DNA from: Legionellaceae bacterium
GTDB lineage: Bacteria; Pseudomonadota; Gammaproteobacteria; Legionellales; Legionellaceae
Length of the DNA: 64,000 bases
NCBI GenBank assembly: GCA_011087865.1
Contig: JAALKW010000002.1
Coordinates: 13,683-77,682, forward strand
Direction: 5' to 3'
Below the pieces are notes generated by a model. That model saw only the letters and a program-made list of their open reading frames with translations, had not been told where the DNA came from and did no database searches. The position numbers and the translations under genes were made by a program. The stretch's first letter is position 1. Each line of letters begins with the position of its first letter. This document shows positions 1 through 64,000 of the stretch, piece by piece.

Positions 1-1206
1 TTCTAATTCACGTGGGCCAGGGGTTGCTGATACATAAATCGTTTGAGGCGAACGCGCTTCAAACTCATCGAATTGCAACGGTCTGTTATCTAAAGCAGAA
101 GGCAAACGAAAACCATAATCAACCAAGGTTGTTTTACGTGCCCTATCCCCTTTATACATCCCACCGATTTGTGGCACAGTGACATGCGATTCATCAATCA
201 CCAGTAACGCATTATCAGGCAAATAATCAAACAATGTTGACGGCGGCTCACCTTCTGCACGTCCAGAAAGATGTCTTGAGTAATTTTCAACACCACTACA
301 ATACCCAAGCTCTTGCATCATTTCCAAATCAAAACGGGTGCGTTGCTCAAGCCTCTGCGCTTCAACCAATTTATTTTGAGCAGTTAATACTTTAAGGCGT
401 GCTTGAAGCTCGGGCTTAATTAAATCAATCGCTTTTAACATGCGCTCACGTGGCGTGGCATAATGCGTTTTCGGAAAAATGGTAATCCGCGGCAAACGCT
501 TGATGAGTTCACCTGTTAATGGATCAAACATGGCAATGCTTTCAATCTCATCATCAAATAACTCTACGCGCACGGCTTCTTTTTCTGAGTCTGCTGGAAA
601 AATATCAATTACATCACCATGCACCCGAAACTGTCCTCGCTCGAGTGTGGTGGGATTACGCGTATACTGTAGTTCTGCCAATCGCCTTAAAATATCACGC
701 TGATTAACTTTCTCATGCTTAGATAAATGCAAAACCATATTTAAATAAGCAACCGGATCCCCAAGTCCATAAATCGCAGAAACAGAAGCGACCACAATCG
801 CATCTTTACGCTCCAATAATGCCTTGGTGGCCGAAAGCCGCATTTGCTCTATATGTTCATTGATAGATGCGTCTTTTTCAATAAACATATCAGACGATGG
901 CACATAAGCCTCAGGCTGATAATAATCATAATACGATACAAAATATTCAACGGCATTATCTGGAAAAAATGCTTTAAATTCACCGTATAATTGCGCTGCA
1001 AGCGTTTTATTCGGCGCCATAATCAAAGTGGGTCGTTGCAGTGACTGAATCACCTCGGCAACTGTGTAGGTTTTACCTGAACCCGTAACACCCAAAAGCA
1101 CTTGACGAGCCAGCCCATCTTGAACCCCCTCAAGCAAGCTTTTAATGGCACGGGGTTGATCTCCTTTAGGAGAAAAGTCAGACTGTAAACGAAATAATGT
1201 ACTCAT
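1..1206 (-). CDS. uvrB: Excinuclease ABC subunit B (UvrB), N-terminal ~400 aa; the C-terminus lies beyond the window start
   Basis: Absent from the ORF track because it is open at the window edge. My minus-strand translation from ATG 1206-1204 gives [41 protein letters not shown] (Walker A)..[34 protein letters not shown], which are typical UvrB motifs. Confidence 0.93.
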
Positions 1207-1286
1207 GACAAACCTCATGCAATTGAATTCAATTTCGGGTTAAGATAACCACCTATTTTTTAATCATCTAAATAAAGAGAAAAATC

Positions 1287-2465
1287 ATGACACAATTTGC
1301 CTCACGCATACAGTCAGTTAAGCCCTCACCCACACTTGCCGTATCAGCCAAGGCACAAGCACTGCGTCAAGCAGGTCATGATATTATAGGCCTCGGCGCG
1401 GGAGAACCCGATTTTGACACCCCAGAACATATCAAACAAGCCGCCATCAAAGCCATTGATGCGGGTTTTACAAAATATACTGCTGTTGACGGCATCGCTG
1501 AACTGAAAGATGCGATTATATCAAAATTTAAGCGTGACAATGGACTTGATTATACAGCAAACCAAATTCTTGTATCTGTGGGTGGCAAACAAAGCATATT
1601 TAACCTTTGCCAAGCCTATTTAAATCCAAGCGATGAAGTCATTATTCCAGCACCGTACTGGGTCTCTTATCCTGATATCGCTTTGCTTGCAGGTGCGACA
1701 CCTATTATCCTTGAAACCACATCGGATACACGCTATAAAATCACAGCGGAACAACTAGAAGCCGCAATCACCCCTAAAACAAGATTATTATTTTTAAATA
1801 GCCCTTCAAATCCTTCTGGCGTTGCTTATACGCATGAAGAGCTCAAAAAATTAGGTGAGGTGTTACTCAAACATCCTAATATTTTAATCGCAACCGATGA
1901 TATGTACGAACACATTCTTTGGTCAGGGCCATTTGTTAATATTTTAGATGCTTGCCCCGAGCTCTATCCACGCACAGTGGTTTTAAACGGTGTATCTAAA
2001 GCGTATGCCATGACAGGCTGGCGGATTGGTTTTGCAGGGGGACCGGCAGATTTAATCAAAGCCATGAAATTAATTCAATCTCAGTCCACCTCAAGTCCCT
2101 GCTCTATTTCTCAAAAAGCGGCTGTTGCTGCATTAAACGGGGACCAATCTGTGGTACAAACCATGGTAAATGCTTTTCATGAGCGACATGATTATTTAAT
2201 TAGACGTCTCGATGCAATGCCAGGCATCCAGACAATTCCTGCTGATGGCACTTTTTATCTTTTTCCTAATATTCAAAAGAATATCGAGCAACTTGGATTA
2301 ACGGATGACATTCAATTTGCTGCAGCATTGTTAGAAAAAACAGGTGTTGCACTGGTTCCAGGAACCGCTTTTGGCACGCCCGGCTGTATTCGTCTTTCAT
2401 TTGCAACAGATATGGAAACCCTGGAAGATGCCATGAATCGTTTAGAAAATTTTATTACGCGCTAA
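1287..2465 (+). CDS. Class I PLP-dependent aminotransferase (aspartate aminotransferase-like)
   Basis: 392 aa. Has GAGEPDFDTP, NSPSNPSG, and SKAYAMTGWRIG (PLP lysine context). Length is typical of AspAT-type enzymes. Confidence 0.85.
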   Translation: MTQFASRIQSVKPSPTLAVSAKAQALRQAGHDIIGLGAGEPDFDTPEHIKQAAIKAIDAGFTKYTAVDGIAELKDAIISKFKRDNGLDYTANQILVSVGGKQSIFNLCQAYLNPSDEVIIPAPYWVSYPDIALLAGATPIILETTSDTRYKITAEQLEAAITPKTRLLFLNSPSNPSGVAYTHEELKKLGEVLLKHPNILIATDDMYEHILWSGPFVNILDACPELYPRTVVLNGVSKAYAMTGWRIGFAGGPADLIKAMKLIQSQSTSSPCSISQKAAVAALNGDQSVVQTMVNAFHERHDYLIRRLDAMPGIQTIPADGTFYLFPNIQKNIEQLGLTDDIQFAAALLEKTGVALVPGTAFGTPGCIRLSFATDMETLEDAMNRLENFITR

Positions 2466-2499
2466 TTTCTACTTTTTCTAGCTTTTTCATGTAAAACCC

Positions 2500-2528
2500 T
2501 TGAAAAATGACGGGAATCCCTTTAAGAT
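2500..2528 (+). promoter_or_regulatory. Putative sigma70 promoter for tRNA-Asn
   Basis: TTGAAA (2500-2505), 17-nt spacer, TAAGAT (2523-2528), about 14 nt upstream of the mature tRNA 5' end. Confidence 0.4.
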
Positions 2529-2542
2529 TCCCGCTCCAACAT

Positions 2543-2618
2543 TCCCCGGTAGCTCAGTTGGTAGAGCGGATGACTGTTAATCATTAGGTCACAGGTTCGA
2601 GCCCTGTCCGGGGAGCCA
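2543..2618 (+). tRNA. tRNA-Asn (anticodon GTT)
   Basis: 76-nt cloverleaf. Acceptor stem tccccgg/ccgggga, D-arm agctcagttggtagagc, anticodon loop ctGTTaa, T-arm aggttcgagccct, encoded CCA. Close to my recollection of E. coli tRNA-Asn. Confidence 0.93.
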
Positions 2619-2666
2619 TTCACATGTGGCTTCTAGTAAAATTTCTTTTCTTATAAAATATGCTAA

Positions 2667-2694
2667 TAATCAATAGGGCCAGGTTTAATTGATA
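2667..2694 (+). repeat. 28-bp direct repeat, copy 1 (taatcaatagggccaggtttaattgata)
   Basis: Matches 3830-3857 at 27 of 28 positions. It is internally palindromic (ATCAAT-N14-ATTGAT). Confidence 0.85.
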
Positions 2695-2709
2695 ATTTAA
2701 ACACAACGC

Positions 2710-3789
2710 TTATTCAGAGGTAGCTTTTTTACCACCCTTGATTTCATTTAACTCTGCTTCAATTTCTTCTACGCTAGGTAAACTAGTTTTAAACGCTTTG
2801 GGAATGGCTTTTGACAACGTATATTCAGAAATACCAATGGGGGCTTTCATATTACGTAAAGCATATTCAGCAACAACTTTATTTTTCGATTTACACAGCA
2901 AAATACCAATGGTTTGATTATCACCCTCTTTACGCATCAGCTCATCAACTGCTGTCATATAAAAACCAAGCTGTCCTGTGTGTTCCGGTTTAAATTTGGT
3001 CGCCTTTAACTCAATTACAACGAATGACCGCAGGTGCAGATGATAAAAAAGTAAATCAACAAAAAACTCTTGATCGTCGAACGTTAATGGCACCTGCGAG
3101 CCAACAAAAGCAAAACCTTGCCCAAGCTCAATAAGAAAATTACGAATATGTGTCACTAAAGCGTCTTCAACAGCACGCTCATGTGCTTTGCCATGAATGG
3201 TTAGAAAATCAAAATTAAATGGATCTTTTAATATTTCATTGGCTAAATCAGACTGAGCAGCAGATAAATGCTCATGATAATTAGAAGTTTTTTTATTGAT
3301 GACCGCCTGCCTGTTATATAATTCACTTTCGACTTGTATCTCTAACATCGAACGCGACCATCCATTTTTAATGGCTTGCTGTGCATACCACTCACGTTCA
3401 ACATCATTCTTCACCATTTGCATCAAACGAACAATATGCCCCCATGGTAATTGCGAAACAGCTTGTTTCGTAAATTCAAGCTGAGGATAAACAGATGCAA
3501 ATTTCCGCATATTCTCAAGATTTCTCACGGAAAAGCCCTGCATCGCTGGAAAATCTTGTCGTATGTCATGTGAAAATTGCTCAAGAAAACGTGATCCCCA
3601 CTGATGATTTTTTTGTTTCTCAATCAAATCACGACCGAGTTCCCAGTAAAATTTAATGAGTTCATGATTGGCTGCTAATGCTGCTCTGATTTGTGCGGTT
3701 TTTAACCTTTCTTTAATGCCACTGAAAAAATCCACATAATCTTTATTAAGACGAAGTGCATCATCATGAATTTTGATTACTTTACTCAT
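2710..3789 (-). CDS. DUF1016/YhcG-family PD-(D/E)XK nuclease-like protein
   Basis: 359 aa. The N-terminal helical region (ELIKFYWELGRDLIEKQ, WGSRFLEQFSHDIRQDFP..GFSVRNLENMRKF) and the C-terminal DLLFYHLHLRSFVVIELK block are typical of YhcG-like proteins. Confidence 0.7.
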   Translation of the reverse strand: MSKVIKIHDDALRLNKDYVDFFSGIKERLKTAQIRAALAANHELIKFYWELGRDLIEKQKNHQWGSRFLEQFSHDIRQDFPAMQGFSVRNLENMRKFASVYPQLEFTKQAVSQLPWGHIVRLMQMVKNDVEREWYAQQAIKNGWSRSMLEIQVESELYNRQAVINKKTSNYHEHLSAAQSDLANEILKDPFNFDFLTIHGKAHERAVEDALVTHIRNFLIELGQGFAFVGSQVPLTFDDQEFFVDLLFYHLHLRSFVVIELKATKFKPEHTGQLGFYMTAVDELMRKEGDNQTIGILLCKSKNKVVAEYALRNMKAPIGISEYTLSKAIPKAFKTSLPSVEEIEAELNEIKGGKKATSE

Positions 3790-3829
3790 AAACTACTCCT
3801 TGTTGGTTGGATTGATGGGGCCATTCGTG

Positions 3830-3857
3830 TAATCAATCGGGCCAGGTTTAATTGATA
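3830..3857 (+). repeat. 28-bp direct repeat, copy 2 (taatcaatcgggccaggtttaattgata)
   Basis: One mismatch to copy 1. Together the two copies bracket only the YhcG-like gene. Confidence 0.85.
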
Positions 3858-3968
3858 TGTCTAAGAGATATTTATAAAGAAATTGCTTGGATTCAACCAA
3901 CTCATTACACAGCTCTTCTGTGTAGGTTATTAGATCAAGCATACAGCCCCATCTTATCGGGTAACCCA

Positions 3969-4014
3969 CGTTACCAGCTACGGGATCATAGGTTGAGCCC
4001 CGTAGCTGGTAACG
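3969..4014. repeat. Perfect 16-bp inverted repeat (stem-loop) with a 14-nt loop
   Basis: cgttaccagctacggg (3969-3984) pairs with cccgtagctggtaacg (3999-4014). It lies in the gap between the 473-aa gene and the YhcG-like gene. No adjacent T-run follows on the minus strand. Confidence 0.8.
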
Positions 4015-4105
4015 ATTCGTTCGTGGTATCTTTCGTTCGAACCACATTTTTCCAGTCTCATTAAAAAACAAGACCCCAAGCCCTGTAGATAAAAATTTTC
4101 TAATT

Positions 4106-5527
4106 TTAACTCTCAAATTGCTTCAGTCGTTTGACCAACTCAAAATAATAGGGCGCTGTTGTGATACGGTGCGCATCATCTCCCATGTTTTCAATGCCTT
4201 GAGCCGTATATTTATGATGAACTGCTTTTAAATAATCAATCACGACTTGTTTAGACTGAGGCTCTAATAAGTTTGCTCCTGAAGCTTGATACCCTATAGA
4301 CAGTGGTCCAAAAAAGTAGCTATCTAAATCTGCATTGTTTGCCCGACCCAGCTCATCCACTATGGATTGTATATAAATAGATTGAAATGCTTTTGATTGA
4401 TGCACTAAAGTGTACTTCAACATAATAGAAGCGTAGTGATCTACGCTTAACAACCACTTGTCTATTTTGTCTCGTTTTATGGTAATTTCTTCAGGTGAAT
4501 GCGTATCAATAACGCCCCGAATCACATCATCTGCCATGCTTGCATTTAAAGATTTAGCGTCAAGTAATTCACTAAAAAAAGCTTTTAAAAGCGGCTGCTC
4601 ATCGTCTAAATAAGATGCTATATTGCTATGTCGCTGATCATACAGCATTAAAGCTTGAACAATTTTATTTTTTACTGCGATGCGATTTGTTTCAGCATAT
4701 AACTTTAATAATTTTTTGACTAAATCCGGCTCTATGTCATCTGCAAGCAGTCTGTCAATCATGATGCCACGTTTAATATCCATTAAATTTGAGTCATGAG
4801 CAAACTGTATCTGAACAGCCGAGGGCGAAGTGACATAATTAATGGGAGGCGCATCCATCAGTGTTTGAAAAGCCTCATGGGACATCGTATTGAGCGTTTC
4901 CGCCGTTACATGCTCTAAAGATTGATCCATAGCTGTTTCTTGCGGTTGGTTAAAAACAGGCTCTGCAAATCGCTCATTATTAGCATAAGGAAAATAATTA
5001 AATAATTTTTTTGGTAACCATACTCGGCCTGGCATGGTATCTAACCCTTGACTGAAAAACGCCCACCAAACATAAGTGTCACAACGCCACGTGCCACACG
5101 AATTGACTTGACCGCTTCTTGGATTGCCTGAGCCAATATGATATTTCGTATCAAATGTGTATTTAGGACACCACCATCGCTGATGATTTGCTTCAACAAG
5201 CACTTGATATCCAACTCGTCCTCTATCAGCAACACCATACTTGCTTCCCCAGTATCTAGATTGCGCTTTGAAATGACTGATTGAATTGATTTGTCCTACA
5301 GGGCTCTGATTACGAATTTCTATCCCTTGCGTGGCATTTTTTTTCATCCCTTCCGGAGATGACATATCCGTTGTGGTAATACCAACATGACCTAGCCAAC
5401 CTAATCCAGGATAATTTAAATCTCGTCCCACAACTTCAGCTGGGTATATTTGTTTTGCATGACCAAGCGACGCAAGGCCTGTTATTACAATACTGATACT
5501 GAATAGCACTAGTTTTTTATCTTTCAT
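4106..5527 (-). CDS. Secreted protein of unknown function; possible permuted papain-like (NlpC/P60 or YiiX-type) N-domain plus helical C-domain
   Basis: 473 aa. Sec signal MKDKKLVLFSISIVITGLASLGHAKQ. A GHVGITT motif precedes WRCDTYVWWAF, a His-then-Cys order. The C-terminal ~250 aa look all-helical. Confidence 0.55.
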   Translation of the reverse strand: MKDKKLVLFSISIVITGLASLGHAKQIYPAEVVGRDLNYPGLGWLGHVGITTTDMSSPEGMKKNATQGIEIRNQSPVGQINSISHFKAQSRYWGSKYGVADRGRVGYQVLVEANHQRWWCPKYTFDTKYHIGSGNPRSGQVNSCGTWRCDTYVWWAFFSQGLDTMPGRVWLPKKLFNYFPYANNERFAEPVFNQPQETAMDQSLEHVTAETLNTMSHEAFQTLMDAPPINYVTSPSAVQIQFAHDSNLMDIKRGIMIDRLLADDIEPDLVKKLLKLYAETNRIAVKNKIVQALMLYDQRHSNIASYLDDEQPLLKAFFSELLDAKSLNASMADDVIRGVIDTHSPEEITIKRDKIDKWLLSVDHYASIMLKYTLVHQSKAFQSIYIQSIVDELGRANNADLDSYFFGPLSIGYQASGANLLEPQSKQVVIDYLKAVHHKYTAQGIENMGDDAHRITTAPYYFELVKRLKQFES

Positions 5528-5566
5528 CTTTTTAGTTCCGTCTATAAAATGAATAATTATTCTGAA

Positions 5567-6178
5567 TTATGCTTTGTCTGTTGAACTACATATGCGTCTG
5601 ATACATTGATGCGTTATGGAAAATAACAAATGAATAAGCAGTAACGTACAGGTCATAAAATAAAACATATCAATAGGCCCAATGTATGGCATGTGTATGT
5701 AGCGAAGCAAGAACGCTCCGCAGGCAATCAGCGCCATAATCAACCCTGAAAAAATAATGATATACGTTTTATGATTTTTTATTAATGCTGCTATTGCTGA
5801 AAATATAACCGAAAAAATCAAGCCATACAAAGCCATAAAATAAACAATAAACACCCACCACCCTCGCGCATCAGGATTATGATATGCAAGAATTAACGAA
5901 ATAAAGCACCCCTCTAAAAAACTAAAACTGATTATAAAAATATCTCTTTTAAATAATGCTCGTTTTTTTAATTGGTTTTCGGGTAGCGCGATAAGATATG
6001 CTGATTTTTCACTCCAGTAAACTGCGATTGCAACCAAAGGGAAGGTCAAGAAAAAACCTTCGAAAGAAGCATGGGCTGTATGATACTGCATGGCTAGCAC
6101 GGCACAAATAAATGTAAGCACAAGAGACCACGAATACCTATTGAATAACTTAATACGAACTTGATATTTTTTCTTCAT
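5567..6178 (-). CDS. Polytopic inner-membrane protein (about 6 TM), unknown function
   Basis: 203 aa, strongly hydrophobic segments. AAGGAT RBS upstream of the ATG. It sits 23 nt downstream of the TraE-like gene. Confidence 0.6.
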   Translation of the reverse strand: MKKKYQVRIKLFNRYSWSLVLTFICAVLAMQYHTAHASFEGFFLTFPLVAIAVYWSEKSAYLIALPENQLKKRALFKRDIFIISFSFLEGCFISLILAYHNPDARGWWVFIVYFMALYGLIFSVIFSAIAALIKNHKTYIIIFSGLIMALIACGAFLLRYIHMPYIGPIDMFYFMTCTLLLIHLLFSITHQCIRRICSSTDKA

Positions 6179-6201
6179 CTGCTAATCCTTTATCAGTCTT
6201 A

Positions 6202-6756
6202 TCAATCTAAACGCGAAAATTGCATTATTGTTAAACGACCTAAATGATATTGATATTGTATCTCATACTTTACAAGCTCTTCATGAAAAGCATGCGATTT
6301 AGTAGCACGCTTTAATTTTCCTGTGACCGTACAGGCTAAATGTTTTTCATCAAATTTTATGTCTTTTATTTCGAAATAACTCGCAATTTTTTTGCTATTT
6401 ATAACACGTGCTTCTTTGTTTAAAGCGTCTAAAAACTTGGGGTAATATTTAATATCCGCAAATGAAAGTAACCGTTTATGACTGGCTTTCACTGTCTCTG
6501 GTGTAATATTTAAACGCGAATATATAAAGTTTTCTGTCATCATCGAAAGATAATGATTGTCTGCGAAGATATCACTTTTTTGATAAGCCGATGTCCCAGA
6601 AAATGGGGTGATTTCTATTTTTTGGTGTAAAGTGCTATACCATGCCAAAGTAGCAGTTAAAAGATTGCTTAATACCAGTCCAAAAATAACAATCATCATA
6701 ATATTCAAACGTGTGGCAAACCGACTCAGTAGAGGTCGCTGTATCATAAAATCCAT
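6202..6756 (-). CDS. TraE-like protein (F-type conjugative T4SS TraE family), orphan copy
   Basis: Start chosen at MDFMIQRP (AAGGA RBS 7 nt upstream). One N-terminal TM. EITPF..ADNHYLSMMTENFIYSRLNITPETVKASHKRLL aligns with F-plasmid TraE AVTPM..ADASYLQQMALSFIALRLNVSSETVDASHQALL, as I recall that sequence. About 184 aa versus 188 aa for TraE. Confidence 0.6.
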   Translation of the reverse strand: MDFMIQRPLLSRFATRLNIMMIVIFGLVLSNLLTATLAWYSTLHQKIEITPFSGTSAYQKSDIFADNHYLSMMTENFIYSRLNITPETVKASHKRLLSFADIKYYPKFLDALNKEARVINSKKIASYFEIKDIKFDEKHLACTVTGKLKRATKSHAFHEELVKYEIQYQYHLGRLTIMQFSRLD

Positions 6757-6794
6757 TTCTAATTCCTTAATCATACAAAAAAAATAACGCACAT

Positions 6795-6834
6795 AAAAAG
6801 CAACCGACCACACATCTGCTCGTGGGTCGGTTGC
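6795..6834 (-). terminator. Intrinsic-terminator-like hairpin in the 5' leader of the TraE-like operon
   Basis: On the minus strand, gcaaccgacc..(loop)..ggtcggttgc forms a 10-bp GC-rich stem followed by TTTTT. It ends about 40 nt upstream of the start codon at 6756. No upstream same-strand gene needs it. Confidence 0.5.
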
Positions 6835-7017
6835 AAAGATTGGACTTACTCATAAGATGCTGAACAAATCAACGATCCCTTTGGTTTTGTTCTGTTATAA
6901 CCCTCCTTGTTTTATTTAATCAACTCACTTTAAACAAAAGCAGATCTATTCCATTTTGCTGCTTTTGCTTAAAACACAAAAAACATGATACATTGGCCCA
7001 TTTAATGATGACCGTTA

Positions 7018-7039
7018 AAACCAATAAAATTATTGGTTT
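7018..7039. promoter_or_regulatory. Palindromic operator-like site AAACCAATAA-aa-TTATTGGTTT
   Basis: Perfect 10-bp arms with a 2-nt spacer, in the divergent region between the CI-like repressor gene and the TraE-like operon. Confidence 0.5.
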
Positions 7040-7088
7040 GGATGGTATGGCAAATACTCTACCTGTGTCAACCTATTTATTAATTATT

Positions 7089-7098
7089 TTATTGGTTT
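7089..7098 (+). promoter_or_regulatory. Third copy of the TTATTGGTTT half-site
   Basis: Identical 10-mer located 11 nt upstream of the repressor ATG (7109). Confidence 0.4.
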
Positions 7099-7108
7099 AT
7101 AAAAATTT

Positions 7109-7744
7109 ATGACTATCGCGCTGCAAAATAATCTCAAAAAATTAATGATTAAACACGGCAACATGAGCGTCAGTGACTTAGCAAAAGCAACCCTCTTACC
7201 CCAACCTACTTTGTATCAGCTTTATACTGGCGTCACAGAAAACCCAAGAAAAAAAACACTGAGAGCCCTCGCAACTTACTTTTCAATTACAGTCAACCAA
7301 TTAATCGGGGAAGATACACTGCCTTCGCATTTACCCGAAAAAATTAAAAAACAATTAGAATTAAAGACAGCGCCTCTGCTTTCCTGGGATGATTTGCCGC
7401 ATTGGCCAGATCACATCAACTTTGACAATAAAAAAGAAATTTTTCTAGACGAAAAATCAAATCAAACAACCTTTGCGCTCACGATGCCTGATAACAGCAT
7501 GGAACCCATTTTTCCAAAACACAGTCTTTTAATTTTTGACGTGAAAAAAGCAACCGAAGATAATGACTGCGCTATTATTTTCTTAAAAAAGAGCCAACAA
7601 TTTAGTTTTAAAAAAATACGTATCCGTGAAAAAATACAATACGCCCAATCCATTAACCCTGCATCTGAACACGCAAAACCAACCGCCTTAACAAAACAAG
7701 ATAAAATCTTTGCAACATTACGAGAAGCCCGCTTAAGCTTTTAA
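7109..7744 (+). CDS. CI/LexA-like repressor (XRE HTH plus S24 peptidase-like C-domain)
   Basis: 211 aa. N-terminal HTH (MSVSDLAKATLLPQPTLYQLYTG). The C-terminal MPDNSMEPIFPKHSLLIFD resembles the GDSMEP serine motif of S24 autoproteases. Confidence 0.75.
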   Translation: MTIALQNNLKKLMIKHGNMSVSDLAKATLLPQPTLYQLYTGVTENPRKKTLRALATYFSITVNQLIGEDTLPSHLPEKIKKQLELKTAPLLSWDDLPHWPDHINFDNKKEIFLDEKSNQTTFALTMPDNSMEPIFPKHSLLIFDVKKATEDNDCAIIFLKKSQQFSFKKIRIREKIQYAQSINPASEHAKPTALTKQDKIFATLREARLSF

Positions 7745-7764
7745 ACAACAGGTTAAATGCGTGT

Positions 7765-8040
7765 CTATTCAACGGTATGATTAACGGCATCATTCACTGT
7801 ATCACTCACCCCTGCCATATAACCAATGCGATTCGCATCTTCAGGAGATAGTCTTTTAATAAGCGCTGGATCTTTCGAAATAAGCGATGCTGATTTATCT
7901 TTAATTAATGTGTTTTTACAATCGGTTAATGTCACACGATATTCTTGTAGCCCTGCATGAAATTTCAAAAAAATTACTTTTAAATGGTCTGCAAAACGAT
8001 TCGTGTTACTACTGTGGTTGTTGAACTTTACCCAATCCAT
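7765..8040 (-). CDS. Hypothetical protein
   Basis: ORF of 91-95 aa, starting at ATG 8040 or TTG 8052. No recognisable motif. Confidence 0.35.
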   Translation of the reverse strand: MDWVKFNNHSSNTNRFADHLKVIFLKFHAGLQEYRVTLTDCKNTLIKDKSASLISKDPALIKRLSPEDANRIGYMAGVSDTVNDAVNHTVE

Positions 8041-8135
8041 GATGTCGTCCAATAATGCTAGTTTAAAATATTACATTCCATACTTAGGACAAAATCCTAA
8101 CATAATTAAATAGTAAAAGCTTGTAAAAAACCCAT

Positions 8136-8190
8136 AAAAAAAACTTTGTGTTTCAGCCGTAATTTTTAGGTTGCAACTGAAACACAAAGT
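8136..8190 (-). terminator. Rho-independent terminator downstream of the 8237-8485 gene
   Basis: 14-bp perfect inverted repeat actttgtgtttcag / ctgaaacacaaagt (8143-8156 / 8177-8190), followed on the minus strand by a run of 8 T. Confidence 0.65.
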
Positions 8191-8236
8191 TCTAATTTAG
8201 AGCCCAATAACCCCTATCCTGAGCCTAAACTATTTT

Positions 8237-8485
8237 TTATTTTGCTTTATCTTTTAATTTTTTATAACCATCATTCAAGTTCTGACCCACTCGATTCACT
8301 GCGCCAGAAGCTTCACCAACCATTCGGTTTGCAGCACCACCGGCCTCATTCAATAAATCAGCAGCTACGTTTTCTACATTGTCTTCTGACTGCTTCACGG
8401 TATCAGGATGATCAGCAAAAGCATTCGCTCCCAATCCAACCAAAGTAAAAGCAAACAAAGATACCGCTAACCTTAACTTTTTCAT
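8237..8485 (-). CDS. Small secreted protein
   Basis: Start at MKKLRLAVSLFAFTLVGLGANAFA (signal peptide), with an AAGGAG RBS. The mature part is about 58 aa and has a GGAANRMVGEASGAVNRVG repeat. Confidence 0.6.
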   Translation of the reverse strand: MKKLRLAVSLFAFTLVGLGANAFADHPDTVKQSEDNVENVAADLLNEAGGAANRMVGEASGAVNRVGQNLNDGYKKLKDKAK

Positions 8486-8576
8486 CACAAGCTCCTTCTC
8501 AATTAATATCAATCAAAACCCTCATGCTTAACACTAGACCATAGGCTAATATTAATCAAAAAAAACAATTAAATAG

Positions 8577-8612
8577 CAAAAAAGCCCTGCATTTTAAAAA
8601 ATACAGGGCTTT
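8577..8612 (-). terminator. Bidirectional rho-independent terminator
   Basis: aaagccctg / cagggcttt stem (8581-8589 / 8604-8612), flanked by an A-run upstream and a T-run downstream. It lies downstream of the 8666-8953 minus-strand gene. Confidence 0.7.
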
Positions 8613-8665
8613 TTCTATAGGATAAATAACCCATACCCTATGTATCGTTTTATATTGCTTGCTCT

Positions 8666-8953
8666 TTATCGAACAACTTCTCCAACATCCTGAGCACCAT
8701 CATTCAGCCCTTGATAGCCCATGCCGCCGAGCTGATCTGCAGTGTTTGTTCCATGTTTTATCAGTTGATTCACGTGTCGATGAACCTGATGCGCAGGAGG
8801 AGGCAAATCATGCTTTCTATCCATATGACGCTCCATCTGATGCTCCATACGACGCTCTTGAACCCGATGTGCTCTATCGGCATATGCAGCAGCACTGACA
8901 CCTAAAAAAGCTGTACTGAATAACACAGCTGATAAAATACTTAATATTTTCAT
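8666..8953 (-). CDS. Small secreted histidine-rich protein
   Basis: Signal peptide MKILSILSAVLFSTAFLGVSAAAYA, GAGGAG RBS. The mature region is rich in H, R and M (HRVQERRMEHQMERHMDRKHD..HQVHRH). Confidence 0.6.
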   Translation of the reverse strand: MKILSILSAVLFSTAFLGVSAAAYADRAHRVQERRMEHQMERHMDRKHDLPPPAHQVHRHVNQLIKHGTNTADQLGGMGYQGLNDGAQDVGEVVR

Positions 8954-9039
8954 GAGAAACTCCTCTACTTAATAAATTCCCAACTCATATTAAGCCTAGG
9001 GTATGATTATATTTAAATCAAGTTGGGTTATATTAATCC

Positions 9040-9933
9040 TTATTTTAAGGTCTGGCTTCGAATCACTTGAATCACAGCCGAAAAATCTAAGTCGCCAATT
9101 GTTTCAGATGCCTCAGCATACAAATCTCTTGCAGATGCCCCCATCCCGGTTTTCACACCACTAGCTTCTGCTGCATCACCCGCCAAACATAAATCTTTTA
9201 ACATCATCGCACTGGTAAAGCCCGCCTGATAATCTCTATTTGCAGGCACATCCGGCAAGACATCCGGCACAGGAGGATAAACACTCATCACCCAACTGTT
9301 ACCTGAGGCTTGTGTCGCAACTTCATGTAACTTTTGAGCAGACAAACCTAGTTTTTCAGCCAACAAAAAGGCTGCTGATGCCGCTATCATTGAAACGCCG
9401 AGCATCATGTTATTGCATATTTTCGCTGCAGCGCCGCTACCAGAAGGCCCTGCATGAATAATTATTTCGCCCATACTGGATAAAATAGGCTTTGCTTTCT
9501 CAAAAGATAACGCCTCTCCCCCTACCATAAAAGTAAGACGAGCATTCGCAGCGCCAGCCACCCCACCTGAAACAGGGGCTTCTACCATAAATAATTTGGC
9601 CTTTTCAGCCTCAGTGTGAATAAAACGTGTTGTTTCAACATCAATCGTTGAACAATCAATATAAAGCGTCCCTGACGGCATCACCTCGAAAACACCGGAC
9701 TCACCACAGCATACACTTTTGACTTGTTCACCTGTTTGCAGCATTGTAATGACAACATCTTGGTTTGAAGCTGCTTCTTTAAGATCTGAAGCAACGCGCC
9801 CACCTGCAGCTTTTAAAGCATGCATGGGAGCCAGTTCACGGTCAAAGCCAATCACTTCGTGCCCTGCTTTCAGCAAACGTTCGGCCATTGGCATGCCCAT
9901 ATGCCCTAAACCAATAAATCCAATATGCGCCAT
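9040..9933 (-). CDS. mmsB: 3-hydroxyisobutyrate dehydrogenase
   Basis: 297 aa. N-terminal Rossmann IGFIGLGHMGMPMA. HIBADH-like length, directly downstream of mmsA. Confidence 0.85.
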   Translation of the reverse strand: MAHIGFIGLGHMGMPMAERLLKAGHEVIGFDRELAPMHALKAAGGRVASDLKEAASNQDVVITMLQTGEQVKSVCCGESGVFEVMPSGTLYIDCSTIDVETTRFIHTEAEKAKLFMVEAPVSGGVAGAANARLTFMVGGEALSFEKAKPILSSMGEIIIHAGPSGSGAAAKICNNMMLGVSMIAASAAFLLAEKLGLSAQKLHEVATQASGNSWVMSVYPPVPDVLPDVPANRDYQAGFTSAMMLKDLCLAGDAAEASGVKTGMGASARDLYAEASETIGDLDFSAVIQVIRSQTLK

Positions 9934-9936
9934 CCA

Positions 9937-11454
9937 CTACTCCTTTGTTTGATGTGTTGGCATAGAAAACACGCCATCCTTTGCTTCTCCAACTTCAGGC
10001 CAACGTGCTGTCACTGTTTTAGCGCGCGTATAAAAATGCATACTTTCCGCACCATGCATCGCGGTATCTCCAAAAATAGAACGCTTCCAACCGCCAAAAG
10101 GATGCGTTGCAATGTGTACTGGAATGGGTATATTCACGCCAACCATGCCCACCTGCACTTGTTGGCTATATGCACGCGCATGATATCCTGATCCCGTAAA
10201 AATTGCTGTCCCATTGCCGTATGGATTACGGTTAACCAGCCGCACAGCCGGTTCAAAGGCTTGTACCCGTAACACCAATAAAACAGGCCCAAAAATTTCC
10301 TCTTGATAAACCGCCATCGATTCAGTCACATGATCAAAGAGTGATGGTCCTACAAAATAACCATTAGGGTAAGAGGCATGCTGAAAAGCACGTCCATCAA
10401 TCACTAAGTCTGCACCTGCCTCAACGCCACAGGTTACAGCATCTAGTACGCGCGCACGATGTGCCTCACTGATTAAAGGCCCCATATCAACAGACGCTGC
10501 ATCTCCCACATCAATCTGAATACCTTGTATTTTAGGTTTTAAGTGTCGAATTAACTCATCTGCAACCGTATCTCCGACAGCAACGACCACAGAAATGGCC
10601 ATACATCGCTCACCTGCCGAACCAAAAGCGGCTCCCATTAAAGCATTTGCAGTTTGCTCAATATCAGCGTCAGGCATAACCACTGCATGATTTTTAGCCC
10701 CCCCAAAAGTATGTGCTCGCTTCCCCTGTCGTGTTGCCTCAACATAAATCGACTTCGCAACAGGCGTTGAAGCAACGGCTGTAAAAGATGAAATATCTGG
10801 ATGCGCTAATAAATAATCAACTGTCGTTTTATCACCATGTAACACCTGAACAACACCGGGGGGTAACCCTGCCTCTTACAATAAATTTAATAAGTAATTC
10901 GCTGATAATGGCACTTGTTCAGACGGCTTTAAAATAAAAGCATTGCCCGCTGCAATCGCTGGAATCATCATCCATGTTGGCACCATAACCGGAAAATTAA
11001 ACGGCGATACACCCGCACAAACGCCTAGTGGTTCACGCGTGGTCCAGCAATCAATCGACGTTGAAACATTTGCAGAAAAAGTGCCTTGCAGTGCTTTCAA
11101 CGCGCCACAATGTAATTCAACCACCTCAATTGCACGTAAAATAGAGCCTGTTGCATCGGCCAATGTTTTACCCTGCTCTTGTGTGACAAGCGCTGCCAAT
11201 GTAGCCTGATTTTTTTCTAGCAAAGCACGAAATTTAAAAAGAACTTGTGCACGTTTAATCGGTGGCTTAGCTGACCATTGACGGAAGGCTTCTCTCGCCG
11301 TTTCAACAGCTTGCTGACAAATGATTCTATCTGCCACAGGCACTCTTGCAATGATTTCACCGGTCGCAGGATTAGTGACATCCAAAAAAGAACCGCCTTT
11401 AGGCGTCACGCGCTCCCCGCCAATCCTATGGGGTACAGTATCAATCATTATCAA
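9937..11454 (-). pseudogene. mmsA: Methylmalonate-semialdehyde dehydrogenase interrupted by one in-frame TAA (10876-10878)
   Basis: The two track ORFs (10876..11454 and 9937..10845) are in the same frame. The read-through sequence is [36 protein letters not shown]. The catalytic FGSAGERCMA motif is in the downstream part. Confidence 0.85.
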
Positions 11455-11463
11455 TCACTCCTG

Positions 11464-12204
11464 TTACAAAATATGATCTAATCCATAGGCAAGCTTACCC
11501 AATGACTGAACTTTTTGACAAGCCAAACGTAACCCAGGCATAAAAGAAATCCTATCCATTGTTTGATGTCTAATTGTTAAGGTTTCACCTGTTTGTCCAA
11601 AAATAACATCTTGCTCTGCCAGCGTCCCTGGAAGCCTTAATGAGTGAATGCGAACATCTTGATATAAAGCACCTAAAGCACCGGGTAATATTTCTTGTGC
11701 AGTTGATAAATGAGGGGATGCTTTCCGTGCATGCGCAATCAAATCAGCTGTTTTTATCGCTGTCCCTGAGGGTGCCTCTGCTTTCGCTGGATGATGCGCC
11801 TCTATAATTTCAACATCGGGTAAGTAATGCGCTGCTTCTGCGGCAAAACGCATCATTAATACAGCCGCAATTGAAAAATTAGGCACGATGAGTGCCCCCA
11901 GTTTCTTTTTTTCACACAATGCTGAGAGTGTTTTAATCTCGGGCTCAAGTAACCCGCTCGTGCCAATCACAGGACTCGCACCCTGCTCAATAATCGTTAA
12001 ACTATTTTGATAGGCACAATCCGCACGCGTTAAGTCAACAACAATATGCGCATTCATATCAATAATCGCTTGCGCTAAATCATCTGATTTCCCTAAGCCT
12101 GCAAGCAACTCAAACTCAGGTGCACTTTGCAACGTTTCACAGGCCAGGCGACCCATTTTACCAGCCGCACCGTTAACAATTACCCCTATTTTGGACACAC
12201 TCAC
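11464..12204 (-). CDS. dapB: 4-hydroxy-tetrahydrodipicolinate reductase
   Basis: 246 aa. Has GAAGKMGR and EAHHPAKAEAPSGTA motifs. The GTG start overlaps the upstream TGA stop (GTGA). Confidence 0.88.
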   Translation of the reverse strand: MSVSKIGVIVNGAAGKMGRLACETLQSAPEFELLAGLGKSDDLAQAIIDMNAHIVVDLTRADCAYQNSLTIIEQGASPVIGTSGLLEPEIKTLSALCEKKKLGALIVPNFSIAAVLMMRFAAEAAHYLPDVEIIEAHHPAKAEAPSGTAIKTADLIAHARKASPHLSTAQEILPGALGALYQDVRIHSLRLPGTLAEQDVIFGQTGETLTIRHQTMDRISFMPGLRLACQKVQSLGKLAYGLDHIL

Positions 12205-12422
12205 TCCGTTTTTTCTGATACCGATTCTGATTTAATTTTTGAGTTTGCATTAAAATAACTAATATTATCCCGATGACGAAACGCAATGATAGTGATAGGT
12301 AACCAACCAATAATTGTCACCTGAAGCGCCATTGCTCCAACAGCCAAAACAAATTTTTCTTCTAAAAGAAAAACACTCCATGGGAAAAAAAGTGCCAAAC
12401 ACGCAAATAACATCCGTTTCAT
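12201..12422 (-). CDS. Small membrane protein (2 TM), unknown function
   Basis: 73 aa, hydrophobic, translationally coupled to dapB. Confidence 0.45.
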   Translation of the reverse strand: MKRMLFACLALFFPWSVFLLEEKFVLAVGAMALQVTIIGWLPITIIAFRHRDNISYFNANSKIKSESVSEKTE

Positions 12423-12564
12423 TATCAGCTCCTCCGTTAAAATATCACCTAAATATCACCTTGTAATTATATACACCCAGCGTATACTTGCAAAACTTGA
12501 TTATTCTATATCAAACACGTTTGATTTAAACCCGGTTACAAACCATCGAAAGAGCTGAAACCTC

Positions 12565-13185
12565 ATGAGAAACCAACCTTTACACCCACGCACCGCCGTT
12601 GTAAACCAACAACAAAAAAACCATTCTAAAGTTGCACGACTCGATGCACTCACGTGGCTCACCCAACAATTTCCAAAAGCTTTTGATAATAGCGTACATA
12701 TTCAGCCACTCAAAATTGGTATTATTGATGATATCCTACTGCATGCTGAAGATGCTAAAAAGGCAGGGATATCTAAAAGCAAATTACGTGAAGCCGTGAT
12801 CTTATTCACGCGACGCATCGATTATCTCACCTGCCTTAAAATACGTGAAATGCGTGTTGATTTAAACGGCGAGCCGACAACAAAACCATCTATAGAAGAT
12901 GCTGAGTGTGCCGCATTAAAAATTAAACGTCGTATCGAAAAAAGTGCTAAAAATGCACGGTCAGCGGCCCCCAAAAAACCGTCATATACAAAAAAAACAG
13001 CTTTCGAACCACATAGACAGGAGCCTTTACCCGCCTTCAGCGCACAACAAGCTGTGTCGTCAAACACACGTCCTAAATCCACCACAATTAAACACAAAAC
13101 GGCGCGTGCTTTTGACCCCAATGCTGTTGCACGGCTCAAAGAAAAATTAGGCCTTGCTAAAAAACAAGAAACAAGCGGTGCGTAG
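12565..13185 (+). CDS. ProQ/FinO-domain RNA chaperone with a basic C-terminal tail
   Basis: LTWLTQQFPKAFD..PLKIGIIDDIL..SKSKLREAVILFTRRIDYL matches the ProQ/FinO fold signature. Confidence 0.75.
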   Translation: MRNQPLHPRTAVVNQQQKNHSKVARLDALTWLTQQFPKAFDNSVHIQPLKIGIIDDILLHAEDAKKAGISKSKLREAVILFTRRIDYLTCLKIREMRVDLNGEPTTKPSIEDAECAALKIKRRIEKSAKNARSAAPKKPSYTKKTAFEPHRQEPLPAFSAQQAVSSNTRPKSTTIKHKTARAFDPNAVARLKEKLGLAKKQETSGA

Positions 13186-13199
13186 CCAACAAAACGCGT

Positions 13200-14405
13200 T
13201 CAGTCGGCTGACACAACGTCTCGATTGTTAGCACGAGCTTCAAGCGCCGCTACTGCTGGAAGCGTTTGACCTTCTAAATATTCAAGAAACGCCCCGCCGC
13301 CTGTTGAAATATATGAAATTTGATCCGTCAAATCATACTGATCAATTGCAGCGAGTGTATCTCCGCCACCAGCGATACTAAAGGCATCACTCTTTGAAAT
13401 TGCAATCGCAAGTGCTCGCGTGCCATAAGAAAATTGCGGAAATTCAAACACGCCGACCGGCCCATTCCAAATAATTGTTCTGGCTGTATCCAGCACATCC
13501 ACATAACGCGTCACTGTTTCAGGGCCGATATCTAAAATCATGTCATCTTCAGCCATTTGCGCGAGCGTTTTATTAAACGCAGGACAGGTATCATTAAAAG
13601 ACTTGCTCACAACAACATCTGACGGCAGGGGAATTTCACAACCCGTTTTTGCTGCAAGCTCAAGAATTTCTTTGGCTTCATTTAATAACTCATGCTCACA
13701 CAAAGAAACACCCACTTCGTGCCCCTGCGCCTTTAAAAAAGTACTGGCAATACCACCACCAGGAATTAAAACATCAACACGCGTCACTAATTGCTTGAGT
13801 AAAGACAACTTAGATGAAACTTTACCCCCGCCAACAATAGCAACAATTGGCTTTTTAGGTGCTTTCAATACGTGCTGTAACGCTTCAAGCTCTCGCGTTA
13901 ATAGAGGGCCTGCAACAGCAACTGGCACATACTTTGCAACACCGCATGTTGACGCCTGCGCACGATGCGCTGTACCAAACGCATCCATCACAAAAACATC
14001 ACATAAAGCCGCTAATTGACGAGCAAGCTTCTCATCATTTGCTTTTTCACCATGATTAAATCGTACGTTTTCACACACGACGAGCTCGCCTGGCTCACAG
14101 TCAACCCCATCTAAATAATCTTTCACAAAACGAACCGGATATTTTAATCGTTCGGCTAAATAATCAGCAACCGGTGCCATTGAAAAACGTTTATCATAGA
14201 TGCCTTCTTCGGGGCGCCCTAAATGAGACAAAATAATTACAGCAGCACCTGCCTCAAGCGCTTGCTCAAGCGTCGGCAAACCTGATTGAAGCCGTTGGTC
14301 ACTATTAATAATGCCTTCTTTAATAGGTACATTAAAATCTTCACGAATTAATACGCGTTTACCACGCAGTTCTATATCGCTCATTTTGATCATATTCATG
14401 GTCAT
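13200..14405 (-). CDS. pgk: Phosphoglycerate kinase
   Basis: [23 protein letters not shown] aligns with the E. coli Pgk N-terminus, so the true start may be 14393. About 397-401 aa. Confidence 0.93.
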
Positions 14406-14408
14406 TCC

Positions 14409-15401
14409 TCAAAGATTCATCATATATAATGCTGTATCTAGCATACGATTAGAAAAACCCCATTCATTATCGTACCACGCAACTACTTTAACCAAAGACC
14501 CTAACACTTTCGTTTGTGTCACATCAAAAACAGCTGAAGCTGGATAATGATTAAAGTCACACGATACCAAAGGTTCTGCATTAATATGTAAAACGTGGCT
14601 CTCAGCATCCCGCATGATTGCATTCACTTCGTCAACCGTCGTTTGACGCTGACTTACAAACGTTAAGTCAATCACAGACACATTTTGCGTTGGAACACGC
14701 ATAGCGAATCCATCCAGTTTACCAGCGAGCTCCGGTAAAACCAAGCCAACAGCAATTGCTGCACCTGTTTTAGTCGGAATAATAGAATGTGCCGCGGCCC
14801 TTGCACGACGCACATCTTGGTGATGTCCATCTAGCAATAATTGAGCTTTGGTATATGCATGAATTGTATTTAATAGGCCTGATTCTATTCCAATCGCTTC
14901 ATGTAAAGGCTGAACCACCGGTGCCAAACAATTGGTGGTACAAGAAGCTGCCGACACAATCGTGTCCGTTGCGCGTAGGTTCTCATGATTCACACCATAT
15001 ACAACCGTTGCATCCATCTCCGTTCCAGGCGCTGAAATCAATACTTTTTTAGCCCCTGCTTCAAGATGTGCTGCAGCCGCCGCACGTGATGTAAAGTGCC
15101 CCGTACACTCAAATACTAAATCAATCTCTAAATCTTTCCATGGTAACTCAGCTGGCACACGTGAACCTGTGACTTGAATAACATGACCATCAATCACTAA
15201 ATGTCCGTCTGCCACCGTCACTTCATGCGGAAAACGACCATGCGTTGAATCATAACGTGTACAATGCGCGGTACTTTCAACCCCTGATGAATCATTAATA
15301 GCCACCACCTCGAATTCATCAAGACGCCCTGATTCAAAAATTGATCGTAATACACAACGCCCAATACGCCCATACCCACTAATTGCAACACGTTTTTTCA
15401 T
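14409..15401 (-). CDS. gap: Glyceraldehyde-3-phosphate dehydrogenase
   Basis: 330 aa. Has INGYGRIGR-like SGYGRIGR and the active-site [10 protein letters not shown]. Confidence 0.92.
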
Positions 15402-17398
15402 GACTCACATTTCTCCGAAAAAAAGATTTGAACGGCCTCTATCACACGCTCTACCGTCAACCCCAAGACTTCAAGTACATCATTGAGTGGTGCTGATAAC
15501 CCAAAAGCATCCAAACCAATCACTGTTCCCTCATGTCCTACAAACCGATACCAAGTGTCCGTGACTGCGGCTTCAATCGCAACACGTTTTAAAATTTTTC
15601 GAGGTAAAACCATTTCTTGATACGCTGCCGACTGCCTTAAAAACTGCTCCACGCAAGGCATAGACACCACCCGCGCAGAAATACCTTGCTCTAACAATCC
15701 CGCCGCTGCGTGAAGCGCTAATTGCACCTCTGATCCGGTCGCAATCAAAATAATATCTGGCGTCGCTTGCGCGTCTTTTAAAATATAACCACCACGCTTA
15801 ATTAAATCGGCTTCTGCCTTTTCATGCGGCAAAGCTGGCAAAGTTTGACGCGACAATAAAATACTCGTTGGCCCTGCCATATTTAATAGGGCCTGCTGCC
15901 AGGCAACCGCTGTTTCCATTAAATCAGCCGGTCGCCATACATCTAAACCGGGTATCATTCTAAGACTTGCCGTCTGCTCAATCGGCTGATGTGTGGGGCC
16001 ATCTTCTCCAAGACCCACTGAATCATGTGTATACACAAAAATAACGCGTATTTTCATCAACGACGCTAATCGAAGCGCTGGACGGGCATAATCAGAAAAC
16101 ACCAAGAATGTACCACCATAAGGAATCATCCCTCCATGCAAGGCCATCCCATTCATGATGGCCGACATCCCAAACTCACGTACACCATAGTGCAAATAAT
16201 TACCATCCCAGACTGTTTTAGACAATGCTTTGCTACCTGACCAGTCTGTATTATTTGAGCCGGTTAAATCTGCTGAACCGCCCAAAAGCTCAGGCAAATA
16301 TACCGCATAATGGTTTAAGCACTGTTGAGATGCTTTGCGTGTCGCAAGTGCTTTTTGTTCTATGCGACACTGTTCAATAAAGGCATCACTGATCTCACAA
16401 AAACTATCCGGCAAATCACCGTTTGAAACTCGTAATAAGGCATTATAATCTTCAGGATAATCCGTTGCATATGCATCTAATTGCTTTAACCAGCTATCTT
16501 CCAATAATACGCCTGCTTCTATTCCTGACCATGCTGCATACAAATCATCTGGAATCTAAAAAGGCGAATAGCCCCAATTGAGTCGTCGACGTAATTGCGC
16601 CATGTCTTCCGCGCCCAGCGGCGCTCCATGTGTCGCCTCACTGCCCGCCTGCTCCGAGCCATAACCAATCACTGTTTTACAAATAATTAAAGTGGGTTTA
16701 TTGGTTTCAGCATGTGCCATTTTAATAGCCGCTTCAATGGCTTGTTCATCATGGCCATCAACAGCCTCAATCACATGCCAGTCATAAGAGTGAAATCGCT
16801 CGGCGGTATCATCAGTAAACCAAGCGTCGATATGACCATCAATCGAAATACCATTTGCATCATAAAATACAATTAATCGCGAAAGCCCAAGCGTCCCGGC
16901 CAATGAACATGCCTCATGCGAAACACCCTCCATCAGGCAGCCATCTCCCACAAAAACATAGGTAAAATGATTGATTATGTCTGCATCTTGTTTATTGAAT
17001 CGTGCGGCCAACTGCTGCTCAGCCACGGCCATCCCGACAGCATTAGCAAGACCTTGCCCCAAGGGTCCTGTTGTGGTTTCAACGCCTGGAGTTTCAAGAC
17101 GCTCTGGATGACCCGGCGTTTTTGAATGTAGCTGTCTAAATTGCTTTAAATCTTCAATGCTTAAATCATATCCTGTGAGATGCAATAATGCATATAACAA
17201 CATTGACCCATGTCCATTAGACAGCACAAACCTATCTCGATTCAACCAGTCAGGGTTACTAGGGTTATGCTTTAAAAACTTAGTCCAAAGCACTGTCGCA
17301 ATATCAGCCATACCAAGGGGCATCCCAGGATGTCCTGATTGCGCGGCATTCACCGCATCCACACTCAGAAAACGAATAGCTGAAGCAAGTTTATCCAT
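15398..17398 (-). pseudogene. tkt: Transketolase interrupted by one in-frame TAG (16556-16558)
   Basis: Start at [29 protein letters not shown]. The junction reads [22 protein letters not shown], versus E. coli TktA YAPFEIPSEIYAQW. Both halves are otherwise fully conserved. Confidence 0.88.
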
Positions 17399-17480
17399 AA
17401 AAAACACCAAACATTCCACATAAAACAAAAGGGCCTTATTGTCGCTCAGAACCCAAAACACAGCAAGCGCTCATTAAAAC

Positions 17481-17520
17481 ACCTAAAAAATATCTAAAAA
17501 TATCTAAAAATGCATAAAAA
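17481..17520. repeat. Four phased A-tracts with a 10-bp period (acctaaaaaa tatctaaaaa tatctaaaaa tgcataaaaa)
   Basis: Read directly from the sequence, in the divergent tkt / 17542 promoter region. Confidence 0.8.
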
Positions 17521-17541
17521 AAGTGATTTTAATGCTTTTTT

Positions 17542-18756
17542 ATGGTACAGTTCGCGCACTATATTAAATACAGTCACTCAATGTCATTAATTTATAGACA
17601 ACTTGAAATACAACAGGTCATTTCTGAGGGCGCGCCTTTAGACAATGCACAGTTCAACCTCCTTGCTGAAAACGCCTGGCTTTGGCGCGTCCAATATCGC
17701 GCGTACTGCGCACATCTCATCGCACACCTCAGTACATCAACCACGAATACCCATGATGAAAAAACACGCCATGAAATCCAAGCCACTTTAAGGCTCGCAA
17801 AATTACTTGAAGCGCTTCATGAGCGCCTCAACGAAATGCCCATCAAAACCAAATTTAGTCAGGATAGCGTCATATTAGAAAATTTATTGAACCCAACATC
17901 AGACCATACACCTGAATCCGATGCCTCTAATTTCCCAGGCTCCGTTCAACAAGCCACCTTTCAGACAGATACCACAAGACTGTTGACTGGCCACACACGG
18001 CGCATTTGCCTTGGACTGCTCGCTTTTCCTAAAACATTTACGCATGACTTAACCTGGATCGAACAATTTTCAACCGCTCTCGGCCCAATATTAACCCTTG
18101 CTGGTTTTTTAATTTATCTCCCACGGACAATTGTCAATGGCTTTTTACTCCCGCTCCGACTGTCTGAAAAACAATCCATTCCACTCGTATCTCGACTTCA
18201 AGCACATGCTGAAATTGATGACCGTTTATTTAATTTAATCAACGATTTTCCGTCTGTCATCTCGGGCACCATTTCTGTGTTTATGCTAACCGCATCAACG
18301 GCATGGTTAGCCGCTTATATTACTGTGGCCGTAAAGTTATGCGAAGTTATTTTTTCTGCCCTAAAAAGTCATTATGATGTCTCAAAACTTGAAAATATGC
18401 GCGAACAATATAATAGCATGAGCATAACAAGCGAGGCAGACACGAATTATTTAGCACAGCTTGATGCGAGTATTGCGCATATTAGAGGGACGCGAAATAT
18501 AAATACCATCATGCATGCACTCTTATTACTCTGTCTTGCTGCGTTTATTCCTCCCGTGATGATGCTGCATCCTGCAATCCCTATCCTCGCCGCATGTTTT
18601 GCAATCAGCCTTGTTTGCTTACGCTTTGCTGGATTCCGTAATTTTTGGATAAATGCAGCACCACCACAAGATGATTTACAGTCTCTCAGTCTTTTTTCAT
18701 CATCAGAAACAAACAACCAAGAAGACCCCTTGACAACGCAGCAGACCCCTGTTTAA
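17542..18756 (+). CDS. Membrane protein with hydrophobic hairpins, unknown function; candidate Dot/Icm-associated protein or effector
   Basis: 404 aa (the start could be M14). Two long hydrophobic stretches and a polar C-terminus (SSSETNNQEDPLTTQQTPV). It ends 36 nt upstream of dotD on the same strand. Confidence 0.5.
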   Translation: MVQFAHYIKYSHSMSLIYRQLEIQQVISEGAPLDNAQFNLLAENAWLWRVQYRAYCAHLIAHLSTSTTNTHDEKTRHEIQATLRLAKLLEALHERLNEMPIKTKFSQDSVILENLLNPTSDHTPESDASNFPGSVQQATFQTDTTRLLTGHTRRICLGLLAFPKTFTHDLTWIEQFSTALGPILTLAGFLIYLPRTIVNGFLLPLRLSEKQSIPLVSRLQAHAEIDDRLFNLINDFPSVISGTISVFMLTASTAWLAAYITVAVKLCEVIFSALKSHYDVSKLENMREQYNSMSITSEADTNYLAQLDASIAHIRGTRNINTIMHALLLLCLAAFIPPVMMLHPAIPILAACFAISLVCLRFAGFRNFWINAAPPQDDLQSLSLFSSSETNNQEDPLTTQQTPV

Positions 18757-18791
18757 ATCAAAGTCATTCTATTTAGGCCTAAGCATTATTT

Positions 18792-27879: not shown

Positions 27880-28818
27880 CTAATTATCTAATATCAAATG
27901 CAAGAGCTCAAGCATTGTATCAAAACAATTTGAATTTTCGGGATCAAATCGACAAGCATTGGGCCACGTTCTTAACCAAGTCAATTGACGTTTTGCAAGC
28001 TGACGTGTTGCCGCTAGTGCTTTCGCATGGAATAGCTTAAAATCATCAGCGCCTTGTTGATAATCAAGCGCTTGTCGATACCCAACACTTCGCATCGAGG
28101 GCATATCTGATGTCAGTTGAAAACGCGCTTGCAAGGCTTTCACTTCATCTAAAAATCCAAGCTCAAGCATCTGATCAAAGCGAATCGCTATGCGTTCATG
28201 TAACCAAGCCCGTCTTTCTGGAAATAAAATTAAATTAATGATTTGATAATCAGGAAAAAACTGACCGGATTGATGGCTAAAAGCCTCAGATAAAGGCTTA
28301 CCGGTTGCATAACATACCTCGAGTGCACGCTGAATACGCTGAGCGTCATTTGGGTGCAATTTTGCTGCTGTCGTTGCATCTAATATTTTTAGTTTGGCAT
28401 GTAGATGAGGCCAACCTTTTTGCCTCGCCTCCAGTAACAAGGCTTCTCGTAATACAGAATTAGCCGGCGGCAACGCAGACAATCCTTTTTGAAAAGCTCG
28501 AAAATACATCATACTACCGCCAACCAATAGCGGAATGTTCCCTCTCGCTAAAATCGCATCACATAACGCATGTGCATCATCACAAAAAGCAGCAACAGAG
28601 TAAGTTTCTGTCGGTTTTCGGATATTAATTAAATGATGCGGTGCTTCTCGAAGCAAATCTGCATCTGGTTTTGCTGTGCCAATATCCATGTCTTGATACA
28701 CCATAGCGGAGTCAACACTAATAATTTCACAAGAGAATATGTTTAAAAGTGCACAAGCCATTGCTGTTTTTCCAGATGCTGTTGGACCCATTAAACAAAT
28801 CACATTACGCACAATCAA
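27880..28818 (-). CDS. miaA: tRNA dimethylallyltransferase
   Basis: 312 aa. P-loop GPTASGKT. Conserved mutL-miaA order. Confidence 0.9.
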   Translation of the reverse strand: MIVRNVICLMGPTASGKTAMACALLNIFSCEIISVDSAMVYQDMDIGTAKPDADLLREAPHHLINIRKPTETYSVAAFCDDAHALCDAILARGNIPLLVGGSMMYFRAFQKGLSALPPANSVLREALLLEARQKGWPHLHAKLKILDATTAAKLHPNDAQRIQRALEVCYATGKPLSEAFSHQSGQFFPDYQIINLILFPERRAWLHERIAIRFDQMLELGFLDEVKALQARFQLTSDMPSMRSVGYRQALDYQQGADDFKLFHAKALAATRQLAKRQLTWLRTWPNACRFDPENSNCFDTMLELLHLILDN

Positions 28819-30436
28819 GCACCTTTTGACAGCTATTAATATCTAAACAAGCACTCAGTTTTTGATGATGACTTGTTTTGTCTAAATTTTTCCAATATGC
28901 AATGAGAGCCTGCTGCTCAATATCCGTCATCATCATCAAATTAATCTCTTCTGATGCAGCCAAAAGCATGGTCACTTGCTGGATGTTTTTTTCGGCCAGT
29001 GCGCAAAAAGCATGTAAAAACTGTTTCAAATCTAAAGCCGGCAAAGCACGCGGAATGGTACGCACTTGAACTGTATTATCTCCTAAAAAATTCAACACAA
29101 GCCCCAATTTTTTTAATAATTTCTGATGTGCCTTCAAATGCGCTTGTTCATCCACTGAGATTTCTATATTGACCGGAACCAAGAGCGGTCGTGCATCCCA
29201 AGGCTGAGTTAATTGATTTAATTCATCAAGACATAGGGCGTGATGTAAACGTTTGACATCCAGCAAATAAGTTTCGTTTTGATGCGTCAATATTCCAAAT
29301 TGTGAATTTAAGGCAATCAGTATTTTTTTTTGATTACTATCTATCGGATAAACTGGATGATTTGCTTGTACGTTTGCTTGCGTAGCAAATTCAGTAAACT
29401 GAGGATTTTCAATATCTTGTTCAAGCTTCATATGCGATGGCGAAGCTTGTGTCGCCAACATCTCCATAATAGCGAGTCGAATTAAATCATGCACAGCTCT
29501 TGCATCAGAAAAGCGCACTTCGTATTTACTGGGATGCACATTAATATCAACTGCGTCTTGCGGCATATTTAAAAATAACACACATGCAGGATAACGCCCC
29601 TCCGGTAAAACATCAGCATAAGCTTGTCTTAGCGCATGTAAAATAAGCTTATCTCGTACCATCCGCTGATTGATATAGAACCATAGTTTATCTTGCTGAC
29701 TCCGTGCATAAGCCGGTCCACTAACCCAGCCATGTAGACGCATATTGCCCCGTGTAATATCAACAACAACCGCTTCATCTACAAACGCTTTCCCCAAAAG
29801 CTGTGTGAGGCGCATGCGTTGTGTTCTATCTGAAGGAGCAGCAGGCAGCCGTAAATTGGATTTTTGATCATGGCTCACCGTAAATGCAATTTCAGGACGA
29901 CTAAATGCGAGACGTTTTATCACACGCTCAATCGCTTGATATTCAAATGCAGGTGTTCTTAAAAATTTTTTTCGAACAGGAGCATTAAAAAATAAATCAC
30001 GTACTTCAATCGTTGTCCCTTGATTTCTCGCGCATGGATGCATTCGAATACCATGTTCATCACACTCCAAACCCATTGCATCTATCGCATTTTTTGCACG
30101 CGATTGGATAAAAACACGCGCAACCGAGCAGATACTGGCAAGAGCTTCACCACGAAACCCCATGCTGTCGATAACATATAAATCATCCAATGCTTTTAGT
30201 TTACTGGTCGCATGTGAAGCGATAGCAAGTGGTAAATCTTCCGCAATAATACCCACGCCATCATCGCTAATTTTAATTTGATTCAGGCCACCAAAACCAA
30301 TGTCAATATCAATATGCTTTGCCCCTGCATCCAGGGCATTTTCAAGTAGTTCTTTTACAACCGATGCAGGACGTTCAATCACCTCACCCGCTGCAATTTG
30401 ATTTGCCACATGCGGTGAAAGCGTTTTTATTCTCAC
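28805..30436 (-). CDS. mutL: DNA mismatch repair protein MutL
   Basis: N-terminus IKTLSPHVANQIAAGEVIERPASVVKELLENALDAGA, plus GFRGEAL. Confidence 0.92.
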   Translation of the reverse strand: MRIKTLSPHVANQIAAGEVIERPASVVKELLENALDAGAKHIDIDIGFGGLNQIKISDDGVGIIAEDLPLAIASHATSKLKALDDLYVIDSMGFRGEALASICSVARVFIQSRAKNAIDAMGLECDEHGIRMHPCARNQGTTIEVRDLFFNAPVRKKFLRTPAFEYQAIERVIKRLAFSRPEIAFTVSHDQKSNLRLPAAPSDRTQRMRLTQLLGKAFVDEAVVVDITRGNMRLHGWVSGPAYARSQQDKLWFYINQRMVRDKLILHALRQAYADVLPEGRYPACVLFLNMPQDAVDINVHPSKYEVRFSDARAVHDLIRLAIMEMLATQASPSHMKLEQDIENPQFTEFATQANVQANHPVYPIDSNQKKILIALNSQFGILTHQNETYLLDVKRLHHALCLDELNQLTQPWDARPLLVPVNIEISVDEQAHLKAHQKLLKKLGLVLNFLGDNTVQVRTIPRALPALDLKQFLHAFCALAEKNIQQVTMLLAASEEINLMMMTDIEQQALIAYWKNLDKTSHHQKLSACLDINSCQKVLDCA

Positions 30437-31641
30437 ACGGATGCCCGAGGCGTTAAGAGCATCTTATTTGAACGAACCACATGTAAATGAACATTGGCCA
30501 TTGCTTCAAGACGCGTACCATGTGGCGGGTGATTCCAAAAATACGTTTTTAGTCCCTCAAACATCGCCTCGGCTAAGCGCTGTTGATATTGAGGGCTATT
30601 TAAGTTTTTTTCTTCCCGAGGGTTAGAGATAAACCCCATTTCCACCAAAACAGAAGGAATATCAGGAGATTTTAAAACAACAAATCGCGCTTGCTCGACC
30701 GCATGGCTATGTAAGCTCGTGACATGCCCAAGACGTTTTAATAACTGCGACCCCATCTGCACACTCGCAGTTGTGGTCGCTGTTTGTGATAAATCAATTA
30801 ATACGGTTCGAATTAAATCATTTTGATCGCTAAGCTCCGAAAGATTAACGCCCCCAAGTTCTGAGTAATTCTCTTTTTCTGCAAGCCAACGTGCTGCTTC
30901 ACTGGTTGCACCTCGTTGAGATAAAGCAAACACCGAGGCCCCTTTTGAGTGAGGATGAATAAATGCATCAGCATGAATCGCAACAAACACATCAGCATCT
31001 TGCTTACGAGCAATCTCTAAACGCTCACGTAATCCAAGATAATAATCACCATTTCGCGTTAAAACAGCACGCATACCAGGCTGCTTATCAATACGTTGTT
31101 TTAATTTTTTTGCAATGGCGAGCACGATTTGTTTCTCTTTGGTTTTCCGAGCACCTATTGCGCCAGGATCTTTGCCACCATGACCAGGATCTAACACAAT
31201 CACTACATCACGTAGTAATTTCGGTGGTTTTTTTAAAGCAATAGGGGTGATTTTCTTCGCCTGTAATGGTTTTAATGTCAGCAATAACTCATCTTTTCCA
31301 ACCCCTCCATCTGGTACTGTTTGGGTGATTTGCATCGCCTCTGTCATATCAAACACGAGCCGAAGTATCCTAGGTTTCGGATGCCCAAAACGAAGCTTAG
31401 AAAAAAAATATTTTTTGTTTTTTTGCGATACATGCTGCGTGGCTTGCTTAATATCTTTAAAATCAATAATAACCCGATGAGGATGAGATAAAGTAAAGGT
31501 ATGATAACGAAAAGCGCCTGTGAGCTTACAACGAATCAAAGTCCGCTCACTGGTTTCATCCAGTACAACGGACTGAAGGTTCGTTGTCGCAAATCCAAGT
31601 GAAGAAAATAACAGCAAGAATAAACAAGCAAGGTTTTTCAT
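30433..31641 (-). CDS. amiB: N-acetylmuramoyl-L-alanine amidase (AMIN plus Amidase_3)
   Basis: Signal peptide. Has LDPGHGGKDPGAIG and VAIHADAF. Conserved tsaE-amiB-mutL order. Confidence 0.85.
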   Translation of the reverse strand: MKNLACLFLLLFSSLGFATTNLQSVVLDETSERTLIRCKLTGAFRYHTFTLSHPHRVIIDFKDIKQATQHVSQKNKKYFFSKLRFGHPKPRILRLVFDMTEAMQITQTVPDGGVGKDELLLTLKPLQAKKITPIALKKPPKLLRDVVIVLDPGHGGKDPGAIGARKTKEKQIVLAIAKKLKQRIDKQPGMRAVLTRNGDYYLGLRERLEIARKQDADVFVAIHADAFIHPHSKGASVFALSQRGATSEAARWLAEKENYSELGGVNLSELSDQNDLIRTVLIDLSQTATTTASVQMGSQLLKRLGHVTSLHSHAVEQARFVVLKSPDIPSVLVEMGFISNPREEKNLNSPQYQQRLAEAMFEGLKTYFWNHPPHGTRLEAMANVHLHVVRSNKMLLTPRASV

Positions 31642-32117
31642 TTTAAAATGCTCCGAAGATGATCAACTACGATTTCTCCAGGTGGGCGTAACGCCGTGAC
31701 TGATAAAAGGCGTCCTTCGCCTTGACTTTCACCTTTCATTTCAATTGAAAATACCACATCCAGATAAGATTTTAAACTAGGTGCTCTTTCTGCCCACTCA
31801 ATACAACAAATAGCATCGGATGAAAAATAATCACGAAAACCAAACGTATTCAAATTGGCTGTATCCGTCAGTCGATATAAATCAAAATGATGTATTGTAT
31901 AAGCAGAAAAATCATAGCTTTCAACCCAAGAAAAGGTTGGACTTTTAATGGAACCTGTCACACCTAAAGCACGTAACATCGCACGAATTAACGTTGTTTT
32001 ACCCGCACCCAAGTCTCCTTGAAAACTAAGCACAAGGGGTGCGGCCAAAACAGAAGCTAAAACAGATGAAAAAGCCATGGTCTCTTTCTCATCTGCTAAA
32101 TCAAAGCAGATTTGCAT
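31638..32117 (-). CDS. tsaE: tRNA t6A biosynthesis ATPase TsaE
   Basis: 159 aa. Has GDLGAGKTTLIRAMLRALG. Confidence 0.88.
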   Translation of the reverse strand: MQICFDLADEKETMAFSSVLASVLAAPLVLSFQGDLGAGKTTLIRAMLRALGVTGSIKSPTFSWVESYDFSAYTIHHFDLYRLTDTANLNTFGFRDYFSSDAICCIEWAERAPSLKSYLDVVFSIEMKGESQGEGRLLSVTALRPPGEIVVDHLRSILK

Positions 32118-32118
32118 G

Positions 32119-32544
32119 TTACTTCACTAAACGTAAAGCAGGTTTGCGTCCTGTATTACTTTTTGAAGGACTCGAACCGCTAGGGCCGCTGCTGGGTGGG
32201 GGCAAATCATCACTGTCGTCGCCTTCATTAAACTCCATACCCCGCCCATTCTCTTTTGCATAAATCGCAAGAACAGCACCAGGGCTCAAAGCCAATTGTA
32301 CCGTGCGACCTGAAAAACGGGTAGTCAAAACAATTCTGTCATTATCAAGATGTAAACCCCGACAAGATTCCGGGGAGATATTTAAAATAACACGGCCACC
32401 CGTAACATATTCGAGAGGAATTTCAACACCAGGATATTCTGCATTGACTAGAAGATAGGGTGTTAATTGATTTTCAACAATCCAGTCATAGAGCGCACGA
32501 ATCAAATAAGGTCGACTTGAGGTCATTTTTGTTGTCGTTGTCAT
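32119..32544 (-). CDS. sspB: Stringent starvation protein B (ClpXP adaptor)
   Basis: SRPYLIRALYDWIVENQLTPYLLVNA, followed by an acidic/Pro-rich tail ending in LRLVK. Confidence 0.88.
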   Translation of the reverse strand: MTTTTKMTSSRPYLIRALYDWIVENQLTPYLLVNAEYPGVEIPLEYVTGGRVILNISPESCRGLHLDNDRIVLTTRFSGRTVQLALSPGAVLAIYAKENGRGMEFNEGDDSDDLPPPSSGPSGSSPSKSNTGRKPALRLVK

Positions 32545-32547
32545 GGC

Positions 32548-33168
32548 TCAAGACACCCTTAGCTGCCGCTCAGCATCCGTTAAACTATTCTGGAAAGCCT
32601 CTCGCTCAAATAAACGCTGCATATAAGCATGTAAAGCCATCGCTTCTTCAGGTAAAGTCACACCAAGCATCGGCAAACGCCATAAAAGTGGCCCCAACGC
32701 ACAATCAAGCAATGAATATTCATCACTCAAGAAAAATGGCTTATCTGCAAAAACAGGCTCCAAGCTCACTAAGCTATCAGCCAATTGCTGACGCGAAGCA
32801 TCCGTTGGGTTTCCGTTTTGATATTCATGGAAAAGCACATACCAGTCTTGCTCAATGCGATGCATCATCTTTCGGGTTTCTGCCCGCGCAACAGGATATA
32901 CAGGTAATAAAGGCGGATGAGGGAAACGTTCATCCAAATATTCCATGATAATACGTGCTTCATAAAGCACCAGTTCTCTATCAATTAAAGTTGGAACTGT
33001 ACCATAGGGATTTACAGTTAACAGCTCATCAGGTAACGCTTTTTGCTTCACTGAAATAATATCGACGTTCACGCCTTTTTCAGCTAAAACAATACGAACC
33101 TGATGGCTATAGATATCGTCACTATCAGAATATAACGACATGACAGTGCGTTTTGCAATAACAGCCAT
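32548..33168 (-). CDS. sspA: Stringent starvation protein A
   Basis: MAVIAKRTVMSLYSDSDDIYSHQVRIVLAEKGV aligns with the E. coli SspA N-terminus. Confidence 0.9.
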   Translation of the reverse strand: MAVIAKRTVMSLYSDSDDIYSHQVRIVLAEKGVNVDIISVKQKALPDELLTVNPYGTVPTLIDRELVLYEARIIMEYLDERFPHPPLLPVYPVARAETRKMMHRIEQDWYVLFHEYQNGNPTDASRQQLADSLVSLEPVFADKPFFLSDEYSLLDCALGPLLWRLPMLGVTLPEEAMALHAYMQRLFEREAFQNSLTDAERQLRVS

Positions 33169-33245
33169 CCTCACTCCTTAGTCATATGTAACAGCAGGGA
33201 GGCTTATTTTACCACAATTTATCAAGAAAGTGGTAAAAAAATAAA

Positions 33246-33677
33246 TTATCGCTTAGAGTACTGTGTTGCACGACGCGCTTTACGCAGCCCAACCTTCTTC
33301 CGCTCAACCTTCCGTGAGTCACGTGTGAGTAAGCCTCGAGCACGTAATTTACGTCGGTAAGAATCAGGATGAAGTCCTGCATCTTCTGCAGCACCGTCTT
33401 CATCATAAGCAACCAGCGCACGCGCAATACCTAAACGAATCGCACCTGCTTGACCAGAAATACCACCGCCTTTAACTGTTGCATAGATATCAAACTTACC
33501 TAACATTTCAACCGTTTCAAATGGTTGTCTTACTAACATACATGCTGTCTCACGACCAAAATACTCATCTAATGAGCGTTTATTAACCATGATATTGCCT
33601 TTACCAGGACGCATAAAAACGCGAGCCGTTGAGCTCTTACGACGACCTGTTCCATAATGCTGCGCTAATTCAGCCAT
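33246..33677 (-). CDS. rpsI: 30S ribosomal protein S9 (with a 13-aa internal insertion)
   Basis: [44 protein letters not shown]. 143 aa versus 130 aa in E. coli. Confidence 0.93.
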
Positions 33678-33682
33678 AGTGC

Positions 33683-34117
33683 CTATTCCTCAATCACAAG
33701 TTCTTTAGGTTGCTGTGCTTCATGGGGATGTTCACCACCCGCATACACTTTCAACTTCCGGTACATATCACGCCCTAACGCATTCTTGGGTAACATGCCC
33801 TTCACAGCAAGCTCAATAATTCGCGCTGGATTTTTTTCCTGCAATTTATCAAACGCGATGGTTTTTAGTCCGCCAGGAAAACCTGAGTGCGAATAATATG
33901 TTTTATCTTTAAATTTATTTCCTGTCACACGCACCTTTTCGGCATGCGTCACAACGATGTAATCACCGGTATCCACATGAGGGGTATACTCAGCTTTATG
34001 TTTCCCACGTAAACGACGTGCAATTTCAGTCGCAAGACGACCTAATATTTTGTCGCTTGCATCAACGATATACCAGTCACGATGAATATCAGTGGCTTTG
34101 GCACTAAAGGTTTTCAT
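33683..34117 (-). CDS. rplM: 50S ribosomal protein L13
   Basis: 144 aa. Has [29 protein letters not shown]. Confidence 0.94.
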
Positions 34118-34450
34118 GTATTCACTCCGTACGCCTAGTGTTCAATAACTTAAGTTTCTTATAATCTGGACGGGCGATTCTAACTAAAACCAGCGCAACT
34201 CACAAGAGGTTTAGACATATTTTTTATAATATCGCTTCATTTTGCAATAATCACCTCTATATAACTATATAAACAAAGCACATCATAAAAACTAATAGGC
34301 AACATTGAAAAACTATGTTAGTATTTTTCAGTACTAATTTATTATATCAGCCGGCATAACTCTAACTGCCACGCTTTTCGTAACATAAATTCTGGATACT
34401 CATTGCATTTAGTCTAAAATCTATTAATCAACAACCTCGAAGCGAGCCCT

Positions 34451-35719
34451 ATGAACCTGAGTGAATTAAAACGATTACCTATTTCTGAATTGGTAAACAT
34501 CGCGCAAGAAGCAAAAATCGACAACACCTCCCGGATGCGCAAACAAGATATCATCTTTTCTATTCTAAAATCCCACGCCTCCAAAGGCGCTGATATTTAT
34601 GGCAATGGTGTCGTTGAAATTTTACCTGAAGGTGGCTTTGGCTTCTTACGCTCTGCCGATGGCTCTTATTTAGCAGGCCCTGATGATATTTATGTATCAC
34701 CGAGCCAAATCAGACGCTTTGGGTTACGCACAGGGGACAGTATTTCAGGGAAAATTCGCCCCCCTAAAGACAACGAGCGTTATTTTGCGTTGCTAAAAGT
34801 AGATAAAATTAACTATGACACGCCTGAAAATGCAAAACGAAAAATTCTTTTTGAGAACCTAACCCCTCTTTTTGCCTCCGAACGACTCGTGATGGAACAA
34901 GGTAACGGCAGCACCGAAGACTTAACTGCCCGCGTCATTGATCTTGCTGCACCCTTTGGACTCGGGCAACGTGGCTTGATTGTTGCACCGCCTAAGGCCG
35001 GTAAAACCATCATGTTGCAAAATATTGCACATTCTATCGCAAAAAATTACCCTGACTGCCATCTTATCGTATTGCTCATCGACGAACGTCCTGAAGAAGT
35101 CACCGAAATGAAGCGCTCGGTTAAAGGCGAAGTGGTTGCTAGTACATTTGATGAACCTGCCACACGCCACGTTCAAGTCGCAGAAATGGTCATTGAAAAA
35201 GCCAAACGCTTGGTTGAACATAAAAAAGACGTGGTGATTTTACTCGACTCGCTCACACGACTCGCACGTGCCTATAACACCGTTGTGCCTTCATCAGGAA
35301 AAGTACTCACTGGTGGTGTTGACGCGAATGCACTGCAACGTCCAAAACGCCTATATGGTGCTGCACGAAACATCGAAGAAGGCGGAAGTCTCACTATACT
35401 TGCAACAGCTATGGTTGAAACAGGTTCTAAAATGGATGAAGTAATCTATGAAGAATTCAAAGGCACAGGTAATATGGAAATTCACTTAAGCCGAACGATT
35501 TCTGAACGCCGCACCTTCCCTGCGATTAATATTAATCGCTCAGGTACACGTCGTGAAGACTTATTGCTTTCACCTGAAGAACTTCAACGCATGTGGATTT
35601 TGCGTAAAATACTACAACCTATGGATGAATCTGACGCCATTGAGTTTTTACTCGAGCGCATGAAGAGCCATAAAACAAATGCTGAATTTTTTGGTGCGAT
35701 GAAACGCCAAGAAAAATAA
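34451..35719 (+). CDS. rho: Transcription termination factor Rho
   Basis: 422 aa. [21 protein letters not shown], Walker A PPKAGKT. Preceded by a ~330-nt leader. Confidence 0.95.
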
Positions 35720-35739
35720 AAACGCATAGGAACTAATTT

Positions 35740-37203
35740 ATGAAATACAGCGACTTACGTGATTTTATTGCACACTTAGAATCACGTCAGTTGCTCACTC
35801 GTATTGATTATCCTGTATCACCCTATCTTGAAATGACGGCAATCAGCGATAAAGTATTACGCAGTGATGGCCCTGCTTTATTATTTACTCACCCTAAAAA
35901 TCATGATATTCCCGTTCTGACAAACTTGTTCGGCACTGTCGAACGTGTTGCGCTTGCGATGGGGCAAGATGATATTAAAGCCCTTCGTGAAATAGGTGAG
36001 CTGCTTGCCGCACTGAAAGAACCCGAGCCCCCCAAAAGCTTTAAGAATGCTTTCCAACAAATACCTTTATTAAAGCACGCGCTCAACATGGCACCTAAAA
36101 CCACTGAACGCGCTGTTTGCCAAACACATGTCATAGAAAAAGAGCAGATAGACCTAACCAAACTCCCCATTCAAACCTGTTGGCCTGATGACGTCGCGCC
36201 GCTCATTACCTGGGGACTCGTCACAACCAAAGGACCCCATCAAACACGAGAAAATATTGGCATTTATCGTCAACAAGTACTCAATAAAAACCAACTCATT
36301 ATGCGCTGGCTTGCACATCGCGGAGGCGCGCTCGACTATTTAGCCTTTCAAAAAGAATATCCGGGTGAGCGTTTTCCAATAGCCGTCACGCTCGGCACTG
36401 ATCCTGCCACCTTACTCGCAGCAGTAACCCCTGTTCCAGATAGCCTGTCTGAGTATGCCTTTGCAGGCCTCCTACGCGGCAAGCGCACACATTTGACACG
36501 CTGCCTTACGCATGATTTGCATGTCCCTGCCAATGCCGAATTTGTACTGGAAGGCTACCTTGAACCAGACCTTGAGGCACCAGAAGGGCCTTTTGGTGAT
36601 CATACCGGTTATTATAACGAAGTTGAGTCATTTCCCGTTTTTACCTTTGACCGAACCACCCATCGCCCCGACCCCATTTATCATAGCACCTATACCGGCA
36701 GGCCCCCTGATGAGCCCGCCATATTAGGTCTTGCACTCAACGAAGTATTTATTCCCATTTTACAGAAGCAATTTCCTGAAATCACTGATTTCTATTTGCC
36801 GCCTGAAGGCTGTTCTTATCGCTTAGCTGTGGTGACGATCAAAAAACAATATCCAGGACATGCCAAGCGCGTCATGATGGCTGTATGGTCTTTTCTTAAG
36901 CAGTTTATGTATACAAAATTTGTGATTGTCTGTGATGATGATATTAATGCGCGCAACTGGCAGGATGTCATTTGGGCAATGACCACCCGAATGGACCCTG
37001 CACGCGATACCGTGATGATAGACAACACCCCCATGGATTATCTTGACTTTGCCTCCCCTGTATCAGGATTAGGTTCAAAAATAGGCCTTGATGCAACCAA
37101 TAAATGGCCTAGTGAAACAACACGCCCCTGGGGAAAGCCGATGACCATGGACCCTGATATATTAGATAAAATTAATGCTTATTGGCCTAAACTTGGATTA
37201 TAA
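35740..37203 (+). CDS. ubiD: 4-hydroxy-3-polyprenylbenzoate decarboxylase
   Basis: 487 aa. [34 protein letters not shown]. Confidence 0.92.
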
Positions 37204-37205
37204 TC

Positions 37206-37922
37206 ATGTCAATCGCAATCACACCGGCTGAAGTCACCCAAGTGACACCACTAACAAATCGCCTACTGCGGGTCACCTTAACCCCTGAGCAATATATTCA
37301 TTATGATGCTGGACAATATTTAGAAATTATCTCACCGAACCCAGATGAAAAACTATACTACTCCATTGCAAATGCGCCACTTGGCCCTAAAACATATGAA
37401 TTACATATTCGTCATCAACCCAATCATAGCGAACAACAGCATGTGCTCGATGCAATCACAAAACAAGGTCGTGTCATTTTAAATTTACCTTTTGGTACAT
37501 GTACTTTACAAGCACTCACCCCTGAAAAGCCTATTTTATTGATTGCAGGCGGTACAGGCTTCGCACCCATTAAAGCCATGATTGAACAGTTACTGACTGA
37601 TGGCCATACACAACCGTTCGAACTCTATTGGAGTGCACGAACACAAGAAGATTTATATCTCGATGAAAAAGTACTCGCCTGGGAAAAGCATGTCCCGCAC
37701 TTTAAATACACCCCTCATTTAACAGACCAAGACAAAACCCCTCTGATTAAACGTATCACGCAACAACATCAAAAAAACCTCAAAAATTATCAAGTGGTTC
37801 TGGCAGGCCCGTTTGATTTTGTTTACGCACTACGTGATGCACTGCTTGATGAAGACATACCAAAACAGCAATTATTTTCTGATGCCTTTGCCTTAGAGCA
37901 ACCTTCTGGAGAAACGTCATGA
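37206..37922 (+). CDS. fre: FNR-type NAD(P)H-flavin oxidoreductase (Fre-like)
   Basis: 238 aa. YSIAN flavin motif and GGTGFAPIKAM NAD(P) motif. ubiD-fre adjacency as in E. coli. Confidence 0.65.
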   Translation: MSIAITPAEVTQVTPLTNRLLRVTLTPEQYIHYDAGQYLEIISPNPDEKLYYSIANAPLGPKTYELHIRHQPNHSEQQHVLDAITKQGRVILNLPFGTCTLQALTPEKPILLIAGGTGFAPIKAMIEQLLTDGHTQPFELYWSARTQEDLYLDEKVLAWEKHVPHFKYTPHLTDQDKTPLIKRITQQHQKNLKNYQVVLAGPFDFVYALRDALLDEDIPKQQLFSDAFALEQPSGETS

Positions 37923-38110
37923 CAACTTTTTATCAACTACTGGCCTTAATAGGTGCCGGATTAATTGCCTGGATTATTTATCGCACAATCAAAAACAAAC
38001 CTGAACAATTTAGCCGAGAAAACTTAAACAAAAGCTTTTCGAGCATGGGCATTCTTGCCATAATATTAATTATATTTATTGCATTTTTAGTACTAATAAC
38101 ACGACAATAA
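37919..38110 (+). CDS. Small membrane protein (2 TM)
   Basis: 63 aa, hydrophobic. Its start overlaps the fre stop. Confidence 0.4.
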   Translation: MTTFYQLLALIGAGLIAWIIYRTIKNKPEQFSRENLNKSFSSMGILAIILIIFIAFLVLITRQ

Positions 38111-38145
38111 AAAAAATACCAAGCATAGCTAAAAAGGAACTTGGC

Positions 38146-39072
38146 ATGATTGAAAACAAATCTCACTGGACAATGTCTTTTTTGATGTCAGATGCGTTCA
38201 TGGCTTTTTTAAATGCCATTCCAGAAGCAGCCATTTTAAGCACGCCATCAGGCAATGTGATATTAACCAATACCACCGCACAAGCACTTTTTCAGTATAC
38301 CAATCAAGAGTTTAAAAACTGTGTAATTGAAGATTTAGTGCCCTCAACAATTAAACATGTACACCCTAACTTACGTGACTCTTTTTTTGAACACCCAACA
38401 TCAAGATACTTAGAGGCACGCGAATTAACACTGGCTGCCCGTAAAAGAAATGGCAGCGAATTTCCTATGGAATCTGCATTATTTGCCGTATTTACTGAAG
38501 AAGGTCCTATTGCGATTAATTTAATTCGCGATATCACACTTCAAAAACAAGCTGAGCAAAAAATAACTTAATATGCTTTTGTGGATACTTTAACAAACCT
38601 CCCCAATCATCGTTATTTTGACGACCATATCAAACGCGTGGCATCGAAAGCACAACGAGATAATGCAAACATTGGCATTCTGTATATTGATTTTGATAAG
38701 TTCAAGCCTATCAATGATCAATATGGACATGCTGCAGGTGATCTGGTTTTACATGAAATAAGTACTCGTCTATCTAAACTTTTACGAGCAGAGGACTTAT
38801 TAGCCCGGGTTGGCGGGGATGAGTTTATCTTAACTATCCATCCCTTACGCAATCACGAAGATTTAGATGATATTGCTAAGCGGATATTAATAGCATGTCA
38901 CGAACCCATTATAACAAAAGATAACACCCTACAAATATCTGCGAGCATCGGTATCGCGACCAATCAGTCGCAACATTTTGATGAACAAGAATTAATTCAA
39001 GCCGCTGATAAAGCCATGTATGCGGCCAAAAAACAAGGCGGAAACTGCTTCATCTATGCAGTAAATCCATAA
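38146..39072 (+). pseudogene. PAS-GGDEF diguanylate cyclase interrupted by one in-frame TAA (38569-38571)
   Basis: The PAS ORF ends at ..LQKQAEQKIT*. The same frame continues with YAFVDTLTNLPNHRYF..RVGGDEF (A-site), with RAED (RxxD I-site) 5 aa upstream. Confidence 0.8.
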
Positions 39073-40036
39073 CTTTATCAGGCCTATCAGTAATCACACC
39101 ATCCACCCCCATGGCCATCAACTGTCGAACCAGTAAAATATCTATTTCCTGCCCTGTGCGATCAGGAAAAGTCCAAGTAGCTACTTTTAATCCAAGCTGA
39201 TGCGCATGCTTAAGTTGTGCCTCAGTTAATTCAATATCCTCTGCATCCCACCATGTTCCGCCTAAAGCGTGAATCATTTCAGGAATCAAATCATGATAAT
39301 TTTTTAATAAAAAACCTGCCGTCCACATCCCTGCAATCTCTGCATCAGCGTTCAATAAAACTTGCTCATGATCAATATCTGTAAGATAAGCCGTTTCTAC
39401 TTCTGGGTTTAATTGCTGTAATAATAACAAACACCTCCAATCATATGCTTGCACTTTTGTGCGATGACTGATGCCTTCTTCTTGAAGCACCTGATTTAAT
39501 GCCAGCACCATCGCCTCAGCTGAAAAACTTAAATCAAGCTGTGTTGGATCGGTTTTAATTTCAATTTGAAAACCAACAGGGTAATCCGCTGATTTTTTTA
39601 CCTCTTGAATCACAGCTTGTAGTGTCGGAATAGCAATATAATCTTCGGATATTTGTGAGGGATACGTCGCAGCATAAACACTCAACGGCCGAATCCGTCC
39701 CACATTATAGGTTTGTAATTGCTTAAGCGTTAAATCTTTAATTTTAATCTCTGCATGCGCATCAACCCACTGACCGTTCGCATCACGCGTGATATCTGGA
39801 TTTAAAGTTAAATCATGATAAGCCACCAATATACCATCTTTTGTCATGGTAATATCTAAGTCAATTGCATCGACACGATGCGCTAAGGCAACCCGAAACC
39901 CTGATAGGGTATTTTCAGGCGCAAGTCCTCGTGCACCACGATGCCCATACACCACCATGCTTTGTGCAGAGAAACAAATAAATAATAAATTTAAAAATAC
40001 AGTCCATCGAAATAACTTCATTAAAAAAATAGACAT
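39050..40036 (-). CDS. Secreted glycerophosphodiester phosphodiesterase
   Basis: Signal peptide. GHRGARGLAPENTL GDPD motif. Confidence 0.85.
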   Translation of the reverse strand: MSIFLMKLFRWTVFLNLLFICFSAQSMVVYGHRGARGLAPENTLSGFRVALAHRVDAIDLDITMTKDGILVAYHDLTLNPDITRDANGQWVDAHAEIKIKDLTLKQLQTYNVGRIRPLSVYAATYPSQISEDYIAIPTLQAVIQEVKKSADYPVGFQIEIKTDPTQLDLSFSAEAMVLALNQVLQEEGISHRTKVQAYDWRCLLLLQQLNPEVETAYLTDIDHEQVLLNADAEIAGMWTAGFLLKNYHDLIPEMIHALGGTWWDAEDIELTEAQLKHAHQLGLKVATWTFPDRTGQEIDILLVRQLMAMGVDGVITDRPDKVMDLLHR

Positions 40037-40064
40037 TTTATACGCCCTAAACGAGGAGACATGC

Positions 40065-41351
40065 TCAGCACCTTGCCATCAAATCATCCTGTTGTTCCTT
40101 TTTTAAGATTTCGGCTTCAATGTTTAGCAAAGCCCTCGACTGATCAGAACAAGAGAAACCAACACCAACATCATCTGTTGAAACAATAGAGGCTTTAAAA
40201 AAATAACTAGAATGTGTATTTAATGCATCATATAATCTATTATCTGGCTTTCTCTTGCGGATTGCATTGATTATTTTTTCATCCGTCAACTCACCTAGTG
40301 CTTGAACTTCATGATGAACAGCTTCAACTTTAGCTTGATAAGCAGTCCTCATTAAAAATTCAGATAAAAGATTCATTGAAGCCACTTTGTTACTTAAGCG
40401 TGTTTGCTCTTTTAACAAAGCCATCACAATCGGGGTTTGAATAACTTGCCAGGTTAAAGCTTCAGCATGCTTTTTAGAAGCCTCATTGGTTAACGTACCA
40501 TCGCCATTTTGAGGTTTTATTTTCGACAACACTTCATCACGCTCTCTTTCCATAGAGAAGACGTATTGAGTTGCATTAAAATTTTCTTCTAATCGTTCAA
40601 TATGTGTTGTTTTCGGAATAACAGAAACGCCTCGTGACATATTCCATGCAAGTGCAATTTGGGCAGGCGTCGCGTCAATACTTCAAGCAACTTCTCGTAA
40701 AATTTCAGAATCAAAAATAAATGATGCAACATCATAACCCAAAGGCGAATATGCAATAACTTGGATATCTTGTGCCTGACAATAACGAATTATTGAATCA
40801 TTAGAGCACCAAAAATTAGACTCGATTTGATTGCTAAATGGTTTTGGCAAGTTGTATTTTTCACAGATAGAAATTAATCTTATCAAATGCCCTTCAAACG
40901 CATTCGATACACCAAAAGTCTTAACCAGCGCTTCTGGCAGATCTGTGATTTTCTCCCAGATTGATTTTACCTGTGCCTCACACCTAAAAACAGGCTCCAC
41001 ATGATGCAACATAAAAGTATCTAAATAACCCACATTTAATATATTGATATAAGATTCGACCACTTCCAAAGTATAATGATCTGACTTCATAGTGACCCAT
41101 AAATCAGAGCGATTAATGCCAAGGCCTCCGCTATCTATCGGTAACATTGCCTGACTAAGCGCTTGGCCAACAGCGGGAAGATTGCCATAATTTTCAGCTA
41201 AATCAATGTGCCTATAACCTATACGCAGTGCGTTATATACTGTTTTTTCAACAAGCGCCATGCGCTTATCAAAATCCTCTATTCGGTCTAATTCGATGCC
41301 TATAAAAGTACCTAAGCCCATCATCGGTATTTTTTTTAAACAACTAGGCAT
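40065..41351 (-). pseudogene. Aldo/keto reductase with a ~150-aa C-terminal extension, interrupted by one in-frame TGA (40683-40685)
   Basis: Start at MPSCLKKIPMMGLGTF (GGGGAG RBS). The junction reads SEILREVA*SIDATPAQIALAWNMSRGVSVIPKTTHIERLEEN, the canonical AKR C-terminal block, in the same frame. Confidence 0.75.
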
Positions 41352-41431
41352 AATACACTCCCCAAAAAATAATACATATTTAAACAATATATGCATATTA
41401 TACGCATCAAGATTAAGGGAATATTAATGCA

Positions 41432-42724
41432 TTAGGGCTCTGGATTTTCAAGACTTAACATGCCTGAATTAAAATCATAAGCAAATAGTTCTGCATAGCG
41501 CCCCCAATCAATCACGGTTCGTAAAATTCTATCGGCTTCTTTTTCACTAAAATAATCTTCAAGCTTTGTTAAAAAACGCTCTTCCGACACCCGATGATTG
41601 GCTTTTTCATCCAATACATAACGGATATGGCGCGCGAGTGGAATCGTTGCAAGTAATTGCTCTGCAAATAAACGCTTCCGTTCTTGCAAATCGGCCTCAT
41701 AAAATTGTTGCCCAAGTGGTGTTAAATGAATATCACCAGCACTAATTTGTGCAAAACCTAACACCTCAAGCGTTTCTAAAATAGGAAATAAATCATCGAC
41801 ATGCATCGTAATTTCATCTGCAAGCTCAGGCAAATCAATCTTGGCTTCAAATGTTTTCATGGTTTCAATGAGGCCTGATAGTTCCGAGGGCTCAACTTGT
41901 GGCAAACGATAGCCTAAGCCAATTTGACGCTCACGCGCTGCATGTTTTTCTTTGCCATCAACACCCGTTGTCATGAGCATATAAATTCTATCCACCAAAG
42001 CGCGACATTCCGGCCTGTCTAAATCGCGTGATGATAAATGGTCAAGCTGCAAATCAGCCCGAATAAAGCCAGGATCACTGCCTAAAATAATAATTCTATC
42101 TGCGAGGGTCACGGCTTCTTCAATATTATGCGTCACCAATAAAATGGCATTCGTATTGGTTTTTTTCTCTCGCCAAAGTGCCAATAAGTCTGATCTTAAA
42201 TTTTCAGCGGTTAATACATCTAACGCTGAAAAAGGTTCATCCATTAAAAGCACATCAGGATTAACAACCAAAGCACGTGCAAATCCAACACGCTGACACA
42301 TGCCTCCAGATAATTCACGCGGATAGGCTGATTCAAAACCATCCAGACCAATAATGTCAATCGCCTCAATTGCTCGTTTTCTCCGAACATCACGGCTAAT
42401 TCCTGCAGCTTCAAGACCAAGCTCTACATTCTCAAGTACTGTCAACCAAGGCATTAAAGCAAAAGATTGAAACACCATGGCAATCCCTGACACAGGACCC
42501 TTTATTTCATCCCCGCGATAAGAGATTTTTCCTTTGGTTGGCGAAATAAGACCCGCCATAATACGCAGTAACGTTGATTTACCCGATCCTGATTTACCTA
42601 ATAGCGCTACAATTTCGCCTTTCTTCAATGAAAAATTAATATCATCTAATACCAGTAAGGCTTGTCCTGCTGATTTTTTATAGGCTTTTCGTACACGGTC
42701 AAGTGAAACAATAATCTCTGACAT
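41432..42724 (-). CDS. ABC transporter ATP-binding protein (NitT/TauT-like) with a C-terminal accessory domain
   Basis: GKSGSGKSTLLR, LSGGMCQRVGFARAL, LLMDEPFSALD. 430 aa. Confidence 0.85.
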   Translation of the reverse strand: MSEIIVSLDRVRKAYKKSAGQALLVLDDINFSLKKGEIVALLGKSGSGKSTLLRIMAGLISPTKGKISYRGDEIKGPVSGIAMVFQSFALMPWLTVLENVELGLEAAGISRDVRRKRAIEAIDIIGLDGFESAYPRELSGGMCQRVGFARALVVNPDVLLMDEPFSALDVLTAENLRSDLLALWREKKTNTNAILLVTHNIEEAVTLADRIIILGSDPGFIRADLQLDHLSSRDLDRPECRALVDRIYMLMTTGVDGKEKHAARERQIGLGYRLPQVEPSELSGLIETMKTFEAKIDLPELADEITMHVDDLFPILETLEVLGFAQISAGDIHLTPLGQQFYEADLQERKRLFAEQLLATIPLARHIRYVLDEKANHRVSEERFLTKLEDYFSEKEADRILRTVIDWGRYAELFAYDFNSGMLSLENPEP

Positions 42725-42725
42725 A

Positions 42726-44474
42726 TTAGCCTCTATCTAATTGAAAACGTGCTTCAGCTAAGCGATATAACGGTCGCCATAATAACTGATTAAACAGCAG
42801 AACATACACACACATCATGGCTGTGCCCAGTGCAATTTGAGGAAAATCTCCCGAAAAAGTATTGGCTTGAATGTATTCACCAAGCCCTGTTGCACGTAAT
42901 GTTGTCCCCCCCCAACTCACCCATTCAGCAACGATGCTTGCATTCCATGCACCACCCGCAGCTGTAATTGCACCCGTGATATAAAACGGAAAGATTGCTG
43001 GCAAAATAAGCCTTCTCCACCATTGAAATCCGCGAACACCAAAATTCGCCGCCACTAAATTTAAATCGCGTGGAATCATCGAAGCGCCAGCAATAACATT
43101 AAATAAAATATACCATTGCGTGCCTAAAATCATAAGCGGTGTAACCCAAATTTGTACATTCAAATGAAACTGTACAATAATAATTACAAATAATGGATAA
43201 AATAAATTAGCCGGAAAAGCCGCCGCCAGTTGAATTAATGGCTGTATCTTTTGAACCCATCTAGGCCTTAAACCAACCCAAACACCCACCGGAATCCATA
43301 CCAGAGAACTTAACACAATTAAAATTATCACACGCAATGCTGTTGCCATGCCTAACAATGCAACATGTTCTACTTCCTGAAGTGTAATCGTCGGAGAAAT
43401 AAATTCAAATACTTCATAAGCTGAAAAAAAGAGCAGGCCCCAGACAAATATATTCCAAATCCAATCGATTGCGATTTGTGATTTAGGTATTTCATCTCGT
43501 GATACTGCTTTTAAAACCTGATGAGACAACCAAGGCAGATGAATCACTTGCTCTTTTATCCAAGCTATTCCAAGACCCACAAGATCAACCAAACGACTTT
43601 TACGCAACCAATTCAAGAACCAAGACTGATAAGGCTCATCATCAGGAGATGCATCCAATTTAAATTTTTCAGACCACGCAATTAAAGGCCTAAACAAAAT
43701 TTGATCATACAAAAAAATAACAATAATCATGGCCAAAATAGCATAGCCAATGGCTTGCAAATTACCTTGTTCAATCGCCAGTGCAATATACGAACCAACA
43801 CCTGGCAAACGAATATCTTGATGTGCCACCACCATCGCTTCTGATAACACCACAAAAAACCAGCTCGCAGACATCGACATCATCATGTTCCATAAAAGAC
43901 CGGAGAGTGAACACGGGACTTCTATTTTCCAAAACCGCTGCCAAGGTGATAACTGAAACATCGAGGCAACTTCACGAAAGTCTGGTGGTACTATTTTGAC
44001 TGATTGATAAAAACTCAAAGTCATATTCCAGACTTGTGAAGTAAAAATTACAAAAATAGAAGCACACTCAGGCCCCAGTAAACTCCCTGGAAATAAATGA
44101 ATAAATCCAGTAACGGTGATCGCTAAAAAACTCAAAACGGGGACCGACTGTAATACATCAATCATCGGAATAATCACGCGCTCTGCACGCCTATTTTTAG
44201 CGGCCAATGCACCAACAATCAAAGTAAATAACAATGAAAATCCAAGTGCAATAAACATTCTCAGTACAGTTCTAAGCGCATAAAAAGGCAATACGGTTGG
44301 GTCAAGCGAAATGGGCAGGGGCTGACCAACCGCATAAGGCCTTGCCATTTGATGCCCTGCTTTACCTAAAAAAAACAAACCAAAAATTACGAGCACCAGC
44401 AATAGCAAGTCCCAGGCATTGAACAGCCGACTGACTGGATCACGATTCATGTTATAAACGCGACGTTTGCCCAC
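42726..44474 (-). CDS. ABC transporter permease (duplicated permease domains)
   Basis: 582 aa, polytopic (the start may be M9 at 44450). Directly upstream of the ATPase gene. Confidence 0.8.
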   Translation of the reverse strand: MGKRRVYNMNRDPVSRLFNAWDLLLLVLVIFGLFFLGKAGHQMARPYAVGQPLPISLDPTVLPFYALRTVLRMFIALGFSLLFTLIVGALAAKNRRAERVIIPMIDVLQSVPVLSFLAITVTGFIHLFPGSLLGPECASIFVIFTSQVWNMTLSFYQSVKIVPPDFREVASMFQLSPWQRFWKIEVPCSLSGLLWNMMMSMSASWFFVVLSEAMVVAHQDIRLPGVGSYIALAIEQGNLQAIGYAILAMIIVIFLYDQILFRPLIAWSEKFKLDASPDDEPYQSWFLNWLRKSRLVDLVGLGIAWIKEQVIHLPWLSHQVLKAVSRDEIPKSQIAIDWIWNIFVWGLLFFSAYEVFEFISPTITLQEVEHVALLGMATALRVIILIVLSSLVWIPVGVWVGLRPRWVQKIQPLIQLAAAFPANLFYPLFVIIIVQFHLNVQIWVTPLMILGTQWYILFNVIAGASMIPRDLNLVAANFGVRGFQWWRRLILPAIFPFYITGAITAAGGAWNASIVAEWVSWGGTTLRATGLGEYIQANTFSGDFPQIALGTAMMCVYVLLFNQLLWRPLYRLAEARFQLDRG

Positions 44475-44573
44475 CTAACCACCCCTTTTGCCTAAAAAAT
44501 AAAATAACAGCTTGAATTTTACCGCGCTTTTAATCTCTGATAAAGCACGAATTCAATCGCTAAATATCTCAAC

Positions 44574-44601
44574 TTGCTCATACAACCTATCTCAGTATAA
44601 T
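44574..44601 (+). promoter_or_regulatory. Putative sigma70 promoter of the gcv operon
   Basis: TTGCTC (44574-44579), 16-nt spacer, TATAAT (44596-44601), 50 nt upstream of the gcvT ATG. Confidence 0.4.
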
Positions 44602-44650
44602 CAAAAGTCTTATTTAAAAACTAAAATAATAAATAATAAATAGGACACAT

Positions 44651-45721
44651 ATGCTTAAACAAACACCGCTTCATGCCGCACACATTGCCTCAGGCGCAAA
44701 AATGGTCGATTTTCATGGCTGGGATATGCCACTTCATTATGGCTCTCAATTAAAAGAACATGAAGCCGTTCGAGCCAATGCTGGCATGTTTGATGTATCT
44801 CACATGACCATAGTTGATATTTTAGGTGCGGGTGGCCGTCAGTTTTTACGAAAAATATTAACCAATGACATAGACCGTTTAAAACATGTTGGGTGTGCAC
44901 TGTACACCTGTCTTTGTGACGAACATGGTAAAATATTAGATGACTTAATTGTTTATCAGCGAACACCCGATAATTATCGCCTAATTTTAAACTCTGCCAC
45001 GCGAGAACATGTACTGGCTTGGCTCCATGATAAAAGTACAGGGTTCTCAGTTGGCCTTCAAGAGCGGACCGAGCTTGCCATGCTTGCAGTGCAAGGCCCT
45101 CATGCTATCCAAAAAACATTAGAAGTTCTCAGCCCTGCTGAAGCCGATGCCGTTTCAACGCTTGCGTCATTTGAATGTGTCGATGTAGGCGATTATTTTT
45201 TTGCACGCACAGGCTATACCGGTGAAGATGGGTTCGAAATCATTTTGCCCCAAGATAAAATCGCACCCCTTTGGGCTGATTTACAGAAAGAAGGCGTAAC
45301 ACCCGCAGGTCTTGCCGCTCGTGATACCCTCCGACTCGAAGCTGGCTTTTTACTCTATGGCCAAGACATGGATCAAACAACAACACCACTTAATTCAGGT
45401 CTTGCCTGGACAGTTAAATGGGAACCTTACGAACGTGATTTTATTGGGATGAACGCCTTGCTTGCACAAAAAAAACGAGGTGTTAAACGTAAACTCGTAG
45501 GTTTAACACTACAAGAGCCCGGTATCATGCGACCAGGACAAGCTATTTTAATGGATAATCAAGAAGTTGGTACTATCACCAGCGGCACTTATTCCCCAAC
45601 ACTTAAATACTCCATTGCCATCGCACGTGTCCTAGTAGACGTTGAGCATCAAGCCTTTGTTGATATTCGTGGCAAGCGCCTACCTGTCACTGTCGGAAAA
45701 ACACGCTTTTTAAAGTCTTAA
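44651..45721 (+). CDS. gcvT: Glycine cleavage system aminomethyltransferase T
   Basis: 356 aa. TPLHAAHIASGAKMVDFHGWDMPLHYGS..FDVSHM. Confidence 0.93.
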   Translation: MLKQTPLHAAHIASGAKMVDFHGWDMPLHYGSQLKEHEAVRANAGMFDVSHMTIVDILGAGGRQFLRKILTNDIDRLKHVGCALYTCLCDEHGKILDDLIVYQRTPDNYRLILNSATREHVLAWLHDKSTGFSVGLQERTELAMLAVQGPHAIQKTLEVLSPAEADAVSTLASFECVDVGDYFFARTGYTGEDGFEIILPQDKIAPLWADLQKEGVTPAGLAARDTLRLEAGFLLYGQDMDQTTTPLNSGLAWTVKWEPYERDFIGMNALLAQKKRGVKRKLVGLTLQEPGIMRPGQAILMDNQEVGTITSGTYSPTLKYSIAIARVLVDVEHQAFVDIRGKRLPVTVGKTRFLKS

Positions 45722-45765
45722 TATTTTAAAAAATTAAAAATTGAAAAATAAAAAAGGACCGCATC

Positions 45766-46134
45766 ATGAAATTTACAGAAACGCACGAATGGATTAATAC
45801 TGAAGCAACGCCTGTCACCATAGGCATTACTGAGCATGCCCAAACTTTACTGGGCGACTTGGTTTTTATTGAGTTACCCGAAGAAGGCCAAACCGTTAAA
45901 GCCGGTGACGAGCTTGGTGTCGTTGAATCAGTCAAAGCCGCGTCAGATTTTTATGCGCCCATTAGTGGCACTATTGTTGCGGTCAATCATCAGGTTAAAG
46001 AAGACCCAGCACTGGTTAATCGTGATGCTGAAGGGGAAGGTTGGCTTTTGAAAATTGATGCCGAGAACCCGAGCGAGTTAGCTACGCTACTGGATGAACT
46101 GCAATATAAAAATATTATTCACGAGGAGCATTAA
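45766..46134 (+). CDS. gcvH: Glycine cleavage system H protein
   Basis: 122 aa. Lipoyl-lysine motif VESVKAASD. Confidence 0.93.
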
Positions 46135-46137
46135 TAC

Positions 46138-47517
46138 ATGCCTTATATTCCTCATACGTCAGAAGAAATAAAAAGCATGCTTCAATGCATTGGCGCCCCA
46201 AATATTGAGGCGCTCTTTGATGAAATTGCACCTGCGCTAAGGCAAGAAGCTTTTAAACATTTACCCGATGGTCTCAATGAAATGGCATTGATGCGACACG
46301 CCAAAGCGTTAGCAGATCAAAACACATCGAATACTTGCTTTATCGGTGCTGGCTCCTACCAACATCATATTCCAGCTGCTGTATGGGACATTGCCTCACG
46401 CGGTGAATTTTTAACCGCATATACCCCTTATCAAGCCGAAGCAAGTCAAGGGACCTTGCAATTACTCTATGAATTTCAAACCATGATTGCCGAGCTGACG
46501 GGTATGGAAGTGGCCAATGCCTCACTTTACGACGGCGCAACAGCCCTTGCAGAAGCGATTTTAATGGCCGTACGTTTAAACAAAAAAAAACACCCTCATC
46601 ATATCCTTGTGCCTGAAACACTTCATCCATTATATCGTGAAACCCTTGACACCATTTTGCAGCACCAAGATATCACGCTCATGACACTGCCTATGGACAA
46701 AACACAGGGCATCACCACACCACAGTCACTAGATGCCTACGAAGATACGCCTATTACGGCCCTGATTATTCCACAACCTAATTTTTTTGGACAACTTGAA
46801 CCCGTTGATGCTTTAAGTGACTGGGCACACGCACACCAAGTCACCTCGATTGGCTGTGTTAATCCTATTTCACTCGGTATGTTAAAACCCCCTGGATGCT
46901 GGGGGGAACATGGTGTTGATATTGCTTGTGGTGAAGGACAACCGCTTGGTGCTCCAATGGCCGGAGGCGGTCCCTATGTTGGTTTTCTTAGCACACGAAA
47001 ACAATATGTGCGCCAAATGCCCGGACGACTCGTTGGACGCACCACAGATACAGATGGAAAAACGGGGTATACCTTAACGCTTCAGGCACGCGAACAGCAT
47101 ATTCGACGTGACAAAGCGACGTCAAACATTTGCACAAACCAAGGCTTGCTTGTCACAACCGCGACCATTCATATGAGCCTTTTAGGGCCGGAGGGCTTCA
47201 TGCGTGTTGCCCAGCAATGTCATCAAAATACACGTTTATTAGTCAAGAAGCTTTTAAATATTTCCGGCGTATCGCGTGTCTTTCATGCACCTTTCTTTCA
47301 TGAAGCATTGATTCAATTACCAAAAAATATAAAAAATATTGCCTCTATTCTTAATCAATTAGAAGCAGCAGGTATTCATGCGGGCTATCCCCCTGAATTA
47401 CATAATCCTGCTCTGAAAAATACATTGTTGGTCTGCGCAACAGAGTGCCGCACCGAAACGGAAATAGAGCACTTTGCCAATACATTAGAAAGCATTCTTA
47501 TGGAGAAAACGTCGTGA
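46138..47517 (+). CDS. gcvPA: Glycine dehydrogenase (decarboxylating) subunit 1
   Basis: 459 aa. [29 protein letters not shown]. Confidence 0.92.
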
Positions 47518-48977
47518 GCACTATTATTTTTGAACAATCAACACCTGACCGATGTGCTCACGCTCAAATGCCAAGCCTGTCAAACGCAAACAGCGACATT
47601 CCGGATAACCTACTCCGAAAAACACCGCCTCGATTACCAGAGTGCTCAGAGCTTCAAATCGTACGACATTTTACCCAGTTATCACAAAAAAATTTCGGCA
47701 TCGACACCCATTTTTACCCACTTGGTTCTTGCACCATGAAGTATAATCCTCGGGGGGTACACCATGCTGCATCATTGCCCGATTTTATTGAAACACACCC
47801 GCTCGCACCCGCTGATACAAACCAAGGTACGCTTAATATTTTATATCACCTCCAAACCTATCTTGCAGAAATAACTGGTATGCATGCTGTCTCACTCACC
47901 CCGATGGCTGGTGCACAAGGTGAATTTGCAGGGGTTGCTATGATAAAAGCTTATCACGAAGCCAATGGTGATTTTGAGCGAACAGAAATGTTAATTCCTG
48001 ATGCAGCCCATGGCACAAATCCAGCCTCAGCTGTCACATGTGGTTTTAAAATGATTGAAATTCCAACCGCAAAAGATGGGGATATTAATCTTCAAGTACT
48101 CCGCGAACGTGTAGGCCCAAAAACAGCTGGCATTATGCTGACTAACCCGTCAACGCTTGGCTTATTTATGAAACAAATTAAAGAAATAGCTGCACTTGTA
48201 CACGAAGCAGGAGGCTTATTGTATTATGACGGCGCAAATCTAAACGCCATTTTAGGAAAAGTCCGACCGGGTGATATGGGCTTTGACGTCATGCATTTAA
48301 ACTTACATAAAACCTTTGCAACACCACATGGAGGTGGAGGACCAGGGTCCGGGCCTGTTGCCGTAAATCAACGCCTTTTACCTTTTTTACCTTTGCCCTT
48401 TGTATGCAAAGACAATCAAACATATCGCCTTGCAACACGCAAAGATTGCCCTCAAAGTATTGGTCGACTGTCAACATTTATGGGTAATACCGGTATTTTA
48501 TTACGTGCTTATTTTTATATTTGTGTTTTAGGCCAAAAAGGACTGACACGTATTGCTGAATTTGCAACACTGAACGCCAATTACCTTTTAGCCGAGCTCA
48601 CGCGTATTGGATACACTGCAGCTTATCCTGAACGGCGTGCAAGCCATGAATTTATTATTACACTTGCCCCAGAAAAAAAAGAGTTCCAAATTCAAGCTTT
48701 AGATCTTGCCAAACGATTACTGGATTATGGTTTTCATGCACCAACCATTTATTTTCCTTTGTTAATTCCAGAATGCCTACTAATAGAACCGACTGAAACC
48801 GAATGCAAACAAACGTTAGATGCTTTTATTGCTGCCATGGCATCTATTCTAAAAGAGATAAAAGACACGCCTGAGCTCCTGAAAACGGCGCCTCATACAC
48901 GCCCTATCAAGCGCTTAAATGAAGTGCAAGCAGCAAAATTAATGGATTTTAATTATTTTGATGCGGGTTCAGCATAG
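47514..48977 (+). CDS. gcvPB: Glycine dehydrogenase (decarboxylating) subunit 2
   Basis: The GTG start at 47514 overlaps the gcvPA TGA (GTGA). [18 protein letters not shown] (PLP lysine). The track N-terminal extension was rejected. Confidence 0.9.
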
Positions 48978-49081
48978 CCATCACTTAAAAAATAAGTTAT
49001 AACAAAGAGGTTTCGTTGTTATAGATTAACGTCATGGATTGACGCTTTCAAATTATCTGAGCAAAGCAAGGAGCATATCAG

Positions 49082-49345
49082 ATGAACAGTAAAGTGTTTG
49101 CGCAACGCTTTAATCGGGAGTTGTCGATGTTGGGCCTCCCAGATGACTTGAACGAAAAAACAAAAGCAGTCTCAAAAGTATTTGGGGTGACACGTCACCT
49201 TGCAAATGCAATGATTTTTGGACAAAATTTACCTTCTGACAGTCAGTTGGATAACATTGCCAAAATTCTCGAAGTCTGCCCTGAGTGGCTAGGAGGCAGC
49301 ACGAATCGCAGGAAAGCCTATCCTGAACGTGAGACAATGTCTTAG
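49082..49345 (+). CDS. Small XRE/Cro-like HTH protein
   Basis: 87 aa. The SKVFGVTRHLANAMIFGQNLP region resembles an HTH. Confidence 0.45.
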   Translation: MNSKVFAQRFNRELSMLGLPDDLNEKTKAVSKVFGVTRHLANAMIFGQNLPSDSQLDNIAKILEVCPEWLGGSTNRRKAYPERETMS

Positions 49346-49356
49346 CATCTTGTCGC

Positions 49357-50223
49357 ATGCTTTTAACCACTCATCAGCTGTCTCAATCAAACTTGAAGGC
49401 GCTAAAAGCACTGCTTAGCGCCTGTCAAATGAACGATAACGCTGTTATTCCCGTTTATCCCCATCTGCTGAAATGCTATCGCCAAGGCTTATCCAGTCTT
49501 TTGTTTTATCAAAAAAGCAAACTGATTGGCTTTCTCGCATGTTTCCATTTTTATCCTGATGCGGCTGAAATTGCTTTATTAATTCATCCTGAATACCGAC
49601 AACAAGGCATCGCTAAAACACTCTGGGAAACCATGCTCCCTCAGCTACCTATGCTATATCCGGATCTGCGCTATCTGATTATTTCAACACCCCAAGGATT
49701 AAATCAAACATGGTTCAAACAACATCACTTTCACTTTGAAAACACTGAATATAATATGACTTGCACACCTTATATCCCTGAGACACCGCAACAACAAGCC
49801 TATACAATAAAAACTGCCGATAGTCATGATATCAATCAATTATATTTACTAGATCATACCTGTTTCAACACAGATCGCCCTGATCCGATTCAACGCATTA
49901 CAAAATTACTTGAAACACCTAATATTAAAATCCTATTGCTCTGTCATCAGCAACGCGTCATAGGACAAGTCCATTTGGTTTTAAAAAAACATCAAGTTTG
50001 GATTACTGACTTTGCAATACGACCTGATATGCAACAACAAGGCTTTGGTGAAGCACTGCTTTCATATTGCTTAAAGTACATTCACAAACATCACCCCAAA
50101 AAAATACATCTAACGGTTTCAAATCAAAATCAATCCGCACTTCACCTCTATCAAAACATGGGCTTTCAGATCTATAATGCAGTAGATTATTATAAGCGGG
50201 GCTTTTCACTTGACAGCTTTTAA
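49357..50223 (+). CDS. Tandem-GNAT N-acetyltransferase
   Basis: 288 aa with two acetyl-CoA motif A copies (RQQGIAKTLW and QQQGFGEALL). Confidence 0.7.
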   Translation: MLLTTHQLSQSNLKALKALLSACQMNDNAVIPVYPHLLKCYRQGLSSLLFYQKSKLIGFLACFHFYPDAAEIALLIHPEYRQQGIAKTLWETMLPQLPMLYPDLRYLIISTPQGLNQTWFKQHHFHFENTEYNMTCTPYIPETPQQQAYTIKTADSHDINQLYLLDHTCFNTDRPDPIQRITKLLETPNIKILLLCHQQRVIGQVHLVLKKHQVWITDFAIRPDMQQQGFGEALLSYCLKYIHKHHPKKIHLTVSNQNQSALHLYQNMGFQIYNAVDYYKRGFSLDSF

Positions 50224-50287
50224 ACAAGCCCTTTAATATTGCGTATTAGCGCAATAAATACTAGCTACGAAGACTTGAGGACAAGGC

Positions 50288-51514
50288 ATGAAAAAAAGGG
50301 TTGTGATCACAGGGATGGATATTGCCTCCTCAATTGGGAATGGACTTGAAAATTTTTGGGAAGCAGCCTCACATGGACAGTGTGGTATTGATACCATCCA
50401 ATCCTACGACCCTTCTGCTTATACCACACAAATTGCTGGTGAAATTACTGATTTATGTCTAGAACACCTGCCTCAATTTAACAAAAAGAAGCGCTTCCCG
50501 CGTGTCGCGCAATACGCACTTTATTGTACACATCATGCCCTTGAACGTGCGGGCTTAACGCCTGAAGAACGCCAACACGCCGGCACCTATATTGGCACCA
50601 GCCTCGGTGGCGGGCCCGAACTTGAGTCAGCCTATAAAACTTTTTATACCGAAAGCTGGCGTAAAATACCTGCACTCACTGTTGTTCGTGGTATGCCTAA
50701 TTCGGTTGCGAATCATGTCGGGATTGCTTTTGGCTTGGGCGGGCCCAACTCAACCACTTCAAACGCCTGTGTCTCTTCGGCTGAAGCCATTGGTAATGCC
50801 TATCAACAAATTTTAAATGATCGGGTCTCTGTCGCTGTTTGTGGCGGAACAGAGTCTTTGGTTTGGGAAACTATCATGGCGGCATGGTGCAAATTGCGCG
50901 TCATGTCAACGCAAAATGAAACGCCTAAAACCGCGAGTCGCCCCTTTGATAAAAATCGTACCGGTATGGTCATGGCAGATGGTGCTGGCATTTTAATTCT
51001 TGAAGAACTCGAACATGCCAAAGCCCGTGGCGCAAAAATTTATGCCGAAATCATTGGCTTCGGCGCAAGTTGTGATGCCTCTCATATTACAGCCCCAACA
51101 GCGCAAGGCCAAGCGCGCGCAATTCAAACCGCGCTAAACGACGCACGTTTATCCCCTGGTGATATTCAGTATATCAATGCACATGGAACAGGCACTATTT
51201 TAAATGATGTGACCGAAACGGAAACCATTAAAAATGTATTTGGTCAGCATGCTTTTGATATTCCTATTACAGCCCAAAAAGCAATGACTGGACACGCCAT
51301 TGGTGCTGCCGGCGTCATGGAAATCATCGCAACGGTTTTAAGCATGCAACATGAGCGTCTACTACCGACCATTAATTTGGACACCCCTGATCCTGCATGT
51401 GATTTAAATTACATTCCAAATACAGCACAAGATAAACGCATTGACTTAGCGCTTTCAAATCATTTTGCATTTGGTGGAGCAAACGCAGCGCTTATTCTTC
51501 GCCGATTTGCTTAG
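50288..51514 (+). CDS. Beta-ketoacyl-ACP synthase (KAS II-like), outside a fab cluster
   Basis: 408 aa. Active-site SNACVSSAEAIG, HITAP, NAHGTGT, NHFAFGGANAAL. Confidence 0.85.
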   Translation: MKKRVVITGMDIASSIGNGLENFWEAASHGQCGIDTIQSYDPSAYTTQIAGEITDLCLEHLPQFNKKKRFPRVAQYALYCTHHALERAGLTPEERQHAGTYIGTSLGGGPELESAYKTFYTESWRKIPALTVVRGMPNSVANHVGIAFGLGGPNSTTSNACVSSAEAIGNAYQQILNDRVSVAVCGGTESLVWETIMAAWCKLRVMSTQNETPKTASRPFDKNRTGMVMADGAGILILEELEHAKARGAKIYAEIIGFGASCDASHITAPTAQGQARAIQTALNDARLSPGDIQYINAHGTGTILNDVTETETIKNVFGQHAFDIPITAQKAMTGHAIGAAGVMEIIATVLSMQHERLLPTINLDTPDPACDLNYIPNTAQDKRIDLALSNHFAFGGANAALILRRFA

Positions 51515-52887
51515 CCACATCCATACCCCACCGCTAAGTCTTGATATAAGCTTACAATGGTCATGAGTTGATCCAGCTTACGCTGGTTCACGCGCACTTT
51601 AATACGATCAAACTTAATTTTTTCATCTAAAAGCCCTAAGTAACTAATAATCCCTTCGTGATATAAGGCATCATTAAGCTGATAGGCTTTATTTAAATTA
51701 TTTTTAGCATGCTCTGTTTTATCCAAACGCTCCGTATAATATGCATGAGCAGATAAGCCATTATCAACATCTCGTAAGACTTTACGTAAAGTATCTAAGT
51801 ATTTGTAATACGCTGCTTTTCCTAACCCTTTTGTTTTATCCCATTCACCAAAATTAGATAATGGCATAATCGTTGACTGTGACAAAGCCTGATTAAAGTA
51901 CACTGGCAAGCCAAGCTTCGTCCCATAAGGCACCGTACCTATATCACCTCGTGCGGCACTCAATTGCATCGTGGGTAAAAAATTTCCAAAAGCGGCTCCA
52001 ATACCTGCATTGGCTGCCGTCAGTTCATTGGCTGCTTGTTGCATATCGGGGCGATTCTGAACAACAGCTAACGGTAAACCACCAATAATCATTTGGTGGC
52101 TATTTAACTGACTGAATTGACGAGGAAAAGCAAAGTTATCTGGATTTTCATTCAATAAAACACGTATCATATTTTGACTGACGACTTTCTGTTGTTTCAC
52201 AACGTCCTCTTCTGCCTGAATCAAAGCAAGCTTACTTTTAGCCTGTTCAACGGGAATGTCAGATGATAATCCATTTTTATACATGGCCTGATAAATATTT
52301 AATGTTTGATTAATATCTCGCTCTACTGTTTGAAGTAATTTTAATCGCTCAACTTCCGCTTGATAACTAAAGTAACTTCCTGATATTTGTGCGATAACTG
52401 CAAGTTTAATCGTATCTCGCATGTTTTGTGTGATTTTCAGTTCATACTTTGCTCTTTTTTGTTCTTTAATTTGTTTAAAAATATTCATGGTATAAGTGGG
52501 CAACAGCACCGCTATCACGCCGGGATATCCCAAATAAGGAAAGGAGGTATAGCCTAATAAGCTATCTAGATTAGGAGCCCAATTCCATTGAACACGCTTT
52601 AATTCACCTTGCGCCGCTTCAATATTTGCCACAGCTATATGTATATCATTGTTATGCGCCAATCCTTTTGCAATTAAATCATTCAACACAGGATCGTTAA
52701 ACTGCCGCCACCATGGTAGGCAAACTGTATCAGCATGCGTTGTATCTAATTGCTGATTGTCAGCATGCCATTTAAGCGGCAACGTTGCTTGAGGCTTCGG
52801 CACATACTTAGGATCAAACGTACAAGATGTCAGGATAGGGCTTAATATAAGAACCCCGATTAAACAAATCTTTTTTAAGCGTTGCAA
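51511..52887 (-). CDS. Outer-membrane efflux lipoprotein (NodT/TolC family)
   Basis: 458 aa. Lipobox ILTSC. Two OEP-type repeats. Downstream of the MFP and FUSC genes. Confidence 0.8.
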   Translation of the reverse strand: MQRLKKICLIGVLILSPILTSCTFDPKYVPKPQATLPLKWHADNQQLDTTHADTVCLPWWRQFNDPVLNDLIAKGLAHNNDIHIAVANIEAAQGELKRVQWNWAPNLDSLLGYTSFPYLGYPGVIAVLLPTYTMNIFKQIKEQKRAKYELKITQNMRDTIKLAVIAQISGSYFSYQAEVERLKLLQTVERDINQTLNIYQAMYKNGLSSDIPVEQAKSKLALIQAEEDVVKQQKVVSQNMIRVLLNENPDNFAFPRQFSQLNSHQMIIGGLPLAVVQNRPDMQQAANELTAANAGIGAAFGNFLPTMQLSAARGDIGTVPYGTKLGLPVYFNQALSQSTIMPLSNFGEWDKTKGLGKAAYYKYLDTLRKVLRDVDNGLSAHAYYTERLDKTEHAKNNLNKAYQLNDALYHEGIISYLGLLDEKIKFDRIKVRVNQRKLDQLMTIVSLYQDLAVGYGCG

Positions 52888-52888
52888 C

Positions 52889-53728
52889 TCAATCCCCCTG
52901 AAATTGACGGCCCTGACTCATCAGCTCTAGCTGCTGAAGCAGTGCTTTTGTTTCTAACAGCAAAATATCTGTGTCTGGACGCCCTAATACAAAATATGTC
53001 TGTATATTTTGATATATTTTTAAAGTGGTTTGATTAAAAACCGAGAGCTCATTAAACACTGTAGCTTTCAAATGATAGTCATGCTTTGCTGTACTTAAAA
53101 AAGCATGTAACGCTAAAACGTGCGTATTAAATGCTGCACTTAATTTTAAATAATCACTACGACGTACAGGTGCGCTTAAAACCACATCTAGCAACGCCTG
53201 TAACTCTGAAACTAACTTTTGCTGTAAATTAAAATAAAATTGATGTGTCAAATTATTTTTTTTAAAAATAAAATATTCAAAAAAAACACAAATACTTAAC
53301 GCAATCACCGTTGATTTCGCATAATCAAAGAAAAATTGATCTATCGCGTATAAATCACTTTGATAATAATCACTGCCTAATGCCGTTAGCGTCACAGTAA
53401 AAATGGTCGGTGAGACATAATATTTACTCAAGGTAAAATAAGCCATAAAGACCATAGCAGGTACGACCATTAAAATAAGATCGTCGTCAATGCGAATGAA
53501 AAAAAAGAGAATGTAAGATAAAAACAAACCAAACATCGCGCCCCAAAAGCGATGAATCGTTCGATGAACACTCGTACCCGCATCAAAACCTGCATAAATC
53601 ATCATGACGGCAAAGCCAATCCAACCCGCATGTGAAAAGTTTAATATTTTTTGTAATAATAGCGCCGAAATAAAAACCGCACTAATTTGTAATGCACGCG
53701 TTGTCCGGTAATCTATTGCCTCATGCAT
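52889..53728 (-). CDS. FUSC/AaeB-like efflux membrane protein, C-terminal-half homolog
   Basis: About 279 aa, polytopic N-part plus helical C-part. Its ATG overlaps the upstream ORF end by 16 nt in another frame. Confidence 0.6.
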   Translation of the reverse strand: MHEAIDYRTTRALQISAVFISALLLQKILNFSHAGWIGFAVMMIYAGFDAGTSVHRTIHRFWGAMFGLFLSYILFFFIRIDDDLILMVVPAMVFMAYFTLSKYYVSPTIFTVTLTALGSDYYQSDLYAIDQFFFDYAKSTVIALSICVFFEYFIFKKNNLTHQFYFNLQQKLVSELQALLDVVLSAPVRRSDYLKLSAAFNTHVLALHAFLSTAKHDYHLKATVFNELSVFNQTTLKIYQNIQTYFVLGRPDTDILLLETKALLQQLELMSQGRQFQGD

Positions 53729-54663
53729 ATCAGATTCCAAGATTGTATTAATTGTATGAAGTTTTTATCTTGTGTGAAAATCAGCTCACAGGTGCTTTCT
53801 TGCTCTATTGCTTGTATCAATAATTTTGTATTTTCTATCAATAAAGCAAGCGATTCTTTATCTAGCTTGGCCAATACGCTCTGACTCACCTCACTTTGGT
53901 TTTTTAGCCCATGCATGAGTAAATTAATTTTTAAAATAGAATAACAAGGTAAATAACGGGGTAACATATTTGAAAAATCAAGCATTTGCTTAATATCTTC
54001 CTCAAATAATGAAACAGTCACCACCTGATTTTGATGAATCAGTAACAAACGATTTAACCATGCTTGAACGGCAAGACGAAAAGCCCGCAACCATAAACGA
54101 TAATAATAACTCAGGGGAAATAAAAGTAATGCCGCAATAATAACCAGCATCGCCATTACCGTTGTAAATACATTCTCTAGCAGCATTTTAAAATTAGCAT
54201 TCAGGGTCGGATACAATAATGAGTAGGCTGCAAGACTTAAAATAATCGGCACCAAAGGCAACATGATATCTACGCGATGCAATGCAATCAGGTATAAACT
54301 CACGGTTGCCACAAACATCGCTACCAAAAAAAATAATGGATAAGGCCTTAACATATTAAATAACATGACCATGAGGCATGCGCCCATCATGGTATATATA
54401 AAAGCTTTGTACTTATCTTGTAAGCGCGGCATCATGACTTCGGCGGTCATCGCAGTTATCGGTAAATAAAAAAAATAAAAATACGGATTGGGTATATGAA
54501 ATAACAAATTACAGCCGGCCAATACAAAAAAAACATAGACGACTTTGATGCCATTTAGCCGATGTATCCCATATGGATCATACGCTTCGGCGGTGTGAAT
54601 GAGCTTTGATATAAACATAAGCACTGGCACCTGGCTGCAAAGGATGGTTGGGATCAGGATCAA
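53713..54663 (-). CDS. FUSC/AaeB-like efflux membrane protein, N-terminal-half homolog
   Basis: Up to 316 aa, polytopic. The start is uncertain (54663 or 54618) and overlaps the MFP gene end. Confidence 0.55.
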   Translation of the reverse strand: MILIPTILCSQVPVLMFISKLIHTAEAYDPYGIHRLNGIKVVYVFFVLAGCNLLFHIPNPYFYFFYLPITAMTAEVMMPRLQDKYKAFIYTMMGACLMVMLFNMLRPYPLFFLVAMFVATVSLYLIALHRVDIMLPLVPIILSLAAYSLLYPTLNANFKMLLENVFTTVMAMLVIIAALLLFPLSYYYRLWLRAFRLAVQAWLNRLLLIHQNQVVTVSLFEEDIKQMLDFSNMLPRYLPCYSILKINLLMHGLKNQSEVSQSVLAKLDKESLALLIENTKLLIQAIEQESTCELIFTQDKNFIQLIQSWNLICMRQ

Positions 54664-55597
54664 GAATTTGAATTTGTAAAGGCAAACGCTGTGGAATTAA
54701 TAACCATTCATTCTCATTGGCTACTTTTTGCTGCTGTGTTCTAATCACCGTATTTTGTCTATCTGCAGCCCAAATTGTATTGACAACGCGACCATGAAAT
54801 ATTTTTGTAAAATAATACATGCGAAGCAAAATAATCGCCTCATCATCAGGACGAATACGCCGCAAGTCCGTCTCATTAAAATTCGCTTGTACCCACCAGT
54901 TTGATGTATCAATAAAAGAAAATAACGGTTTATGAATTTTAACCGGTGTGCCTTTTGAGATATACATATTATCAACAGTGCCATCGGTTGGTGCACGAAC
55001 TATCGTTAAATTCAAATTAACAGCCGCATTATCCATCTCTGCTTTTAAAGCGCTTACTTTTTTTTGCTGTTCTAGCACCTGCCTATCTTCTATTTTAATT
55101 TGTTTCGCTAACGCATCTTTTTTCTTTTCCATGGCTTGTAAATTATATTTTAATACACGTATTTCAAGTACCGGCACGGCTTGACTGACACTTGGATTAT
55201 TTTTTAATCTGAATTTAAGCTTTGCTTTTTCATAATCGAATACTGCAGCATGAAATAAATCGCGTGTTTTATTGGTTTTTTGCTCAATTACTTTCACCTG
55301 CTCAATCGCTTGTTCATATCGTGCTTTTGCAGTTAAAAGCGCTAAACGATAAGGTTCTTGATAGACTTTAACCAAAGGATCATCCTGCTTAACTGGCTGA
55401 CCGTTTTTTACATAAATATCTGTAATATAACCTGAAACATCTGCTGCAATCGGTGTGACATTGGTTGCAACGAAAGCATTATTTGTAAACGGTATCATGT
55501 ACGAAAAAATATGATAAATAATCAATAGCAACGCAATACCAATCACGACCACGGGCAAGTTAATCTCGTTTTTTGATACTTTGAGTATTTTTAGCAT
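54578..55597 (-). CDS. HlyD/AaeA-type membrane fusion protein
   Basis: 339 aa. N-terminal TM, coiled-coil segment, barrel-sandwich motifs (VSGYITDIYVKNGQPVKQDDPL). Confidence 0.8.
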   Translation of the reverse strand: MLKILKVSKNEINLPVVVIGIALLLIIYHIFSYMIPFTNNAFVATNVTPIAADVSGYITDIYVKNGQPVKQDDPLVKVYQEPYRLALLTAKARYEQAIEQVKVIEQKTNKTRDLFHAAVFDYEKAKLKFRLKNNPSVSQAVPVLEIRVLKYNLQAMEKKKDALAKQIKIEDRQVLEQQKKVSALKAEMDNAAVNLNLTIVRAPTDGTVDNMYISKGTPVKIHKPLFSFIDTSNWWVQANFNETDLRRIRPDDEAIILLRMYYFTKIFHGRVVNTIWAADRQNTVIRTQQQKVANENEWLLIPQRLPLQIQILDPDPNHPLQPGASAYVYIKAHSHRRSV

Positions 55598-55722
55598 CCA
55601 AGCTTATTTATATTTTAGATATTACTATCTAAATTTATAACAAATCAAACAGCGAGAAGCCAGTATAAACGCATTTTATTCTGTCGAAATTACACCTCCG
55701 TTACGATATACTAACGACAAAT

Positions 55723-55758
55723 TTCTAAATCTAATTCTAAATCTAATCCTAAATTCAA
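55723..55758 (+). repeat. Tandem 12-mer repeat (ttctaaatctaa x2 plus degenerate tcctaaattcaa)
   Basis: Read directly from the sequence. It ends 11 nt upstream of the lpxD ATG. Confidence 0.85.
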
Positions 55759-55769
55759 GGAATTTTTCT

Positions 55770-56843
55770 ATGCATGCCTCGCTACATGAAATCGCAGCCA
55801 TCGTAAAGGGTACAGTCATTGGTGACAACACCGTGACAATTGATGCTTTATCTCCTATTGATGAAATCAAAGCAGGATCACTTATTTTTGCTGATGGCAC
55901 AGACCATTTAAAACAAGCCGAACTCTCAGATGCCGCGGCTGTTCTTGTTGCAAAGCACGTGTCTGAACTCAATAAGCCTTTGATTCAAGTTGAAAATCCA
56001 TTCAAAGCATTTATTGTATTACTCAAGCATTTCTACCCAACCCCAAAACCCGCACCAGGCATTCATCCAACAGCCATCATTGCACCTGATGCCATCATAG
56101 GTGAACATGTCTCGATTGGCCCTTATGTCATCGTAGAGGCTGAAAGTCATATCGGTGATCATTGCGTTATTAAAAGCCATGTCCATATCGGTAATTATGT
56201 CAAAATAGCGGCGCATTCAACCATTCATTCGCACGTTACAATTTATGACTACTCTGACATTGGCGAACAGGTCACGATTCATGCCTCATCTGTTATTGGA
56301 TCTGATGGCTTTGGATACACGGCTGAAAATGGTCAACATATTAAAATTCCTCATGTTGGACGTGTTGTCATTGAAAATGATGTTGAAATTGGGGCCAGTA
56401 CGATTATTGACCGTGCAACGATTGGTGAAACCATTATTGGAAAAGGCACAAAAATAGATAACCTCGTGCAAGTTGCACACTCGGTTAAATTGGGCCAACA
56501 TAATATTTTATGCGCCTTCACAGGCGTTGCAGGCAGCACCCAAAGTGGTAACCATGTTATTTTTGCAGCCGGCGTTGGCGTGACTGACCATGTTCGCACC
56601 GATGATTAAGTGCTTTTAGGTGACCGTGCTGGTGTCCCCCCTAAAAAACATCTGAAAAAAGGCCTGATTTACTTAGGCACCCCAGCTCGTCCGCGTGAAA
56701 AAGCCATTGAGCACGAAATGTCGACCACACGTATTCCGCTCATGCGCAAGCAACTCAAAAAACTCAGTGAACAAGTTAATTTACTCAAAGAAAAACATTC
56801 CGAACTTAAACCTGCTCCTGAAGCCATTGATACAGAGAGATAA
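55770..56843 (+). pseudogene. lpxD: UDP-3-O-acylglucosamine N-acyltransferase interrupted by one in-frame TAA (56607-56609)
   Basis: Hexapeptide-repeat protein. The junction reads [31 protein letters not shown], with the second track ORF starting on the very next codon in the same frame. Confidence 0.85.
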
Positions 56844-56847
56844 GCCT

Positions 56848-59580
56848 GTGGAAAAAACACCTTTTGTACTCGTTGATGGGTCTTCCTATTTTTTTCGTGC
56901 CTTTCATGCCTTACCCCCTTTAACCAACAGCGAAGGCCAGCCTACAGGCGCTGTTTATGGGGTTGTCAACATGATTCGACGTTTATTAAAAGATGTTGCG
57001 CCAACACAGTTTGCCATTATCTTTGATGCCCCAGGTAAAACATTTAGGCACACTTTATATCCCGAATATAAAGCAAACCGTCCTCCCATGCCAGATGATT
57101 TAAGACGCCAATTTAAGCCTCTAATCAATATTTTAAAAGCCCTTGGTTTTCCCTTGTTAATCATTGAAGGCGTTGAAGCAGATGACGTCATTGGCACACT
57201 CGCTTCACGTGCCTCAGCTGAATCTCTACCTGTGTTAATATCAACAGGCGATAAAGACATGGCACAACTAGTAAATCAGCATGTCACACTGATTAATACC
57301 ATGAGCCGACAAGTCTTAGACCCTGAGGGGGTTTTAACTAAGTTTGGCGTAAGACCTGACCAAATCATTGATTATTTGGCCCTTGTAGGAGACACAAGCG
57401 ATAATGTTCCAGGTGTGCCGCAGTGTGGCCCAAAAACAGCTGTCAAATGGCTGACTGCACATCATACTCTCGATAATCTAATCACACATGCTGACACCAT
57501 CGGGGGAAAAATAGGTGAGCGCCTTCGAGAAAGTCTCCCCATGCTTCCGCTCTCTAAAGAACTGGTGACCATCAAAACAGATGTGGCATTACCGCATACG
57601 CTAGACGACTTAAGACCAAGCCCTCCCAATCGTGAAATATTACTTTCACTGGCCCGTGAACTTGAGGTGAATGTCTGGCTAAAGGAATGGGGTAGTGCTG
57701 CTGCAAGTCAAACATCACCCAATGCACCAGCACTACCCACCGAGAAACAAATAAAAAATGCCGTCAGCAATCAATCCATTCCATTTGAAACCATCCAAAC
57801 CCAAGCCAAACTTGATGCTTGGGTGACACGTCTAGATACAGCATCTTATTGCTGTATTGATACAGAAACGACAAGCCTTGACCCACTAAATGCATCGCTC
57901 GTTGGTATAGCACTTGCTGTCGATACCAAACTCGCCGCATATATTCCACTGGCCCATACAAATACAGATGACAACCCTCAACTACCCCTTCAACATGTAC
58001 TCAAAACACTAAAACCCTATTTAGAAAGCCATACCTTGAAAAAAATAGGTCAAAACTTAAAATACGATTATGCTGTATTAAAACAATACCATGTGACACT
58101 CAATGCCATTTGCTTTGATACCATGCTTGAATCATACATCTTCAACAGCACAGCGGGCCGCCATAATTTCGATGCCTTAGCAAAGCGCTATTTAAATCAC
58201 GACACCATTCATTTTGAAGATGTCGTCGGAAAAGGCAAAAAAGCCATTGCCTTCAATCAAGTTCCTATTGAAAAAGCAGCGCCTTATGCCGCTGAAGATG
58301 CCCTCGTGACGTTTCAATTACACGAAGCCATTTACCCCAAACTCGATAAAGCCCCCCAAGCAGTCTTCAATCAAATTGAAATGCCTTTGGTGCCTATTTT
58401 AGCGGATATCGAACGTCATGGTGTACTCATCGATACAGAAGCGCTTGAAGCACATGGAAAACGACTTTGTGCCCGTATTGAAACACTCGCTGGAGAAGCC
58501 TATGCACTGGCCGGCAAAATTTTTAATTTAAATTCAACCAAACAACTCCAAGAGATTTTATTTGATCACTTAAAGCTACCTATTCTGTCAAAAACCCCTA
58601 AGGGTCAGCCTTCTACAGCAGAATCTGTGCTCAAAGAGCTGGCCTTTGATTATCCTCTGCCGGCCATTATCCTTGAGTATCGTAGTTTAACAAAACTTGT
58701 TTCAACCTATATAGAAGCACTCCCAAAACGGATTCATCAAAAAACAGGTCGCGTACATACCTCTTATAATCAAGCCGTTACCGCGACAGGTCGCCTTTCA
58801 TCCAGCGACCCAAACTTGCAAAACATTCCTATTCGTCATGAAGAAGGGCGCCTGATTCGGCAGGCCTTTATCGCACCCCAAGGCTCCGTCTTACTTGCTT
58901 CAGATTATTCACAAATTGAATTACGCATCATGGCGCACCTTTCTGGTGATGCAGGTTTAAAGCGCGCATTTGATAATCATTGGGATGTGCATGCTGCCAC
59001 CGCCAGTGAAATTTTCGCACAACCACTGGAAGACATTACACAGGAACAACGCCGCCGTGCTAAAGCCATTAATTTTGGTTTGATTTATGGCATGTCCTCT
59101 TTTGGACTCGCAAAGCAACTGGGTGTATCAAGAGAAGATGCCAAAGCCTATATCAAGCGCTATTTTGAGCGCTACCCAGGTGTACAAAATTATATGGAAA
59201 CAACGCGTGAGCAAGCGCATTCACAAGGCTATGTCGAAACATTATTTGGAAGGCGACTCTATTTACCTGACATTAATGCCGGTAATAAAATGCGCCAAAA
59301 AGCTGCTGAACGCACAGCGATTAACGCCCCCATGCAAGGCACGGCTGCTGATATTATCAAAAAAGCCATGATTTCAATTGCGAAATGGCAAGCCACTGAT
59401 GCTCGTCAGTCTGCTCGCGTTATCATGCAAGTACATGATGAGTTGGTGTTCGAAGTACAAGAGCACGCGATTAAAGCAGCTGAAACAGCCATTAAAACAC
59501 AAATGGAAGGCGCCGCAACACTTAATGTGCCTTTACTGGTTTCAATCGGTATCGGTAAAAATTGGGATGCGGCACATTAA
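56848..59580 (+). CDS. polA: DNA polymerase I
   Basis: GTG start at VEKTPFVLVDGSSYFFRAFHALPPL, which aligns with the E. coli PolA N-terminus. Has the 5'-nuclease domain, the 3'-5' exonuclease motif (DTETTSLD) and the polymerase motifs (DYSQIELR, QVHDELVFE). Confidence 0.94.
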   Translation: MEKTPFVLVDGSSYFFRAFHALPPLTNSEGQPTGAVYGVVNMIRRLLKDVAPTQFAIIFDAPGKTFRHTLYPEYKANRPPMPDDLRRQFKPLINILKALGFPLLIIEGVEADDVIGTLASRASAESLPVLISTGDKDMAQLVNQHVTLINTMSRQVLDPEGVLTKFGVRPDQIIDYLALVGDTSDNVPGVPQCGPKTAVKWLTAHHTLDNLITHADTIGGKIGERLRESLPMLPLSKELVTIKTDVALPHTLDDLRPSPPNREILLSLARELEVNVWLKEWGSAAASQTSPNAPALPTEKQIKNAVSNQSIPFETIQTQAKLDAWVTRLDTASYCCIDTETTSLDPLNASLVGIALAVDTKLAAYIPLAHTNTDDNPQLPLQHVLKTLKPYLESHTLKKIGQNLKYDYAVLKQYHVTLNAICFDTMLESYIFNSTAGRHNFDALAKRYLNHDTIHFEDVVGKGKKAIAFNQVPIEKAAPYAAEDALVTFQLHEAIYPKLDKAPQAVFNQIEMPLVPILADIERHGVLIDTEALEAHGKRLCARIETLAGEAYALAGKIFNLNSTKQLQEILFDHLKLPILSKTPKGQPSTAESVLKELAFDYPLPAIILEYRSLTKLVSTYIEALPKRIHQKTGRVHTSYNQAVTATGRLSSSDPNLQNIPIRHEEGRLIRQAFIAPQGSVLLASDYSQIELRIMAHLSGDAGLKRAFDNHWDVHAATASEIFAQPLEDITQEQRRRAKAINFGLIYGMSSFGLAKQLGVSREDAKAYIKRYFERYPGVQNYMETTREQAHSQGYVETLFGRRLYLPDINAGNKMRQKAAERTAINAPMQGTAADIIKKAMISIAKWQATDARQSARVIMQVHDELVFEVQEHAIKAAETAIKTQMEGAATLNVPLLVSIGIGKNWDAAH

Positions 59581-64000: not shown

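Follow-up and report, generated by a model that had tools for sequence, protein, structure and literature searches.

A proposed mosaic locus in a Legionella-type chromosome: probable relic of an F-type conjugative element beside an independent two-gene cassette

The window analysed here, a 64-kb stretch of DNA from a Legionellaceae bacterium, carries a CI/LexA-type repressor gene divergent from three genes on the opposite strand, which encode a TraE-like protein, a polytopic membrane protein with about six transmembrane segments (6-TM) and an exported 473-aa protein (Table 1). A preliminary description had read the three genes as one repressor-controlled envelope module, and its layout is confirmed throughout: all four open reading frames are present, the repressor is divergent from the same-strand trio, and the gaps behind traE and behind the 6-TM gene measure 23 nt (6179-6201) and 39 nt (5528-5566), respectively. 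The repressor and traE are separated by 352 nt, and public gene calls place alternative traE starts upstream, at 6774 or 6813. A consensus scan flagged no terminator-like hairpin within the three-gene run, and transcription probably ends at the hairpin predicted at 4086-4068 on the minus strand. This hairpin falls within a doubtful reading frame, orf107 (3793-4116).

Table 1. Annotated features of the locus and its surroundings, numbered from the first nucleotide of the window
Feature	Position	Strand	Basis or remark
tRNA-Asn(GTT)	2543-2618	+	ARAGORN; one edge of the variable region
YhcG/DUF1016 PD-(D/E)XK nuclease	2710-3789	-	Pfam YhcG_C 2e-63, DUF1016_N 3e-42
Terminator-like hairpin and T-run	4068-4086	-	Consensus scan; just 3' of the 473-aa gene stop codon
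Exported 473-aa protein	4106-5527	-	Family mainly in Legionellaceae; N-terminal signal-peptide-like segment
203-aa polytopic membrane protein, ~6 TM	5567-6178	-	Hydropathy, 5-6 hydrophobic segments
Orphan traE, F-type T4SS inner-membrane component	6202-6756	-	PF05309, TIGR02761; full length, bitopic
Conserved leader element	6795-6849	-	~40 nt before the traE ATG; orphan-locus alignments
Shine-Dalgarno-like CAAGGAGGG in the leader	6901-6909	-	Conserved alignment block
Putative operator, perfect 22-bp palindrome AAACCAATAAAATTATTGGTTT	7018-7039		Inverted repeat; overlaps the predicted minus-strand transcript start
Predicted sigma-70-like promoter toward traE	7042-7071	-	-35 TTGACA (7071-7066), -10 TACCAT (7047-7042)
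Putative second operator half-site TTATTGGTTT	7082-7098		Inverted repeat with 7018-7034; directly 5' of the repressor start codon
LvrR-like CI/LexA-type repressor	7109-7744	+	HTH_26 and Peptidase_S24 (Pfam)
orf95, C-terminal remnant of a 158-aa gene	7765-8052	-	tblastn 40-74% to that gene in L057-L062

The repressor combines HTH_26 (2.9e-09) and Peptidase_S24 (1.6e-07) domains, both above the Pfam cutoff, and matches a PHROG family of transcriptional repressors (5.6e-18). Alignment with E. coli LexA pairs S130 with LexA S119 and K168 with LexA K156, and this Ser130/Lys168 dyad is kept in five of five orphan-locus orthologues, in agreement with the earlier assignment to the CI/LexA type. The linker (...ELKTAPLLSW...) carries neither an Ala-Gly nor a Cys-Gly cleavage site, the LexA Ala-Gly lying opposite a gap in the alignment, and RecA-stimulated self-cleavage is thus a putative property of the protein. 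Repressor orthologues, 65-69% identical, are found beside every orphan traE, with dN/dS values of 0.08-0.14 that are rough because dS is saturated (at least 1), and identity to the repressors of the full elements compared is 28-30%.

The TraE assignment is upheld by profile searches, with a near-complete match to PF05309 (E = 2e-36; 125.5 bits, cutoff 24.8; positions 1-181 of the 182 in the profile) and a second match to TIGR02761 (119.5 bits, cutoff 109.05), and hydropathy places a single N-terminal transmembrane segment at residues 19-37. The orphan TraEs group together in a single clade (99% bootstrap) of 17 clusters, and traE is intact in all seven for which flanks were seen; the dN/dS of the orphan proteins is 0.10-0.18, likewise rough at a saturated dS of at least 1. 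The identity ranking parallels that of the core genes. The repressor-traE relic is not decaying. Outside the orphan clade, all 25 of the 29 metagenome relatives with enough flank place traE in a traA/L-E-K-B context.

The DNA between the repressor and traE contains conserved sequence elements. The core of the palindrome AAACCAATAAAATTATTGGTTT is invariant among the aligned orphan loci, and the full palindrome occurs once in the window, where 0.10 chance matches are expected. The candidate promoter facing traE is the best of the region in a promoter scan (10/12 matches); its -35 hexamer is invariant, and its -10 hexamer reads TACCAT in four of five lineages and TACTAT in L060. An invariant block of the orphan-locus alignment, AAACCAATAAAAT, matches the half-site TTATTGGTTT, a putative autoregulatory site. 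Further into the leader, start-stop mini-ORFs follow CAAGGAGGG in L058 and L060 and not in the window. The leader element proper comprises, on the minus strand, an invariant GTAAGTCCA (6841-6849), a 10-bp hairpin with arms at 6825-6834 and 6800-6809, and a T-run (6795-6799), an arrangement that suggests a terminator. Across six sequences 100% of the cells in the hairpin are paired, with compensatory changes at two pairs, whereas sliding the partner by 1-3 columns leaves only 12-52% pairing; covariation scores as high as the observed one arise in 35 of 500 shuffles, a weak test with six sequences. The element is confined to orphan loci, no full element having shown it, and has no Rfam match.

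The two genes behind traE have a distribution of their own. Among 45 genome loci encoding the 473-aa protein, none has TraE and one has a repressor homologue, at 30% identity. In about 13 of some 40 informative loci the 6-TM gene immediately precedes the 473-aa homologue, on the same strand and 1-145 nt away, and from the other 27 or so it is absent; it is a facultative upstream partner. Hosts of the pair include L. adelaidensis, L. fairfieldensis and L. pneumophila subsp. fraseri, with 38-55% identity in the 473-aa protein. The trio is restricted to near-identical copies of the window sequence, and none of six divergent orphan-traE lineages has an intact pair beside traE. In L067 traE is directly followed by a 473-aa homologue, and the adjacency is therefore not unique to the window; this homologue is a frameshifted pseudogene, and no 6-TM gene accompanies it. 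In the nearest relative, a MAG, repressor/traE and the 473-aa gene lie on different contigs, the latter in an unrelated context.

The 6-TM call itself is borne out by hydropathy. The protein has conserved polar motifs (Y99-x-N-S-D...W-W and N-H136-K137), and the only family signal is a sub-threshold ABC2_membrane_3 match in 5 of 12 members. The signal-peptide-like segment of the 473-aa protein agrees with the Sec export proposed earlier. Its 144 homologues are all unnamed or annotated as hypothetical, and no Pfam, NCBIfam, PADLOC or PHROG match was found. An AF2 model (pLDDT 83) divides it into an alpha/beta N-domain (~27-190) and an all-helical repeat C-domain (~205-470). Family alignments show R35, G46-H47, E70, Q116, T124, R148-C149-D150 and P172 as invariant in the N-domain, with His47 and Cys149 unchanged in 19 distant family members. 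Pfam and NCBIfam searches with 17 N-domain homologues gave no match at E ≤ 10, and a PDB sequence-profile search was empty. In Foldseek searches the C-domain has weak HEAT/ARM-like matches only, and the N-domain (model pLDDT 69-85) nothing significant, with PDB matches at E > 0.5; CHAP proteins in BFVD match the N-domain model only at E 0.28-1.9. The suggestion of a cell-wall amidase-like fold finds no clear support, and the protein represents an uncharacterised exported family with invariant His, Cys, Glu and Gln residues and a helical-repeat C-terminus.

Turning to the origin of the repressor-traE pair, tblastn with 19 F-type tra/lvr proteins of a full relative found TraE alone in the window, in line with the earlier remark that no other tra genes are present: lvrA, p176, CsrA and TraT/A/L/K/B/V/C/U/N/F/H all gave none, and since the source genomes are MAGs, this absence applies to the 64-kb window rather than the whole genome. 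At the locus there are no remnants of traK, traL, traA or traT at E < 1, the reading frames between 2619 and 8100 contain no integrase domain (Pfam), and the 25-nt 3' end of tRNA-Asn, with up to three mismatches allowed, matches only the gene itself in the window, leaving no att repeat. A sister-lineage contig (carrying P0131), by contrast with this lone traE, has at this very site a full traT-traA-traL-traE-traK-traB...traC set following an HTH repressor, in the order proQ-dapB-mmsA-mmsB...repressor<>tra operon, and its TraE is the sister of the orphan clade (77% bootstrap). The repressor of that contig (227 aa, without an S24 match) may not be orthologous to that of the window. More distant relatives have the arrangement repressor<>lvrA-lvrB-CsrA(lvrC)-traT-traA-traL-traE-traK. 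In at least six related Legionella lineages the same chromosomal site (mmsB ... aspC/uvrB) is occupied by the bare repressor<>traE pair, each time with different genes after traE; in lineages other than that of the window these are a Bro-N gene, a transposase, an Ank protein gene, an unrelated 470-aa gene or YhcG. Because a full operon occupies the same site and the pair recurs with differing downstream genes, we interpret repressor and traE as the relic of an lvrR-type F-type ICE, and the earlier suggestion of a conjugative-element remnant holds for these two genes.

The remaining neighbours reflect a variable region. YhcG matches PADLOC PDC-S02 (2.5e-141), is flanked by 28-nt direct repeats (2667-2694 and 3830-3857) and shares 93% nucleotide identity with the traE-adjacent YhcG of L097; it is a separate, recently exchanged cassette outside the proposed module. 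On the other side, the 158-aa gene preserved in part as orf95 lies, in relatives, between a methyltransferase gene and Vut_1, beside the repressor, and Vut_1 is missing from the window. Transposases and pseudogenes in relatives mark the region as a hot spot. The window also contains dotA.

We consider it likely that the locus is a mosaic, assembled from an ICE relic (repressor and traE), an independent 6-TM/473-aa cassette and a YhcG cassette and lying in the variable stretch that separates mmsB from tRNA-Asn/aspC on a Legionella-type chromosome. The repressor, the intergenic region and traE would be what is left of an lvrR-regulated F-type T4SS ICE that lost every tra gene except traE together with lvrABC, its integrase and the att repeat, a relic presumably of single origin, inherited vertically through several species-level splits under purifying selection. 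As predicted from the sequence elements, the repressor would bind the palindrome over the start of the strong minus-strand promoter as well as the half-site at its own start; lifted repression would yield a transcript of ~240 nt ending at the conserved hairpin with its U-run, and read-through past this hairpin would express traE. The 6-TM/473-aa pair, a two-gene cassette with many unrelated contexts in Legionellaceae, would have landed just behind traE and captured its promoter in this genome only. Since no promoter or terminator was detected between traE and the 6-TM gene, their co-transcription is probable in this genome alone, and transcription of all three genes from the repressor-controlled promoter is plausible here, as an accident of insertion and not a conserved design.

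Three other readings have to be weighed against the mosaic. That repressor, TraE, 6-TM and exported protein constitute one envelope module, induced upon repressor inactivation and serving entry exclusion, envelope remodelling or an abortive-infection-like response, draws on the tight same-strand spacing with a single end terminator and no internal terminator or promoter flagged, on the envelope nature of all three products and on the traE/473-aa adjacency in L067. We regard it as very improbable: the L067 gene is a pseudogene without its 6-TM partner, the genes sit on separate contigs in the closest relative, TraE is missing from every 473-aa locus and the single repressor homologue there is distant, at least five orphan-traE lineages have unrelated downstream genes, and none of the three proteins matches a PADLOC model. 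The distribution across loci largely refutes the module first proposed. Of the three observations named at the outset as refuting it, two were made, the lack of trio co-occurrence and the full tra operon with the same neighbours, while the TraE similarity stood up to the profile search. It also seems unlikely that repressor and traE have no function and are simply left over from a decayed ICE, conserved only through recent, independent decay. The losses of integrase, att repeat and every other tra gene in the window, the transposases and pseudogenes of this hot spot in relatives and the ongoing decay in L067 would fit such debris, but traE is intact wherever flanks were seen, its dN/dS is low at saturated dS, all five repressor orthologues keep the Ser/Lys dyad, and all orphan loci share a traL-less leader in which promoter, operator and hairpin are invariant, a uniformity that separate deletions would not create. 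Somewhat less improbable, though still not what we expect, is that traE works in partnership with a T4SS from another part of the genome (another F-type, Lvh or Dot/Icm-associated system), the locus being one piece of a dispersed apparatus. Several T4SSs per genome are common in Legionella (PMC3864950), dotA lies within the window and there must be some reason for the purifying selection on traE; each complete F-type locus recovered, however, has its own traE between traL and traK, and no traE-less tra operon was seen among the recovered loci (MAG contigs).

Within the mosaic reading, we tentatively raise the possibility, doubtful as it is, that domestication has turned repressor, leader RNA and traE into a stand-alone unit of the chromosome with a host-beneficial role, its promoter acting as a landing pad for cargo. 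If so, a lone VirB8-like subunit would operate under an LvrR-type switch and an attenuator- or sRNA-like leader, independently of the lost apparatus; candidate roles would be the poisoning or exclusion of incoming F-type ICEs or the modulation of another T4SS (Dot/Icm), and the relic promoter would place new cargo, here the 6-TM/473-aa pair, under ICE-type control.

Several known systems resemble parts of the locus. The 473-aa protein recalls NlpC/P60-CHAP (papain-like) amidases by motif only, being exported with a small alpha/beta domain that has an invariant His and, where a helix begins, an invariant Cys, but differs from them in lacking a Pfam/NCBIfam match or significant PDB structural match. 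The repressor shares with phage lambda CI/LexA-type S24 repressors the HTH-S24 domain pair, the Ser/Lys dyad and, putatively, a palindromic operator over the target promoter with another site where the repressor itself starts, but has no Ala-Gly/Cys-Gly site aligning with that of LexA, and, unlike lambda CI, is not accompanied by phage genes. TraE matches the VirB8-like F-plasmid TraE (PF05309/TIGR02761) over its full length above curated cutoffs and with the same bitopic topology, but stands alone, whereas traL and traK neighbours are present in every recovered homologue outside the orphan clade. A further parallel is provided by the Legionella T4ASS islands and ICEs (Tra/F-type, Lvh, Trb, LGI-T4SS), in which the lvrRABC module lies upstream of P- and F-type T4ASSs on tRNA-adjacent islands (PMC3864950). 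Although the locus retains only the repressor and traE, without lvrABC, traT/A/L/K/B/C, relaxase, integrase or att repeat, and adds a conserved leader foreign to the full elements seen, it has in common with these islands an SOS-regulator-like HTH-S24 repressor divergent from the T4SS operon, a hypervariable region beside a tRNA gene and a TraE of the same F-type clade as the lvrA-lvrB-CsrA-traT-traA-traL-traE-traK elements.

The locus comprises a 211-aa repressor ORF and, divergent from it, a tightly spaced series of traE, a 203-aa ORF (the 6-TM gene) and a 473-aa ORF for an exported protein, with gaps of 23 and 39 nt (see table). The ORF list, profiles, hydropathy and tblastn confirm this gene-level picture as given in the preliminary description, including the coordinates, the gaps, the lone TraE, the HTH plus S24 repressor, the membrane protein and the exported protein. 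The TraE similarity is upheld in profile searches (PF05309, E 2e-36, covering profile positions 1–181 of 182; TIGR02761, 119.5 bits against a cutoff of 109), and hydropathy places a single hydrophobic segment at the protein's N-terminus. The repressor carries HTH_26 and Peptidase_S24 domains (Pfam), the 203-aa protein has 5–6 hydrophobic segments, and the N-terminus of the 473-aa protein is signal-peptide-like. When 19 lvr/tra proteins of a complete relative were searched against the 64-kb window by tblastn, TraE was the only one to match. The chromosome around the window is Legionella-type, the great majority of 473-aa homologues belong to Legionella, Tatlockia and Legionellaceae, and the presence of a DotA-domain ORF indicates that the window includes part of a Dot/Icm type IVB secretion region. 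The locus is bounded by tRNA-Asn and aspC on one side and by mmsB-mmsA-dapB-proQ-pgk on the other, and has a G+C content of 35–39% versus 41–45% in its flanks; Pfam identified no integrase at the locus among the ORFs searched, and the window holds no second copy of the tRNA-Asn 3′ end.

Features of the locus and its surroundings, with positions and strands in the window
Feature	Position	Strand	Basis or remark
tRNA-Asn	2543–2618		tRNA search
28-nt direct repeats flanking YhcG	2667–2694 and 3830–3857
YhcG/DUF1016 nuclease	2710–3789	-	PADLOC candidate defence family PDC-S02, 2.5e-141
orf107	3793–4116	-	overlaps the 473-aa stop codon
Perfect 16-nt inverted repeat in orf107	3969–3984 / 3999–4014
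473-aa ORF	4106–5527	-	ORF list
N-domain of the 473-aa protein	4927–5455	-
203-aa ORF (6-TM protein)	5567–6178	-	ORF list
TraE ORF	6202–6756	-	ORF list; ATG at 6756, upstream starts 6774 and 6813 also open
Leader of orphan traE	6757–7035	-
Invariant GTAAGTCCA, then 10-bp hairpin and U-run	~40 nt before traE ATG
SD-like CAAGGAGGG	in leader		conserved block of the alignment
22-bp perfect palindrome AAACCAATAAAATTATTGGTTT	7018–7039		unique in window; just downstream of the -10, at the predicted transcript start
Promoter-like site facing traE	7071–7042	-	-35 TTGACA invariant; -10 TACCAT near-invariant (TACTAT in L060)
Same half-site beside repressor start	7082–7098		repeat search
211-aa ORF (repressor)	7109–7744	+	ORF list
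orf95	7765–8052	-	95 aa
Small ORF, 91 aa	8237–8512	-	signal-peptide-like N-terminus
Terminator-like hairpin, 17-bp palindrome	8578–8615		separates the two small ORFs
Small ORF, 95 aa	8666–8953	-	signal-peptide-like N-terminus
Split mmsA (Aldedh), 302-aa and 192-aa ORFs	9937–10845 and 10876–11454	-
DotA-domain ORF (dotA), 957 aa	21431–24304	-	PF11388, 1.6e-19

On the repressor side of the locus, mmsA is a single intact gene of 502–505 aa at that position in relatives, and its split form here is likely a pseudogene or a sequencing frameshift. The two small ORFs of 91 and 95 aa have no family match. A further ORF, orf95, represents what is left of the C-terminal part of a 158-aa gene adjoining Vut_1 beside the repressor in relatives. 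Vut_1 itself is missing from the window; it also adjoins the repressor in a full ICE (L064), and may therefore mark the element's edge.

All four genes exist, but they do not constitute a module. A dedicated repressor-controlled trio would have defined a new envelope system, and the record should not carry the locus as such. We collected 45 genome loci with a gene for a relative of the 473-aa protein (a scan by single-sequence patterns found nothing; an alignment-based scan gave all 45) and searched their 10-kb flanks by tblastn with all window proteins. TraE was near the 473-aa gene in 0/45 and a repressor homologue occurred in a single locus, at 30% identity; the complete trio was recovered only on four contigs 99–100% identical to the window. 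The 6-TM gene lies directly upstream of the 473-aa gene in ~13 of ~40 informative loci, among them L. adelaidensis, L. fairfieldensis and L. pneumophila subsp. fraseri, and the 473-aa gene stands alone in the remainder. The nearest sequenced relative, MAG JASJHH01, carries the divergent repressor and traE followed by a Bro-N gene on one contig and a 71% identical 473-aa gene on another, which has no other gene in common with the window's first 20 kb.

The 6-TM/473-aa pair is thus an independent cassette, and the interval from the relic traE to tRNA-Asn/aspC serves as a hot spot for cargo. In the window this space holds the 6-TM gene, the 473-aa gene and YhcG; in L097, YhcG follows traE directly; and in L067 (1408–3500) traE is followed directly by a frameshifted 473-aa copy, a 34-aa YhcG fragment and a DDE transposase (IS), an intermediate stage of decay at this very site of the chromosome. 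YhcG looks like a recently exchanged cassette targeting the same hot spot, since the window copy is flanked by direct repeats and shares 93% nucleotide identity with that of L097 (1426–2382) despite only 65% identity between the respective TraEs. Between YhcG and the 473-aa gene lies orf107, which contains that gene's terminator-like hairpin and whose 3′ end is one of the two repeats that flank YhcG; it matches no family, is present in near-identical contigs only, and is probably not a real gene.

The repressor and traE have a different history. The closest TraE homologues lie in the same divergent pair at the same chromosomal position (proQ-dapB-mmsA-mmsB...(Vut_1)-repressor<>traE...aspC-uvrB-cox), and what follows the orphan traE differs: Bro-N in L057, Transposase_31 in L058/L059, a 252-aa gene and an Ank protein in L062, and a convergent, unrelated 470-aa gene in L060, which had been suspected of being a 473-aa homologue but is not one. 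The preliminary description had offered a conjugative-element remnant as an alternative and had named full tra operons with the same neighbours as a finding that would refute the module. Precisely such an operon occupies the same site in a relative (JGI 3300072015 contig; HTH repressor<>traT-traA-traL-traE-traK-traB-...-traC, its TraE 63% identical), which supports the remnant reading for repressor and traE. Among 29 metagenome TraE loci, all 25 with sufficient flanking sequence show traA/traL ahead of traE and/or traK/traB behind it. The orphan-bearing genomes are MAGs, and the absence of other tra genes applies to the loci seen; neither the window nor the orphan loci hold pseudogene traces of traK/L/A/T or lvrABC, and a literature search returned nothing relevant on orphan or remnant traE in Legionella.

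We infer that a single ancient operon collapse followed by retention fits these loci better than independent recent decay. In a neighbour-joining tree of 35 TraEs, the orphans and L067 form one clade with 99% bootstrap (72% without L067), whose sister is the same-site full element (77%). Protein identities across the lineages are 57–72% for TraE, 65–69% for the repressor and 69–93% for neighbouring core proteins, and the matching rank order fits vertical descent of the relic. Within the clade, dN/dS is 0.10–0.18 for traE and 0.08–0.14 for the repressor, at dS values of at least 1 and often saturated. ICE decay in Legionella is visible in stages at one chromosomal site, from the full element through traE with a pseudogene copy of the 473-aa gene to traE alone, and purifying selection across species has preserved a structured leader, the repressor and a single T4SS subunit.

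That leader, ~240–300 nt long, precedes orphan traE within an intergenic region of 345–425 nt that aligns over its whole length in five lineages and whose conserved elements are the promoter-like site, the palindrome, the half-site beside the repressor start, the SD-like motif and the invariant block with its hairpin. The leader elements are shared by all orphan loci and missing from all full-operon loci compared. A consensus scan ranks the site facing traE as the region's best promoter-like site. The hairpin ahead of traE is paired in 60/60 cells across six sequences, two pairs with compensatory changes, as against 12–52% of cells when the partner is slid by 1–3 columns; in a shuffle control, weak with six sequences, 35/500 reach the observed score. 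Rfam gave no match to the leader, and a metagenome scan for the hairpin motif returned nothing. In L067 the leader motif is degenerate and the upstream HTH repressor is a different one. Start-stop mini-ORFs follow the SD-like CAAGGAGGG in some lineages, and a small ORF behind it is not consistently present. Candidate readings of the leader are attenuator, sRNA, CsrA target and relic oriT.

As for control of the locus, the repressor's Ser130 and Lys168 line up with LexA Ser119 and Lys156 and are kept in the five orthologues, and the alignment shows neither Ala-Gly nor Cys-Gly at the position where LexA is cleaved; SOS-type cleavage is accordingly possible, though unproven. Our scan flagged no promoter-like or terminator-like site between traE and the 6-TM/473-aa cassette, and a terminator-like hairpin follows the 473-aa gene, making it plausible that the cassette would be co-transcribed with traE from the repressor-controlled promoter, an arrangement that would be specific to this genome.

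The cell-wall amidase-like fold suggested for the 473-aa protein finds no support in sequence profiles or fold searches. The protein has no Pfam, NCBIfam, PADLOC or PHROG match, an exact-sequence look-up found nothing, none of its 144 close homologues bears a functional name, and PDB sequence-profile searches for its family and the 6-TM family were empty. In the AF2 model (pLDDT 83), a signal peptide is followed by an alpha/beta N-domain and a C-domain made up entirely of helices. Foldseek returned only weak HEAT/ARM-like matches for the C-domain (E at least 0.03) and nothing significant in the PDB for the N-domain (E > 0.5); the N-domain's best BFVD neighbour is an uncharacterised protein from the giant amoebal virus Harvfovirus (E 0.013, TM 0.42), and CHAP-domain proteins appear there only at E 0.28–1.9. 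As the full-length and N-domain searches of PDB and BFVD thus yielded weak helical-repeat matches and no enzyme fold, we dropped the amidase idea as unsupported. The N-domain profile recovers 299 clusters (E at most 1e-3) among 1.8 billion representatives, in stand-alone (~180 aa), ~450–550-aa and ~620–750-aa architectures. All 18 sampled homologues have an N-terminal hydrophobic leader, and R35, G46-H47, E70, Q116, T124, R148-C149-D150 and P172 are invariant across the sample. Pfam showed no informative partner domain in 10 distant multi-domain relatives, and a cluster look-up returned "hypothetical protein" only. Cys119 and Cys144 are replaced jointly in 3/19 close homologues, a pattern consistent with disulfide bonding in an exported protein, and the conserved residues suggest that the protein may be a thiol-dependent hydrolase or transferase. 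L. pneumophila serogroup 1 encodes a 558-aa paralogue (P0185). In Legionellaceae, exported proteins of the accessory genome often have amoebal hosts as their target. The 6-TM protein shows conserved polar motifs in alignment, its only family signal being a sub-threshold ABC2_membrane_3 match in 5/12 members. Two uncharacterised families, so far centred on Legionellaceae, are delimited here: the exported His/Cys-motif domain (~300 clusters at 50% identity) and its 6-TM partner.

The exported domain family and the conserved orphan traE unit are the points a specialist might follow up; if retention of the latter reflects function, it would exemplify exaptation of a single conjugation-machinery protein. 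More distant relatives have the gene order Vut_1-repressor<>lvrA-lvrB-CsrA(lvrC)-traT-traA-traL-traE-traK-traB-traV-traC-..., a layout that matches the published lvrRABC module, which in Legionella precedes P- and F-type T4ASS on islands associated with tRNA genes (PMC3864950). The repressor and traE are the relic of a known kind of element, the Legionella lvr-type F-type ICE, and what is unusual is that selection maintains this relic along with a structured leader.

Follow-up and report, generated by a model that had tools for sequence, protein, structure and literature searches.

Four of five in-frame stop codons in a Legionellaceae contig are probably consensus base errors and one is a polymorphic nonsense allele

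Host-restricted bacteria in reductive evolution, such as Coxiella-like endosymbionts and Mycobacterium leprae, carry nonsense pseudogenes. A similar picture is offered by a 64,000-nucleotide stretch of a Legionellaceae genome (the whole stretch of DNA analyzed here, hereafter the window), which comes from a Dot/Icm-bearing organism of the Legionellales type and has stops in conserved genes, five among ~60, a number far above the level of a clean genome. Unlike reductive-evolution pseudogenes, however, four of the five stops are missing from conspecifics whose identity to the window is 99.0 to 99.9%, and the window is without frameshifts or deletions and its private changes, those found in this assembly alone, are without evolutionary signature. 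The fifth stop, in a PAS-GGDEF gene, does fit an ordinary young pseudogene or polymorphism.

A sequence-only reading of the window had claimed that five genes are each interrupted by one in-frame stop codon and that none carries a clear indel, and translation across each junction confirmed both the stops and their coordinates (Table 1). The protein domains indeed continue past the stops, with single Pfam domains spanning four of them and the GGDEF stop falling in the PAS-GGDEF linker. No indel separates the window from 56,164 nt of its closest sibling assembly, and comparison with the siblings returned the ancestral codons that had been guessed, GAR to TAR in four of the five cases and CGA to TGA in one. 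The FUSC gene pair, flagged earlier as the one ambiguous case, is not a disruption; it is a conserved two-gene arrangement, split alike (301 + 279 aa) in all sibling assemblies, and stand-alone homologues of ~300 aa are found across Legionellaceae.

Table 1. Genes, in-frame stop codons and patches of window-private substitutions, in window coordinates.
Feature	Position	Strand	Details
mmsA-like aldehyde dehydrogenase	9937..11448	-	Pfam Aldedh residues 21-479, spans stop
mmsA dense private patch	10231..10270	-	7 substitutions/40 nt, no stop; includes P>R, G>R, A>P, D>A
mmsA in-frame TAA	10876-10878	-	Translation across junction
Transketolase (tkt)	15398..17398	-	Pfam Transketolase_N (3-330), Transket_pyr and C-terminal domain contiguous
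tkt in-frame TAG	16556-16558	-	Translation across junction
Private trio in gene of unknown function	18252..18285	+	T>G, three within 34 nt; five other assemblies have T
Private patch	27604..27668	-	8 substitutions/65 nt at zf-CHCC / glycosyltransferase-9 gene junction; includes adjacent-base swaps
Private patch in UbiD-family decarboxylase gene	36646..36672	+	6 substitutions/27 nt
PAS-GGDEF diguanylate cyclase	38146..39072	+	Pfam PAS_9 residues 27-131, GGDEF 144-300
PAS-GGDEF in-frame TAA	38569-38571	+	Translation across junction
Aldo/keto reductase	40065..41351	-	Pfam Aldo_ket_red residues 49-282, spans stop
Reductase in-frame TGA	40683-40685	-	Translation across junction
Private patch with reductase TGA	40683..40702	-	3 substitutions/18 nt (40685, 40700, 40702); siblings CGA (Arg)
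lpxD-like acyltransferase	55770..56843	+	Pfam LpxD + Hexapep; hexapeptide body and C-terminal tail in frame past stop
Private patch with lpxD TAA	56584..56624	+	7 substitutions/41 nt; siblings GAA (Glu)
lpxD in-frame TAA	56607-56609	+	Translation across junction

The siblings used for comparison are four to five independent assemblies from the same uncultured estuarine Legionellaceae-like population, namely GCA_040265055.1, JGI 3300044676, SRR26991416 and the Logan contigs of SRR10987116 (L098) and SRR10987117 (L086), the last being the closest to the window. At four of the five stop positions all sibling assemblies have sense codons (mmsA GAA, tkt GAG, reductase CGA, lpxD GAA), so these stops are private to the window assembly. 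The mmsA gene is intact at 503 aa in GCA_040265055.1, JGI 3300044676 and SRR10987116, all of which have C (+ strand) where the window has A at 10878, restoring Glu; the SRR10987117 contig breaks at window position 10833, 45 nt from the stop, and the next private site is at 10843. Likewise, tkt (666 aa) is intact in GCA_040265055.1, JGI 3300044676, SRR10987117 and SRR26991416; where the window has A at 16558, four other assemblies have C (GAG, Glu), and a 100% identical 666-aa transketolase (P0001) has Glu at the stop position. Both the reductase (428-443 aa) and lpxD (357 aa) are intact in GCA_040265055.1, JGI 3300044676, SRR10987117 and SRR10987116. Once the private sites are set aside, the stop genes are identical to their intact sibling counterparts, with no accompanying decay.

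The GGDEF stop is the sole real variant among the five. Position 38569 is T in the window, SRR10987117 and SRR10987116, and G in GCA_040265055.1 and JGI 3300044676; the gene is intact at 308 aa in the 2018-19 siblings and is divided into 141 + 163 aa in the window, SRR10987116 and SRR10987117. Because it is reproduced in these two assemblies, which are independent as assemblies although the sample behind them may be the same or a sister one and their DNA is not necessarily independent, the stop (GAA>TAA) is a real polymorphic nonsense allele. The G>T allele is carried by the population behind SRR10987116 and SRR10987117, the later-sampled population being without it, and amounts to the ordinary loss or truncation of a single redundant signaling gene.

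The private stops belong to a larger set of private changes. Comparison of the window with the SRR10987117 contigs gave 52 differences in 56,164 aligned bases, and polarization with the other assemblies placed 52 of 52 on the window side. Over ~47-56 kb, the numbers of private changes in the siblings themselves are 0 (SRR10987117), 4 (SRR10987116) and 2 (JGI 3300044676). The window as a whole has 55 private substitutions, at each of which two to five other assemblies share the alternative base. By effect, 33 are nonsynonymous, 17 are synonymous, 4 are nonsense changes and 1 is intergenic; mmsA alone bears 11 of the 55. They are distributed over codon positions 16:16:22, with no depletion at positions 1 and 2, and their transition to transversion ratio is 15:40, where uniform-random change would give 1:2. 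In contrast, the 249 natural polymorphisms among the assemblies include 128 synonymous and 71 nonsynonymous changes, fall on codon positions 45:23:133 and have a transition to transversion ratio of 141:108, the two sets differing both in synonymous versus nonsynonymous changes (Fisher's test, p = 4e-5) and in transitions versus transversions (p = 9e-5). The private substitutions thus bear the marks neither of selection nor of a natural mutation spectrum. The nonsynonymous count lies ~2 SD under the random expectation of 40.0 +/- 3.2, so a smaller part of the private sites may be true variants. The Gap protein, a GcvP subunit and 3-hydroxyisobutyrate dehydrogenase each carry a single window-private amino-acid change (at 14845, 46295 and 9374, respectively), and exact-protein look-ups for the three gave no match.

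The private sites are strongly clustered. Forty of the 53 sites then counted have a neighbor within 50 nt (null mean 4.4, maximum 15 in 5,000 shuffles), and most lie in length-preserving patches of less than 70 nt, many of them 20-65 nt long. Two of the stops, those of the reductase and lpxD, lie in such patches, and across the lpxD patch four sibling assemblies are mutually identical. Of 20 private sites compared with a relative from another species (L001, 76.6% nucleotide identity), 14 show the sibling base in L001 and one shows the window base, so private changes strike conserved sites as often as any site; in the dense mmsA patch the corresponding counts are five and one of seven. Natural polymorphisms, unlike the private changes, are located at fast-evolving sites; for 49 of 125 of them L001 has the majority allele (p = 0.014).

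Taken together, these properties favor consensus base errors, one of the explanations raised at the outset, as the source of the mmsA, tkt, reductase and lpxD stops, with a probability of about 0.8; the stops are private and sit among transversion-rich, clustered and codon-position-blind substitutions, and the cause is judged from the comparison of assemblies. Most likely, parts of the contig would rest on very few error-bearing short reads (low-quality tails or low coverage, for example), giving a consensus with roughly one wrong base per kilobase and errors that would be substitutions only, placed regardless of codon position or residue conservation. Since ~4-5% of random coding substitutions make stops, 54 coding errors would be expected to yield two to three, and four are seen; random placement of the private load with the same spectrum gave 2.5 stops (P(>=4) = 0.24, simulation). 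The four private stops match chance once all 55 private, unselected substitutions are taken into account. On this evidence the organism almost certainly has undamaged copies of mmsA, tkt, the reductase and lpxD, and the suggestion that something biologically unusual has befallen tkt and lpxD finds no support.

Some observations sit less comfortably with base errors. The 52:0 asymmetry is also expected when one real lineage is set against consensus sequences of a population, the tkt stop stands alone as a private substitution outside any patch, and for a short-read assembly an error frequency near 1e-3 is high.

It is unlikely, though the asymmetry is what a derived lineage predicts, that the private substitutions are real and mark a recently derived subclone shaped by an episode of hypermutation, clustered error-prone repair or a severe bottleneck, with mmsA, tkt, the reductase and lpxD as very young pseudogenes. 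Such an origin could draw on the GGDEF nonsense allele, which is demonstrably real, on the position of the lpxD copy outside the canonical lipid A cluster, where it may be a dispensable paralogue, and on the coding-strand G>T change at Glu codons in four of the five stops, reminiscent of 8-oxoG damage. The last feature is shared with the G:C>T:A spectrum of MutY/MutM-deficient strains; however, Glu GAR codons are among the commonest one-step stop precursors, and in the tally of 53 private sites C>A/G>T comes to just 12, behind T>G (15) and together with T>C (8), C>T (6), T>A (6) and C>G (6). With all six classes present and none dominant, the substitution-biased mutator proposed by the sequence-only reading is not supported; the broad, near uniform-random spectrum fits no known mutator class, and of the repair genes mutL, mutY, mutM, mutS and mutT the window holds mutL alone (28805-30436), in intact form. 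Nor is any mutagenic process known that leaves length-preserving patches of several substitution types with swaps of adjacent bases, and the even load on conserved sites and on codon positions 1 and 2 likewise argues against real change. Moreover, real mutation accumulation gives some indels, and there are none in 55 events, while by extrapolation ~7% of genes would be knocked out, central metabolism included. Among the five lesions only that of GGDEF recurs in another assembly, those of mmsA, tkt, the reductase and lpxD do not, and the window holds no frameshifts or deletions of the kind that would accompany genuine pseudogenes.

We consider it very improbable that the patches of 20-65 nt record untargeted clustered hypermutation ('mutation showers') in a subclone that survives with nonsense codons in tkt and lpxD, perhaps by relying on a host or by suppressing the stops. 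A comparably low probability attaches to the patches being short chimeric insertions, from a paralogue, from a divergent co-occurring relative through mis-recruited reads, or by template switching at nearby repeats. The grouping of changes in short tracts and the presence in public data of relatives at 77-88% identity would suit such insertions, but natural alleles brought in from elsewhere would be largely synonymous and free of stops, the L001 relative shares one of 20 private alleles, the tkt site encodes Glu in an 88% relative (P0002), and no donor-like sequence for any patch occurs elsewhere in the window.

Least credible of all is the earlier suggestion that the stops are tolerated by translational readthrough, a suppressor tRNA or recoding, with full-length proteins still made: in-frame conserved sequence does resume past each stop, and stops inside conserved domains are likewise seen in programmed readthrough, selenocysteine or pyrrolysine recoding and tRNA suppression, but no stop is a conserved recoding site, because conspecifics encode Glu, Glu, Arg and Glu at the four positions and L001 encodes Asn at the mmsA site and Val at the tkt site, the TGA derives from CGA and not from a Sec or Cys position, the three different stop codons are all normal terminators in the window (35 TAA, 18 TGA, 11 TAG), and the sole tRNA in the window is tRNA-Asn(GTT), not a suppressor.

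The biological weight of the five stops is consequently small, the organism most likely having intact tkt, lpxD, mmsA and reductase genes and, in a redundant GGDEF gene, one ordinary nonsense polymorphism. For quality control the weight is larger. At the apparent rate of about one substitution error per kilobase, extrapolation gives roughly 60-70 spurious stops per Mb, enough for dozens of false pseudogenes across the genome, and strain-level divergence and dN/dS would be inflated as well; should this genome be used to represent its species, the errors would carry over into counts of pseudogenes and into arguments for 'genome reduction' in a Dot/Icm-bearing lineage. Polarizing assembly-private variants against siblings and testing them for selection offers a recipe for telling false from real pseudogenes without reads.

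Among known phenomena, the closest match to the private changes is the consensus error of low-coverage short-read metagenome-assembled genomes. The window differs in its rate, which at ~1 per kb is high; it agrees in that the changes are substitutions only, occur in one assembly only, fall without regard to codon position and conservation, show a transition to transversion ratio near 1:2, cluster at less than a read length and produce stops at the rate of random hits.

Translation through each junction confirmed a single in-frame stop codon in each of five genes, namely mmsA (an mmsA-like aldehyde dehydrogenase), tkt, a PAS-GGDEF gene, an aldo/keto reductase gene and lpxD, exactly where the sequence-only reading had placed them. 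Pfam domains span the stops in mmsA (Aldedh, residues 21-479), tkt (Transketolase_N, residues 3-330) and the reductase (Aldo_ket_red, residues 49-282); the hexapeptide body and C-terminal tail of LpxD lie in frame beyond the lpxD stop, and the stop in the PAS-GGDEF gene is located in the linker between the Pfam domains PAS_9 and GGDEF.

When Gap, a neighbouring protein, was used to scan species-representative genomes, no identical genome emerged; the nearest was L001, a different-species relative (85% Gap identity) that is syntenic with the window at ~77% nucleotide identity and carries intact mmsA and tkt, with Asn and Val at the respective stop positions. A protein search with the read-through Tkt retrieved a 666-aa protein differing from the window Tkt at two positions only, a Glu at the stop and one Val/Ala site. 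It is encoded by contig JBDQHC010000001.1 of the metagenome-assembled genome (MAG) GCA_040265055.1, whose DNA is 99.0% identical to the window; the closest named Tkt homologues are from MAGs labelled Legionellaceae or Legionella sp. (~82% identity), and those of cultured Legionella species are 67-69% identical. Exact look-ups of small neighbouring proteins yielded further assemblies of the same population (siblings), comprising JGI 3300044676, 3300044674 and 3300044724, from NovaSeq metagenomes of the South San Francisco Bay water column (PMC11334935), and the Logan/SRA assemblies SRR10987117, SRR10987116, and SRR26991416 with related runs. Combined, the other assemblies give at least twofold coverage at every window position. 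Exact look-ups with Gap, the GcvP subunit and 3-hydroxyisobutyrate dehydrogenase, each of which carries one window-private amino-acid change, gave no match, and a homologue search with the GGDEF, reductase and LpxD proteins joined as a single query returned distant GGDEF proteins but no close relatives. Metagenome contig scans for the lpxD patch (N at variable sites) and the tkt site were likewise empty; because the lpxD pattern does match the JGI sibling contig, the collection scanned does not contain this species.

In the siblings, tkt is uninterrupted at 666 aa (GCA_040265055.1, JGI 3300044676, SRR10987117 and SRR26991416), mmsA encodes 503 aa (GCA_040265055.1, JGI 3300044676 and SRR10987116), and both the reductase (428-443 aa) and LpxD (357 aa, four of four) are full length in GCA_040265055.1, JGI 3300044676, SRR10987117 and SRR10987116. 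The sibling codons at the window stops are GAA in mmsA, GAG in tkt, CGA in the reductase and GAA in lpxD. The PAS-GGDEF gene, for its part, carries the window's TAA and is likewise split in SRR10987117 and SRR10987116, and is intact, with GAA, in GCA_040265055.1 and JGI 3300044676. The window is thus alone in carrying four of the stops, while the fifth is a real, reproducible polymorphism.

The private stops belong to a larger load of private substitutions, defined as bases found in the window only, with all other assemblies covering the site agreeing on another base. Alignment with the SRR10987117 contigs gave 52 mismatches and no indels over 56,164 bases, and polarisation with the other assemblies assigned the derived base to the window in all 52 cases and to SRR10987117 in none. 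Across the whole window there are 55 private substitutions, compared with 0 in SRR10987117, 4 in SRR10987116 and 2 in JGI 3300044676. Their nonsynonymous to synonymous ratio is 33:17 (plus 4 nonsense and 1 intergenic), against 71:128 among 249 natural polymorphisms (Fisher p = 4e-5); transitions and transversions stand at 15:40 against 141:108 (Fisher p = 9e-5), and codon positions 1, 2 and 3 at 16:16:22 against 45:23:133. At the private sites L001 has the sibling base in 14 of 20 cases (70%, about its genome-wide identity of 76.6%) and the window base in one, whereas at natural polymorphic sites it carries the majority allele in only 49 of 125. Thus, the private changes are blind to constraint.

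They are also strongly clustered: in a count based on 53 private sites, 40 were no more than 50 nt from a neighbouring one, whereas random placement (5,000 trials) gave a mean of 4.4 such sites and a maximum of 15. The patches preserve length and mix substitution types, adjacent-base swaps included. Eleven private changes fall in mmsA alone, whose stop lies 45 nt from an SRR10987117 contig break (window 10833); the stop in tkt stands by itself.

Private patches and other features of the window
Feature	Position (strand)	Private changes	Gene or remark
Private patch	10231-10270	7	mmsA
Private patch	18252-18285	3	
Private patch	27604-27668	8	
Private patch	36646-36672	6	UbiD-family gene
Private patch	40685-40702	3	reductase TGA among them
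Private patch	56584-56624	7	lpxD TAA among them
Shared nonsense allele	38569		PAS-GGDEF gene, GAA>TAA
FUSC pair	52889-53740 and 53713-54663 (-)		overlapping, different frames
lpxD region	55770-59580		
dotA	21431-24304 (-)		
dotA 3'-end patch	21542-21563		natural
Oxidoreductase gene	37206-37922 (+)		NAD_binding
63-aa ORF	37919-38110 (+)		
Single-T indel	37905		SRR10987116 only
Reductase C-terminal part	40065-40640 (-)		~150-aa extension
11-nt repeat	~12430-12451		intergenic, near proQ
10-nt repeat	~17485		intergenic, tkt upstream region
YhcG/DUF1016-family gene	2710-3789 (-)		
Stop-codon polymorphism	2715		near 3' end of YhcG/DUF1016-family gene

Our results suggest, with a probability of roughly 80%, that consensus base error explains the private substitutions, the four stops included, a reading that comes from comparing assemblies and not from errors observed in reads. 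The assembly consensus would carry substitution errors at a rate of about one per kilobase, a large part of them in short tracts, as would be expected wherever only a handful of error-containing short reads underlie the contig, and four of the five nonsense lesions would be the visible tip of this noise. Four stops are not surprising under such a load: 54 coding substitutions drawn from the observed spectrum and scattered randomly over the ancestral coding regions produced a mean of 2.5 (P(>=4) = 0.24). An Illumina phasing signature, in which the derived base equals a neighbouring base, was seen at 29 of 53 sites against 22 expected (P = 0.04), a weak signal on which we do not rely. With 33 nonsynonymous changes observed where 40.0 +/- 3.2 would be expected, a few of the private sites may be real variants.

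That the window represents a derived lineage with real, unselected mutations is unlikely. The 52:0 asymmetry, taken alone, would also fit such a lineage set against population consensus sequences, but the changes bear no signature of selection or of a mutational process, the patches are heterogeneous, indels are wholly absent, and the implied knockout rate is ~7% of genes, central metabolism among them. A substitution-biased mutator, proposed from the sequence alone, finds no support: all six substitution classes are present, near uniform random base replacement, with C>A/G>T accounting for only 12 of 53 private changes, and the seeming preference for G>T among the stops needs no mutator because the Glu codons GAA and GAG are among the commonest one-step stop precursors. 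The base preceding the stop is T in all five genes; a methylation motif or other shared context was rejected as the cause, since a TC-context deaminase misfits three of the four private stops (G>T) and the wider set has no common class. A chimeric origin of the patches, with a divergent relative or an ectopic template as the source, is very improbable, given that L001 so rarely shares the window base and that no donor for the patches occurs elsewhere in the window. Tolerated readthrough or suppression can be dismissed almost entirely, and genetic-code reassignment was rejected on the same grounds: TAA, TGA and TAG all serve as ordinary terminators (35, 18 and 11 of the 64 window ORFs), the siblings have sense codons, and a tRNA scan of the window found tRNA-Asn only. 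Among the explanations offered by the sequence-only reading, consensus base error is thus favoured, and its interpretation stands in part. One ordinary polymorphic pseudogene excepted, the pattern probably reflects no real biology, and the case is of use mainly as a caution over how reliable this assembly is.

The FUSC pair, previously considered a possible indel lesion, is a conserved two-gene arrangement and not a frameshift pseudogene, as every sibling shows the same overlap between genes of 301 and 279 aa. The upstream partner has stand-alone homologues of ~300 aa throughout Legionellaceae, some of them labelled 'phage minor tail protein', apparently in error. The Dot/Icm genes seen in the window (dotA, dotB, dotC, dotD and icmW) are intact, as the sequence-only reading had suggested. 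DotA is shorter in GCA_040265055.1 and JGI 3300044676 (940 aa) than in the window, SRR10987116 and SRR10987117 (955-957 aa); its 3'-end patch differs from GCA_040265055.1 at 11 of 22 nt and is matched by SRR10987117.

Other variation was also noted. The extra 11-nt unit AAATATCACCT upstream of a 73-aa gene, and the 10-nt unit AAAAATATCT, present in one copy fewer, both relative to GCA_040265055.1, are natural repeat-length variation in promoter regions, since SRR10987117 has both window states. Site 2715 is TAA in GCA_040265055.1 and GAA in the window and SRR runs (358 vs 359 aa). The T missing from the SRR10987116 contig, whether real or artefactual, joins the oxidoreductase gene to the 63-aa ORF (265 aa); the two are separate in all other assemblies, the window included. 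The reductase extension has no Pfam match and is conserved in all siblings. GC skew is below zero in every 2-kb bin (-0.04 to -0.25), with no switch in the window, and AT skew is mostly positive, so the + strand is probably the lagging-strand template throughout.

The lpxD copy is flanked by an RND/FUSC/OEP efflux cluster and by polA, away from the canonical lipid A cluster (bamA-skp-lpxD-fabZ-lpxA), and may be a second paralogue, as in Legionella, a point irrelevant to the error argument. Lastly, the shared TAA truncates the PAS-GGDEF product past the PAS domain, and the cyclase domain is probably not made from this allele because the next in-frame start, as read from the sequence, is a GTG three codons 3' of the TAA without an evident ribosome-binding site. 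Since Legionellales typically encode many GGDEF/EAL proteins, the loss of one GGDEF protein would be ordinary strain-level variation.
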